A stretch of DNA of 64,000 nt. It comes from Vicugna vicugna. Its lineage: Eukaryota. A model generated the notes under the pieces. It was not told where the DNA came from and did no database searches. It saw nothing but the letters and a program-made list of their open reading frames with translations. Each line of letters starts with the position of its first letter. Positions within the stretch are counted from its first letter, which is position 1. Below are positions 1-64,000 of the stretch, piece after piece. The translations under genes and the position numbers were made by a program. The stretch is from NCBI GenBank assembly GCA_013265495.1, contig MU058883.1, forward strand, positions 614,596 to 678,595, in the 5' to 3' direction.

Positions 1-7
1 ATTTTAG

Positions 8-94
8 AACAAACTCACAATGTTGGACATTGCATCGAATAGAATCAAAAAGATTGAAAACGTCAGCCACCTCACAGAGCTGCAGGAGTTCTGG
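8..94 (+). CDS. PPP1R7: PPP1R7 (sds22) penultimate coding exon (human exon 9 equivalent)
   Basis: ttttag acceptor at 2-7 and gtgagt donor at 95. 87 nt, phase 0, translating NKLTMLDIASNRIKKIENVSHLTELQEFW, the sds22 leucine-rich repeat. Confidence 0.96.
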
Positions 95-224
95 GTGAGT
101 GGAACGCGGGGCTGCTGATGCTTCAGCTGGCTGGTCCCACCGAGTAAAATGTGTTTAAGTTGTGGGAGGGGCTCCGCCTGGAGCCCTGGCTGGAATGAGC
201 TTGCGGGTGGGTGGGCTGTTGTGG

Positions 225-354
225 GACTTCGGGGAGCTTGTTGCAGATGTGGGATCTCGGGCCCCAGCCCACCGCAGATGCAGGCAGAATCAAAATCGGC
301 TTTTTAACAAGATCCTGGATGACTGTCCTGCACACGAAAGCGTGAGAAGCCCTG
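225..354 (+). mobile_element. MER5A-like hAT-Charlie DNA transposon fragment
   Basis: tctcgggccccag...ttttaacaagatcc...gatgact...tgcac...aaag..tgagaagc resembles the recalled MER5A consensus. Confidence 0.6.
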
Positions 355-1574
355 GTCTGTATGTGCTTAGACCCTCAAACTGCCATGTGACTGGAGGGTC
401 TCCAAACCCAGCCCAGAGGCCAGTGTGTCCCGGGCACAGAAGTCCCCGCAGCATGGGAGGACGTGTTGGGTGGGCTTCCGCAGGCGCCGTGCCAGCACTG
501 GCCTCGTGCTCGTCCTGTGGTTAATGCTGCGCTTCCAGGACTGGTGTCGCAGAGCCTAGAGGAGGAGAAAGATCTGAGAAGGCTGGAGCCGCCTCTGAAG
601 GCGCATGACCCAAGCTGAGGTCCTCGCTGCCAGGACTCCCCACAGGTGTACTGGGGCACGTGCGTTGCTTGTGCCCAGCTCCGCTGCTGTGGCCCTGCAG
701 GTGATGCCGTGCACCCGCCCTGTGACTGCGGTGTGCTCTCTCTGACCTAGGGTTCCTGCCGAGGGTAAGGCGTCCTCCTCCTCGTCCAGCTGCGCCTCTG
801 GCCCTGCTCATGTCCTGTGTGTGTTCCTGGGCTCGCCTTGAGAGCTCACCCAAGTTTCCCTAGAGCACAGGTGGCCTGCTGTGAAGATGCCCTTGCCCCG
901 CATTAACAGCACTGGGTCTCGGGTGCTGTCGGGCTGTGATGCAGAGCAAGTCTGGGAAGACCAGAACCAGCCCTTGGAAGGCGAGGAGAGACAAGCGAGC
1001 CACCCTAGCCGAGGGTGTGGTGTGCAGCCCACTCGCGAGGACGGGGTGGCTGGGTCAGCAGGTGGGGTTGGAGTAAAGGGGTTTGGCCCTGAGGAAGCTG
1101 AGAAACCACAGGAGAATAAGGAGGCAGAGACAGAGGGCCTGGGCGAGAAGGAAGGTATGTCTGGGAGAACTTGGGGAGCAGTTTGGGAGGCAGTGGTTCT
1201 GAATGCGTGGCTCTGTCTGTGCCCAGTGGAGCGTGGGACCTGGGTCTGGGACTGTACAAGGCATCCTGGCCATCCGGGGCAGGAAGGCTGGCAGCCCACC
1301 CTGGGACACCCAGAGGAATCCCGCGTCTCTGGCCACCGCAGACAGCAGAGCGGGCAGTTTGCACAGTGCTTTGTGGTGTCCAGGCTGGTTGCCTTCTGGT
1401 CTGATGGTCACAACAGTTACCCCATTTCACAGCCGAGGGGTGAATTCCAGTGGGGAGGCCACTGGCCGGGAACATCCCAGCTCTGCCCTGTGCTCATACC
1501 CATGGGGGAGATGTTCTCAGCCACCAGCTGGCCTCTGAAGGAGGAGCAGGAGACCTGTCTCCATGAATCTCTAA

Positions 1575-3350
1575 TGGCCCCAGTCCTGCACCTAACTGAT
1601 TTTCTGTCTGTTCTACCGAACAGTGAGGGAAGAACGTTGAAATCTCTGAACCATGACTGGACTTGTCTGTTCCTCCAGCCCCCTCAAGTTTTGCTTCTTG
1701 TAAAGAAAGGTTTCTGTTAGGGGCACGTGTGCACGTGCGTTGGGGATTGTAGCGTCTCCTTGAGGGACTGCCTTTATCATGTGCAATGTCCCTGTTACTG
1801 TCCTGTCCCCTTGTCCCAGCGATCCACCTGTGTGCTGTGGATGCAGCATCTGTCCGAGTCCTGTTTTCAGGGATGCCTTTCTCCATCCATTTACTCTTCA
1901 CCTGTGTCTTTAAAATAATTAAAATGTGTTTCCTCTGTTGGGTTTTGCCTTTTTATCCCGTCGCACAATCTCTGTCTTCTAAGTTGAGAATTTGCTTACA
2001 TTTAATGCAACTGCATTTGGTTGCATTTCGTGTTAACGGTTGAGTTTTGAGTTGAGTTCACTGTCTTTCGATGTATTTCTCTTTTATTGGGCCCGTCTAT
2101 TTTTGCTTTATTTTTCTTTTTTCCTGCCTGCCTTTTAGATAGGGGGGGAAAACTTTTTGTGTTGTATTTTATCTCCACTGACGACATACTTGCTTATACT
2201 TCTGTATTTTGTTTGTTCAGTGGTTACTCTAGGAATTGCAAAACGCGTTTTTAATTTACCACAATCTGTCTTCAAATGACATTGAATACTTCACATACAA
2301 CGCAGGGCCCTCACCACGGGGAACCTCCGCTGCTCCGTCCAGTGGCCGCCGATCTGTTTTACTTTTAAATACGTTGTAAATCCCACGATACATTATGTCA
2401 AGCGACTTTTAAAGGAATTTTGAAACAAGACACCTACTCACTTGACCACCTCTGACGCTCTTCCTTCTTTTGTGTACTTTCCACCTGGCGTTTCCTCTCT
2501 ACCTGAAGAGTTCTAACTTTTTTGTGCGCAGCCTGCTGTAAACCGATCCCTTCAGCTTCGGCTTGTCTGGAAAAGCCTCTGCGGTGCCCGGTTGCTGAAG
2601 GGCGGGGCCGCAGCCCGGCGCGGCCGCCCCGCCACCTCCCCGCCCCCCGGCCACTCTCTTCTGCTGGGGGGGTCGTGCTCTTTCCCTCCGGCCGCGCTTT
2701 ACGTGTTCTTTCCGTCACTGTTACTTTCTGCAGCTTGAGCGTGATGTGCTAGTTCTCGCGTTCAGCGGCGCTTTTTGGATCTGTGAATTTACAGTTTTCA
2801 TCAAAGGCAGAAAACTTTCGGAAGTTATTATTTATTAAATGCAAAGAGAAAAATTATTTCCTGGAAGATTTTTACGCTCTCCTTCCCCGTTTCCTTCTGA
2901 AAATCCAGTTACACCTGTGTGTTCTACGGGTTGGCAGTCGGATCGCTGAGGCTCCGCCCGCCCCCGCTGCTGGCCCCTGTGCCTGCGTCTGCGTGGTTCT
3001 GTCCCTCTGGCTCCGGGCCGTGACCGCCGCCGCCGCGGTGCCCGTCCACCGTTAGGCCCACGGAGTCAGGCTTTTATCTCAGATGTGCTTTTCCACTCTG
3101 AGGGAGCATTTGGTTCATCTTTGTAAATCCTCTTCCTTTCCTCGTGTTCCCTCGTCCTCCCTCCCTCCCGTGGGCGGACAGGCTTTCTTAGACGCTGAGC
3201 ATTGTGATGTTGGATTATTGAGCGTCTGGATTGTTGCTGCTTTCCTTTGAAGTGTGCTGGACTTTTTGTCTGGCAGACAGTTAAGTCCCTGCTCGATGCT
3301 CCTGAGGCTACGAAAGCTCTCCTGATCTTTTCACAGTGAGTCTGAGTGGC
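1575..3350 (-). mobile_element. Old L1 (L1M-type) relic covering ORF1, spacer and ORF2 5' end, antisense to PPP1R7
   Basis: Blocks such as gttgaaatctctgaaccatgactggacttgtctg, cccttcagcttcggcttgtctggaaaagcc and tctgtcttcaaatgacattgaatacttcacatac are typical antisense old-L1 sequence. Boundaries are approximate. Confidence 0.65.
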
Positions 3351-6300
3351 CTGTCCCCTCGGGCCGGGCTGCCCTGCTTCCAGGCCGTGACCCTTCTCGG
3401 GACTGTGTGGACGCCCAGGCGTTCCCCAGGGCTCTCCACACTGGTGGTGAGAAAACAGACACAGCACGCCCTGCCTGGGCACGCGGCTTCTGGGCCACTG
3501 CTCTTTGGCCCGTTTCACTTGCCTCCAGAAATTCCAGCTACTCTGCCTCCCCCACCTACAGCCACCCCTGGACTCAGCGTGGCCCCCAGGCTGTGCTTGG
3601 ATCCCTCCCTGTGTTCCAGAAAGTGCCTCCAGGCAGAGGCCAGGGTGAGCACAGAGCACGGCCATCGGTGTCCCTCCCCTCGGGCACTGTCCTGGGTTGC
3701 CTGTCATCCAGTGTACGAAGACAGTTGTCTCATATACAGTGTCCTGTTCTAGAGTGTAACCAAAAGGGCAAGTCCAGCCCCAGTCACTCGTCACGGCCTG
3801 TCTGTGACTCTCGCCTCTGTGGAGTATAAGCTCCACCTCACCAGTCGTGTGGTCGTGCCTGACACAGACCTGGTTGAACGGGGGAAGGACGTAGGAGGCA
3901 TGGCGGGGCAGTTGGGAGCACGTGGAGAAACGTGCCTGCAGAGACACCAGATGAGGCCAACGTCCTTGTCTTGATGGCGGCCCCACCATGGCATCTCACA
4001 GTGGAGGACAGAGGGCGTGAGCTGGCAGCCACGAGGGTGCAGTGACAGTGCTTGTAGCTACAGGAAACACTGCTTACCTCATTAATTTTTTTTTAAATGC
4101 ACTGAAACAGATGTGATGTTGCTGCCCCCAACACCTCAGGTGTCCCACCGACATCCCCACAGCCACACGTGGGGACGGAGAAAGCGCCACCTTGAAGCCT
4201 CCGCAGGACCAGGCGCTCTGCAGAAGGACGCTTCTTAATGGAGGACAACAGGACCCGGACACGCGGCAGTGTGGTGTCCCCGAGTCTGGCAGCAGGGCAG
4301 CTCCAGGTGTGCACAGAAGCAGGGGGACGCAGCCCGTCCCAAGGGGGAATGGCGTCAGGAGAAGCCAAGGTGAACGATGGCCCCCCACCCCCAGGTCCTG
4401 GCACTCCCACTGTGGGTTCCGCTCCCCGCGCACGTGCCGGCCTCAGTGACTCGTCCTTGACAGGCCGGATGCGGCAGCAGGGACAGGAGTCCACCTCTGC
4501 GGGGGTCCTGGAAAGACTGGCTGTGCCCAGGGGGCCCTCTCCTGCTCTCTCTCGAACCCTCAGCCTTATGTGAAGTAACAGGCACCTCCTTCGCTGCCAG
4601 CAACATACAAGGCACACACCCCCTTTGTCGGGGCGGTTTTATTGTATGAGATGCATCTTGAGAATTCTTCCACAACTCTGCTCTGCTTAAAATATTACTG
4701 AACTTGAGAGGAGTAGATGTAAAAATTCTATGTAAATATCTGCCAAAAACCCCCAAACACTGTAGTGGGAGGTACACACTCCTGTGAAGTTTGGGTTTTG
4801 AACCATGAGACAGTCTGCCGGGAACACCCCATCCAGGGCAACGTTCTGACAGAGACCCAGCAGCTGATTCAGGCGGGGGCCACTGAAGAGCAGCGTGTTT
4901 GCACAGGTACCAGGTGCCACCCCGCCGAGAACTTGCTGATTGCAAAGGGGAAGTGTGCTCCCCAGAGTCACCCAGGGTCACAGCTTGTCCACGGATCCAG
5001 CTTGTCGTCCCTGACAGTGGGGCAGCCTAATGCCACGTCCTCTGATGTGGTTCGTCTGTGAAGCATCCCTGCCAAAAATGCTTAATCTGATCTAACCAGG
5101 CATTGAGACCTGACTCCAGTTTATGAGAGGCACAGGGACCAGAGGGACAAGCTTGGGGACAGCCAGGAGACAGGCAGACAGGTCCAGAATGAGGACTGCT
5201 CTGCGTTTCTTTAAAAGTCAGTTTCATTTAACAGGAAAAAAACTGAGAAGGAGGTGGGGAAGGGCCTGGACTAGAAGAAAATAAAAGTTGTACCTTCTGG
5301 GGAGAGATTCTGGAAGAAGCCAGACATCTCTGGAAGGTCGCTCCCCAACGCCGTGCTCGTTGTGAAGAACTTAGACAAACAAAGGCCACTCTTTTCCCCC
5401 AGTGCGGATTCCGGAGATTCTGGAATCTCTGTGGAGATGACACCGGTGAAGGGTTTCGAGTTCCATTTTGGAAAAACACAAGAATAAGCGTCTGCAGAGC
5501 TCTGTGTTGGACACATCCTTTACAGCTGCCGTCAGTGGTGAGGGACGTGCCCAGGGCCACCTCTGCCGGCCAGACTGCGGCACGTCCTGGAGTTTGCAGG
5601 GACAGCCACCACAGGGGGCGGCTGGGACGCGGACGCGGGGAGCATCATGACGTGCAGCAGGGAGCACACAGTGTGTGGCGGGGACCCGAGACTGGAGGAG
5701 GAAGGGGCGGCGCCGGCCGCGAGCCCGGGGCAGCCACCGCAACACTGCAGAGCTGTGCTTCTCCCAAGCAATGTGACGTCGCTGCTTTCGCTGAAGGAGT
5801 ACGCGCTGTGGGTGCTTCGAGGCAACGGTGTCTAAGGGACACGGCCTTTTTAGTGACCCCACAGCGGGGGGTCTTCCTGTAACCGCCCTGCTGCCACCAC
5901 AGCCATGTGGACAGGCCCTCCCGCGGCTCTGGCTTCACACACGGCACCTTGGCCGCAGGGACAGCTCGCGTCGTCCAGATCTGTGATAGATTCACGCTTG
6001 CCAGAAAAGTAACGTTTGAGGGTTTGTCCTGAAGGAGCTGTCCCCACTCCAGAGGCGGCGCCAGGGGAGCTGCCTGGGGTCAGGTCCCTTAAGTCTCCAC
6101 CCTCAGAAGCAGGCTCAGGCCGTCCTCAAGGAAAGCACACTGGACCCACGTGAAGCCCTGCAAAAGGGGCCAGCCTGGGAGGCCTTGCGCCCTTTGTCCT
6201 CTGGGAGAGCCATCGCCTGCAGTAAGTTGTGAACAACAGTCTGGCTGTGACAGTGGACCTTGTACCAGACCAGGCCCCACCATAAACACAGAGGCGAGGC

Positions 6301-6699
6301 GGCTCTCCTCAGGCAGAGATAGCAGGCAGGTCCTGAGAACAGGGAAGCTCAGAGGGAGCCCCGCTCTCTGCCTTGAAGCAGTTTCGGAATGAGCAGCTCT
6401 GGAGCTGAAGAAGCAGAGGCCGGAGTTTACGGCAGCTGGAGTCGGGACAAGCTGCAGAGAGCTGTGCAAAAGGGCCCTGGAGCCCCACGGCCAGGGATTG
6501 CCTGTCACTGTGGCCGAAGGCTGGGCAGTCTGGGCACAAGACCACCGGCTCAAGGCAGGGAGCAGAGCTGGGGCACAGTGGAGCCCATCCCTGCCCGGGT
6601 AGGGATCTCACATCCTTGGTGTCTGGCTGCCCCAGCAGTCTGTGGGCCACGGGCTCAGATGCAGCCCCTCTGAGCCCACGCTCATAAAGCCCCCAGACG

Positions 6700-6769
6700 G
6701 GCTCCAGCAGAGTCTCCAGGGGAGACCGAGTTTGGCTCCAGCAGAGTCTCCAGGGGAGGCCGAGTTTGG
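6700..6769. repeat. 34-bp tandem duplication (2 copies, 1 mismatch)
   Basis: ggctccagcagagtctccaggggag(a/g)ccgagttt starts at 6700 and 6734. Confidence 0.9.
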
Positions 6770-7559
6770 AGTTAGGGCCCGGACCTCCTGGAGACCCGCC
6801 CTGATGAAGCCTGAGACCAGGCCTGTGTCACTGGAAGGAGCTCAGGGGTAAGCGAGTTTCGTCCACGGCTGCCGGCCTCTCCCCTAGCCCCGGCCTCGCT
6901 CTGCCGCATGGCACCATCAGGGCCATCTTCCCAGCTACCCGCCCCATGACCCCTCACCTATAGAGAAGCCACGACTCCTTCCAGCACAGCTGGACGCCCA
7001 CCCCCTCCAGTGCCCATCTCACCCGGCCGGCCCCAGGAGCCACCTCCAGCAACCCGACCCCATCAGGACCTGCCCCCCTACCGCCCCCGTCTGCTGCCTT
7101 CTCGCTGCCCGCCCTCCTCCCCTCCCTTAGGTCCCGGACCCTGTGGTCATCACTGCCCACCCCGCCCCGTCACACTCACCCAGACGCTGCACACGGCAGT
7201 AACGGGACAGAGGGCGCTGATAGGCTCGTCCTGAACATGCTGACTTCAGTGCTGCCCCGGGGCTCCCCACTGCCAGAGGTCAGCGGGCGCCTGTCCACCT
7301 CTCTCCCCGGGTTGGTCTCCTCTGTCCTCATGACTCCCCTCAGCCGACATTCTTGCTGAAGTGGGTGCCCCACATTCGCAGCCCCTGTCTGCACCCTCCC
7401 GCCACCACAGGCGGAGGGTCCTCTGAGCCAGCCCCCTGTGTCCGAGCCCTCCCTCCCCACCCACCACCACCTGCTCCCACAGGTGTCCTGCCTGGCTGTC
7501 CCCTCACCACCACCCTCTTTCCTGGACCCCCCGTAGTCAGGCGCTCTCCCACAGGGACC

Positions 7560-8480
7560 CGTTTGAGGGTCTCTCCGCCAGTGGAGACAAGGCTGGGTCA
7601 GTGTCCCCGCCACCCCATCTTACTTCCCAGTGGACCCTTGACCACTGCTCTCCCTGAGGCCCTCCTCCCTTGGCCCGCAGGGTGTCACTCTCACCATCTG
7701 TCACCCAGTCACCCCCGGCCATCTTTGCTGACCGTCCTGGGTTGGGGCATAGCCTGGGGTTCGATCTGGGGACTTTTCCCCTCTTCTCTCTCCTCACAAG
7801 CCTGTCCAGTCGTGTGACTCTGGCTACCACATACGTGCGCACAGCACCCACATCTGTGTGGACCCCAGTGTCTGTCCTGGACCCAGACTCGCGAGTCCAG
7901 CTGCACACGCCACGTGGGCAGTGCTGGGCGCCCGCCTGCCCCCAAAGCATGAGGCATCCAGACCTGACCGTGCGACTTCAGTCCCCGAGCTCTCCTCCAT
8001 TTTGCTCAAGCTCAGTCAGCGTTCACTCTTGTCTCAAAGTCTTTGGGTCAGAAATCTTGGAATCTTCCTTTATCTCTCCCTTCTCTTATGCACCACATCC
8101 AGTGCGGCGTCTTAACTCTACCTTCAAGATCGATCCAGAGTCCAGCACTTTCTCAGCTCTGCTGCTCCCAGCTTGGTCCCAGCTTCCGGCCTCCATCACC
8201 TGCGCGGGAAAGCAGCCACCTAATCCGCAGGCCTGCAGCCCACTCTCCGCGGGAGGGAGTGGGCCTCCCAAAATGTCCAGCCTGCCCAGGGCTCCTGTCC
8301 CACTGAGGACTCAAGTCCCCAGAGTCCCCACGATCTGCCCCGTCCTGTCCCTCCACTCCTGTCCCCCCTGCACCGCCTTCCCCACTGAGCCCCCCTCACA
8401 CAGAACAGAGCCCGTTCGTAGCAGGTTGTCGGGCCCTCATGCAGCGAGTCAGCATCAGAGAAGTCACTGTCCCAGTGTGT
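7560..8480 (+). mobile_element. L2 LINE relic (ORF2 3' part)
   Basis: ccacatccagtgcggcgtcttaactctaccttcaagatcgatccagagtccagcactttctcagc resembles the L2 3' consensus. Boundaries are approximate. Confidence 0.6.
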
Positions 8481-9637
8481 TTCAGGCCCAAAGGCGACGC
8501 AGCAGCCCAGGCGCCATGTGGACCGATGTCGTCTTAGAGCAGTGAAATCCAGGGTCCTTTTACGAGGCAGCCCAGTGCCTGTCCAGCAATCGGGCCCCCA
8601 CACAGCCCCCAATGTGGACCGCTCCCGTCAGATCTTCTCCGGGTGGAGCTGGAGCCTGGCATCTCCTACAGGATGATTCCTAGAGCAGAGCCGGGTGGGG
8701 GTTCAGGCCAGCACCCCGCCCTCCACAGCAGTGATGCGGGAGCCCACGCTGCCCCCTCTCTGCCCCACACCGCGCCCACAGCGCCATGTGGCACGGGGTC
8801 AGCCACACAAGCCGGCAGGCGTCTCGGCTTTTCTGGGAGCCTGGAGCCATGGGTGACCCCCCCACCCCACCTCCCATGCACCGCCGAGCCCCTCCCCACC
8901 TCTCCCGCGTCCAGAGGCCGTCCTGTCTGTTCACTTGTCCCTCTGCCGTTGCTTTGGAAACTGAAAGAAACCAAGGCGGCCGTCACCCAGAGTCCCCAGC
9001 TAAGAGGCAGGAGGATCCCCTCGAAGGAGTGGCCCGAGCGTGGGTGCAGATGCCATGACGGGCGCTCTGACCAGGGCCCTTCTTGCCCTAGTCTGGACGG
9101 TGGTCTGAAGGCCAGAAGGCTCTTCATGGCCGTGGCGGGTGCCCTGGTGGGCCTTGGCAGAGCTGGGATAGGGACATATGCCCTGCCCTGAGCCCGTCCT
9201 GACCATGCATGTTCTGAACTCAGCCATCGAAGATGCTCTGCACACAGAAATGGGCAGCAGGTGTCCTGGTGGAGCAAGCCCAGAGAGGGGCCACTCGGGG
9301 CAGAGCCGTGAGCACTGGGCCGCCTGTCCTCTGGTCTGCTGACCGTGTTGTAATCAGAGCACAGAGCCTGCCTTGGGAACCAGGACTAGGAGCTGGTGTG
9401 TAGGAAGTTCAGTTGAACCTGCTTTAACACTTTGCTGGGAAGCCGGGTGGGGCTGGGATGGTATCAGCCTCTTCTCTCTGCTGCTCTGAACCTAGAACTG
9501 CCCTGCGGGGTGACGGCCGGGTTAGGGTGGCCAGGACGTTCCCAGGGTGATAAGAGGCCCCAGAGGGGCCAGGTCGGGGGCTCAGGGCTGTGTGTTCTGA
9601 AGGCTCTCCTCACACATGTGCACGTGTGTCCCCCCAG

Positions 9638-9814
9638 ATGAACGACAACCTCCTGGAGAGCTGGAGCGATCTGGACGAGCTGAAGGGCGCCAGGAACCTG
9701 GAGACGGTGTACCTGGAGCGGAACCCCCTGCAGAGGGACCCCCAGTACCGGCGGAAGGTCATGCTGGCCCTCCCCACCGTGCGGCAGATCGACGCCACCT
9801 TCGTCAGGTTCTGA
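9638..9814 (+). CDS. PPP1R7: PPP1R7 terminal coding exon (LRR cap and C-terminus)
   Basis: ccccag acceptor; MNDNLLESWSDLDELKGARNLETVYLERNPLQRDPQYRRKVMLALPTVRQIDATFVRF then TGA. Joins in phase 0 to exon 8-94. Confidence 0.97.
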   Translation: MNDNLLESWSDLDELKGARNLETVYLERNPLQRDPQYRRKVMLALPTVRQIDATFVRF

Positions 9815-9928
9815 ACCTCACCCCCCCGCCCCCACCCGCTCTTGTCAGAAGAACCTCCAGCCACGGTTTTTTAATCCAGCTGCTGCCCCTGAGGTCGTCA
9901 CTGTATCAGCAGCCACAAACCCAATGGC

Positions 9929-9934
9929 AATAAA
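9929..9934 (+). terminator. PPP1R7: PPP1R7 polyadenylation signal AATAAA
   Basis: AATAAA 115 nt after the stop, followed by a GT-rich element (ctgcctgtgtggtg). Confidence 0.8.
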
Positions 9935-10629
9935 AGGCACTGAGTGAAAACTGCCTGTGTGGTGCCGCTCACCTGGCCGCCGGTACTGCCTGCATCCCCG
10001 CGCCCCTGGTTAGCCATCCTCACCCTGGAGCCACACATCGATGCTCCCCACCCAGTGCTGTCTCCTCCTCTCACAACCCCGCTGGGAAGGGTGAGACGGC
10101 GGGGCTGGGAGCATGCTGCCCGGGAATGCTTGGGGGCCCAGGGCCTGTCAGCCGAGAGCTTTCCAGTCTAAAATGCGCCAGCTGGTGCCACAGGGTTTGA
10201 AATTTCATACTTTAAAAAACAAAGCCTCAGGTGAATACAGCTGTGCCCCTGGCACTGTCCTGAAGAGCGGGGCCACCCAGTGCCCCTGCAGTCCTCGGGG
10301 TCAGTGTCCCCGTGCAGTAGAGACGCCTCCCACACTCGCCTGCACTGTGCGCGACCCACCTGCGTCTCCCTTCACGGGCTTCTCCAGAGCCACCCTCTGG
10401 ACCACTTTAATGTCACCTTTCCGTCTTACCCCATCATCGTAGTGGCTTGTTCTTTATACACTTACATGGACAGCCACCCTGAATGTGACCAGGACTTTGT
10501 CATCTCCTAGGGTCTCAGATTTTCTCTTCTGCAGAATGAGGACCGAATCACAGGACCCCAAGGTCCCTCCTGCTTCCAAGACACTCGAGTCCAGCCCAGG
10601 ATCCCCCCAGGCTGCCTGTGGCTGCATCA

Positions 10630-10760
10630 GTTCAAAGTAAAGTCTTTACAGTGAAATTAAAAATTCAGTTTCTCAGCTGCACTTGCCACAGTGGTAGCCA
10701 CACCTCGCCAGGGGCAGCCCACGTCCATCCCCACAGACAGTCCTGCTGGTCAGTGCTGCA
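10630..10760. mobile_element. MER3/MER33-like DNA transposon fragment
   Basis: gaaattaaaaattcagtttctcagctgcacttgccaca...gtagccac...ggtcagtgctg. Confidence 0.55.
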
Positions 10761-11340
10761 CTGGACCCTGTGGCAGGCCCTGGGCAGCTGCCCCACGGCC
10801 GGGGCGCCCATCTGCCAGGGAAGCTGCGGACGCAACGGCCAGCCTGAGGGCTGGTTAGGTCACGGCCAACTTCTGACTCGGATCTTCAACAGAATTAATT
10901 TTGCGACTTGAATTATGAGCATCTGCCTATGAAAGGGAAGAGGGTCAGGTTGGGGTGGCCTGGAAAGAGCCTTTAGATCAGGAGCCTAGAATTCCACCCT
11001 CGGCCACCTGCTGTCTGAGGACAAGAGGAGGACATTTTCAGGTGCACAGGGATTCAGGATTTGAGTGCCTGTGGTGAAAAAGTTATTTGGAGGAGTCCAC
11101 CCAAACAAGAGATGAATCCAGATAAGAACTGGGAAGGGAGGGTGTTTCAGTAGCAGCACAAAAGCCAGCAGAACTTCAGTTTAAAAGAATGTACTTGACT
11201 GTCGAGCTCTTTGCAAATGTGGGACAGAGTTCCTGACGATACAGAATGTGCCCCCACAAAACGGGTCTGAGCCGCCAGGTTACTGTTTTTGTGAACCCAG
11301 AGGTAAGACAGTGGCAAGTAGAGGGAAGGACTGTGCAAGT

Positions 11341-11430
11341 TTGTTTTTTCAGTGGATGCACTGGAGGTTGAACCCAGGACCTCATGCGTGCTAAGCATGC
11401 ACTCTGCCACTGAGCTCTACCACCACCCCG
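11341..11430 (-). mobile_element. tRNA-derived SINE, camelid Vic-1-like
   Basis: Reverse complement reads gtggtagagctcagtggcagagtgcatgcttagcacgcatgaggtcctgggttcaacctccagtgcatccac plus an A-rich tail, with Pol III A and B boxes. Confidence 0.8.
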
Positions 11431-11522
11431 AAGATTCTGCAAGTTTTAACTGTGGTATAAAAGAAAGAAGTAATAGCATATAGAGTTTGTAGGAAAATAC
11501 AAGTTTAAAGCAACCACTGACA

Positions 11523-11625
11523 GGGGGAGGGCATAGCTCAGTGGACAAGCCATGCAAGATGCCTTGGGTTCAGTCCTCAGCACCGCCACTAAAATAAACA
11601 AGTAAACCTAATTTCCCCCAACTCC
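11523..11625 (+). mobile_element. tRNA-derived SINE, camelid Vic-1-like (internally deleted)
   Basis: gggggagggcatagctcagtgg...gccttgggttcagtcctcagcaccgccactaaaataaacaagtaaacctaatttcccc. Confidence 0.75.
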
Positions 11626-11829
11626 AAGAAAAGCAACTACTAGCAACAAATAAGTTATGAAACATCCAATTCACAAGTAGGGAAAAAACCCAAAGCCGCA
11701 AGCAAAGAGGGGGCACTAGAGAGAAAGGCTCGAGGAGACAGAAGTGGGCGCCACAGGTCACAATCCAGCATGTGCTCTTGAATAGACAGTTTTTAAATTA
11801 CACCAAAAAATGTGCAAGGGGTGGGAAAA

Positions 11830-12430
11830 TGTGTGCAAAATCCTAATCAAAATGCCATTTTCCGAGAAACTCATTAAACTCTGAAGAAAAAAGATCCACA
11901 TTGAACCGTGAAACGTAAAAGTTCCATCAACTTTGAAAACGAGTGGAGAAGCAATCTCCTGCCAGGCTCCCAAAGCTACAGACCCCCAGCGGAAACAGCG
12001 TGGAAAGAGCCGGGGCGGCCACAGGGCCGGGGAGCCGCGGCCTGTCCCCAGCCAGGCTGGGCGCTGCCGCACAGGCCGGGAGAGGGACACTGACCCTGCC
12101 TCACGTCGTACAGGCTGACCTGACAAGAGTCTCCGTGTGGCAGTAAAATCGAAGACCTGTAGGAGAAAGGGGGGAAAACATATCTGTGAACTGAGAGTGC
12201 AGAAGAGCTTCTTAAACCCCAGAACACGGCCTTCAGATAAGATTTTGATGGGTTGGTTGACATAAAGTGAAACTCCGTGCAGAACAAAGAACACCACGAA
12301 CAGACCACAGGCAGCGGGTTAGGCGCTATTTCAGGTTTACCACCGACAAGAGGCCTAACGCCTGCAAGGGAAGAAGGGGCGCCTGCAAATCACAGGAGAG
12401 GAGAATCCAGCACTCAGAGAAGCCAGAGGC
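11830..12430 (+). mobile_element. Old L1 ORF2 3' region relic
   Basis: gacctgtaggagaaaggg..aaaacatatctgtgaactgagagtgcagaagagcttcttaaaccccagaac...ttgacataaagtgaaactccgtgc resembles L1 ORF2. Boundaries are approximate. Confidence 0.6.
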
Positions 12431-13304
12431 CTCCTGGCCTGTGTGGGGCCGTCCCGTGTGCTCGGACGTGCGGCGCCAGGATGGGGAGACCGTCGGTCAG
12501 CTCAGGAGGCGGGCGTGGGGGGGCAGGTCGGCAACGTGGGGGAGTCCGCCCCTTCACTCACCCAGCACCTGCGCCCGGTCTGTGCTCGTCCGTCTGTCGG
12601 GCACTTGGCTACACACAGACCCAGAAGCCCTGCCCTGCAGACCTCGGGCACAGTGGAGTGTAGATTAAACACTAACAGGACAAGTGCGCGGTCACAACGG
12701 GCTCCGTGCTATGGGAGAAAGCGGGCGTTTTGGAGTCTCAGCAGTGGGGTGGCCCCAGAGAGGGTCCAGTACTCAGGGCTGGGGGCGAGGGGCACCTGGG
12801 AAGGGGCAGCAGAGAGAAGGCCTGAAAACCCCAAGCTGTGGGCTTGGGGCCCTTGGCAGGAAGACTGGGGGGCGGGAAGGGCTCCAGGCAGGGACACAGA
12901 GGAGGACGGGACCCTGGGGGGAATGGGGGGCCTCTCCTGGCAGAAGAGTAGCCACTGGGCTGAGCTGCAGGCAAGCCACAGAGAGGGGTCCCCTAGGAGG
13001 GGCAGGGCAGGGGACAGGCGTGCAGACATGCTGCACCCACCGGGCAGAAGCTGGGGACTCCAAGAGGCAAGCAGACAGGATGGCAGTGGGCGGTGAGCGG
13101 CTGGCACCTGTGTCCCAGCACACCTGTGCGGCTCGTGGCTTGCTTAATTTTTTCAACCGTGAAAGTAATGCACCTTGAGAAGACGTCAAACCTAAGACGT
13201 TGTATGCAGTAAAGTGAAAGTTAAACCCAGGGCTGAGCAGCTCTTGAAGCACTCTCTGTGCCTGTCCCCTCCGAGGGCTCCAGCTGGGCTCGGCGGTGGC
13301 CTCT

Positions 13305-13400
13305 AGCAGCCGCTGTCACTGCCTCTCCTGGGCAGGCCGCCTGGCACCCCGAGACCCGACCTCTTCCAGGGACGGTCCCGCGCAGTGGGGCCAAGCCTTC
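13305..13400 (+). pseudogene. ANO7: Possible remnant of the ANO7 first exon
   Basis: gctgtcactgcct..ctgggcagg and gtcccg..cagtgggg weakly match the recalled human N-terminal coding region (MAATAWAG...CPAVR). It lies about 1.1 kb upstream of exon 2. No splice donor was identified. Confidence 0.3.
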
Positions 13401-14505
13401 CTCCACACAGGCCCCGTGGGGTGCCTCCTGCCCCGCCCCTGGTCTCTGTTAGTCCTCACACAGAGCGCAGCCCAGGGTCTGTGTGCGGAGGGTTTGGCCC
13501 CAGAGTCCTCAGTGCAGGCGCCCCCAGGCCACACGTGTCCCGCTGACAGGGCTCCCCGGGAAGGGTATGGGGGTCAGGGGCTCCAGCCAGGACGAGGGTC
13601 TGACTCCGGAACTCAACAGGCAGCAGAGGGCACCAGGGGAGTGGGCTGGGCGTGGCGAGTGGCCAAGGGGAACAAGGAGGGCTGGGACCCCCTCCTCCCC
13701 ACGGTGGGCAGGGCCGCTCCCCCTTCACAGGTGGCTGATAAGGTTGAGGTCACACCCAGGAAGCAGCAGAGCTGGCTCTCACCCCGGGTCCCCGATGTCC
13801 CCAGACCCAGCACACCCCCGGGTGAGGGTGACCCCAGCCCACACCTTGGCCGTCCCTGCCAAACCCCATGTCTCCCTAACCCTCTGCAGCTGCAGCTCCG
13901 ACAGCTGCTGGGCCGAGACCTCTGGGCAAATAAGGGGAGAGACACGAGCCGTGTCCCTCCCAGGGGTGGGGGGTGGCGTATGTGGACTGTGTGAAGGCTC
14001 TAGGAGCGCGGGCTGTCTCTGCAGAGCCCACGCTCCCTTCTCCAACAAAGACGGATCCTGTTCCAGGCGCTGGAGAGCCCTCACCGGCCGGCCGTGCCAG
14101 GCGCCTCTCCCGCCTGCTCCCAGATTCCCTGCCGGTGGGAAGGACACTGGGCCCGCACGGCCGGCCATCCTCCCCCCGGGCCCAGGACCCCCAGGAGGAG
14201 CCCAGGCCCCATCTCTACCTGTTAAAGGGTTGTCGGTGCCCCTGCAAGCCAGCAGAGGGGAGAGGGGTCTGCACTCTGGGCCCACCCTCTGGGCCTCTGC
14301 AGGCCCTGCCACCCCATGCAGGGCTGAGGGGCAGGTGGGCACTCCCTGGGTGGTGCTGGGCCGGCCTCCCAAGTGCTCCTTCCTTTACCTGGTCTGGAGC
14401 CAGGGCCGGACCCGGGGGGTTCCAGTGCTCCTAGGTCAGACCTGGGCCTACTCCAAGCCCTGTCCGCTCTGAAGTGGGCTCGCTAGGGGCCCTGCAGGGG
14501 CACAG

Positions 14506-14615
14506 GAGCAGGATGCTGCGCAGACAGGTCCCGGAAGAGGGCGGTGCTGTCCTGACCAGCGTGGTCCCCGGGCCAGAGAAGGGGGACTCCTACGGGAGCA
14601 TAGCCAGCCGCAGAG
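14506..14615 (+). pseudogene. ANO7: ANO7 exon 2 (start-codon exon), ATG at 14513
   Basis: cacag|GAGCAGG ATG; MLRRQVPEEGGAVLTSVVPGPEKGDSYGSIA versus human MLRRRAQEEDSTVLIDVSPPEAEKRGSYGSTA. 103 nt from the ATG versus 108 expected; inferred donor is gc. Confidence 0.75.
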
Positions 14616-15190
14616 GCAGCTACCCGCTGCCCGGCCCCCCGCCCTGCTGCCCAGCCCAGGCTCAGTCTGCTGTAGGTGTATGAAGGGGACACAGGGACCT
14701 GGGGACAGCGGCCCCTGCAACACCCACCGGGTCTTCCCTCCTGCTCCTCAGCAACCCCCAAACCCTCAGCTGCCCCAGCGATGGGAGAGGGGGTGTCCTT
14801 CACCCTCACTGTCGGGCCACCGCCCTGCGGGATGAGCAGAGATCCCCGGGACAGGCCAGATGAGGCCGCTCCAGGGAGGCCAGTGAGCCACCAGCAAGGG
14901 GAGACGCAAGGGGCTGCAGAGCAATGGATCAGTGCAACGTGTGTTGAAACAGTAATTCTTACAACACGACTACCTGTTCTGAGGGTTGAAAGGGCCCAGG
15001 GGCAGCAGGTGGGCCCGGGGAGGAGCAGGGACGCGGGCTGCACCCTCTGGGGTTGAGCGAGCACAGCAGAGAGGACTGGAGTCAGGTCTGGGTGGAGAGC
15101 GGGCACTGGCTGCGTCTGCTTCTCTGCTGCCTGCCAGGTCGTCAGCACACAGGTGATGGGGAGGGCCCGATCCCGGGGCAGATGCACGCA

Positions 15191-15345
15191 TCAGGGTCAG
15201 GGTCGGGGTCAGGGTGCGGGTTAATTGTAGACGGGCTAGAGAGGGTGAGGGTCAGCGCTATGGAAGGGTGAGGTTATGATGGGGTAGGTTTAGGCCAACG
15301 TAAGAGTCAGGGTCCAGGTTAGTGATGGGATGGGGGTTCGGGTCA
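15191..15345 (+). repeat. Degenerate telomere-variant hexamer tract (TCAGGG/TGAGGG/TTAGG) with a G4 motif
   Basis: tcagggtcagggtcggggtcagggtgcgggtta...gagggtgagggtcag...aagggtgaggttatgatggggtaggtttagg...tcagggtccaggttag. Confidence 0.7.
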
Positions 15346-16127
15346 CCCTGGGGCCCAGATGCCTTTTTAAAAGCGCTGGGGTGAGGGCACTAGGCCCAAC
15401 CTTGTCTCAGGCTCCAGCAGATCCCCAGGGCCCAGGGCAGCCACTGTGCGGCCCCAAGGATCCTGAAGGCCTCTGTCCGTGCCTCAGGCTCCCCCCAGTC
15501 AGCCTTGTCCCCAGGGTCAAACCCAGAGGAGGACACACCTCCTGGGGCCTGCAGAAAAGTCCCCACCTGCTGTGGGCCTTCTTTCCCCAAGTCCATCTCT
15601 AGGGGCTCCCCCCAATCCCTGGGGTCCACAGACACCCTAGGGGAGGCTGCTGGGGGAGATGCTGGGCCCCAGACCCCAGAGGCCCTGCTGCGGAGTGTCC
15701 TCTTGCCTGGTCTTCCTGGGCCCCCCTCTGCCTCCAGGGTGCTGCCCAGCCCCATGGCCTGAGAGTGGAAGGTGCCCCCCTCCCTGCCCCCCACAACACA
15801 GGTGCGATGAGCCTCAGAGAAACAGGCCTCACTCACCTGGAACGTCTAGAAACCGAAGGGTTCCACTTCCAGGGCCGTGACCACCTCTGGCCTGTCCGCA
15901 GGCACTGAGGGGCCGTCCAGCTCTTCTCCAGACTCTGGAGGCTGCACAGTGGGCACCCCTGGGTCCTGCCCAGGCTGCCTTCAGACCTAGCCCGGCCCAC
16001 AGCCCAGGCGGGGCGCTCGGCGGCCGTGGCAGCCCCTGGAGCAGCTGGAGAGGGCCCAGCTGGCCCCGCCCCCAAGCGTGTCTGCCCATGTGGCCAGACG
16101 CCACCACTCCTTGTCCCTTCCTTCCAG

Positions 16128-16185
16128 CCAGGTGGACACCAGGTGGCCGCCCACAAGGTGGGAAGCCCTGCCAAGCCCTGGATCA
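16128..16185 (+). pseudogene. ANO7: ANO7 exon 3
   Basis: ttccag|PGGHQVAAHKVGSPAKPWI|gtgacc versus human PGGQQAAACRAGSPAKPRI. 58 nt, frame intact. Confidence 0.85.
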
Positions 16186-16559
16186 GTGACCCCTCCCAGT
16201 ATCTGCCAGCTGTGCCCACGTTGGTGCTGGGGGTGGGGACACAGGTGGGGCGCCCACGGGTGGCAGGAGGACAGTGGCCCAGGTCACCGTCCTCAGTGAC
16301 CAGGCCTCCCCTTCCTCACCCAACGGCACCTCTTGAGCCAGCGCCAGCACCAGCTGCTGTGCTGGAGGATGGGGTGGGCAGGACACGCCCGGGAGACACA
16401 GGAAGGGGTTCCCCACAGACGGAGCGGCCCACCTCCTCACTCCCCAGCCCACTGCCCCGTCTGCCCCAAGCCACCGACATCTCCCCAGGGGCCTGCAGCC
16501 GCGCCCACCTGTGCTCCCCCTGGCCAATGCCACTCCCCACGCAGCACCAGGAAGACCCA

Positions 16560-16860
16560 TGTGAGAAGTAAACACCCCGAGCTCGAACCCACCAGGATGG
16601 TTGTTCTTTAAACAACCACAACAGCTACAAAAACAAAACAGAAAAGAGGTGCTGGTGAAGATGCAGAAAAATCGGGCCCCTCGTGCATTGCTGGCAGGAA
16701 CGCGGGTTGGTGCGGCTGCCGCGGAGGACAGCACGGTGGGTCCCCCAAAGTTAAGCCCAGAGCTGCCACGTGTGATCCAGCAATTCCACTTCTGGGTTTA
16801 TGATGGGCATTTGGGTTGTTTCCTTTTTTTGACTATTGTGATTAATGCAGCAATGAACTC
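16560..16860. mobile_element. L1 ORF2 3'-end fragments, plus strand (about 16560-16800) abutting minus strand (about 16801-16860)
   Basis: ggtgctggtgaagatgcagaaaaatcgg...gatccagcaattccacttctgggtt, then gatgggcatttgggttgtttcc...tattgtgattaatgcagcaatgaac. Confidence 0.65.
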
Positions 16861-16949
16861 ACATAGTTGTCCTTTCCACTCACTGTGTATTCGTCCTTCG
16901 TGGTCTGTGCATCCATCCTTGCACACCTGCACTTCCACCTGCAATTATG

Positions 16950-18420
16950 TCTTTCATGAAGAATTTCCTTTAGTGTTTCCAGTAGAGCAGATGTGCTGGG
17001 ACAAAATCCCTCAGATTTTGAAGGTTTGAGAATGTCTTCATTTAGCCTTCATTTCTGAAGAGCATTTCCACTGGACAAAGAATTCTAGTTTGCAGTATTT
17101 CCCCCAACACTTTAAAGACGTCAGTCCACTGTCTTGGCCGCCACTGTTTCAGTTGGGAAAGCCTGTGCCTATATTGTTATTGTGCCCCTGAAAAATAATG
17201 TGGTTTTTTTTTCCTCCTGCTGTTTTTTCCCATTTTATTTTTTATTGACGTGTAGTTGATGTACAATGATAGTTTCAGGTGCACAGCAAAGTGATTCAGT
17301 TGTGCAGATACGTACATACACACACTTTTTCTTTCGGATTCTTTCCCATTATAGGTTATTGAAAAATACTGAATTTAGTTCCCTGTGCTGTACAGGAGGT
17401 CCTTTTTGTTTATCATTTTACATACAGTAGTGTGTATCTGTTAATCCCAAACTCCTCATTTTTCCCTCCCCTCTTCCCCACTGGTAACCATAGTTTGTTC
17501 TCTATGTCCTCTAGACTATTTCTGGTTTGTAAATAAAATTTGTATCTTTTTTTAAGATTTCACGTGTAAGTGATATCATATGCTTCTTGTCTTTCCCTGT
17601 CTGACTTACTTCACTTAGAATGACAATCCCTAGGTCCAACCATCTTGCTGCAAATGGCGTGATTTCGTCTTTTTACGGCCGAGTGGTACTCCATTGTATA
17701 GACACACCACATCTTCTCTATGCGGTCATCTGTCGACGGGCACCGTCGAGGTGCTTCCATGTCTTGGCTGCTGTAGCTAGTGCTGCTTCTCCTGCTGTTT
17801 TTAAGATCTCGCCTTGTCTGTAACACAGCAAAGCTACGCTATACCATGGTTTTCCTACGTGTCAGTTTTTAAATCCTGTGTGGGGGTCATTGAGCATTTT
17901 GAGTCTTTGGATTGCTTTATTCCATCATTTGGAAACATTCGTGTTCACAGGTCGCGTCCTTCCTTCTCCCTCCTGGTTCTCAGGGCAGTCTGCTGGCCCT
18001 CTGACCGTGACCGCGACCGCCTTGCTCCCTGCTCTGCTCTTTCCATTCTTTTTCCTCTGAGCTTCACTTTCCTACTGGTCTAGCCTTAAGTTTGGCAGCC
18101 CTGTCTTCTGTTGAGTCTAGTCTATTATGAAACCTGTCCAACGAGTTCTTAATGTCATACGCTGTGTTCTGCTGTTTCAGAATGTTCGTTTGAACCCTTT
18201 TCATAAATTCTAATTCTCTCTTGAAATGTTCCAATTGTTACTCAGACCATTTCTTCCATTCTTTACTCCTTTTCCTCTTTTGACTTAATAACTGACATTA
18301 TTTATAGCCATCTTCTGCTGGCTGTATGGTTCATCTCTGGGTCTGCCTCTGCTCGTTCTGTGAACTTCCCATACAGTGTTGTTTTGTTCTGAAAGGCAGC
18401 CAGGTGACCGGCAGGTCGCC
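16950..18420 (-). mobile_element. Old L1M relic split by a younger L1 insertion
   Basis: tttgagaatgtcttcatttagccttcatttctgaagagcatttcc...ttgggaaagcc resumes after 17802 as ttaagatctcgccttgtct...tctagtctattatgaaacctgtccaacgagttc. Confidence 0.65.
17214..17802 (-). mobile_element. 5'-truncated L1 (about 560 bp) with a 14-bp target-site duplication
   Basis: TSD ctcctgctgttttt at 17214-17227 and 17789-17802, with a T-rich tail on the left. The minus-strand site reads TT/AAAAA. ORF 17611..17826 shows the ORF2 C-terminal motif KMWCVYTMEYHSAVK. Confidence 0.85.
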
Positions 18421-18820
18421 TGGGCCTGCTTGAGCTCGGTTCTGGGGGCTAGGACAGGCCCGCTTCAGCTCCGCGCTCCTTCCTAAGGCGCGTTTCTTCC
18501 TCTTATGGCACAGACTGTGCTCCTGGGGCACGGCCCGGGAGCCTCAGCTGGAAAGCCAGGGTGCGCAGCAGCCTCCCTCCTTTCTGTCTGGCCGCGGTTC
18601 CAGGGGGTCTCTGGTGTCCACCAGCCCCTTAGCTGCCTCAGTGTGTAAGCAAGCCAGGGCCCAGGGTTTCCTCACAGGCCTGTGGCTCTGGCCCCTCCAC
18701 GCCCCTCAAGCCCAGGGCCCTTCGCAGCCCCTAATTCTGACCACGCCTCCCCCAGCAATGCCTCTGCCCCTCTTGGGCTCCGTTGTCCTGCCCTGAAGTT
18801 TGGAAGATGCCCTTCAAGGG

Positions 18821-18938
18821 GAAGACCTGAGGTAGGGTCAGCAGCAGGACAGTGCCACCCTGGACAAGACGGGCGTGCAGGGGCGGGGGGGGCGCCTTCC
18901 TGGGTAAGCTGCCTGCGGCTGGGCTGCACGTGGAGCAG
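18821..18938 (+). pseudogene. ANO7: ANO7 exon 4 (3' part), containing a stop codon and a frameshift
   Basis: EDLR*GQQQDSATLDKTGVQ, then a frame change in the G-run at 18881-18893 to AFLGKLPAAGLHVEQ, versus human EDLKLDRQQDSAARDRTDMH..TFLDNLRAAGLCVDQ. TAG at 18833-18835, donor gcacgt. The 5' part (DFVLVW) is not recognisable. Confidence 0.85.
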
Positions 18939-19748
18939 GCACGTGGGGCTGGTTGTAGGCCCTGGCTCTGCACTCGTTCAGTGATTTGTGACCTTGCCCC
19001 ACAGGGCCTGAGGGTGTGGCGTCCAGAGCCTTGCAACAGATCAAGCCCCAGAGTCCTGCGGGGGGCCTCCTCCCTGAGCCCCCTACAGCTGCGGAACCAC
19101 TGACCGCAGGCCAGGTTATCTCCTCCTGCCGAAGCAGGCATCTGGCCCAGGACGGTCAGGGAACCCCTGAGGCTGAGAATCACTGATTTGGGAAGCAGGT
19201 GCACACAGAGAGACAGCAGACCCTGGAAATGAAAATTCCCCCTCTGGGCTCCGGGAGAGCCTGTCACGTCTGCACACGTGTGCACTGCCATGCCCACCCA
19301 CATCTGCACAGTCATGTGCTCACTTCTATCACATGTGCGTAACGCCCCCGGATACCTGGTGGCTTGTCGAAGGCCGAGACGCTGTTCACTGAAGCAGCTG
19401 GGTTTACTTCCCACTGAGGTCAGCGTGCTGCAGGCACCGGCGGGGGCGGGGGGCAGCTGGCAGCCTCGCGGTGTCTGTCTGTCCCTCCTTGGCTGACTTC
19501 CAAACAGGAGCAGCCCTGACAGTCGACTTCCTGGAGCAGGACCACAGAAGGAACTTGTCATTCATCAGATAGTTTAAAACCAGTGCTGGTCAGTTGCCAC
19601 CGTGGCTATAGGAAGCCTCTCTTCCTGAGTGTGAAAGGACACACACTCACATGTGCACACAAGTTCATAAAGATGACCACACCTGCGCACACACGCATGT
19701 GCAAGCCCACGTGTGCCCCAGGCTCTCACAGAGCCCCTGTCCCCGCAG

Positions 19749-19856
19749 CGTGACGTCCAGGATGAGGAGAGCGCGGTGCACTACCTCCTCCTCGGCGCCC
19801 CCGGTCCGTGCTCTGCTGTTGGCGCAGAGGACCTGCGTCTGCAGCTGCCCCTGCAG
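19749..19856 (+). pseudogene. ANO7: ANO7 exon 5 (net in frame, with an internal -1/+1 pair)
   Basis: ccgcag|RDVQDEESAVHYLLLGAPGPCSAVGAEDLRLQLPLQ|gtacc. 108 nt, the same as human. Confidence 0.9.
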
Positions 19857-20528
19857 GTACCTGGGGCCTTGTGGCGGGCAGAGAGAGGGCCTGGAGGTGC
19901 TCCCAGGAGCCAGGGTCCCTCGTGACTGCACCCCGTGTCCCAGTGCCACTGCCAGTGCTGGGAAGCCCGGGGCCCCCACTCCGTCTCTGCTCCCCCCAGC
20001 ACACGGCGCACCAAGAAGCCTCGCTGGCAAGTCAGATGAGGGGTGGCACCCGTGGTGGCTCGGGGAGGGGGGAGCAGTGCGGCAGCCAAGGCTCTGAGCT
20101 GACCACCTGGACCCCTCCAGGCGCAGACCCCCTCCAGGCCGCCCCCTGAGGGCCAGCTTTGCAGACAGGGGACACGGGGTGGAGGGGCTGCAGCTCCCGG
20201 CTGAACTCAGGATGGCAGGCTCAGGGCAGCTCTGCACCCAGTCTGTGGGCTCCCTTGGCCCAGCATGGCCTGGGGCTGGACAAAGAGACAGTCACCACCC
20301 CTTTGTCCCTTCTGCCATGAGAGGTTCTGGGCCTCAAACTGACCAGCAGAGCAGCCCTAGAGTCTGAGGCCCAGAGAGGGGAAGGGGCTTGCCTGGTCTC
20401 CCCACAGGGTCTGTAGCATGGCCCGGGGAGGGCGGTGCTGTTCCCTCGGCTGGAGCCCTTTCTCCCATTGCCCTGTTTGCAAACCCGCACACCCAACCCC
20501 ACCGCATGGCGTCCGTGTCCCCTTCCAG

Positions 20529-20665
20529 GAGCTGCCCAGCCAGGCCTCCAACTGGATGGCCAGCCCACTGGAGCAGCTGGGCGTCTCCAACATCCTTCTG
20601 GAGGAAGTGCCTGACGTGTCCCCCGAGTCCTACTCCTGCCAGTTCACAGCCAGTAAGCTGTCCAG
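20529..20665 (+). pseudogene. ANO7: ANO7 exon 6 (frame intact)
   Basis: ttccag|ELPSQASNWMASPLEQLGVSNILLEEVPDVSPESYSCQFTASKLS-R|gtgag. 137 nt. Confidence 0.92.
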
Positions 20666-21583
20666 GTGAGATGGCCCCACCCGGCCGGCCGGGCAGACTC
20701 ACATGGGTCCCAGGCCTGACGAAGAACCAGGGATGAAGAAGGAACAAGTGAGAACTAAAATGTGGGGCTCTCCGCCTAAACGCTCCTTTCCAGAGCTTTT
20801 CAACTAGAGGCCATCAGTCCCAGGTGTGCAAGCTCTCAATGCATGTCCGCTTCACCTACGTGTCATCGTATCAGTCAGAACAGTCAGGTTGTGGTGTGGA
20901 ACGAGCACCCCCCAGCTCAGTGGCTGGACTCAGAGCTCCGCTTCCTGCTCAGCCATGGGTCTGTGGTGGGTGGGCCCGGGAGGGTGGAGGTTCCCTCTCA
21001 CACAGAAAGTGCAGGTGGCGTGTCCACACTGGCTCCTGGAAGCCCCGCTGGAGACGCCTCTTCCATGGACCTGTTACTGGCCAAAGCGAGTCACACAGCC
21101 ACAGCCAGCATGCAGGTTAGGGCGGCGTCAGGCCTGGTGGGGACCCGCGTGGGTGACCAGCACCAGAAACTCCCTCAGGGTCTCACTGCCCACGCTGAGA
21201 ACACCTGCTTTCTGGGCTGGGGGGAGATTCAGCCTTCCTCACTTTTGCCCTACCCCAGGGCTTCCCAAGACTCTGGTGTCCCAGGGAGGGCCCTCGGGTC
21301 AACCATCTGGACACACAGGCCACCATCAGACACCTCCCAGAGAGAGGCCTGTGGCCCCGAGCTCGGAGCTTCAGGAGACACACAGGTGGCCATGGGACCC
21401 TCTGCCCAAGCGCAGTCCACTCCTTCTGCCCTGTGAGGGGTTCTGCTGCAGCCAGAGAACCTGCCGTGTGCTCCTGCCTCTGGGAAAGAAGAGGCACAAC
21501 GGGAGCTGCCCGTGCTGCCCAGGGCCCGCGGCTGCGGCCCGAGGCATGGGGTAGGCCTGGGCCCAGCGCCCCTCACCCTGCAG

Positions 21584-21642
21584 GGTCCTCGGCAGTGGCG
21601 ACCTGGACGCCTTCTTCCCCAGCACCTGCAAGGCACCACATT
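21584..21642 (+). pseudogene. ANO7: ANO7 exon 7 (+1 frameshift)
   Basis: VLGSGDLDAFFPST, then RHHI in a shifted frame, versus FLGSDNQDTFFTSTKRHQI. 59 nt versus 58. Confidence 0.85.
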
Positions 21643-22469
21643 GTGAGCAGGGTCCTGCCGTAAGCCCCGCGCCCTGACCCAGGCCTGAAAGGCTGCAGCC
21701 CCAGAAACTCTGCCCCCCGGGAGCAGAGGCCCCCGTGGATACAGGAAGACCTTTCTGCATACTGACCAGAGGGACAGTGTCCCCGGCCGGAGACCCCAAG
21801 GTGGGGCCAGAGGCTCAGAGGCCACCCCTCCTCTCTCCACAAGGGGAGCACATCCCCAGGCTGCAAAGGCAGAGCTGGCCCGCGCTTCTCGGGGACCCCA
21901 GGGACCCAGTTGGGTCTCACATTCAAGGGTTTGTGGGACAGACAGCCAAGACTGCTGGGCCAGAGGGCGGGGGGCCCTGTTGGCCAGTGAGGCAGGGAGC
22001 CAAGGGCCAGAGCAGACCAGCAACTGCAGCGGCCTGAGAGGGGCGGGCAGAGCTGGGCCCCCCGGGGGCCTGTGCTGGGGCAGCGGCTGGGATGGGACTG
22101 CCCAGCAGAACCGGCTGCTGACAACCGAAGGCCCAGGCCACGTGGGCTGCCCCTCAGGGGCCAGGCCCCCCCAAGACAGGCCTCCAGGTGGAGGCTGACC
22201 CCTGCCCAGACCGAGGGTCCATGCAGAGTGGGCTGCGCTTGGCCAGGGCATGGGTTCAAACCCAGACATGACTGCCGTGAGCCAAGGCCTCCCGTCTACA
22301 AAGAGGGGTCGTGCCATGTGGGCCGGTGACATGAGCAGGACCTGGGTGTGTCTTCACCGCTGTCACCAGGGGCCCCAAGAGGCCACCCGTGGGCTGAGTC
22401 CCAAGACAGGAGGGCCAGGATGTCCCTGCCCCGCTGTCCTGTGACTGGTGCCTTCCCCACCACCCGCAG

Positions 22470-22580
22470 CTGTTTGAGATCCTGGCCAAGACCCCCTACG
22501 GCCACAAGAAAAAAGGCTTGCTTGGGATCGACCAGCTGCTGGGGGAGGCTGTCTTCAGCGCAGCCCTCCCCCTGCATGAC
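22470..22580 (+). pseudogene. ANO7: ANO7 exon 8 (donor GT>AT)
   Basis: ccgcag|LFEILAKTPYGHKKKGLLGIDQLLGEAVFSAALPLHD|atgaat. Confidence 0.92.
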
Positions 22581-23557
22581 ATGAATCCTGGGGCCGGAGG
22601 GGCCCAGCTGGGTTGGGGCGGGAGGCTCAGGCTGCCGCCAGAGGGTGAGTGTCTGGATGAGGAGGATCCCAGGTCCTGCCCAGGCATGTGAGGCAGCGGG
22701 CCCTGCCCTCCCACGACGGCAGCTGTGGTCAGCAGCACCCCTGTGCATGACTGGGCCCGGTGTGGCCTGCGGCGCGCCCACCACGGGCCCAGTCTCCCTG
22801 GGCGGCTTCCCTCTCAGGGAGGAGGGGGAGGTCTCATGTGCCTGTCACATAGCGAGGTAAACCGAGGCATCGCCAGGGAGGGGTGCTCACCTCGCCAGCG
22901 GCCACAGTACCAGACTCGTCAGCCTTACCATCACCCCTGACAAAATGTCCCCCCTCTGGGTCTGGAGGCTGTTGACTCCCCGCCCCTGCAGCCGCCCACC
23001 ATGAGGCCCTCAGAGTTGCAGGGAGGGGCGACGGGGCCTAAGGGCCCCAGGTCAGTCCCCCACCCACTGCTGTGTGACCCTGAGATGCCACCGAGGGGTC
23101 AGTGAGGGCGTGCACAGGGAGTGGCCCAGTGCCCACGCCCGGCACCCCCTCACCCAGGGGCATGCTCTCCCTGCTGGCCGGGGCCGGGACGGCCTGCCCC
23201 ACTGGCCTGGCCATGGCCAGGGACTGCCAGATCCCTGCCCGGAGACACGGATCCCACTGACCACAGCCACCAGCTCCTCCCAGGGCCGCCCTCCAGGCCC
23301 CTCCACTGCCCTGGACCTGGAACCTGGGAGCCCCAGGCCAGGGGGCTTAACACAGATGTGCGCTCCTCAGAGGGGCCTTCCTGGATGCCAGCCCCCAGCG
23401 TGACCCTTTTGTCCTCAGCAGTCCTGAGTCCCGGGGTTTGTCTGGCCGTCTGCCCACAGTGGGGGTGCTGAAGCCCCCAGACCTAGAATAGCGTCTGGTG
23501 GGGGAGGATGCCCGGACCATCCTGGGATCTCCCTGCCCGATGGCTTCTCATCCCCAG

Positions 23558-23722
23558 GGCCCCTTGGTGGTGCCCCTAGAGAGTCCGCGGGCTCTGGGCC
23601 TCAGCCAGCAGCAGGTGCTGCTCCAGCGCTGGGCCCGCGGGCACCAGTGGAACGAGTACCAGCCTCTGGACCAGGTGCGCCGGTGCCCGGGGAGAAGACG
23701 GCTGCCCCTTTCACCTGGCTCG
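23558..23722 (+). pseudogene. ANO7: ANO7 exon 9 (-1 frameshift near 23688)
   Basis: GPLVVPLESPRALGLSQQQVLLQRWARGHQWNEYQPLDQVRRC, then GEKTAAPFTWL in a shifted frame. 165 nt versus 166. Confidence 0.9.
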
Positions 23723-25157
23723 GTGAGTCCCGTGCCCCTCAGGGACTTCTGGGCCCCAGCTTGGTCTTCTGGGTAACAGTCTGCTAACCGATGTCCCCAG
23801 GAGGGGAGCCATGCATGGGGCTCAGCCACTGGCCACACCAACCCCTCCTAGGCCAGCGTGCCCTGGCCGAACCCTGCTTCTGCCCAGCCGTCTGGCCTCA
23901 GTAAGGTACCCGAGCACTGTGACCATTTGGGGCCCTCGTAAGGCTCTGGTGCGGGTCTGGGAACCCCTTTCTGCAAGCAAGAGCCCCTTTCAACCCCAGT
24001 CCTCAATGTCCCTGGTCCAGCAGACATGTCCAGTGAAGTCCTGGGCCACCCCAGGAACTCCTGGCACAGCGGTCACCCTGCCCAAGGCCCAGGGGCCCAC
24101 TGTCTCCCCTCCTCCAGACAGGTTGGCACCTCTGGGATGGCCATCTGCCCTGGGCAGCCCCAGGCTCCTTGCTTTCCTCACAGCCTCCACCTCCCCCGAG
24201 TTCTGTGCCCTAGTCACCTGAAGTCCTGTCTTGCCCCCAAAGACAGCAAGTGTGCCTGCCCCCCCGGGCCTGTGCACTCATGCTGCGCACATCTCCGTTC
24301 AAACTGTGAGCCGTGTCAGGGTGCTGTGCGAGGCAGGGGGTCCTGCCTTTGTGGAGTGTCCCAGCTCTGGGTGACACAGAAAGGGAGGCCATCCACAACT
24401 GCTGTGGACCTGGACGGGGTCGGGGGCTGCCACGCAGGGTGCGCAGGGCCAGAGCACTGATGCCCAAGGCACAGCCCACGTGCACAAGGACCTGGGGCTC
24501 CTTCCTGGGGCCGAGGAGGAGCAGGGCCCCGGGACAGCAAGGCCAGGTGCAGGCCATGGATGGCCGATGGGTGGGGTCCTTGGCTGGGTTCTAGACAGAC
24601 TTGCATTTTATAGAAGTCACTGGCCAATGCAGGGGAGACAGGACACCAGGCTGGGATGGACCTGGGCTAGACCTTTGGGAGGCAGACAGGGTGCACACTT
24701 GAGGGACTGGGGGGCACCTTAGGACCTGGCCATGGTGGGGCTGGGTGCAGAGCCGGAGGCATCCAGAATGACCCCCAGGCTCCCAGAACTGGGAATGGGT
24801 GGGCGATATGCCTGTCAAAGAGGGGACACCCACCCCAGGAGTTGGTTGGAGGCAGATAGGGCTCAGGAAAGGGGTGTCCAGGGGGCAGGAAGCACCTGGG
24901 TAGAGCCCTTGGGCTTGGTGCCCAGGTCAGCATGGTGGGAGGGCCAGAGGCCAGGAGCGAGGAGTTGTACCCAGAGCTGCCAGGGGACACCCCTGAGGAC
25001 CGGTCCCCTCAGTTTCCTCCTAGAAGACTCAGCATTGGCTGAGTGTGCTCCCTGGAGGAGAAATGTGGCTGTGGAGACCCCCACCTCAGGCTCAGCCCAG
25101 CACTGGGGGCACGGGCCACCAGGTCCCTGACAGCTGACCCCAGTGCCCCCTCTGCAG

Positions 25158-25253
25158 GGCTCTGCCCAGGCTGGCTCCTGCCAGCAGCAGTGGTGGGCAC
25201 ACTGGTGTGGTGTTCCTGGCGGGCTGTTTCGTGGTGTTCTCAGGCACACCTAC
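25158..25253 (+). pseudogene. ANO7: ANO7 exon 10 (TM1; +5 duplication; donor GT>CT)
   Basis: GWLLPAAVVGTLV, TGGTG duplicated at 25203-25212, then VFLAGCFVVFSGTPT|ctaagt. Confidence 0.9.
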
Positions 25254-25707
25254 CTAAGTGTCCTCTCCCCTTCGGCTCCCAGGCCTCCCCGGTGTCTCCT
25301 GAGGTGGGTGTGCAGGCCCTGTGCAGAGCTGGGGCCGGAGGTGCACACTGAGCACACCCCTGCCCACAGGGTGGCACGGGGGCCCTGTGGACTTGGCTGG
25401 AAGGCTGGTAGGTAGACCGGCTGTTCCCAAGCGGACACGGGGGACAGGTGTGCCCCCGGACTGACAGGGGCACAGCTGTACTCGCAGGCTCGTGTCACTG
25501 GCACTCGTCCTTGCTTCTCACAATGGTGTCAGCTTTTTTGATAAAGAAATGGCTGGCTTGCGTTTTACCCTATTGTGGAGCTGAAACTTCCAAAAGTGAC
25601 CTAAAAGTCATCATGGTGCACATCTTTAAAAGAAGTGCTGGGGCGGGAGAGGGCAAGGGGAGGGCAGGCCCTCCATGGCGCCCACAGCACGCCCCCACCG
25701 CCCTGAG

Positions 25708-25803
25708 GCAGGAGCTGTGTGGCAGCAGGGCAGCGTCAAGATGTGCCTGCTCTGCCATGATTGCCCTTTCTGGCTGCTCTCCAGCGCCTGTGCCCTGGTC
25801 CAG
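25708..25803 (+). pseudogene. ANO7: ANO7 exon 11 (-1 frameshift; gag acceptor, gc donor)
   Basis: QELCGSR, shift near 25730, then SVKMCLLCHDCPFWLLSSACALVQ versus QELCGSKDSFEMCPLCLDCPFWLLSSACALAQ. Confidence 0.9.
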
Positions 25804-26269
25804 GCACGAGGGGGCCAAAGTGAGAGCGGCAGCTCCCCCGGGTTGGGTCCTGCCCTGCCTGCACCCCCAGCTCGGTCCCTGTCAAAGGCAAGCCCCTGTG
25901 AGTGACGTAACCCCCACGGCACCATGCCCCCCCAACCCCGGGCCACGACTGGCCAGCACGGCGCGGCGCTCAGCGGAGGGCCTGCGCCGGGAGACGCCCG
26001 CTCCTCACTCTCACTATGACTGTGCTATTGCGTGTGGCTGGCCAAGGTCAGCTGGGGGCCCAGGGCAGGCAGACCTCTCGGGCACAGACGGGCTGCGCAG
26101 AGCTCCCAACTCAAGAGGCCGGGACGGGCGGCTCCCTGGAGTCCTTGAGCCCCGTGCACCGCGCGGTGTGTCGTCGTCTCCAGCGGCCTTGCCAGCATGC
26201 CCCACACACAGGCCTGGAGCCCTGCTGCCAGGACAGACCCACAGACAGACGCCCCCCTGCCGCACTCCT

Positions 26270-27000
26270 GGGGACCTAGGCCTGCTGTAACACATTGTCA
26301 CAAAAGGGGGGCCCTAGCACAACAAAGCGGTTCCCTCACAATTCTGAAGGTCAGAGTCTAACACTGAGGTGGTGTCAGGGCTGGTTTCTTCTGGAAAACC
26401 GGGTCCGTGACGCCCCCTGGTTCCTGGTCGCTGCCAGGAATCCTCCTGTTCCCTGGTCCGGGGCTGCATCACTCCCACTGCTGCCTCCATCTTCGTGTGG
26501 CCCCTCCCTCGACGTGTCTCTGTGTCTGTTTCCTCTTCTGTGTCATTGGTTTTCGACCCTCCCCTAATCCAGGGTGTGCTCATCTAGAGAGCCTTATCCT
26601 AATTACACATGCAGAGGCCCTCCTTCCAAATAGCATTATATTCTGAGGTCCCAGGTGGACGCATCTTTGGGGAGCCCATAATTCAATTCACTACAGTCCA
26701 CCCTCTGGCCCCCAAAACTTCATATCCATCCATGTGCAAAATACATTCACCCCCAACCCAGTGTCCCTGAAGTCTCACCCACTGCAGCATCAACTCTAAG
26801 TCCAAAATCTCACCTAGATACCGACAACTCAAAAGTCTCAAATTTCATCTGCATCATCTAAGTCAGGTGCGGGTGGGACTGGCTATGGGCCCTCCTGGGG
26901 CGACATCTTCTCTACCTGTGCTAGGGAACAAGTCACCTGCTGCCGAAACACAATGATGGGCAGACACAGACCAGGCGGGGCCATCCCTAAAGGGAGGACA
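26270..27000 (-). mobile_element. ERVL-MaLR MLT1 3' LTR (about 26270-26695) plus the end of the internal region (26696 to about 27000)
   Basis: On the minus strand the LTR starts TGTAGTGAATTGAATTATGGGCTCCCC at 26695, preceded by a purine-rich agagggtggac. MLT1-like body ggctgcatcactcccactgctgcctccatcttc. Confidence 0.75.
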
Positions 27001-27066
27001 GGGAGGGAGTGCAGGGGCCACCAGCCCCAAATGAGCCAGAACCCCCCCTCCCCGCCCCGCCCGCAG

Positions 27067-27214
27067 GCTGGCCAGCCCTTGGACCACCACCATGGTGGCA
27101 CCGTCTTCTTCAGCCTGTTCATGGCGCTGTGGGCCGTGTCCTCTTGGGATGCTGGAGTGCAAGAGCACCATGCAGGCCCACCCCTGGGGCTGCTCCAACC
27201 GTGAGGACATCGTG
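27067..27214 (+). pseudogene. ANO7: ANO7 exon 12 (TM2; +6 and -2 indels)
   Basis: AGQPLDHHHGGTVFFSLFMALWAV, then a shift to KSTMQAHPWGCSNREDIV|gtgggt. 148 nt versus 144. Confidence 0.9.
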
Positions 27215-27273
27215 GTGGGTGGTCTGGTCGCTCACGGAGCGCGCACCCCCGCTGAGCACTGGCTTCCCTCCAG

Positions 27274-27410
27274 GAGAGGCCGTGGCCTCAGGTGGCCGCC
27301 TCAGCTCCCACAACAGCCCTGAGCCCCACCGCCGGTGAGGACGAGCCCTACTTCCCCAAGAGGAGCCGCCTGTGCTGGTGCTGGCCGGCTCCGTGGTGGT
27401 CATGACGATG
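27274..27410 (+). pseudogene. ANO7: ANO7 exon 13 (-1 frameshift near 27376)
   Basis: ERPWPQVAASAPTTALSPTAGEDEPYFPKRSRLC, shift, VLAGSVVVMTM|gtgag. 137 nt versus 138. Confidence 0.9.
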
Positions 27411-28080
27411 GTGAGGGGTCGCCACTGCCCTCCCCGCCCCCCATGCCTCTGTCCTCCTGAGCCTCAGGGGTCAGCTTGTGTCCTCCTTCCCATCCTCCTC
27501 ATGCTTCCTCTGGGAGCCACAAGACCCTTGCTGTCACCAGAAGGGCCCCCGTTACCTGGGCTCCAGGGAGGGGGAAAAGCCTGCAGCCAAGTTAGGGGTC
27601 CGGGTGGTAAGAGGTGGGTGTGTGTTGGACAGGGGCCTCTGGGAAGGCTTCTCCAGCTGTGGGCTTGGGCATCCTTCAAGATGGGGGGGCAATCCCAGCA
27701 CAGGGGCCCCTCACACCCTGCCTTGCCCTCCAGCCCTAGAGGCTTCCTAACTGACCCACTCCCTCCCCTTCCAAGATGTCAGGAATTCCCCGTTTGGGGC
27801 TGGTGAGCCAGTGGGGTGGGTTCTCTAGCACCTGGGGCTAACAATGCACAGGGGCCCTTTGACACCCAAATGTTGCCCATCTCTAATTCTAAATGACCAC
27901 CCTTCCCCACCTCTCCCTGCCCACCATGCTGCACTGGCCCGCAACCCCAGCAAGAGGAGGCACGGAGCACAGCCTGGTCTAGACACGCAGCAGTGGTGGT
28001 ACTGCTGTGGGGGCTGTGGCCTGAGGGTGCTGGGGTGCCAGGACAGCAGCACGGCGGCTCAGGCATCTGGCTGCCCGCAG

Positions 28081-28179
28081 GTGGCCGTGATGGTCATGTG
28101 CCTGGTGTCCGTCATCCTGTACAGGGCCATCCTGGCCATCCTGGTGTCCAGGTCAAACAACACGCTCCTCGCAGCCTGG
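28081..28179 (+). pseudogene. ANO7: ANO7 exon 14 (intact)
   Basis: ccgcag|VAVMVMCLVSVILYRAILAILVSRSNNTLLAAW|gtgagc. Confidence 0.93.
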
Positions 28180-28269
28180 GTGAGCTTCCACTGTCTGCTC
28201 CTGCTGGGTGGGTGGGGCTGTGGTCTCCCCACTCCCTGTCACCTGCTCTGACCTGCCATCTCTCCTCAG

Positions 28270-28378
28270 TCGTCATGCATCACCAGCCTCATGGGGTCCA
28301 TCCTGAACCTCATCTTCACCCTCATCCTCTCCAAGACCTATGTGGCCGTGGCCCTGGCCCATGTCCTGACAAAATGGG
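28270..28378 (+). pseudogene. ANO7: ANO7 exon 15 (+6 in-frame duplication)
   Basis: SSCITSLMGSILNLIFTLILSKTYVAVALAHVLTKW-E; GTGGCC duplicated at 28342-28353. Confidence 0.9.
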
Positions 28379-29127
28379 GTGAGTGCCGAGGCTGGCTGGC
28401 ACTGACCCAGCCCAGCTGCATCACATCAGAACACGACTTATTTCATGTCTGAACGAGGCCCAGATGGGACATGTCACATCCACCCCCAAAAGTCCCTCCA
28501 ATAGCAGTGAGCAGGGCCTTGATGGCGGGAGAGGAAGTGGCCCTCCTGGGTACTCCAGGCCTCACCCTGGGTCAACAGGAATCCTTGCCCCTCGCAGGTG
28601 AGTCCTCTCTTTCCCCCTCTTCGCCTGCCTCGCCACACCTTCCTCAGACCCCTTTCCATTTCCTAAGGACGAGTGCTGATGAGCCAATCCATCCATCCCA
28701 CAAACTGCAGTCCTAGAGGGACAAAGCTCAGAGCACACCTAGGGAGGAGGGTGGGGTGGGCAGCATTCTGCAGACAAAATGGAGGGGGGCAGTGGGAGGT
28801 GGGTGGGTGCCCAGGGAGAGGCTCCAGGTGAGGGGACCCAGGGACAGGGCCCTGGGGGAGCCACTCAGTGTTCCTGCAAGTGGGGCTGTGTCCCCCTTTT
28901 CTGGTCTCAGGTGCTACCTCCGGTTAACCTTTGATGCTCCCACCTCCATCTCAGCACCTGCTTCCTGGGCACCTCCACTGCCCAGGCCCCCACAACTATG
29001 CCCTGTCTGCCCCACTGAGCTACATCATGTGACTTCCTAGAATCTCTTGCCCCAGTTCCTCCTTTACCGACAGAACGTTTTTAGATGGTTTTGAGGTAAG
29101 AAATCCAGGAATGCCACACGTTGCCCC

Positions 29128-29869
29128 TTCTTGAAAGAATTTCTTTTTTTTTTCTCTGTGATTTATCATAACATTTTGTGTATATTTCCCTGTGCTATAC
29201 AGTGTAATCTTGTTTATCTATTCTACAATTTTGAAATCCCAGTCTATCCCTTCCCACCCTCTACTCTACTGGTAACCACAAGTCTGTATTCTCTGTCCAT
29301 GAGTCTTTAGATTCCACATATGAGCGATCTCATATGGTATTTTTCTTTCTCTTTCTGGCTTACTTCACTTAGAATGACATTCTCTAGGAGCATCCATGTT
29401 GCTGCAAATGGCGTTATGTTGTCGGTTTTTATGGCTGAGTAGTATTCCATTGTATAAATATACCACTTCTTCTTTATCCAGTCACCTATTGATGGACATT
29501 TAGGCTGTTTCCATGTTTTGGCTATTGTAAATAGTGCTGCTATGAACATTGGAGTGCAGGTGTCATCCTGAAGTAGATTTCCTTCTGGATACAAGCCCAG
29601 GAGTGGGATTCCTGGGTCATATGGTAAGNNNNNNNNNNNNNNNNNNNNNNNNNNNNNNNNNNNNNNNNNNNNNNNNNNNNNNNNNNNNNNNNNNNNNNNN
29701 NNNNNNNNNNNNNNNNNNNNNNNNNNNNNNNNNNNNNNNNNNNNNNNNNNNNNNNNNNNNNNNNNNNNGGCCATTCTGACTGGTGTGAGGTGATACCTCA
29801 TTGTAGTTTTGATTTGCATTTCTCTGATAATTAGTGATATTGAGCATTTTTTCTTGAAAGAATTTCTTT
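29128..29869 (-). mobile_element. Young 5'-truncated camelid-type L1 with a perfect 19-bp target-site duplication
   Basis: TSD ttcttgaaagaatttcttt at 29128-29146 and 29851-29869. ORF 29307..29819 is the L1 ORF2p C-terminus ([17 protein letters not shown]...CTPMFIAALFTIAKTWKQPKCPS...WYIYTMEYYSAIK). Confidence 0.92.
29629..29768. other. Assembly gap (140 N) inside the L1
   Basis: Run of n characters. Confidence 1.
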
Positions 29870-29941
29870 AGAATATCCGGACCTTTTCCCCATCTCTGCA
29901 TGGGTGAGGTGGTCTTACGACGGGATCCCGCTGTGCCACAG

Positions 29942-30041
29942 AGATGCATCGGACCCAGACCAAGTTCGAGGACGCCTTCCCCCTCAAGGTGTTCATCAAC
30001 TCCTGCTCCTGGCCCATCTGCATCGCCTTCTGCAAGGGCAG
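29942..30041 (+). pseudogene. ANO7: ANO7 exon 16 (12-nt in-frame deletion of FQFV)
   Basis: ccacag|(E)MHRTQTKFEDAFPLKVFI----NSCSWPICIAFCKG-R|gtcagc. Confidence 0.92.
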
Positions 30042-30357
30042 GTCAGCGCCCTGGGCCCCGCCCTCGGAGCGACCCGCCCTGCCCCGCCCCAAGCTACATC
30101 CCGCCCCGCCCCTCCACGACCTATCCGGCCACGCCCCCACACCTCAGCCACGCCCTACCCGCGCGACCCGCCTTGGCCACGCCCCTACGCCGCCGGGCCA
30201 CCTCCCCCCACCTGTCTCCGCCCACCCCAGGCCCCGCCCCGCTTCGCGCTTCGCCAGGTGGTCTCCGGGTGGCCGCGGGAGCACAGGTGCGGCGGGCGCG
30301 GCCCGACGTCAGGCGGGGCTGGTCACGCGCTGCCTCTGGACCTTGATTCTCCCCCAG

Positions 30358-30412
30358 GTTCGTGGGCTATCCGGGCAACGGCCACATCCTGCTTGGGGTC
30401 CGCAACCAGGCG
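30358..30412 (+). pseudogene. ANO7: ANO7 exon 17 (intact)
   Basis: ccccag|(R)FVGYPGNGHILLGVRNQA|gtgagc. Confidence 0.92.
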
Positions 30413-31354
30413 GTGAGCCCGCGGAGACCGGCCCTAGCCGCTGACGGCCCTTCCTGCCCCCTAGGACCGCCACGCCGGCCTCCTCGCACGGCTTCTGCCC
30501 CCTCGCAGCCGTCCACAAAACACTCACAATCCGCGTGTCCCTAGAGGCTCCCGATTCCCACCTGAGCGGAGCTCCAGTCATCGGGGTGGACCGTGAGGCA
30601 ATGCCGCTGCCGCGAACTCGGCTGGCACACTGCGTGCAGGGGCTGGCGGCCCTTCCGGGGCTCAGCGTCTCCCGGGCTGGCCCCCTCCACCCCCGCCAGC
30701 ACAGCAGGCTCCCTTGCGTGGCCCAGCAGCTCTGAGAGCCAGGTGTGAGCCTGCTTTTTCAGGAAGCAGAAGCTGCTTCTGTGCAGAACGAAGCATCACT
30801 GTGTGTGGGGTGCCCCCAAAGCTGACCCCAACAGACTGGAGTGCGCATAATTGGTGGGGGTGTCACCCCGGGAAGCATGCAAACGGAGGAGGATGGCAGG
30901 AGGAGGTGCACCTGCGAGTACTTAAGTGCGGGGCCGCTGTTGAGGACGTGTGGGCTCAACCCTGCGCAGACTCTCTGAGACACTATAGAAAACCCCCCAG
31001 ATTGTCCCGGTTCATCTGGTTCCTCACTGGCGGAGGGCCAGGCTCGCCCTGAGGCAGCATGAGTGGCTGTGTCTGGAATAGTCCACAAGTGGCCTCTGGG
31101 CTTGGCCAAGGGGACACAGGTGGGGGTCCAACAGCTCCTGCTGAGCACCTCACCTCAAAGACCCTCTTCTTTTTGATGAAGAAGGAGGGAGAACAGCAAC
31201 CTCCCATGGGTCTGGGTTGTGACCCAGCCTGACAGCTGCCTGCAGAGTAGCTGCCCCCAAGGGACACTCTCCATTTTCCCACAAGAGGGGAGGGGCTTTC
31301 TAGGGACAGGGCAGATGGGACCACAACTCAGGGCCATGACTGCACACGATGCAC

Positions 31355-31760
31355 ATCAGTCCAGCAGCCTTCAGTTATCAGTGGGAAAAGTTCCCAACTC
31401 AAAGTGGCTTAAGCAAAAATGAGTTTCATTGGCTCCCGTATTGGAAATACAGGGCCCTGTGGACTCAGGTACGGCTAGATCCAGGTGTTTAAACAATGTT
31501 GCGCTGCTTTCCCCAGCATTGGCTGTGCTCTCGGGCAGGTTCTCCTCACCTGGTAGGGAAGACATCCTGCAGTGTGGGCTGACATCCCAATAGCAGTGGA
31601 TGACACCCTTTAGCTTGGTACCCCCTTGCAAGGCATGCTGCCCCACGAGCTCCCCCTGAAAGCCCAGGCCCATCCCTCACTGGCTCGACCAAGTCACTGT
31701 TGAGGCCTGCATCTTGGGTCCTCTCTTGAGCCAGAGGCTAGGCTTGACCCGTTGGTTCCC
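31355..31760 (-). mobile_element. MLT1-type (J/K/L-like) LTR relic
   Basis: cccaactcaaagtggcttaagcaaaaatgagtttcattggctcc...ggctagatccaggtgtttaaacaatgttg. Confidence 0.6.
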
Positions 31761-32030
31761 AAAAAGAACCCAGGGTGCCATACGATAGTGCCTCTGGTCA
31801 CTCCCATGCACAGCCTGCCAGTTGGTCCTGGGGAAGGCTTGGGGAGGGGGCTTGAGTGAGATAGGGAAGAGGGAGGAAGGCGGGAGGGTTTCGGCCATCC
31901 TCAAGGTGCCTGTTGCATGTCTGAAAAGGCGATGAGGGCATGGTGGGGGCCACCTTTGAGGCCTAGAGACAGCTGGGTGGACATGAGGTTGGTCCCTCCC
32001 ACAAGCTAATCTGAGGCCCTGATGCTGCAG

Positions 32031-32128
32031 TGTGTAGCTGGAGGCTGCCTCATTGAGTTGGCACAGGAACTCCTGGTCATCACAGTGGGCAAGCAGATCA
32101 TCAACAACGTGCAGGAGATTCTTGTTCC
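32031..32128 (+). pseudogene. ANO7: ANO7 exon 18 (TM6; intact)
   Basis: ctgcag|CVAGGCLIELAQELLVITVGKQIINNVQEILV-P|gtgaat. Confidence 0.93.
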
Positions 32129-33219
32129 GTGAATCACCCACCCCACCCCACTCTGGGAAGCATCCAGGGACTGTGGGACCCGGGAGTGTCTGGGGCAGCA
32201 GCCCCAGTCCAGCCCCAGCTGGGAGAAGAGGTTGGACAGAAGGAAGGTCTGGCCCCTCGTGGACCTCAGCGACTCATGTGCAATGTAGGGGAGGCTCTGC
32301 CCCAGCCACCTGCCCCGCAGGATCTATGATGCCCCCACACTACAGAGTTGCTGCAGACACTTACTGAGTTCTCTCGCCCCGGGGATAACTTTGGAGGGGA
32401 GGAAGCCTGGGTTCCTGGGCCCTGTCCCATCCATGCCAGTCCATCCTGTCTGCAGCCTGCTGTGGATGGACCATCGAGTTTTTTGGCCCCAGCACAACAC
32501 TAGAGGGAGGAGCAAGGGGAGGCCCCTGGTTTCACCTGCCCTAACAGAAATACCCAGACCACTGGGGTCCCAACTCCCCAGTGCCACCCACTGGCACCAC
32601 TGTGGCCCCAGTCAAGGCAACTAGGACCCTGTCCTAGGCCAGAGCCTTCAATGGCCTGCCCAGGCGTGGTTTCTTATCTGGCCGGAGGCTGGATGCCCTC
32701 CACCATCTCTCTCCACACCTGATCTCCCGTGATGGCAGCTCCTTGGCGACTCCCCGGGGGAACCTCAGACGGTAGCTGTGGGACCTTGGCCAAGCCATGT
32801 GCCCTCACTGGGCATGGCCCTGACTCTCAGAGCAGGTGGTGTTGGGAAGCTGAGTTCAGGATTCCAAAGTGCAGGGTGTCGCTGGACGAGCGGCAGCATG
32901 GGGAAGCAATACCATGAGCCCCACTGTCCTCATCTACTCCCTTCCTCCCTCCCTCCCAAGCTTGACGCAGCTCTTGACACCTCTTTGCAGTTTCCAGGAG
33001 GGATCAGTTGTCCCCAGATCTCCTGTGAGTGAGGCAGACTTTCCTGAGGGCACTGCAGGGTTGCTGGGGGAGGTGATGCCCCAGAGGGCCGAAGCGTCGC
33101 CCCTCGCTCTGCCTGCCCAGTGGCCCCAGGCCCTCCTCCTCCTGGTGCCCTTTACTTGCAGGGTGCCCAGGACCTGACTTGTTAGAACGGGGGCATTTCC
33201 CTGGGTGCTCTGTCTCCAG

Positions 33220-33365
33220 GAAGCTAGAGGACTGGTGGCAGAAATTCTGGCTCCGCTCCAAGAAGAGGAGGGTGGGGGCTTCCATGGTGGCTGGCCAGGT
33301 GCCCTGGGAGGCGGACTACAAACTTCTACCCTGCGAGGACCTGTTTGACGAATATCTAGGGATGG
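33220..33365 (+). pseudogene. ANO7: ANO7 exon 19 (frame intact; EYLEM>EYLGM)
   Basis: KLEDWWQKFWLRSKKRRVGASMVAGQVPWEADYKLLPCEDLFDEYLGM|gtagg. Confidence 0.93.
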
Positions 33366-34648
33366 GTAGGCGCCCTAGTGGTGGCGGCAGCCGTGGCTAT
33401 CACCGTGGGTGGGAGGGGCAGCCACACACCCGAAAGGCTTTCAGCCTCAGCATTCCTGTCTTCATCTACCTTGAAGCATGATTGTAGGGGTGAGCATGAC
33501 AGAGGTTCCCTGGTGGAGTAAGGCCCACAAAGATCAGGAAAGGAGTTGAGGAGGCCAGAGTGGGGAGTGCTCAAGAAAGGTTGGCTGAGGGCAGGAAGGG
33601 GCAGCACCCTGGGCACAAGGGTTTGGAAAAAGACCTGGGGCCAGTTGATGGGGCTTTCTTGCAGTGGCCTTAATCTCCCCTACCCAGGAAAGCCTGGGCC
33701 AGAGCCTCCTGTAGGGAGTGAGAAGTGGGGTGCTCAGGCCCTGGGGGCTAAGGAACCCCGAGAGGCAAGGCTACACCTGGGAGGCGATAGGCCTGGGGAG
33801 CTGATATTCTCTAGACAGTTTCTCGATGCCCACACTCTTGGCTGACCCTCAGCACGTGTTCTTGCCAGGTAGGGGCTGTTCCCCACATGGGGCAATTGCA
33901 CTTTTTGAGGGCAGGGTCTGTGCCCAGTGTAGACACCAGTCCCTGCAGCCAGGGTCTTACTCTTCGATAACAGAGGAGAAAGAATGCTGGCACACTCTTA
34001 ATCTGAAGGGCTGCACCTAAGCCAATGCATTGCTCTGAGCTCCCTGGCAGCCAAAGCAAAAAGGGTGACAGTAGCTGCATTGTTCTATGGATGACAGGGG
34101 GCAGAAGAGTTCACAAGGGAGACACACGCTTTTCCATGATAACGTGCATAGGGTGGACCTTGTGTCTCCACTCCATTGGACAACAGGCAATGGGACCTGA
34201 TGTTTTCCTTAGGAATTTTACGTCCTTTCAAGGAGCCATTTCCTAAAATCAGCCCTAATGTCGGAAGCAGGTTCTGTTGTCGCTCCTGCCAGGAGCCCAC
34301 AGGGTGGGCCAAGCACCGGAGAGGACAGTTACATAAGGAGGCTGAATGTCCAGCCAGAAACGCATCCAGCTCTGTGAGAGCAGTCAGGGGAGGCTTCCTG
34401 AGGGAAGGGGCCCTGCAGCTGAGTCTGCAGGAGTGACCAGAGGCTGGGACCCTGCTGATGGGCAGGGGTGCTCCCAAGGGCTCCCGGAAAAGCGATGTCA
34501 GGGTTTACGGCGGGCACTGTTGGCCATCGGTTGCAGGCGCGGGTGGCCCTTACCACCAGCTGAAACCGGGCGGGCAGGAGTCATGGTTCGCGGGCCGCGG
34601 CCGGCGGAGGGTCCTGGCGGTGGGTGACACTGTTCGCGTCCGCCGCAG

Positions 34649-34810
34649 CGCTGCAGCTCGGCTTCATCACCATCTTCGTGGCCGCCCGCCCGCTCGCGCC
34701 GCTCTTCGCTCCGCTCAACAACTGGGTGGACGCGCTCAGGTTCGTCTGCGAGCGCCGGCGTCTGGGTTCACGTCCTGGCGGGCGTCACGCACCTGGCGGT
34801 CACCGGCAAC
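34649..34810 (+). pseudogene. ANO7: ANO7 exon 20 (TM7-8; 12-nt and 32-nt deletions)
   Basis: LQLGFITIFVAARPLAPLFAPLNNWV----DALRFVCERRR, a 32-nt gap at 34760/34761, then WVHVLAGVTHLAVTGN|gtgag. 162 nt versus 206. Confidence 0.92.
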
Positions 34811-34903
34811 GTGAGCGCGCTGGGGCGGGGTCCGGCGACGGGGCGGGGCCCGGCGACTGCGCGGGGTCGGGCGGGGAGGGGCGCTGGCCCGCCGACCGCC
34901 CAG

Positions 34904-35044
34904 GCCTCCCTGCCGGCCTTGTTGTGCGACTTCCCGCCGCGCGCCCCCTCCGGCCGGACCAGCGCCCGCGCCCTGCGCCGCTGCGTCGGGTTCACGCTGG
35001 CGCGCGCCCGGCCGCCCTCGCGGCCGCGCACACGCCGCGTGCAG
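34904..35044 (+). pseudogene. ANO7: ANO7 exon 21 (-2 frameshift; donor GT>GG)
   Basis: ASLPALLCDFPPRAPSGRTSARALRRCVGFTLARA versus AFLLAFSSDFLPRAYYRWTRAHDLRGFLNFTLARA. Ends TGC AG|gggagg. Confidence 0.85.
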
Positions 35045-35299
35045 GGGAGGCGAGGCACAGCCTGCGCGGCCCCCGCCCCTTTCCCGCCTCGGGGACCCCG
35101 CCGTGCGGGGACCCCGGGGACCGCGGTGGTGCGGGTAGGGGCCGTGAGTACCAGCCCCGTTCTTTTCATGGGTCCAGGCTTCTTTCCTTTTCCTGTTTCT
35201 TTCCGAGTCAGTTCTGGTACTTACTTCTCGCAGAAGACTGTTTCAAATGAGCTTTAGGGCGCAGTGACACAAACGTGCGCGTCATGCTCTCACGATTTT

Positions 35300-36930
35300 C
35301 TTAGGCTCTCCTGTTCTTGTAGCTGTGGCCCTACTTTCTTTCCAGATAGTTTCTATCCTTTCTTTCCTCTTAAAAAGCAATTTTCTGGAGTTGACTCATT
35401 TGTTTTCAGACTTTCTTGGGCTTTAATAAACAAATTTTTGTCTATACATTTATTTGAATGTACTGCTTAAAACCTCCGTTCCACTTAATACTTCTTTCCT
35501 TTACTTCTGAAATATTTCATCACTCCAATTGTGATTTGCCTATTTATCCATTAATTATTTAGAAGACTAAGTTCTCAAACAGGTGGAGTTTCTCCTTTTT
35601 GCTACTTAAAACACCATTAATGTAGGAATCTTTATATCTGACCTTAATGACATTTCAGCTATAAATCCTTACCTTTCTGATTGGCTCTGAGATCATTTTT
35701 ATATCAAATTTCCACTTCTAGATCATTCTTGGTAAATTGTATCCTTGTTTTGACTCATCCGTGTCCTCTAGTTTTAAAATATTTGTGATTTACATTGTAT
35801 TTTTTTTTACCCTAGAGAACAGTTATTTACCATCAGAATAATTAATCTATGATAGTCATGAAAATGTTAGTGTTTAATTCCTGGTGTTACATGAGTCACT
35901 GAAGAATGAATCATTAAAAGATTTTCAACTTGGAAAACACTGATATGCTACCAAAAAAAATCATTGACTTTGGTCTGAATTACTTGGGGGGAGAGGGGGG
36001 AGTTGATGTGATGTAAGTCTCTCATTCGATGAGTCTTCCTTTATGATCTGGTCACAATAGACTTTTGCATGTTTCAGGTGAGCTTAGGATCTTTATTGAT
36101 TTTGGAGCAAGGTTCTACACATATCCACTACGTCAGCCTTCTTAATTTTAACTTTACTATTAGAAAAACACACCAAAACATTTTCAGCCATTTGTGAATC
36201 CCAACTCTTTGGTATATTTTATTAACGTCTGTGGCTACACTAGCTTCTTAGGCATTGCTGTCCCTCTGGGTTCGTTTTTCTTCTTTCTGAAGTTGATCCT
36301 TTAGTAGCTCTTACAGGAATGTTGTGGCTGGTGAACTCACATGTATGTTCGTTTTTACATGTCTGAAAATATTTCCATCTTTGTTCTCCAAGTAGCAGGT
36401 ATGAAATTCTGGGTTAAGGGATATTTTCCCTAGGCTCCTTCTAAATATTACTCTTTTGTGACCTGGCTTTTCTTGCCAGAGGCATTTGTAGCATTTAAGT
36501 TTTTTCTCATTTCCTTTGATCCGCATCACCAACAGATTCGGTTCTTTTCAGAAGTTTCTCGCTGAGACTCAATGTGCTGTTGCTCTGGAGTGATTTCTTC
36601 TTTTGTTCTAGAAACAACTCATTTTATTCCTTCAAACATGCTTCTCCACACTCCCTTCCAGCCTCCCTTCCAGAAGTCCCTGTCTGCTGGGGCCTCCTCA
36701 TGTCTCCACCTGTCTGGAGTGCTTTTGCCTTTTGATCTCTGTGACCCTCTGTGCATGCAGGGCGACTTCATGACTGTCCCCGGCTCCCATGGTGCTCTGC
36801 TGTGTCTAGTTAGCCACTTAAAGTTTACCCTGCTTGCTGAGGAGTTTTTCTCAATGATGGTATTTTTTATTTTCAAGATTTTTTGTTTTTTTCTTTTCTT
36901 GCAAACTTGGTCCCGGTAATGCTCTCCAAG
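35300..36930 (-). mobile_element. AT-rich old L1-derived block (antisense)
   Basis: ttcttctttctgaagttgatcctttagtagctcttacagg...tgtctgaaaatatttccatc resembles the antisense L1M ORF1-ORF2 spacer. The left part is less certain. Confidence 0.5.
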
Positions 36931-37388
36931 GAGTGCAACGTGTAAGTATATGGCACAAAATGGAACGTCACACCTTCCTGCAACACGGACAGCAGCAAAG
37001 CCCAATGTCACGCTGTGACAGTTGGGCAGCTCCCTGGGCGGGCGGGTGGGCAGTGTCTGGCAGAGTGGCCGCTGGTCCCGTGAAGGCACACTTTCATGGT
37101 TTAAGTGGGTTGACATTACCTGTTGGAGCACGGACTTATGGGACTGTCACACCTACCAGATAATGAGGCGTTTGCCACTGTGGGGCTCAGTTACAGTCCA
37201 GCCCATCTACCTGTTTGAAACCCCAACAAGGTAAAGCTGAAGGTGCTGTCAGAGCAGCCTGTTTGGGAACATTGTCCACTTCACACACCCTCAGTGGTGA
37301 GCCAGGCCCAGAATCTCAGGACGGGTGAGGGAGGCGGCGAGGAAGCTGAGAGGCGCATCTGGCGCCCGGAGCCCCACGTCCCCTGCAG

Positions 37389-37461
37389 GTGCCAGGCTTC
37401 CAGGGAGGATGCGGGACACCGCTCCCCAGCCGTCTGCCTGGCCTTCGTCATCGTGTGTGAG
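37389..37461 (+). pseudogene. ANO7: ANO7 exon 22 (18-nt in-frame deletion)
   Basis: ctgcag|(R)CQASREDAGHRSP------AVCLAFVIVCE|gtacc versus YRAFRDDDGHYSQTYWNLLAIRLAFVIVFE. Confidence 0.85.
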
Positions 37462-37920
37462 GTACCGAGGCACCTCTCAGCTCTTCCGCCGATGTCCCCC
37501 ACTGGCGCTCTTGGCCTCAGCGCGGTGGTCCCCACGCCCACAGTGCTTTGCCTGACCTCGCCGTGTGGTGTGTGGGGGTCGGCATGACCAAGGGCGCGGG
37601 GCCCAGTGCTGACCGTTCTGCCACCTGGGTCAGCTCACAGTTCTTTGCATGTTCATTTCCCTGCTGGCCTCTGTCGCCCACTGTGTGGACATCAGAATGC
37701 TCTGGGCACTGCAGAGCGTCCCACTGGAGCTGGGGTGGTCTCTGGCCAGTCTCTGGCCATGGCCTCTGCCTCTCCCAGGAGTTTCCTTTTCTGCACTGAT
37801 GCTTGCTGTCCAGCTCAGCCCACACCTGGGGAGCAGGTGCCCACCCCTGGCCCCATGAAGGCCACTCAGGCACTTGTTTTGCCCAGGGGTGGGGGTGCCC
37901 TCTCCCACCACTCACACCAG

Positions 37921-38035
37921 CCCTGCTCCCGCCAGCCGGGTCCTCGACCTTGTGGTCCCCGACATCCCTGAGTCTGTGGAGATCGAGGTGAAATGGGAGT
38001 GCTGCTTGGCCGAGCAGGCGCTGGCCGGGAATGAG
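37921..38035 (+). pseudogene. ANO7: ANO7 exon 23 (5' end about 5 nt short)
   Basis: ASRVLDLVVPDIPESVEIEVKWECCLAEQALAGNE|gtgag. The nearest cag acceptor gives 115 nt versus 120. Confidence 0.85.
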
Positions 38036-38133
38036 GTGAGTGCCGACCCCAGCCTGGCGCCCTGCTGCCGTCCCGAGGGAGTGAGGAGTCCGTCCAACCA
38101 CTCTCCTCCTCCTCTGCCCTTTCCTGGAAACAG

Positions 38134-38184
38134 GCTCTTTTTGGACCAGACGGAGGCGAAGTGGACCAGCCCTCAGGCTCAGAG
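38134..38184 (+). pseudogene. ANO7: ANO7 exon 24 (intact)
   Basis: aaacag|ALFGPDGGEVDQPSGSE|gtgagt versus VLFGTNGTKDEQPEGSE. Confidence 0.8.
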
Positions 38185-38659
38185 GTGAGTCTGGGCCCAC
38201 AAGCCTAGGCTGCCAGGAGCCAGCCAGCAGGGCCTCCCCAGCACCCTCCCTCCAAGGTCACAGGGTTCATCGGAGACCCGCAGCTGAGGGGCCTGCAGCC
38301 AAGCCCAGCTGGGGGCAGAGGGATGGGGAGCGGTCCGAGGCTCACCCGCGGAGAGGCCACAGCCCAGTCCCTGGCCCTCTGGCCCAGAGTTGCCAGGCCC
38401 TTGGCCGCCTCAGGCCTCTGCTCCTGTGCCCTGTCCCAGGTCCTGTGGGAGTCCCCCAGGCCAGCTGACTACAGCAGCACCACCTGAGGGCTGGGGCACA
38501 CCGTGCCCAGGGGGGCCAGGGGTATCCCGCACCCGCGGCTTGTCGGGTAGCTGCCCTGTGCCGTCCCCACTCCAGTCTCCTGACTCAACGCAGGGTGGAA
38601 TGGCTCCACACCTGAGACGCTGCCTCCGTCACCCACCGCCCTCTGCCGGCTCCCTGCCC

Positions 38660-38690
38660 CTCATCCCTGACTGGACCCCGACTGCCTCCC
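38660..38690 (+). pseudogene. ANO7: Possible ANO7 exon 25 remnant without an AG acceptor
   Basis: LIPDWTP versus human LSSHWTP, preceded by ctgccc rather than ctgcag. Confidence 0.35.
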
Positions 38691-39660
38691 GGTTTACACG
38701 GCCCCTCGACGAGGCTTGTTTCCAGTCAGGTCAGTGGACGTGGGCCCTGCCCTCCCCCCGGCGCTCCCTGCACCTGCTCTCCCTCAAGTGGCAGTGTCCC
38801 CTCTGAGGCAGCCCCGCCCTCCTGCCCTGCCACGCCCTCTGCGTGCCTGTCCCAGCCCCATCTCCCGCCCAGGCCCTTCGATTCTCTCTTCTTGACCCCA
38901 GCCATCTTTCCCTTCCCTTCGGGCCACTGTCCCCAGCCTCTGGGCGTGCCTCTGCCTCTTCCTGTGCCATCACCGGGCTCCCCCCACCAGGCCTCACAGC
39001 ACGAGCACCCGTGTGGGGCTGGTCTGGCAGGAGACAGCTTTATGCTGACGGTGAACACTTGGAGGAAAAGACATTCCTATAATGCTCGGGGTTTCCACGT
39101 GGTTGTTTTCAAAACTGGGGGCGTAACCGTGCCTGCAGCCTGTCCTCGTCCGCTGACCGGCTTCACGGCCTCCTTCCGCCCTGACCTTCTGTTGGGTCGG
39201 TTCACACCGTGCTTCCCGACTCAGCGGCCTGTTCCCTTCCTCGACTGCTGGGAGCCCCGCTGGCACACACGCCCAGAAATCCACTCTGCTGGCCCCCGAC
39301 TCCCTTGCGGGACCTCCTCAGTGTGGACAGCGGGGTCAAAAAGGCTTTGACACATATGGCCCAGTTTCTCCCCAGAATCGCCAGGCAACACCTTGGAGCA
39401 GCGTCCTCGCTGACACGGTACCGTTCTTTAAAGACCCGCCGCTCTCGTCCCGGCGGCACCCAGCGCCCTCCACGCAGCTTCCTGACAGGCAGGGAGGCTG
39501 AGGCTGCGTTTGGGGCCCCGGCGTTTTCTGGACCTGCTTGGAGAGGAGCCGGCCTGTGGTCTGTGGATGGTGGGCGGCAGGCGCTGTGCCCACGCCAGGC
39601 CCTCGGGCTCCTCTCCCAGCTGCTTCATTCTTGCTGCTGTCTTCCACTTTATAATTTCAA

Positions 39661-39672
39661 AGTAAATTTACT
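39661..39672. terminator. Palindromic AGTAAATTTACT, giving the variant poly(A) hexamer AGTAAA on both strands
   Basis: Exact 12-bp palindrome in an AT-rich island between the convergent ANO7 and HDLBP 3' ends. Confidence 0.4.
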
Positions 39673-40402
39673 GAAACACAAGAAAACGCTCTTTATGCTC
39701 AGGCTTTTGTGAACTGAACACTGATTTAACTGGCGTTCAAATGAAGACATGGCCCAGGACGCGATGCCTGGCGGGTCCCTACCCACAGCGCTCCTCTCCG
39801 CCTCCAGTAGGCACCACCTTGGCCTTGGAAGGTTGGGACACTGGAACCCACAGGCCTGATCTCTTCCCTGGGACCCCATGACCACGGGCCCCCCTACAGC
39901 ATCCTGCACAGACGGACTGTCCTGGCTGCCGCGCCGGGCTCCCCGAGTGAGGACGACAAGTGACCCATTCTGCCCGGCTCTTAGGGATAACGCTACCATC
40001 AGACTCTCATCCACACTGCCGGGTGCCCCCCCCAGGGTGCATGTCTAGGGGTGGAATTACTGGGTCACTGGGCCAACTATCTGGCTGTAACACAGTGGGG
40101 ACAAGTGAGGCCAGGGCACCAAGGAGACTGCCCCCGCCCCTGATGGTGACAGGAGCCCACGGACAGGCAGGCAGCCTCACCGTGCCCACCACCGGCCTCC
40201 CAGCGTCGTGGCTCCTTCGGGGGCAGCAGACACCGGGCTGAGACGCACGTGCCAGCTGGGAGAGCTGCACCAAAGACTAGAACCACCTGTGGACATCCAG
40301 CTGCCACTCGAGAGCGCGGTGAAGACACCCTGGTGTCACAAGACCGAGGACACGCGCGCGGCGTCTTAAAAGGAATCCAGCACAGTATATCTGGTTTCAG
40401 GT

Positions 40403-40408
40403 TTTATT
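40403..40408 (-). terminator. HDLBP: HDLBP distal polyadenylation signal AATAAA
   Basis: tttatt on the plus strand, at the end of an AT-rich 3'UTR block (40380-40800), about 2.1 kb after the stop. Confidence 0.7.
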
Positions 40409-42179
40409 TTAGAATTTATAAAATTCCAGTGTCATCCATAGTCATGAGCGTTTACACATGTTTGCATATAATCTCCAAATTCCAAGTTAAGGCCAAGGGA
40501 CGGATTGTAGCTGTGGACACACACGATGTGGAAGACGCTGGACAAGGAGGGGATGGACACACACGCCCCACTCCCGCCAGGGCTCTCTCTGCAGCATCAG
40601 AGGCGCAGGGCACAGGCCCGGGCACAGTCATCATGTAACCTTTAACAACAACCAAAGACAGAGCAAGCGAGACCCCAAACAATTCAGGGAAGGGGAGTTT
40701 GCATCTATGACTTTCTGTAACAAATGCACATGTGCAAAAATCTGTTGTGAGAATTAAAAACTGACCTTCAGGGAAGGGCAAGGCTAGATGTTGCAGGATT
40801 TTGTAGACAAGACAAAGGGTAGGTCTGGGTGGAAACCGGAGGGAGCCAGGGAGGGGGAGGAAGCAAGCCGGCCGACAGGAGCGGCTCCTCAACTCAAGCA
40901 GGCGGGAAAGAGGAGCGGCCCCTTCCCTGCGAGGTGCCTGACGGACGGGTCCCTGAGAAAGGCCTTTCCTTCTCCCTCGCCGTTCCCATCAGCTCGGCCT
41001 AATTTAGGGTCACCCGGCCCACTGCACTCAAGCAAACGTTCCTTCTGTCCTACCCCAGTTTTCACACTCACACCCGGGCACATTCAAGACTGCTCGAGCT
41101 AATGGGGCCTGCAGAGGCGGCTGAGCTAGGCTGGGCTGAGTGAGCGGTGCCTGGTCTGCGCAGGAATTTGAGTCAAAAGGTCACCAAGCTTGAGTTATTA
41201 AATTGAGTGAAAACCTGAGGGGGTAGGGAGAGGGGGAAGGTGGTCAAAGCAGAAGTGACTCCCCAGGGCTCGAGCTGGCTTCTTTAGGGACTCTGGCAGG
41301 TTAACAGGGACAACTCGAGAGTGACCCAAGTCACCTCCCTGAGGGCAGGAACCAGCAGCCCAGGACAAGGGCTAGTCCTCAGTTCTCACTCAAAACGACA
41401 CACAGGGGCCTCTGTGCTGCCTGGGCCCCACCTTTCTGTCTCCAGAGGGGCCCAGCCAAGCCGGCTGGGGCACCCTGACTCGCCAAGCCTGGGGACCGAC
41501 ACCCACCTGAGAAAGAAGAGCCTCCCCACAGCGACAGCCTCTCTCCACCCCAGACCAGGACGCCTGACTCTCCGGCCAACTGCCACAGGCCTGTGCACGG
41601 CCTCCAAGGCTGCGTCCAAGGACAGCCTGGGGCTGGGCCCTGCAGGGGAGGGCGGGTGCAGCCTCGAGCCCAGGAGCCCAGGCACACACGGCTTGCAGCC
41701 CCAGGGACACAGCAGGCACGGACCACTGGAGAAGCCCGGGCCAAGAGGCCGAGTGCTGGGGGCGTACCCCCCAAGCACGAGACGAGCCCACGCTGGCTCT
41801 GAGGTAGGAAGAAGGCAGCTCAACGCATGGCGTCCGGGGGAGCAGGTGCCAGGGCGCTGAAGGCAGTGTGTGCAGACGAGAGCCCCACTGGCCACTCCTC
41901 CCTGCCCCGCGCTTCTCGGGTGGGGCCCCAACGCCACGGCAGCCACAGCGTACCTCAAGTGGTGCATGGCCGGGCGGAGCCCCAACATGGGCAGAGCCAG
42001 GGCCGCCCGAGACCTGCCACCCTTCTGCCCTGGCTCCATGCGGCTCTCCACTGCACCCCCCTCGGGGGCTGGGTGCTTGGGCCCTGGCAGCTGGAAGGAG
42101 GACCTGGATGGCAGGCGGGGGAAGAAGGGGGTGGGAAAGGAAGAGGGCAAACGTTTTGGCTTTTATAAAGTCAAGGAAA

Positions 42180-42185
42180 TTTATT
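42180..42185 (-). terminator. HDLBP: HDLBP proximal polyadenylation signal AATAAA
   Basis: tttatt on the plus strand about 365 nt after the stop, followed on the minus strand by tttccttgacttt. Confidence 0.7.
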
Positions 42186-42548
42186 TCCTGAGGTCATGAC
42201 ACAGGAAGCAGACTCAGCACAGTGTGGCGCGCTCCTCATGGAGGCCGGGGCCTCCGACATGCTGGGTGGGCCAGGGGCTTACTGTGAGACGTCCCGTGAC
42301 CTCGTTTAGTGTTCACGACTGCATAGAGCCGCCCCGGAGCAAAGGTTGTGGGCAGGTCCTGGGCCACGCTGGGTGCTGGCCAGCCTGGGAACCCGCCACA
42401 CGCAGCGCGGGCGCCGGCTTCGCTGTGAGACCTCGGGGAAGGGGGGCGTCGGCAATTTACGGAGGGTCCAGCCGCTGGGTCTGATCGAGACAAACCACTG
42501 TGTGGTGGGCTGGGGTCAGCAGGCTGGGGAGCGGCTGCTTTCTGATCA

Positions 42549-42635
42549 TTATCGTTTGGGGCCCCAAGGGAGGGTCTTGGGGGCCACCTGAGCCCCAAAG
42601 CTGGGAAACTCCTCCGAGCTGCTCATGTCGGGAGC
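42549..42635 (-). CDS. HDLBP: HDLBP last coding exon
   Basis: APDMSSSEEFPSFGAQVAPKTLPWGPKR then TAA, immediately followed by TGA. Confidence 0.97.
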   Translation of the reverse strand, partial: APDMSSSEEFPSFGAQVAPKTLPWGPKR

Positions 42636-45600
42636 CTGTGGGGAGAAGGCACAGCTTCAGTGAGGGCCGCCCATGCTCATCCTGGTGCTGGCGGCCCGGC
42701 ACGCACACGTGGGGCGGGGGCAGAGCCGGCTCACCTTCTCGCCGCTGCTGGCTGTCCAGGGAGCATCCCGCACCACAAAGCCCCTGGACGGTGCCTTGGA
42801 TTCCTCATGGGCTGGGGGCTTCATGTACAGCTGCAGTGCCTCGCTGTCCACCACGTCGGCCAGCTGGGGGTACAGGGGAGGGTCAGTGTGTGGCAGCAGG
42901 GATGCGAGCCCCCAGCATGGGCCTCCGCCCACCCATGACTCACGTATTCCTCTTCCAGGTTGAGGATGTGGTCGATCGCCTCCTCCACGTTTTCTGGGAG
43001 CCCCGTCACGGTGACACAGTTGGGGTCAGGGGCCCCACTCTGTGGGAAGCGAATGTCCACCTGGAAGGGGCATGCAGTGGCTGAGGTGGCTCCGAGAGCC
43101 CGCCCAGGGGCTCTGGACCAAAGGGTCACCCTGGTACAAACAGCTGTGACTCACATGACCCCACTGCCTTAGGAACGGGCCCCTGAGCCTCAAGATACCT
43201 CCCCAGTCCGACCCCCGAGGGTGGTCGGGAGCCCAGGCAGGAAGGCTCGAGACCTGTGGTGGTCCTGGGGCTCCCTCCACTGGCCCTCATGGAAGGAGAT
43301 GCCTCAATGGTGTGGGAAGCCCGGCCCTGCCCCCCGCCACATCCCTCTGGCCAGGCTGGAACGCACCTTGAATTCATCCATGATCTTGCGGATGGCTTTG
43401 CCCCGGGCACCAATGATGCGGGCGTGGACACGGTGGTCTAGTGGGACGTCCTCAGAAACCATCTGTTCGAGTTCGCCCACGATCTTCAGTATCGCGTCCC
43501 GAGCGGCTTCGGTGTTCTTTTCGTATCCTGTGATGGTAATTTGGTCCTGGGGCTGAGAAAGGAAAAGCGGGTCAGAAGAGGCAGTGCCCCAGGGACCCCT
43601 GACCTCGAGCACCGACTGGAGGGGCTGGCTGGCCAAGGACTGAGTGAGGCAGGCCCCACCGACGGGGGAAAGCCCAGCCTGCTCAGGAGAGAAGGGAGGT
43701 GTGCGAGCACACCAGGTGACCGATTCATGACGACAGGTAAACGACGTCCCTCAGCTGCTGCCCCTCCCAGCTCCACCACAGAGAGCCGCAGGAAGGGGAG
43801 GAGCCCGGCCAGAGGTGAGACGAGACAGGCAGGCGATGGCGCAGGGAAGGGCCCTCCGCTGGAAACAGACCCGGAGAGAAGGGGCCAGACTCTGCGGCCG
43901 GCGCTCCACACCCACCGGGGCTCCCAGCTCAGCACCGCCCCCCTCAAATGAACAGGTGAGAGTGGAGCAGACAGGTAGTCCGAGACACAGAGAAGAAAAC
44001 CTGGAAACAAAGCACAGCCTGAAGCCACACTCCTCAGGACAGGAAGACACACTACACCCATGCAGGAAGACGAGAACATGGTGCAGAAAGACCAGAGGGC
44101 AAATGCGCACGCCTGGAGACAAAGCAGGGACGCAAGGGCTTGCCCCAGGGGAGACGAGAGAGACTCTAGGACACACCAGGGCAGCACCAGGTGCCTCCTG
44201 TCCCGATGGAGCAAATGCAGACAGTGGGAGCCCAGCCCCGCAGAGCCCAGAAGCCTCCACAGCTGATGAGCCCATCGCCCACCAAATACACAGCAGCCAC
44301 GGAACAGACTCACAGGAGAAAGCTGTGCGTGCAGAACACATGACCCCGCGACCCCGCGAGCAACGGAAACATCCAGACGCCAAATAACGACTTAAGAAAC
44401 TGACGACTGTGTGGAAGAACTGAGGGAAGTAAAAGGCAGAGAAAACGAGGCGTGTGAGAGAACTGAGTTCTCAAGATCAAGATACTCAAAAGAGTTTAAA
44501 AACCTAGCAGCATAAACGCCCTTAGAGACACAGAGCCAGTAAAAGGCACTGCACGGAAACCGCCTGGGGAGGCTCGGCATGAGGGGCAGAGCGTCAGACC
44601 CCAGAAGTAAGAGGCCGGGGAGGGCAGGAGGCGTGGCAGGCAGGAGGGGCCTGCTGGCCAGAGGGCTCTGGGGAGCTGCTGCTGGCGCGGTGCTGCGGAC
44701 CGAGGACTGCAGGAGACCCAGGCAGAGCCAGGGGGCGGAAAGGGCCAGAGAGGACGTGCAGCGGCGTGGGACGGGCCAGCAGGCGGTGCCCAGGGAGCAG
44801 GCTGCCTTCTGAGTGCAGAGGGCGGAGGGCGCACCTCTGCAGGGCTGCTCTGGTGGACGCAACTGCACAAGAAGGACCCCGCCGAACCCCAAGAGTGACC
44901 AGGAGGGCGCAGGCGAAACGCCCCACGTCCACACGGTGACACGACTCTGTCAGGGAAAGCCCAGGCAGCTGGCATGGACCAAGATGGGCCCAAACCCCCA
45001 GCCACGATCAGACCCTCAGATCGGCTGCTCTGAACTCTGCACTTTCACTGCCACTCTGGTCACCGTGCCCAGGTCACGACAGAGGTCAACGAGAGGCCCC
45101 CTGCCCCTGACATGCTTCAGCCACGGGGCCAACCCGGTGGCCACCCTTACCTGGCTCCCGTCTTCCTTGTCAGGAAACTGGATGTTCACGTCGTGCTCCA
45201 AGCGGATCTGCGTGATCACTGCCCCCTTTCTCCCGATGATTTTGGGGTGGTATTTGGGGTCTACAATGACGCTCAGCTTAAAACTCCTTAAAGCCTACAG
45301 ATGAAACAAGTGGGAGTGAGGCCAAGGGGAGGGCACTGCGGCCTTGACCTCCACCATCAGGCGCATCCACACGCCCCCGGCTCCATCCCAATCCTGGAAG
45401 GCGTCCGCCGTCGCCTCAGCAACAAGAGCGAGACACGGCGTGCCTGCTGGCCTCCGGGCCCTCCACCGCCCACCAGTGACGGGAACCCGAGCCCACTCCG
45501 TGACCACCAGCACAAACACCCCTCAGGAAAGGACCTGAAGAGGCAAGCTACACGCTGGCATCCCCCGGGCGGGGCAGCACACTGTAGGGTGGGCCCCAGG

Positions 45601-48600
45601 CTCTGCTTTCCCCACTAAGTCGTGAAACAGGGACCTGACGGGTAAGCACAGGAGTCCTGGGTCTCCCACAGCAGAGGCACGAGAACAGGCCAAACCCCCA
45701 AACCCCAAAGGGGACAAGTGCAGAGGGATGCCCACGGCCAGAGGCTCAGGCGGCGACCTGAGCGGAGAGCAGACCCGAAGCCTGTGCCAAGGCTGAGCCA
45801 ACGGGGACTGGACTCACGAGGGCCACGCCGCCCCATCGCCAACCCCAGGAAGGTTCCCCTCAGCGAGGAGGCCGTCACCCCCATGTGACTGGTAACGGTG
45901 CTTCAAGTTTCCAGGACACCTGGCCAGGCAAGCATCACCCACGTGAGCCCCCCCACGCCAGCTCTGCAGAGGGGCAAGGCACCTTTCCACGCGGAGGCAA
46001 CTGCGGGGAGACCGCAGAGGATGACGGGGAGCCTGCCCAGCCGCACTCCCACGTTGGGGGTCTTTCTCAGCTTTAACAGCCCCCAAGCCTCCCCATTCTC
46101 CTTTCCCGTGAGGAAGCAGGTGCCAAAATGTCATGTTTACTAAGCGACGACTAATCCACGTGGAAGCCCAACCGTGCGCCTGTCATGCAGAGAGGAGAGC
46201 GCCACACCCCAACACTGCTTCTGAGAGAGGCCCCCAGTGCCCGGGACGCGGGCTGCTCCGCACGCCCCCGGCTCTTCCTCCAGCCCCTGACGTCTCAGCA
46301 GCCCCGGCGGCTCTGGAGGGTGACGACAGCTGAGAGCCACGCCCGGCACCCACCCGGTCCTCCTGCTCCGCCTGCAGCTCCTTCACGCGCTCCAGCAGCC
46401 CCGCCTTAGCCCGGTCCAAGTGTGCAGCAAGGCCTGTGATGGCGATGATGTCGGACTGCAGCTCTGGGGCCGGGACGTGTATGTTCACCTGCATGGAGAC
46501 AGGCGCCTGATGCACACGGTGTCACGTGGCACGGACAAGCGCAGGCTCAGGACAAGGTGGGTGGGCCGTGCAGCCCGCCCTGGTCCCGGGAGGGGCCTGT
46601 GGGACCCGTACCTCGAACTCATCCATCATCTTGCGGATCCCGCTGCCCTTCTGCCCGATGATGTACCGGTGCAGGTCAAAGGGCACCTCCACCTCAATGG
46701 TGACTGGCACCAGCGCCTGCAGGGAGAGGCTGGGCTTAGGTCTGGGAGTGGGCTTGGCGGCGGGCCTCCACGGAGCTTTGGGGAGAGCCCTGGAAGAACG
46801 TCAGCGTGATCTCCAGAGCCTTCCGCGCGGCTCCCCCCAGACCTCCGACTCGACAGGGAACACGGGAAAAGGACGTGGACCCAGCTTCCAGGTCGGTGCT
46901 GGCAAAGCAGACGTTCAGACCCCGAGCCTGTGGCCCCGGGTGCAGCAGGCCCCGCACAGAAGCAAAGCAGCCCAGCTCACGGGAAATGGCATCTGGGCCC
47001 TCGGAGGAGGAGAGCGGGAACCAGGGACGCAGGCCCGGCCCGGCCCACCTCCAGCCTCAGCCACGCCCATCACCCCTGCCACCTGCTCTCCCCACAGCTC
47101 CCTCCAGACGTGACCCTGACGGTCTCCCACTCGCCTCTCCATCCACTACGCTGGAGCGGCATTTGGGACAGAGCTGCAGACAGGCCCAGCTGTCCCCGCG
47201 TCACAGAGGAGCTGAGACCGCCGGCCCGGCACCGCCTGCAGTGCAAGCCCAGGGCCCAGGGCTAAAGGGACACAGCCCATATCGGCCCCCAGGAGGCTGG
47301 GGAGGGTCTGAGCACACCTCAAGGGCTTCCTTGGCGGCCTCGCACTTTTCCTTCCGGCCGGAGATGACGATGATGTCGCACCTCCTGGGAGAGCCGGGCT
47401 CCTCCTTGGTGTCCCTCCCGTCCCCGGCATCCTCGCCGTTCTCGTGGACCGCTGGCTCCGCGCTGTGCACTAGGGAGAGAGGGCTGCTCGATCTGAAGAC
47501 ACTGACACCCCACCCAGCTTCACCTGCCGTCAAGCGCCCACGAAACGCTGGGCGGTGGGGGTAGGGCAGTCAGGAGGTTGTGGTCTAGGCCCAGCGAGCT
47601 GACCAGACCCACCTCCGTGCCTTCAGAACGGAGTCAACTGCCTCCGGCCGGCGGGAAGAACAGAGAGAGCAGGGCCCGCGCGTCCAGACAGAGGGAGACG
47701 CGGGCCTGAGAATGACCTGGGAGGATGAGGGAGAGCTGGCAGCAGCGGGGGGCTCTGCCAGGAAGAGGCCGGCTCCCAGAGCCCCAGGACATGACACGGG
47801 ACGTGGAAACCGGCTGGTGGCCCACACGGGGGACGAGTGCCCCAAATAAACATAACGCTATTTGTGGAGCAAGACACAATCCAGGCGTCCACATGGTATC
47901 AACAAACGAGCGAACGTACAGACACACAGCTGCCTACAGAAGTCACGGTCCAGGACCGACTGGGGAGCGGGGGGCTCGGGAGGACGCTGCTAAGACCAGC
48001 AAGATCTGAATGTTGGCAGTGCGCTCGATGGCAGTGCTGCGTAACACTGGGCCTTCTGTCCCGATGAACGCGCCGTCATCCCAAGTGACAAAAGGGAGTG
48101 TCCTGATTCTCAGGCAGAAGCCGCTACAGGCCTAGGTCTGGAAGTTACGCTGGAGCGACTCAAGACATGGTGCGGGCAGGCGTGCGTGTAAAGGGGCGGG
48201 TGGGCGAGGAAGCAGAACTGGTGAACTGGGGTACCTTCACGCTATTCTGCATTTTTCTTAACATGAAATTATATCAAAATTAAAAAAATACTCAGATGTG
48301 AAACAAACATAACAGGTGTGATTTAACTACTTGTCCCCTCAAAACAGCCTGCGTCCTCAGGAAAACGAGCATTAGTGGCCATGACAAGCCACACAAAAGA
48401 CAGAGGAACGATCGCAGGGTCACCTCCCCGCCCGGTCCCTGGGGGCACAAGCACAACCCAGTGACAAGCAGGACCCCTGGAGCTGAAGGGCCCTCCTGGA
48501 AGGGCAACCAGCCACTCAGGCGGTGCCCTCACAGAGGACACGGCCGGGAAAAGAGGGTGCTGCTGTGGACGGAGCCGACACGGCCCATCACACGGCGGGC

Positions 48601-51600
48601 ACTCGGGGGCTGGGAGAAGCAGTGGGACTGCAAGTACCCAAGAAGGTGGCTGCTGGCGCCGTGCTCTGCCCAGCCTGTGACCAGCCTCTGAAAACTTCTA
48701 GAACACCTGAAAGGCACCTCATCACCCTGGAGCAACTGCCACCGCCTGCCTCTGAGAGACCTCTGGACACCCCAGGACAGTGGGCCGTGTCCAAGCAGCA
48801 CACCCGCACTGGGGCGTCACCAGGACCCTGACCGCCACCCGCCACACTTCTCCCCAGGTTGGGGCCATCCACGCCTCCCCTTCCCACTCGGCAGAGCTCA
48901 CCGCAGGGACCCACCTGGGTTCTCCTCTCTGTCTGGGAATTTAATCTGAACGTTATAGTCCCGAGTAATCTGCTGGATTTTGGAACCTTTGGGGCCCATG
49001 ATAGACCGGTGGAATTTCTGGGGAATGGCGCATTCTATGGTCACCTGGGCTTCCTGGGGCAGACACGGCGATAAGGGAAAAAAAAGGCAAAGGTTATCCG
49101 CTGAGAGTCAAGTCACATGCTCACCATCTTCATCTCAGCCTTCTACAGCCACGGCCCAGTGTGTCACAGCCCCTGCCCCTTCTGTGTGAATCCAGAGCTG
49201 GGGTACAGATGGCAGGCCCAAGGGGAGGCCTCCTTCTGAAACGCCTCCCAGCAAGACTGAGAAAGCACAGAACCCGTGGATGCTCGCTACCACCCAGAAC
49301 CTGCCCACAGCAACAGCAGTTTCTCTGCACACAAAGGAGGCCCTCCCTGCCACACAGCAGGTGGCCCGTCACGCGCCGCCCTTGAAGGGGCCGCATGAGC
49401 TGGGACGGGCGGGAGGGAAGTGGGCTCCTGGCAGGGACTCCCACCCCATGTGGAAGGCGGCCGCACAGGCTGAGGAGGAAGACAGAACCAAAGCCTCCAG
49501 AACCTGACCTGAGTCTATCTCGGGGCCACATGGGCCTGGCAGCCAGCCCACGGGGTGTGGAGGAAGCAGGCACACACCCACACTGCCCGCGTGGCCGTCA
49601 GGGCCGAGAGCCCGCCCAAGCTTCCCAGGCTCCTACCAGGTCCTCGATGATCTCCTGAATGCGTTTCTTGGCCGCCTCCACGCAGTCCTTGGCACCTTTG
49701 AGGGTGACTCTGTCGCTCTGCGTGCCGGAGCGTGGGAAGCTCACCATCACCCCACCATACTCCTCCGCGATCTCCCGCAGGACCTGGCCTCTCCGGATGA
49801 CAAAGTGGCGGTGGTGCTTGGGGTCCACCAGCATATAGTCTTCAACCACATTGTCCTGCAGTGTTCAGAAGGGGCGTGAATGAGCCCCGCCGGCCGGGAC
49901 TCCCAGGCCACCCGGGGACCCGCTCCCTGCCACCAGGCCTCACCAGGTTCTGGATCAGGGCCTCCAGCTCCCTCTGGGCCTCCCTTACAGCATCCTCCTT
50001 CCCTACGATGGTGATGAGGTCCTGGTCCTTGTCCTCGGCCGCTGGGAAGATGACGCGGGCACCGGTGCTGTCTCGCACCCTGCGGATCTTGCCACCCCCT
50101 TTGCCGATGAGGAATTTGTGGTACTCTGGCTTGGCGCGGATGTCAACGGTGAAACTCTTAGTTTGCTGCGGGAACCAACCCCACACACTTATTGGCCAGA
50201 CGCCACCTGCCTGGCCTCTGGGACTACGGTGTAGGGTGAGGTCTCCTTACACTGTCACCAACGTCCCCCAGACAGGGCTACTCAAACCTGACCAAGGCAC
50301 ACGACAGACACCCAGACAGTGCCCTCCCCACAACCAGAGGCACCGGGCAGATAACAGCCTGCGGACCTAGAGCCCCAGGCCTGCCGCTCCCCAGCGGTGA
50401 CCAGACCGCTGCAAGCCACTGTCCACCTGTAGAGTGGACGCCTGAGTGCGGCCTAGGGGGCACCGGACAGCAGGAAGCCCACGCCACACTGGCCCCTCGC
50501 CCCGGCTCAGGCTCTCCCCTAGAGCTTCGGGTGACCCCTCACCACCAGTGAGCCCAGAGACACCCAAGCCAACAAAGGCCCTCGCCTGATGTGCGGAGAC
50601 CAGGGCCCAGCAGAGACTCTGCACAGTGACCTCCCTGCCGACGCCTGCTCCTCTGGCAGACGGGCCTGAGAGTGTGGGACATGCCCCTCCAGGCTGACAC
50701 GACCCCACACAGGGCCTTGTCCTCCTCTTGTCCTGAAACCCAACTCCCCAAAGTGCGAAAAAACACACAGGGAAGGAAAATCTGCCAGCATGCCCAATAG
50801 TAAACGACTGAATTTTGTCATCTTTAAATGCTGGTTTCACAAAACACCACTGAGAGCCTTCAACCCTGCAGACAGACATCACAAACAGCAGAGTTACTAA
50901 AAAGCTAACAAGTCAGGCAAGCCCAACGCAGCAGCGCGATGAAGGCTACCACATCAGAGTCGCGCAGAGCTCACCCCAGAGATGCCAGGCTGGTTAGACA
51001 CCAAGTCAGCCTAATATTTACACCAAAGGAAGAAACCAGGTGATCATCTCAAAAGATCCAAGACCCATTCCTGACGAAGACTCGGCACACTCGGGACAGA
51101 GGGGCTCCCTCACCTTGACAAGGAGTGCCTGTGAGAGACCCACAGCTCGCGCCACGTGGTGGAGACTGAGGACTCCCCTGGAGGCCACCAGCAAGGCAAG
51201 GCTGGGCCCCCGCAATGCCAGACGCCACACAGGGGTGCAGACCAGAGAGAAAGAGACGCCGCCGTCCATTCACAGACGCTGTTCCACGTATAAAACTCCC
51301 AAGAATCCACCAAAAAAGCTACGGGAACCAAGACGTGACCTTCAGACCGGATGCGTAAATGAGGCCGACGCACAAGAACCGGATGTGCTCCTGCGTTCTG
51401 CAGCAGCTGGAAACGAAACGCATGAGGTGCTGCCAAGAGCACCACAAACAGACCCGGCATGTGGTGAACACAACGCCAGCACGCTCTCCAGGCTACGAGC
51501 TACAAACACCAGAGCAAAGTCCAAGACGCTGAGCCTGGGAAGACGTGCACGGAGGGCAGCACTGCTGGGGCGGCAGCCTCCCCAGTGTGAGCTTCAGAGT

Positions 51601-54600
51601 CCACACGACCTCAGCCAAAGTCCACACGCTGGTTCCAAAACGCACACAGGAAGGCCAGGAGCAGCCAGAGGGACCTCAGGAAGCATAAAGCCGAGGGGCC
51701 CCCCGCGGCGCCACTGCGACAGAGCGGAGCCCAGAGACGGACCGGCAGATGGTTTAAACAAGGGGGCAATGGTGACTGATTCGACGCAGAACCTTGGTGA
51801 GGGGAGGGAATAGTCGAAACATTTTTACTGTAGTGGTGGTCATGTGAATGCACGCCTGTCCAAACTCAGATTCATGATTCATAAATACATGAATCATACT
51901 TAACAGGCCAACAACCCCAAATAAAAGACCCAAGAGCAAACCTCCTGCTCTGCATATGGGGGCACCTGACCTGGAAAGGCCCTCCGGTGCTGGCAAGACC
52001 AGAGAAGAAAAGCTGCGCAGCCCCCCCCCCCCCAACCTGAGGTGCCCCGCAAAGAGGGCAGGTGGGAGCCCTCCCGGGGCGGGCTCACCTTCTCCTCCGC
52101 CAGGTGCAGGAGCTGTTTCCTGGCCTTCTCCACATCCGAGGAAGGGCCCCTGATGACCACTGTGTCGCTTCCCGAGCCTTCCACGGGGAAATGAATGTGG
52201 ACCCCGCCGCACTCCTCCATGATGGAGCGGATCAGGCGGCCCTTTGTGCCGATGAGGGAGTTGTGCAGCTTGGCAGGGATGGAGACCTCCACCTCGGCTA
52301 TGTTGGCCTGGAATCACACAACACGAGGGGGCGCGGTGTGTGTGTGCAGGAAAGGGCACACGTGGTGCAGGAGAGCCAGCTGTCCCACAGAGGACTCTCT
52401 CCAGTGCCGGCCGCAGAGACGGGTCTGAGATGCTCAGGACCAAGCCTCCCACGAGAGCCCCATGAGTAAGGACCTGGCTCCAGTCAAGGTGGAGCCACAG
52501 GGACTGGACTGGCCTCCCAGCCCAGAAGCTGCCTGGCCAAGTCCCCAGATCGGGGACATGACCTGGCTGTCCGGGAGAGCAGCCCCGAGCACTGGCGGCC
52601 ACACTGATGCGCAGGAAGCTGCTGGGCGGGGAGTGCACACGGCAAGGCTGGGAGGGAGCAGGCACTGCAGCTCCCAGCCCACTGCCTGAGTTTATGGGAT
52701 GTGGGATGCCGTGTCCGGGAGTCTGACCCCAGTGGCAGGAAATAACTGGCCCTGGATTAAGCACCTCTGTGTCCCACCTAACAGATCTTAAAAGCAAGTC
52801 CAAAAAGGAGCAAACTGTTTCAAAGTGACTTAATAAGGCTGATAGGTGTAGGAATACAAAAATATCCATCACCCACCAAAGTAAACTTCATTAACACCTG
52901 GCATCCAATAAAAACAAGCAAAGCAAAAAACCAGACATGCAACGAAATAGGAAAAACAACCCGTAATGAGGAATGAACAATGGAACACAACCCTGCAGCG
53001 ACAGCAGGACAAGGCCACTGAGACGGGGGTTTTCACTGTGCTACACACGCCAAATGGCCAGAGGATAGGCTGAACACCACGGGTTCAGACTGACCCTCTG
53101 GAGGTGAGAACACCTGGAGAGAGAAGCACACGAGGTGTGACCGCAGACAGATTAGACACCACAGACAATCAGCGAGTTTAGAGAAACCGAGGAAGGGGAC
53201 GCCCCGCTGCCCGGCACCAGGGAGCCCGAGCTTCTGAAACAGGACAGCCAACATGCCACGGAACAACGACCCAAGTATTTCCAGATCTGATGACAACTCT
53301 GAACTCATACATTCAAGAAGCGCAATGAACTCCAAACAAAGAAACACGAGTGAAGCTACCCTAAGACGTGCCGTGACCTGCCAGGAACGGGTGGCACAGG
53401 TGTAAACGAGCCAGAGGAAGGAGGACTAACTAGCCTGCGCAGGGGAACAAGGATGGCACCAGGGGTCTCATCAGAAACGTCAGACACGACACCGAAGCCA
53501 AATCTCCATTAGGAACGAGAAACCCATCAGCCTGCGGCTGGCGGGATGTGACATGGTGCAGCTACTTTGGAGACAAGACAGTCTGGCAGTTTCTTACAAA
53601 ACCAAACAGTACGTTTACTGGAAGATCCATCTTACTACTAAGTGAAAGAAGCCAACCTGAACAGGCTACGCACGTCACGTGTCGTGGTCCCATTCCAACT
53701 ATTTGACACTCTGGAAAAGGCAAACTATGGGGCCAGTGGAAAGATGCTAGTGGTTGTGGGCTGGGGGTGGGGGTGAGCAGACGGGCACACACAGTATTCA
53801 TGCAGGCAGCGTACAGTCGCTTTTCCCAGTTATTTAAACCTCCTTTAAAAACTGGGTATTTAAACAAAACGGCTAACGATGCACGTGGGATTCATGAGCT
53901 CTGAGAGTAAAGGTAATGCGACCAAGCACGGGGGCGGGGCTGGCGGGGGAAGCCCCCCCAGCTTCCCACACTCCACTTCAAGTAGCGGGAGACCCAGAGG
54001 TGGGCTGCGCTGCACTGGCTGGCGATGAACACGCTGAGTCATACCCAACACAGCATAGGGGACAAAAGGAACGTGCAACTGCTCAAAAGGCAGAAGAAAA
54101 CAAAGCAGGCGGGGCGACTGAAAACCAACAGCTAGCTGTGAGCTCTGAACCCACCACGGTGGAGCTGAACGGGCAGCAGTGCACTGCTGCACTGCAACAC
54201 TGCTGCACTGCTGCACTGCGGCGGCACAGGGGCTGGGAGGGGGTGGATGGGAGGGTCTGGGAAGACGTGGTGAGGCTGCACCAGGCGAGCGCCGCCCGCC
54301 TGCCCACCGACGGTTAGGGCCTCGACCTGGCTTGGTAACTTTTTTTTTTAAAATTTTTTATTTATAATCATTTTACAATGTTGTGTCAAAGACTTAGTAA
54401 CTTTTACTGCAACTTTTGAAAATGAAAAAATTATAATCACATCAAGTGTAATTATTGAGTGTATGTAACAAAACAAGGTACGTAACAGCATACAGACGTA
54501 TCACCACTAAGGCAGCTGGATGTAAACGTCTCTGTTTAACAGGCACAGTCTCAGACTGAATACAACAGCAAGCTGCCTGGAAGAAACTCACTTTCACATG

Positions 54601-57600
54601 AGAAAAAGTAGGTCTTTTAACAGGGGGTCGCTTTGCAGAGACGCAAGTTACACGTGCCACGAGTGAGAAACACGACATCCCCTCAGTGAAAAGGCAACAG
54701 GAGTGCTCTGGGAACTACAGTAATAAGCTCAACAAGAGGCAAGAGAAACCCCCGAAGGAACAGGGTCTCCTCTGATGAGGCCAGAGCAGCAGTGACGCCG
54801 CGACAGCACGGAGGAGCAACCGGAGGGCGGGCGAGGAGCGGACCCACACCGCGCTGCGCGGGGAGAGGGGCTGGCAGGGCCGGTGAGGCGGAGGGAGGTG
54901 CTGGAAGGGAACAAGATGGACACGTGCACTGTTGCCTGCAGTGGTGACTCAGTGACGTACACACATGCCGAAACTTAAACTGCACATTTACACACGTGCC
55001 GTTTCCTGCCTGTTAATTTCTTTTAAAACTGGAAACAGAAATTGAACGTGATGATTTCCAAGCACTCGAGTCAAACCAGAGCTGGGGTGCACTGGAAAGT
55101 ATTGGCAGGGACCGCGGCAGGAGCCTGCAGCGGGCCAGCTCTGCCGGGAGGAGCCGTGGGAAGCGACCCTGTGAGGCTGCTGGCCCACCCCCGGGACGCC
55201 AGGCGGCCCGTGAGCGCCGTCCCGCCGTATCCCGCTGCGTCCCGTTACCAGGTCTTTCTGGATGGACAGGATGCGGCTGCGGGCGGCCTCGCAGTTGGCT
55301 CGCTTGCCCGTGATGATGATGGTCTCTGAGTTGCTGTTTTCTGCTGGAAGGTCAATCTTGGTGTTGCTCTCTTCCCGAATCTACAAGGAGAGAGGGCACC
55401 ATGAGAAGTGAGAGCAGCACGGGGCTCCGGGGCCGCGTGGGAAGAGCCAAGACCCAGGATGCAGCCGGGGGCTCACCTTTTTAATGTTTGCACCTCCTTT
55501 CCCAATGATGTTCTTGTGAAACTGTTTGAAGATCGGAACCGAAATTGAATAGCTATTTTCCACCTTAAAAACAAGAGAGACAGCACCATGAGCTGTCACG
55601 CCAGACAGGGAAGCGTCCCTGTCCCTGAAGGCGGGGTGCAGGGACAGGGCTCCACGCTCGGGCAGCACAGGCACAATCCTGCTTCTCCCACAAGCAAGGA
55701 TGGGGAGGTAACCTATCCGACGACTAACTAACCTGCCACAGGCCACTGACGCCAAGCCCCTCCTGACAGGCGGCGTGCAACAGCCCCGCGCTCCCTCGGA
55801 CGCAGGCTCTACGCAGGAGCGGGCGAGTCAGGCCAGGTGCCCCCCCACCCTCCCCCCCCGCGGCAGGAGGGAGTCGGTGCCACACCCACTCTACGCAGGG
55901 CGAGTCAGGCCAGGTGCCCCCCCACCCCCCCCCCCCGCGGCAGGAGGGAGTCGGTGCCACACCCAGGGCCCGAGCTGGCCGCGGCCCCTAGCACTCGGGG
56001 AGGCCCACCCCGCCAGCACCCCGAGGCGGGCAGGGGCCAAGTCCGAGCCCCGTGAGAAGCCCAGCAGCTCCCAGACCCCTTTCGTCCCCGTGCCCAAGAC
56101 CCTCAAGCAGCGGGCGCAGACCTCGCCTCCCAGACACGAGTCTCTCCACCAGGGCTCTGACGGCACCTCGTGCGGACAAGGCCTCACAGTGTGGGGAGCG
56201 TCCTGAGAGGGCGGATGGGCCCAGCGCTCCAGGGAACCCCAGCCCCCACACCACCCAACGAAGGGTGGAGAAGCCCCCTCACCAGATCTGCCACCATCTT
56301 CTGCATGTACTTTGTGCATTTTTCCACCTCATTCTTGGGCCCCCTCAGTTGGACAATATCACTTTTCTGTGCTGGGTCTGGAAAATTGATGATAACCTAG
56401 AACAAGCCATCAGGAGACCAAGTTCAATCACTGGTCAGTACTGGATTCCAAAATACCGAACACCCCCAAGTGCCAATCAGACCACTCACAGGGACCAAAG
56501 GATGCCTTTGGGAAACCTTTACCTCTGGGAATTTGTCCCGAATTTCACGGATCCGCTCACCCTTCTGCCCAATGATTGTGCGATGAAATCTCTGCTCAAT
56601 GATTAAATCCTTGGTGCGTTCATTTTCCTAAAAACACAATTGCCAGTGAGGTGAGCGATCTCTCCTGACGCCAGGAGGCACAGGAGCCCTGGGACAGTGG
56701 CACAGCCCCGCCGCCGCAGCCAGCAGGGCACCCGTCACAGGGCGCCACTCCCTCCAGCGGCCACACTCCTGTCACGTGGGTGGACGTTCTCCTGAACAAA
56801 GAACTAGAAAATGGGGCATAGGGCCTTTGCCCAGAAGTGCTACCACAGCAGCCACGGTCACACCAAAGCAGCCCATTCAGCACTTCTGCTAACAAGAGAG
56901 CCTGTGAGGCTTAGCGCTTTGCAAAGCAGGGAGCAATCCCTCCTGAACACAGGGTGGCAGGGACCGCCGCCCCATGCGCAGGGTGAAGAAAGAGTGGTTC
57001 ATGTCAGCATAGGGCACGGAATCCACATGGTTCTCAACCTCCTCCAGAGGTCCTATCAAGATGTCAAGAGAAACACAAAAGAACAAGCAGAGCCAAAACC
57101 TAGAGAAGAACAGTTAATAGCCAACCAAACATTAAAAACATTCTGCAAGACTCTGGACCAGACTGGCATCAGGATGACAGAGACGAGCCTTCAGTGATCC
57201 GGCAGACACAAGACACTCCAGGGCAAGGAGCTACTGTACCTGACCCTGAGAACCGAGGAGAGTGTGCAAGACTCTGGCCTGGAGGGGGCAGGGCGCGCCC
57301 CACCCCAGGCCTGCAGATAACCACACAGCAGTCCCTCAACCTACACTGCACGTGAGAACCACTTGGGCGGCTCTGAGAGTCCAGAGAAGTCCCCACAGTT
57401 GGGACTGAGGCATCATGGACTCTGGGGTTTGGCCAAGGCTAAGAACCCTGCTGCAGGGTCACAGCACCCCCTTACATAGCACGTGACCTTGGGGTCCTGG
57501 GGAGGACGAAGGAAATGCAGCCCCTGCAAGTCACACCAACCCGATGCAGAGGAGACCTGGCGCCTCCCGCCCTCCAGGACGGCACACGCACAGGTGCGCT

Positions 57601-60600
57601 GCCCAGGTGGACCCGGCTGTGGGCTTACCATGCGGGAGGCGAGCTCCAGCAGCTCGCGCTTGGCCTGCCGCACGCCCTGCGGGTCGCCCTCGATGCGGAT
57701 CAGGCTGCTCTTCTCACTGTCAGGAGGGATGCGCACGGACACCTTGTACTGGTCCTTGATCCTGTTTACTTCAGGACACAAAAGGAAACACGCTTCGGAC
57801 CAGAACGTACCCCCCGACCCGTGCAGCAGGGCAGGGCTAAAGCCCTAGACAGCCCCCGCCCCCGTCAGCCACCCATGGGCAGAAGGACGGGCAGGCCTTC
57901 ACACTTCAAGGCAAGCCCTGCCACCGCCTACGGCGGGCCGGCGCGGCCGCCACCCCAGCAGGCCACGTCCAGGCGTCTCCCCGGAATTCAGACGCCCAGC
58001 AGCCACAGCCGCTCCAGCTCCGCGGTACAGCTGCTCTGGGCACGGCCGGGGCTTTAGAATGTTTTAAAGGTCCCGGGCGTTGCTAAGCGGAAACGGACAA
58101 GTATGGGAACTCCTGTTCAGGTCAAAACCCACTCAAAAAAATAACCATAAAAAACTGTTAAAAATCAAGCCCTCAGGTTAGCTAAAGAAGAAAGAGGCCC
58201 CCCCCCAACCACCTGAGAGCCCTGCGGAGGCCACGCTGCGTAGGGCCCGAGCGCCTCACGGCTACCCCGTCTGGACAGAGCCAGGCCCCCAGCCCGGAGA
58301 AACCTCATCGCCAGGAAGTGAGGTCGGCACTCCGCCCACTGTGTCGTCAAGGGGAGCCGAGCTCCGTGCAGGGTCACTAAGGAAGGTTCTGAGCACACAG
58401 AGACAGCCGTGAGCGGAGGAGCGCGGGGCGAACGTGAGGACGTGCTGGTCCTGGGCAGCCGCGTGGGATGAGAGCCCGGGACACACACGCCGGGCAGCAG
58501 GGCTCAGGTGAAGGGAAGCAAGGACTAGGCGCAGAACCAGAAGAAAATGGAACAGACGCAACTCCCTGAACCAAGCCAAGTGGTCCTGCGCGTCCCCGAG
58601 AGCAGAACCCGGAAGCTAATGCCAGAACTGCACCTCCTTGTGTTGCTAAGGAAGCATCACAGCTCACCAAAGCAAAAGCAAGTTAACAACACAAAAGCAG
58701 GGCTCAAGCGGGCGCACAGGTGGGCACTGAGAGGAGCGGCTGTGTGAGCTCCTGCCCCAGAACAGAGCAGCAGGGACCGCCTTCCGTCTGCTCTGAGCAA
58801 GGATGGCTGCACAGGGCTCGCTCACAGCGGTATCCTCCCCAGGCCGCGGGCCCGTGACCTCAGGCAGGACCCAGCGCTCCCACCTTCCACCAAAGGTCGC
58901 TCCCCGGGGATAGGGCTGTTTTCGGGACTGGTGAGCCTGTGATGTGCGGGATGGCCTTACAGTCAAACTAAGCAAAGGAGTGGACTTTCAAACACACCTG
59001 CGGATTAAAGCAGAGCGCTCACCTGGCACACTCCCGACGCCCCACACTTGTACGACCGACACAGTTCAGTCCAAGGCTGAGCCTGGGCTGACAGATCCCT
59101 GCTCGCCCAAAAGAACCCTCCCTGCGCCGCGTGACGTGGGCCCGAGAGTGCAAAGCTCTGACCCCTGGGAGAGCTGCAGGCTGGGGCGGGCTCGGTGGTG
59201 AACACCGAGGACTGCAGAACCAGCGGCCTCCACCCCACAGCTCTGGCTGAAATGTGAGCACACGACCCTTGGGCACGCAGGGAACCTCTGGGCTAGACAG
59301 CTCCAGGCCCACCACGGCCCCGGGGGAGACCCGGCTGGGCCAGGCCACGACTCATCTCTCCCGCGCCCTGTCCGCCTCACTCACTGTTGGCTCCGCTCTT
59401 CCCGATGAGGTGTCGGTGGAACTTGTGGTCGATGTTGATCTCCACATAGTCCATCCGGTTAACCTGCGGGAGGGGCACAGAGCGGGCCCGTGGACACAGG
59501 CATCTGAGCCCAAGGAGCGTGCCCAGACATGCAAACAGCCAGAAGCGAGGCCCAGAAGCCGACAGCTGCCCCTTTCCCTCCCCACTGAGCTGGCAGGAGC
59601 TGCGGCAAGGTGTTCCTGCAGGCGTCCTTCAAAACAGGGTTTCCTCTGCTCACCAGGGGCCACCCTTCGGCGCCTCCAACCCACCCACCGCAGGTCTGAC
59701 TGGCAAGATCAGGCCCCGCCCCACTCGGCCAGCACCCAGAGGGCTGCAGGGATGCCTACCAAGTCCTTGACCATGGCTTCGATCTGCTCCTGGGCCACGC
59801 TGACGTCCTCCGTGGGGCCTTCCAGGGTGATCCTGTCCTCACCCTCTGTGAACTCGACGTGAACCTGCCACACCAGAACAAGTCGTCCACTGAGACAGCA
59901 GGCACCGGTGACCTCCGAGAACCCGTGAGCGTTCTCCAGGGCAGCAGCAGATCCCAAACGCTTTTACAAACGTGCATCCACCGGCACCAGCGAGGTGGAC
60001 GGGGGTCTGGGGGCGAGCGTGATTTTGGTAGGAAATACAGTGTGGAACCTGGAGAAGGAGGCCCTCCCACCGTGCGTCACCAATACCCTGGGTGTGAGGT
60101 GCACACGCCGCCCGGGGACCAGGGGGCTGGACGAGTGGCCACAGGGAGAGTTTCAACCCAGCGCAGCTGCCCGACCGCGGTCCAGACAGGCCCTGCTGCT
60201 CAGCTCCAAGACGCCAGGTCAGGAGTGAAGCCCAAGAGGCACCCCAGCCAGCGTGAGCCGGGGCACGGCCCCTAACACGCACGACGGCCGGCGGTGGGGC
60301 AAGACAGCACGTGTGGTCCCTGCTGCTTCCAGCCCTTCCGGCCCTTCCAGCCCAGCGGCCCTCCTGCCTCCTCGCAGAACTTAAAGGGCTGCAGGGCAGA
60401 CGCAGGGACGGGCGGCCCCAGCTCCACACAGCCCGCAGACGTAACCGCTCAGAAGCAAGCACTCCATGACACCGAATGAGATGTTCCCTGAGACAGTCAT
60501 GAAACCCAGCAATACACACGCTTCCTCTTGTTACAGAGACCAAAACATGGCACAGGTACTTCAAAAAACTTACTCTGCTCTTGCTCAGCTAACCGCGGAA

Positions 60601-62125
60601 CAGCTGAGTGCCACACAACAACTGATGCTTAAAACACGCAGCACCCCAGTCTTCACAGGCACCCACAGGACCAGACGTGCGGGGAGGGCCGACAGAGGCC
60701 ACCTCAAAGCAGCAGGTGAAGGCTCCCTCACCTTTGGCATCTGCTGAGTGATTTTGGCCAGGTTCTGCCCTTTCTTGCCGATGATGAAGCGGTGAAGCCA
60801 GGAAGGCGCAGAGACAGAGGAGACTGTAAAGCTGTTGGCCTGGGAGAGCAGGTAACGAGTGGGTCTGCGGAGTCTGGTCACGCCAACGCCCCCGCCCCCC
60901 GCGCCCCTGCACTGGCCCTGGGAATCGCTAATCCGGAGTCTGTCCCCGCAAGGAGCAGTTACCTTGGCGTAGACTTCAGTCAGCGCCTGCCCCAGCTTTT
61001 CGGGCTCGCCCCGGAGGATCACGGTCTCAGAGGCGCTGTCCGAAGGCGGGATCTCCACAGAAACGCCTGTTCTCTCCAGGATCTCCTGCAGGGAGTTGCC
61101 CTTGGGCCCGATGACGTACTTGTGCTGGGACTTCTTCACCTCCACCGCGATGGTCGTGGTCTTCTTTTTCTAAGTGAGAGCACCATGCGGGTGTCAGAGG
61201 GCAGGAAGGGGGGCTCCAGAGCAAGCTAAGGGAAGACAATGAGCAGCCCCCTCCAGAAATTCCAGTCCTCAAGAACTAGGTTTTCTCCTCAGAAGACCCA
61301 CTTGAGACTGATGACTGCAACCAGGAGGAAGTGAGAACACCAAGTGCTCTCCCTCAACTAGGGACCAAGTTTCAGAGCCCGATCAGCCCCGAGGGGGTGC
61401 CCTGGGCATCAAGGGCAGGGGGCTGGCGTGGGGGCAGCCGCCCTGCACAGCGCTCTGCCCTCTGCCCGACAGCCACGGGGAGCACGGGCACCACCTTCCG
61501 GCCAGAGACCGAGGCTGTCCAGGCACAGAAGGACACCCAGGGCACAGGGCGGGGCTGGGCTGGCAAGGCCCGTCCTCTGCTCCCGCCGGGGGGCTTCCCT
61601 CCTCGCCGCCGCTACCTTCTCCTCGTAAATCTTCCTGATGCGAGCCACTGCCTGAGCCAGCTGCTCCTTCTCTCCGGTGAAGACGATCTCCGTCCGGTTG
61701 ACGCTGGGCGGGGGTATGTTGATTCGGGTCCCTGTCTCCTGCATGATCTCACCGACGAGGCGGTTGTAAGGCCCCGCGATGAAGGGGTGGAATGCCTTCT
61801 CCACTTCCAGCCTCTCCACAGCACGTTTGTCCTGGGGGCAAGGACAGAACCGTGAGGGCACGGCCCCGGGCGGGGCCCAGGAGGACCGGAACTGCCAGCG
61901 GCCCGGGTGGGGCCTCACCTGCTCGGCGGAGATGAGCAAGACCTCGTGGCGAGCCTTCTCGATGCCCTCTTTGGTGCCGGTGATCCTGATCTGGTTGCTG
62001 GTGTCATCCGGGCGTGGGATCTGGATTTTGGTTGCAGTTTTCAGCTCCAGGTCTTGCAGTTTCTCTCCATTTTTGCCAATGACGAAGCGATGGTGTTCTT
62101 TGGGGATGGCAACGGTTGCTGAGGC
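42549..62125 (-). CDS. HDLBP: HDLBP / vigilin (multi-KH RNA-binding protein): 23 coding exons, 5' exons outside the window
   Basis: Exons sum to 3354 nt (1117 aa plus TAA). All introns are GT-AG with consistent phase; 14 KH repeats. Confidence 0.98.
42735..42863 (-). CDS. HDLBP: HDLBP exon
   Basis: LADVVDSEALQLYMKPPAHEESKAPSRGFVVRDAPWTASSGEK; AG/GT flanks. Confidence 0.96.
42944..43060 (-). CDS. HDLBP: HDLBP exon
   Basis: VDIRFPQSGAPDPNCVTVTGLPENVEEAIDHILNLEEEY. Confidence 0.96.
43367..43552 (-). CDS. HDLBP: HDLBP exon (KH, GARG)
   Basis: PQDQITITGYEKNTEAARDAILKIVGELEQMVSEDVPLDHRVHARIIGARGKAIRKIMDEFK. Confidence 0.96.
43940..44560 (+). mobile_element. Old L1 ORF1/spacer relic
   Basis: gagttctcaagatcaagatactcaaaagagtttaaaaacctagcagcataaacgccc, with an A-rich plus strand. 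Confidence 0.45.
45151..45294 (-). CDS. HDLBP: HDLBP exon (KH, GRKG)
   Basis: ALRSFKLSVIVDPKYHPKIIGRKGAVITQIRLEHDVNIQFPDKEDGSQ. Confidence 0.96.
46354..46488 (-). CDS. HDLBP: HDLBP exon
   Basis: VNIHVPAPELQSDIIAITGLAAHLDRAKAGLLERVKELQAEQEDR. Confidence 0.96.
46612..46716 (-). CDS. HDLBP: HDLBP exon (KH, GQKG)
   Basis: ALVPVTIEVEVPFDLHRYIIGQKGSGIRKMMDEFE. Confidence 0.96.
47318..47469 (-). CDS. HDLBP: HDLBP exon (acidic insertion within KH; one codon shorter than human as recalled)
   Basis: (V)HSAEPAVHENGEDAGDGRDTKEEPGSPRRCDIIVISGRKEKCEAAKEALE; phase-1 start. Confidence 0.95.
47840..48300 (+). mobile_element. Old L1ME-type 3' end relic
   Basis: gcagaactggtgaactggggtaccttcacgctattctgcatttttcttaacatgaaattatatcaaaattaaaaaaa. 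Confidence 0.5.
48915..49053 (-). CDS. HDLBP: HDLBP exon (KH, GPKG)
   Basis: EAQVTIECAIPQKFHRSIMGPKGSKIQQITRDYNVQIKFPDREENP plus 1 nt. Confidence 0.96.
49637..49855 (-). CDS. HDLBP: HDLBP exon (divergent KH, IRRG)
   Basis: DNVVEDYMLVDPKHHRHFVIRRGQVLREIAEEYGGVMVSFPRSGTQSDRVTLKGAKDCVEAAKKRIQEIIEDL. Confidence 0.97.
49944..50165 (-). CDS. HDLBP: HDLBP exon (KH, GKGG)
   Basis: QTKSFTVDIRAKPEYHKFLIGKGGGKIRRVRDSTGARVIFPAAEDKDQDLITIVGKEDAVREAQRELEALIQNL. Confidence 0.97.
50760..51900 (+). mobile_element. Old L1 ORF2 (RT region) relic plus a 3'-end fragment, strongly GC-shifted
   Basis: ccattcacagacgctgttccacgtataaaactcccaagaatccaccaaaaaagctacgggaacc corresponds to the L1 LFADD..IENPKDSTKKLLEL region. 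Confidence 0.65.
52089..52307 (-). CDS. HDLBP: HDLBP exon (KH, GTKG)
   Basis: ANIAEVEVSIPAKLHNSLIGTKGRLIRSIMEECGGVHIHFPVEGSGSDTVVIRGPSSDVEKARKQLLHLAEEK. Confidence 0.97.
52780..53830 (+). mobile_element. Old L1 relics (ORF1 region about 52780-53400; 3' end about 53440-53830)
   Basis: tatttccagatctgatgacaactctgaactcatacattcaagaagcgcaatgaactccaaacaaa is ORF1p-like (FPDLM..IQEAQ.TP). ctaagtgaaagaagccaacctgaacaggctac...actctggaaaaggcaaactatgg is an L1M 3'UTR. Confidence 0.65.
54173..54220. repeat. 8-bp tandem repeat (gcactgct x5) preceded by an inverted copy forming an 18-bp palindrome
   Basis: gcagcagtgcactgctgc (54173-54190) is self-complementary; units run 54181-54220. Confidence 0.85.
54331..54405 (-). 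mobile_element. Minimal (about 50 bp) L1 3'-terminal insertion with a 13-bp TSD
   Basis: cttggtaactttt and cttagtaactttt flank ttttttaaaattttttatttataatcattttacaatgttgtgtcaaa, the extreme 3' end of the camelid L1 as recalled. Confidence 0.7.
54700..55040 (+). mobile_element. Old L1ME-type 3' end relic
   Basis: gtggtgactcagtgacgtacacacatgccgaaacttaaactgcacatttacacacgtgccgtttcctgcctgttaatttc. Confidence 0.55.
55249..55380 (-). CDS. HDLBP: HDLBP exon
   Basis: IREESNTKIDLPAENSNSETIIITGKRANCEAARSRILSIQKDL. Confidence 0.96.
55477..55563 (-). CDS. HDLBP: HDLBP exon (KH, GKGG)
   Basis: VENSYSISVPIFKQFHKNIIGKGGANIKK. Confidence 0.96.
55807..55965. repeat. Tandem duplication of about 80 bp (82 + 77 nt) containing long C/G runs
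   Basis: ctctacgcagg...gcgagtcaggccaggtgccccccacc..cccccccgcggcaggagggagtcggtgccacaccca starts at 55807 and 55889. Confidence 0.9.
56283..56396 (-). CDS. HDLBP: HDLBP exon
   Basis: VIINFPDPAQKSDIVQLRGPKNEVEKCTKYMQKMVADL. Confidence 0.96.
56523..56627 (-). CDS. HDLBP: HDLBP exon (KH, GQKG)
   Basis: ENERTKDLIIEQRFHRTIIGQKGERIREIRDKFPE. Confidence 0.96.
57629..57768 (-). CDS. HDLBP: HDLBP exon
   Basis: (I)NRIKDQYKVSVRIPPDSEKSSLIRIEGDPQGVRQAKRELLELASRM; phase-1 start. Confidence 0.96.
59385..59463 (-). CDS. HDLBP: HDLBP exon (KH, GKSG)
   Basis: VNRMDYVEINIDHKFHRHLIGKSGAN plus 1 nt. Confidence 0.96.
59760..59864 (-). CDS. HDLBP: HDLBP exon
   Basis: VHVEFTEGEDRITLEGPTEDVSVAQEQIEAMVKDL. Confidence 0.96.
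60732..60839 (-). CDS. HDLBP: HDLBP exon (KH, GKKG)
   Basis: ANSFTVSSVSAPSWLHRFIIGKKGQNLAKITQQMPK. Confidence 0.96.
60963..61169 (-). CDS. HDLBP: HDLBP exon (KH, GPKG)
   Basis: KKKTTTIAVEVKKSQHKYVIGPKGNSLQEILERTGVSVEIPPSDSASETVILRGEPEKLGQALTEVYAK. Confidence 0.97.
61616..61831 (-). CDS. HDLBP: HDLBP exon (divergent KH, GPYN)
   Basis: DKRAVERLEVEKAFHPFIAGPYNRLVGEIMQETGTRINIPPPSVNRTEIVFTGEKEQLAQAVARIRKIYEEK. Confidence 0.97.
61919..62125 (-). CDS. HDLBP: HDLBP exon (KH, GKNG), the most 5' coding exon in the window
   Basis: ASATVAIPKEHHRFVIGKNGEKLQDLELKTATKIQIPRPDDTSNQIRITGTKEGIEKARHEVLLISAEQ. Confidence 0.97.
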
Positions 62126-63348
62126 CTACAGCAGGAAAAGAACCGAAGGAAACAGAAGGTTCCGGGAAGGCATGTTTCCCCACTGCACTCTCCGGCTGGG
62201 ACGCCATTCTCACCTGTCCTTGCCTGGTCACCCCAGCCCTCCTTCGGAACAGTCTCAGGTCAAAGGTCACGCTCCTGGGGAAGCAGGCCCTGAACCCTAG
62301 GCTACAGTAAGTTCAAGTGCGACCTGCTCCCAGGGCCACGTCCGCCCTGCAGCTGTCGTAATTACGCACGGGTGACAGTCCGTCCTGTGTCTTCTCAGCC
62401 TAGCTGTCAGCCGCCACGAGGATGGCAACATTCAAGAATGATGACCATCCTGCTCCCACCCAGTGGCTCCCCACACTGCGCTAGGCCCCAGCGGGAGAGC
62501 AGACGCGAGCTGCTGACCAGCCGAGCTGCTGTTTTGGGAACAGTAAGCTACGTTTTTTTCAGACGTAAGCCTCATATGCAGTAGGAAGCACTTTCCCCTG
62601 TCTCTTTTGCAACCAGTTCAAATAGACAACTCATCTGAGGAGAGAAAATGAGAATCGTCCAAACCCTTCATCCGCTGAGTCAAACTGCCAGACACTGTGC
62701 AGCCTTCTGAGGCCACAGGGAGACCTGAGAGGAAGACGGGTTTCCCGTCTTCCTAAATTTATACAGGAAAGCCATCAACCAAGAAAAGTGAAAGAAAGGC
62801 GGCAAGTGCTAAGGCTCCATCATGAGTGGAACAGGAACCACAGACCAAGGAGTTGCTCTTCTTCCCCACGGGACGCGGTTTCCTAGCAACCACTCCTCGC
62901 TCACAACAGAGACGCTGCACCGCGCCCAGCAGCCATGAAGAGCCCTCGTGGGAAGTCAGACCTGTGGCTGACACATCACGACCACGTGAGGGCTATTCCA
63001 CAAAAGGTTCAGTATTAGGAAACCTGTTTATATAATTCGTTACATTGCTAGATTGAAGGGGAGACGGGAAATGATCATCTCTAAGAAATTTACACCCTCT
63101 CATGACAAAAATCTGCAAGAAAACAGAATTCAGTGTACACATATATGTTTAACGTGACCACCACGCTCGCACACCTCAGCACAAGGGCTGTCCTTGACGG
63201 GGGAGCAGACAGCACGCCCGGGACCAGGGGACCACTTCTTTACCAAACTCTCACTGCCCCACAGGAAGAGAAGCTGAGAACCCAGAGACCAGCAGCTCTG
63301 ACTTACACTAACAGCACTGGTTAGAGGATGGAAAGACCACCCATCTCC

Positions 63349-63376
63349 AAAAAGAAAAAGAAAAAGAAAAAGAAAA
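63349..63376 (+). repeat. (AAAAAG)n simple repeat
   Basis: aaaaagaaaaagaaaaagaaaaagaaaag. Confidence 0.85.
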
Positions 63377-63429
63377 GACTGTACAGAGAGTCGCTGGACA
63401 CCAACAGAGGAGCTGGGCTGCGTGCGTCA

Positions 63430-64000
63430 GATCAGAACACGCCTGGTAAGTGACCTAGCGCCACTCTGAGCGAAAAGCTGAAGATAAAGTCTGCACGCAG
63501 AACGAAAGAGGACAGACAGGAACTCCCAGACAAGGACCGTGCAGGCGCAGAGGTGGTAACCATGCTGCATGCTGGAGCATAAAGCCATCACCACCAGACA
63601 GAGGACGCGAGACAGGGAGAGACAGGCCAACAGATCGGAACAGAAAATCTAGGACCAGATCCAAGTTAATATGAAAACTCAGGGCTTGATAAAAACTGCC
63701 ATTCAAATCACTGGGGGAAACTTTAAAAATGGCGCTGATGACTTGACAGCCACGTGGAAAACGATGAAACTGGATCTGCACGTCGTACCATTCACAGTAA
63801 ATCCCAAACGAATCAGGAACTGAAATGTAAGAACACTCTGACAGGAACAGAAAAAATACGAGTCAACTTTCTCACAACCCAGAAGCAAAAATAAAACCAT
63901 TTCCCAACAGTGACTCAAGAAGCAAAAGATTAATGAATTTGACCCCACAAGAACGAAACTCACATTGCAGAACACCTCAAGATCAAAACACAAGTGGCAA
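63430..64000 (+). mobile_element. Old L1 ORF2 3' region relic (runs off the window)
   Basis: gccacgtggaaaacgatgaaactggatctgcacgtcgtaccattcacagtaaatcccaaacgaatcaggaactgaaatgtaagaac. Confidence 0.7.

Follow-up and report, generated by a model that had tools for sequence, protein, structure and literature searches.

An ANO7 locus between PPP1R7 and HDLBP

The window analysed here is a stretch of 64,000 nucleotides from the Vicugna vicugna assembly GCA_013265495.1 (contig MU058883.1), and its central part is occupied by a series of anoctamin-like exons flanked by PPP1R7 and HDLBP. A Pfam search of the plus-strand reading frames returned pieces of Anoct_dimer and Anoctamin, and the exon translations matched PF16178 at E 6.7e-6 and PF04547 at E 1.4e-8, the latter also with weaker pieces. 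A tblastn search with six intact ANO7 proteins of mammals gave collinear matches from 14.5 to 38.2 kb, and these contain a stop as well as frame switches within exons. For the exon query and its relatives alike, every named full-length match was anoctamin-7.

To map the exons, we used the exon/intron structures of ANO7 in hippo (P0082 on L002) and black rhino (P0083 on L003), which have AG/GT at every junction. Each reference exon with its flanks was aligned to the window, and the procedure was rerun with hippo as the reference. In line with the collinear ANO7 exons proposed at this orthologous locus by the first-pass annotation (whose exon n is coding exon C(n-1) here), the hippo and rhino boundaries allowed the placement of 22 coding exons, C1 to C22, at 14506-38035 on the plus strand (Table 1), with 70-92% exon-by-exon DNA identity to the two references. 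The hippo gene has a predicted extra terminal exon, C23, which aligns to window positions 39808-39987; since it has no counterpart in rhino, it was left out of the ancestral gene.

The gene order PPP1R7 (+), ANO7 (+), HDLBP (-) is the same in the window, in dromedary, and in Camelus ferus. All introns of ANO7 are kept in the window, with lengths similar to those of dromedary, so this is not a processed (retrotransposed) copy. The intron between C14 and C15 contains an assembly gap of Ns (29629-29768) that lies within a lineage-specific retroposon insertion. The insertion carries on the minus strand what we take, by eye from its peptide, to be a LINE-1 ORF2-like reading frame; the Pfam search of the LINE-like frame beside the gap gave no match. 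No exon is hidden in the gap, because C14 and C15 are adjacent in both references.

Table 1. Coordinates and state of the ANO7 exons and neighbouring features in the window (shared, also found in Camelus)
Feature	Positions	Strand	Observations
PPP1R7 exon	9635-9805	+	Upstream neighbour and synteny anchor, intact; 100% aa identity over 57 aa to the PPP1R7 part of C. ferus model P0005; Pfam LRR_9
C1	14506-14615	+	ATG at 14513; 2-nt deletion after 14607 (window lineage only); donor 14616 GC, shared
C2	16128-16185	+	58 nt, lesion-free, AG/GT
C3	18794-18938	+	Acceptor AG replaced by CC; 5' end scrambled, +4 insertion; in-frame TAG 18833; 1-nt deletions after 18879 and 18883; donor 18939 GC
C4	19749-19856	+	-1 after 19802 and +1 at 19821 cancel out, frame shifted over 18 nt; shared
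C5	20529-20665	+	137 nt, lesion-free
C6	21584-21642	+	+1 insertion at 21630, shared
C7	22470-22580	+	Anoct_dimer piece; frame intact; donor 22581 AT in window lineage only, GT in Camelus
C8	23558-23722	+	1-nt deletion after 23688, shared; additional TAG of its own in Camelus
C9	25158-25253	+	5-nt insertion 25203-25207, shared; donor 25254 CT, AT in Camelus
C10	25708-25803	+	1-nt deletion after 25730, window only; donor 25804 GC, shared
C11	27067-27214	+	+6 at 27081-27086, 1-nt deletions after 27140 and 27155; all shared
C12	27274-27410	+	1-nt deletion after 27377, shared
C13	28081-28179	+	99 nt, lesion-free
C14	28270-28378	+	In-frame +6 at 28341-28346, window only
Retroposon insertion	29147-29850	.	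704 nt, lineage-specific, holds the N gap; absent from dromedary; flanking duplication of ~19 nt
C15	29942-30041	+	In-frame 12-nt deletion after 29995, shared; transmembrane stretch shortened by 4 residues
C16	30358-30412	+	55 nt, lesion-free in window; dromedary donor GG
C17	32031-32128	+	98 nt, lesion-free in window; +1 and AT donor in Camelus
C18	33220-33365	+	146 nt, lesion-free in window; own TAG in Camelus
C19	34649-34810	+	Anoctamin core; 12-nt deletion after 34726 and 32-nt deletion after 34755, net -44; both common to dromedary
C20	34904-35044	+	1-nt deletions after 35006 and 35031; donor 35045 GG; hippo-based alignment shifts second indel slightly
C21	37389-37461	+	In-frame 18-nt deletion after 37425, shared
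C22	37929-38035	+	17-nt deletion takes acceptor AG and first 13 nt of exon, window only; donor GT present
Candidate terminal coding exon	38107-38190	+	Weakly resembles the C-terminal tail, itself poorly conserved; 46% identity to gorilla, elephant and mouse proteins over 26-30 aa
HDLBP (vigilin) KH-domain exons	43307-62125	-	Convergent downstream neighbour, clean frames

Inactivating lesions and their sharing with camels

The functional ANO7 genes of hippo and black rhino have the same neighbourhood, 22-exon layout, exon lengths and phases, and Pfam domains (Anoct_dimer and Anoctamin) as the locus in the window. They differ from it in their integrity. Between hippo and rhino, the comparison of C1-C22 revealed 0 indels, 0 stops, and AG/GT junctions only, whereas 16 of the 22 exons of the window are damaged and 6 are lesion-free. 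Depending on the exon, the damage consists of frameshifts, a stop, disrupted splice sites, or deletions within conserved transmembrane sequence. The totals amount to 11 frameshifted exons, one in-frame stop, 6 non-GT donors, and 2 lost acceptors (C3 and C22). In addition, there are in-frame indels in C14 (+6), C15 (-12), and C21 (-18), and the lesions of C11 and C19 include in-frame parts (+6 and -12, respectively). The 12-nt deletion of C19 removes E-I-R-L, before the aspartate, from the conserved NNW-V-EIRLD stretch, which presumably provides an acidic calcium ligand on helix 8 in TMEM16 structures.

Most of this had been anticipated. The frame-breaking indels announced for exons 2, 4, 7, 9, 10, 11, 12, 13, 20, 21 and 23 were recovered in all 11 (C1, C3, C6, C8-C12, C19, C20, and C22), the six non-GT donors lie where they had been reported (after C1, C3, C7, C9, C10, and C20), and the TAG of C3 does sit in the ancestral reading frame. 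The lost acceptors, the compensated -1/+1 pair of C4, and the in-frame indels come in addition to that list. GC donors, such as those of C1, C3, and C10, are functional in principle. The frame is broken from the first coding exon in the window, and the conceptual mRNA spliced at the ancestral boundaries meets its first stop at codon 66 and has 8 stops in total. By this conceptual translation, a full-length anoctamin could not be made from the window locus.

We then compared the window with the assemblies of Camelus dromedarius (L001) and C. ferus (L004). Around 15 indels, the TAG, and four splice lesions (the GC donors of C1, C3, and C10 and the lost acceptor of C3) are base-identical in the two species. 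The shared indels are in C3, C4, C6, C8, C9, C11, C12, C15, C19, and C21; in C3, every lesion is common to Camelus except the second 1-nt deletion (after 18883), found in the window only. Other lesions are private to one side. Camelus has its own TAGs in C8 and C18 and a +1 in C17, and the window has the -2 of C1, the AT donor of C7, the -1 of C10, and the -17 of C22. The window-private lesions outside 22-28 kb, i.e. the -2 of C1, the second -1 of C3, the +6 of C14, those of C20, and the -17 of C22, are seen in this assembly alone. This mixture of shared and private lesions fits the prediction of continued decay after a common death.

Since most lesions are base-identical in two Camelus species, the last ancestor shared by living camelids already carried an inactivated ANO7. 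The comparison of assemblies thereby shows the inactivation to be older than the split between Camelini and Lamini. This bears out the proposal that the orthologous locus was lost long ago at the level of the lineage, for which a search for shared lesions in camels had been suggested as a check; most were found in the dromedary and wild Bactrian camel assemblies, which dates the loss before the camel/llama split.

Evolutionary rate and alternative explanations

The divergence between the window and dromedary is 95.6% identity in exons (2373 sites) and 95.9% in introns (17804 sites), with 3.8 and 3.5 gap events per kb, respectively. Hence, the exons of ANO7 have drifted at the rate of introns since the camel/llama split. 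A test of branch dN/dS, also put forward as a check of the loss, pointed the same way: the Nei-Gojobori estimates are 0.80 (window) and 0.71 (dromedary) on the camelid branch, whereas they are 0.19 between hippo and rhino, 0.24 on the hippo branch, and 0.21 on the rhino branch. The values between the window and Camelus (0.5-0.7) are below 1, which may reflect CpG-rich synonymous sites and small counts. From the dN/dS and the density of indels on the stem branch, we infer that the inactivation would date to an early part of the camelid stem and be tens of millions of years old.

Taken as a whole, the region 14506-38190 on the plus strand is very probably what remains, introns included, of the orthologous ANO7 gene (TMEM16G/NGEP), as a unitary pseudogene that was dead before the camel/llama split. 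If the lesions were instead assembly or sequencing errors in a truly intact gene, the G+C content of the locus (60-68%) and the presence of an assembly gap could be invoked as their source. However, some 20 of the lesions recur unchanged in two Camelus assemblies that were sequenced independently, and exon divergence equals intron divergence. Moreover, 93-99% of the 31-mers sampled from 22000-28000 are present in 17 DNA or unknown-kind runs, which cover 14 samples and 7 studies and include a second species label; for 27067-27410, which has four indels inside, 100% of the sampled words are found in 5 runs from 3 samples. The neighbours are also clean, as had been noted from their undisrupted reading frames: the KH-domain exons of HDLBP (-) and the LRR exon of PPP1R7 (+) are free of lesions. 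Assembly noise, already judged an improbable cause at first pass, is thus effectively refuted as an explanation.

It is also very unlikely that the locus is a decayed duplicate with a functional ANO7 elsewhere in camelid genomes. The remnant retains all introns, its position between PPP1R7 and HDLBP is the ancestral one, and no intact camelid ANO7 protein was found in a search of 5.8 billion proteins, although lizard and bird orthologues appear among the matches to hippo ANO7. The sole camelid models of the gene, a dromedary 'Anoctamin-7' (P0007) and a C. ferus fusion (P0005), are built across the broken exons and share only 41-52% identity with genuine ANO7 proteins. We infer that camelids lack a functional ANO7 genome-wide, i.e. 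that they are natural knockouts. A third possibility, that the locus retains a function through a truncated N-terminal protein, comparable to the short NGEP isoform of humans, or through a non-coding RNA, is extremely unlikely. It would be compatible with the ATG being kept, with C1 and C2 being intact in Camelus, and with contigs from three RNA runs of reproductive-tract samples (X18-X20) that contain 6-9% of the words of 22-28 kb. Yet C1 has a 2-nt deletion in the window, C3 lacks its acceptor and has the TAG in all three camelids, the exons evolve no slower than the introns, and no indexed RNA run contains the stretch of C11-C12 (27067-27410). Some transcription of the pseudogene may persist. 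The exon-internal words of C7-C12 make up ~9.6% of the 22-28 kb stretch, and we considered a fully spliced transcript as the source of the 6-9% share, but dropped it as no RNA run has the exon-dense 27067-27410.

ANO7 function and possible loss in other lineages

Proposals for the molecular role of ANO7 range from channel and scramblase to cell-contact protein. The human protein is an antigen enriched in the prostate, and variation in its gene carries a risk of aggressive prostate cancer. It has also been listed among seminal-vesicle markers (PMC12197640). We found no report of ANO7 loss in camelids in the literature searched; large gene-loss screens probably flag it already, without comment. 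If a whole mammalian family has done without the gene over such a span (tens of millions of years), it would be dispensable there for male fertility and viability, and camelids would serve as natural knockouts in comparative studies of prostate and seminal plasma. In practical terms, the public 'Anoctamin-7' models of dromedary and wild Bactrian camel are pseudogene artefacts and are unfit for alignments or trees. The value of the finding is moderate, as lineage-specific pseudogenes are common.

The loss does not look specific to camelids, because ANO7 is broken in the humpback whale and the proteins returned by the hippo ANO7 search include none from ruminants or pigs. The humpback gene (P0157 on L005, labelled 'LOW QUALITY PROTEIN' by NCBI) has frameshifts and lost acceptors relative to hippo, in one assembly only: two -1 in C1, a lesion in C5, -13 in C10, the acceptors of C13 and C14, and -13/+4 in C18. 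It is thus an artiodactyl ANO7 that is broken like that of camelids, but its lesions differ, which points to an independent event. In the gray whale, no ANO7 exons were identified within 10 kb downstream of PPP1R7 (L006). The cattle and pig papers searched do not name ANO7. Two ANO7-like proteins from 'metaclust' (P0107 and P0155) are not camelid.

Our tentative suggestion, which we hold with less than even confidence, is that the loss of ANO7 is recurrent across Artiodactyla, with independent events on the stem of camelids and in baleen whales, perhaps further ones in ruminants and pigs, and an intact, constrained copy in hippo. If so, a shared artiodactyl trait, e.g. in the physiology of the accessory sex glands or of the gut epithelium, might have made ANO7 dispensable several times. 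The link to camelid seminal biology raised in the first-pass annotation found no support and is weakened by the independent breakage in humpback and the lack of a ruminant or pig protein among the matches. Beyond mammals, decay of ANO7 was suggested in some birds, namely oscines and galliforms (PMC6679542). There, as in camelids, ANO7 would have become a pseudogene with its synteny kept. However, the inference in birds was drawn from missing models and traces of a few 3' exons only, whereas in camelids every exon is present and each lesion could be mapped.

Identification and structure of the ANO7 remnant

The window is G+C-rich. Pieces of forward-strand reading frame between 14.5 and 38 kb match Anoct_dimer and Anoctamin in Pfam, and when the 61-residue translation of one exon (22398-22580) was searched against 1.8 billion representative proteins, all the full-length relatives returned were anoctamin-7. 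The top match was a GenBank model named 'Anoctamin-7 [Camelus dromedarius]' (P0007), to which the window has a protein-level identity of about 83-96% per piece. Together with 95.9% intron identity to dromedary, this places the window in a camelid outside Camelus, presumably in the llama/alpaca group. The model itself reaches only 41-52% identity with other ANO7 proteins and, once placed on the window, tracks shifted frames and intron sequence, which identifies it as an annotation artefact made from a broken gene. The C. ferus model (P0005) is a PPP1R7-ANO7 fusion labelled 'hypothetical protein'. Both are stitched from shifted frames and introns of the pseudogene, and are misleading database entries.

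As references, we used the intact orthologues of hippopotamus and black rhinoceros; the camel loci of dromedary and C. ferus were compared with the window. Exon boundaries were read from an exact, scripted match of each reference protein to the locus it comes from; in hippopotamus and rhinoceros all junctions are AG/GT, and exon lengths are identical in the two species from the ATG exon on (C1-C22). The exons and their flanks were located in the window and both camels, aligned with MAFFT, and then checked for lesions in the ancestral frame; the analysis was repeated with hippopotamus as the reference. The same procedure applied to hippopotamus versus rhinoceros gave no indels, no stops, and AG/GT junctions only, hence it creates no false lesions.

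All 22 exons were found in the window, in collinear order. The first-pass annotation had reported 11 frameshifted exons, six non-GT donors, and an in-frame TAG in ANO7; alignment to the intact references recovered every one of them exactly, with exon numbers one lower than in that annotation, which counted the ATG exon as exon 2. When joined at the ancestral boundaries, the exons meet a stop at codon 66 and contain 8 stops in total. In kind, this is an ordinary unitary pseudogene. A further stretch, near the 3' end of HDLBP, resembles the terminal exon of the hippopotamus model and the final one of the artefactual dromedary model, and has no counterpart in rhinoceros; it is doubtful as a genuine ANO7 exon.

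ANO7 exons and other features of the window. Reference lengths are those of hippopotamus and rhinoceros; window lesions are relative to these intact references, and exons marked clean are the only ones without lesions. "Shared" means same position in the window, dromedary, and C. ferus; humpback lesions are relative to hippopotamus.
Feature	Window position	Reference length (nt)	Lesions in the window	Distribution	Humpback lesions
C1-C22	14506-38035				
C1		112	2-nt deletion; GC donor	donor shared; deletion window-specific	two 1-nt deletions
C2		58	clean		
C3	TAG at 18833	143	acceptor lost; 5' end scrambled with +4; TAG; two 1-nt deletions; GC donor	shared, except second deletion, window-specific	unalignable
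C4		108	-1 and +1, separated by 18 nt	shared	
C5		137	clean		-1/+1/-1
C6		58	+1	shared	
C7		111	AT donor	window-specific	
C8		166	-1	shared; TAG Camelus-specific	
C9		91	+5; CT donor	+5 shared	
C10		97	-1; GC donor	donor shared; -1 window-specific	-13
C11		144	+6, -1, -1	shared	
C12		138	-1	shared	
C13		99	clean		acceptor GG, not AG
C14	end 28378	103	+6	window-specific	acceptor GG, not AG
C15	start 29942	112	-12	shared	
C16		55	clean	GG donor Camelus-specific	
C17		98	clean	+1 and AT donor Camelus-specific	
C18		146	clean	TAG Camelus-specific	-13/+4
C19		206	-12 and -32	both in window and dromedary; C. ferus gapped	
C20		143	-1, -1; GG donor		
C21		91	-18	shared	
C22		120	17-nt deletion taking acceptor and 13 nt of exon	window-specific	
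704-nt insertion	29147-29850				
Sole N run	29629-29768				
Exon-like stretch	39808-39987				

Reality of the lesions and probable uniqueness of the locus

Many lesions occur at the same positions in the window, dromedary, and C. ferus; for the C19 deletions, dromedary is the only comparison, as C. ferus is gapped at that exon. Assembly errors can be ruled out as their source, since some 20 identical errors are impossible in three independently produced assemblies. Moreover, of the 31-mers sampled from 22000-28000, 93-99% are present in each of 17 sequencing runs (14 samples from seven studies), and five runs contain all the sampled words of 27067-27410, where four indels lie. Other lesions are specific to Camelus or to the window, those of the window outside 22-28 kb being read from its assembly alone, and decay thus continued separately in the two lineages. 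In the dromedary counterpart of C20 (22370-22511 of its locus), identity with the window and the outgroups falls to about 50%, against 97% in the flanking intron; local replacement, expansion of low-complexity sequence, or misassembly of the dromedary record could explain it.

The only N run of the window falls in the intron between C14 and C15. These exons are adjacent in both intact references, so no coding sequence is expected in the gap, and the conclusion that ANO7 was lost is independent of continuity across it. The run lies entirely within 704 nt that are extra relative to dromedary and flanked by an approximately 19-nt duplication. A reading frame on the reverse strand of this segment had no match in Pfam and is presumably LINE-1 ORF2-like; the segment resembles a recent retroposon insertion on the llama side.

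A second, intact copy of ANO7 elsewhere in the genome is unlikely: the remnant keeps its syntenic position and retains its introns, and the orthologues listed by a protein search with hippopotamus ANO7 include those of lizards, turtles, and birds but no intact camelid protein. Residual transcription of the locus is possible: in three RNA runs (X18-X20), from reproductive-tract and 'mammal metagenome' samples, contigs contain 6-9% of the words sampled from 22-28 kb, and none of the three contains exons C11-C12.

Age of the loss

Camels and llamas last shared an ancestor roughly 16-25 million years ago, and the identical lesions in the window and Camelus imply that ANO7 was already dead in it. 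The old, lineage-level loss proposed by the first-pass annotation is thereby supported and sharpened to a camelid-wide one. Since that split, the window and dromedary have remained 95.6% identical in former exons and 95.9% in introns, with 3.8 and 3.5 gap events per kb, respectively, a pattern of neutral drift. The suggested comparison of dN/dS among branches (Nei-Gojobori, changes assigned by parsimony) pointed the same way, with 0.71-0.80 on the camelid branch versus 0.21-0.24 on each of the hippopotamus and rhinoceros branches (0.19 between these two species). Taking about 0.2 for a functional gene and 1 for neutrality, constraint was absent along about three quarters of the camelid branch. 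The shared indel events, about 15 in 2.46 kb of exon, exceed by a factor of about 3.5 the rate at which introns have acquired indels in a single lineage after camels and llamas separated, and this excess likewise indicates early inactivation. From both lines of evidence, we infer that ANO7 was inactivated early in the stem lineage of camelids, some 40-60 million years ago; this dating is crude, since counts were small, the methods pairwise, and the sequence rich in CpG.

A loss early on the stem and common to all camelids is thus supported. The literature searched has no co-mention of ANO7 with alpaca or dromedary and reports no loss of ANO7 in mammals, and the locus has probably been classified already, without discussion, in genome-wide loss screens. 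In some bird lineages, decay of ANO7 was inferred from missing models (PMC6679542).

ANO7 in other artiodactyls

Among the 120 orthologues listed for hippopotamus ANO7, there is no protein of cattle, sheep, goat, deer, or pig, and cetaceans are represented only by a humpback 'LOW QUALITY PROTEIN' and a partial narwhal model. In a collection of 8 million papers, two mention ANO7 along with cattle, in neither case as a bovine gene, and none names it with Sus scrofa. The gene may be missing or dead in ruminants and pig as well. In the humpback locus, ANO7 exons lie at about 2007-28635, and their indels and acceptor losses match none of the camelid lesions. The GC donor of C1 is the only lesion that recurs in both, and we read it as homoplasy because hippopotamus has GT. 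Humpback ANO7 is hence a candidate for an independent pseudogene in a baleen whale, consistent with its NCBI label.

Recurrent loss of ANO7 across Artiodactyla is a lead rather than a result. Such signs of loss beyond camelids speak against explaining it by induced ovulation or by semen traits specific to camelids, and the link to seminal biology tentatively raised in the first-pass annotation is unsupported. In the gray whale assembly, the 10 kb that follow PPP1R7 contain no ANO7 exon; the humpback ANO7 locus is matched there by repeats alone, and a 566-residue gene model without a Pfam match fills the space.
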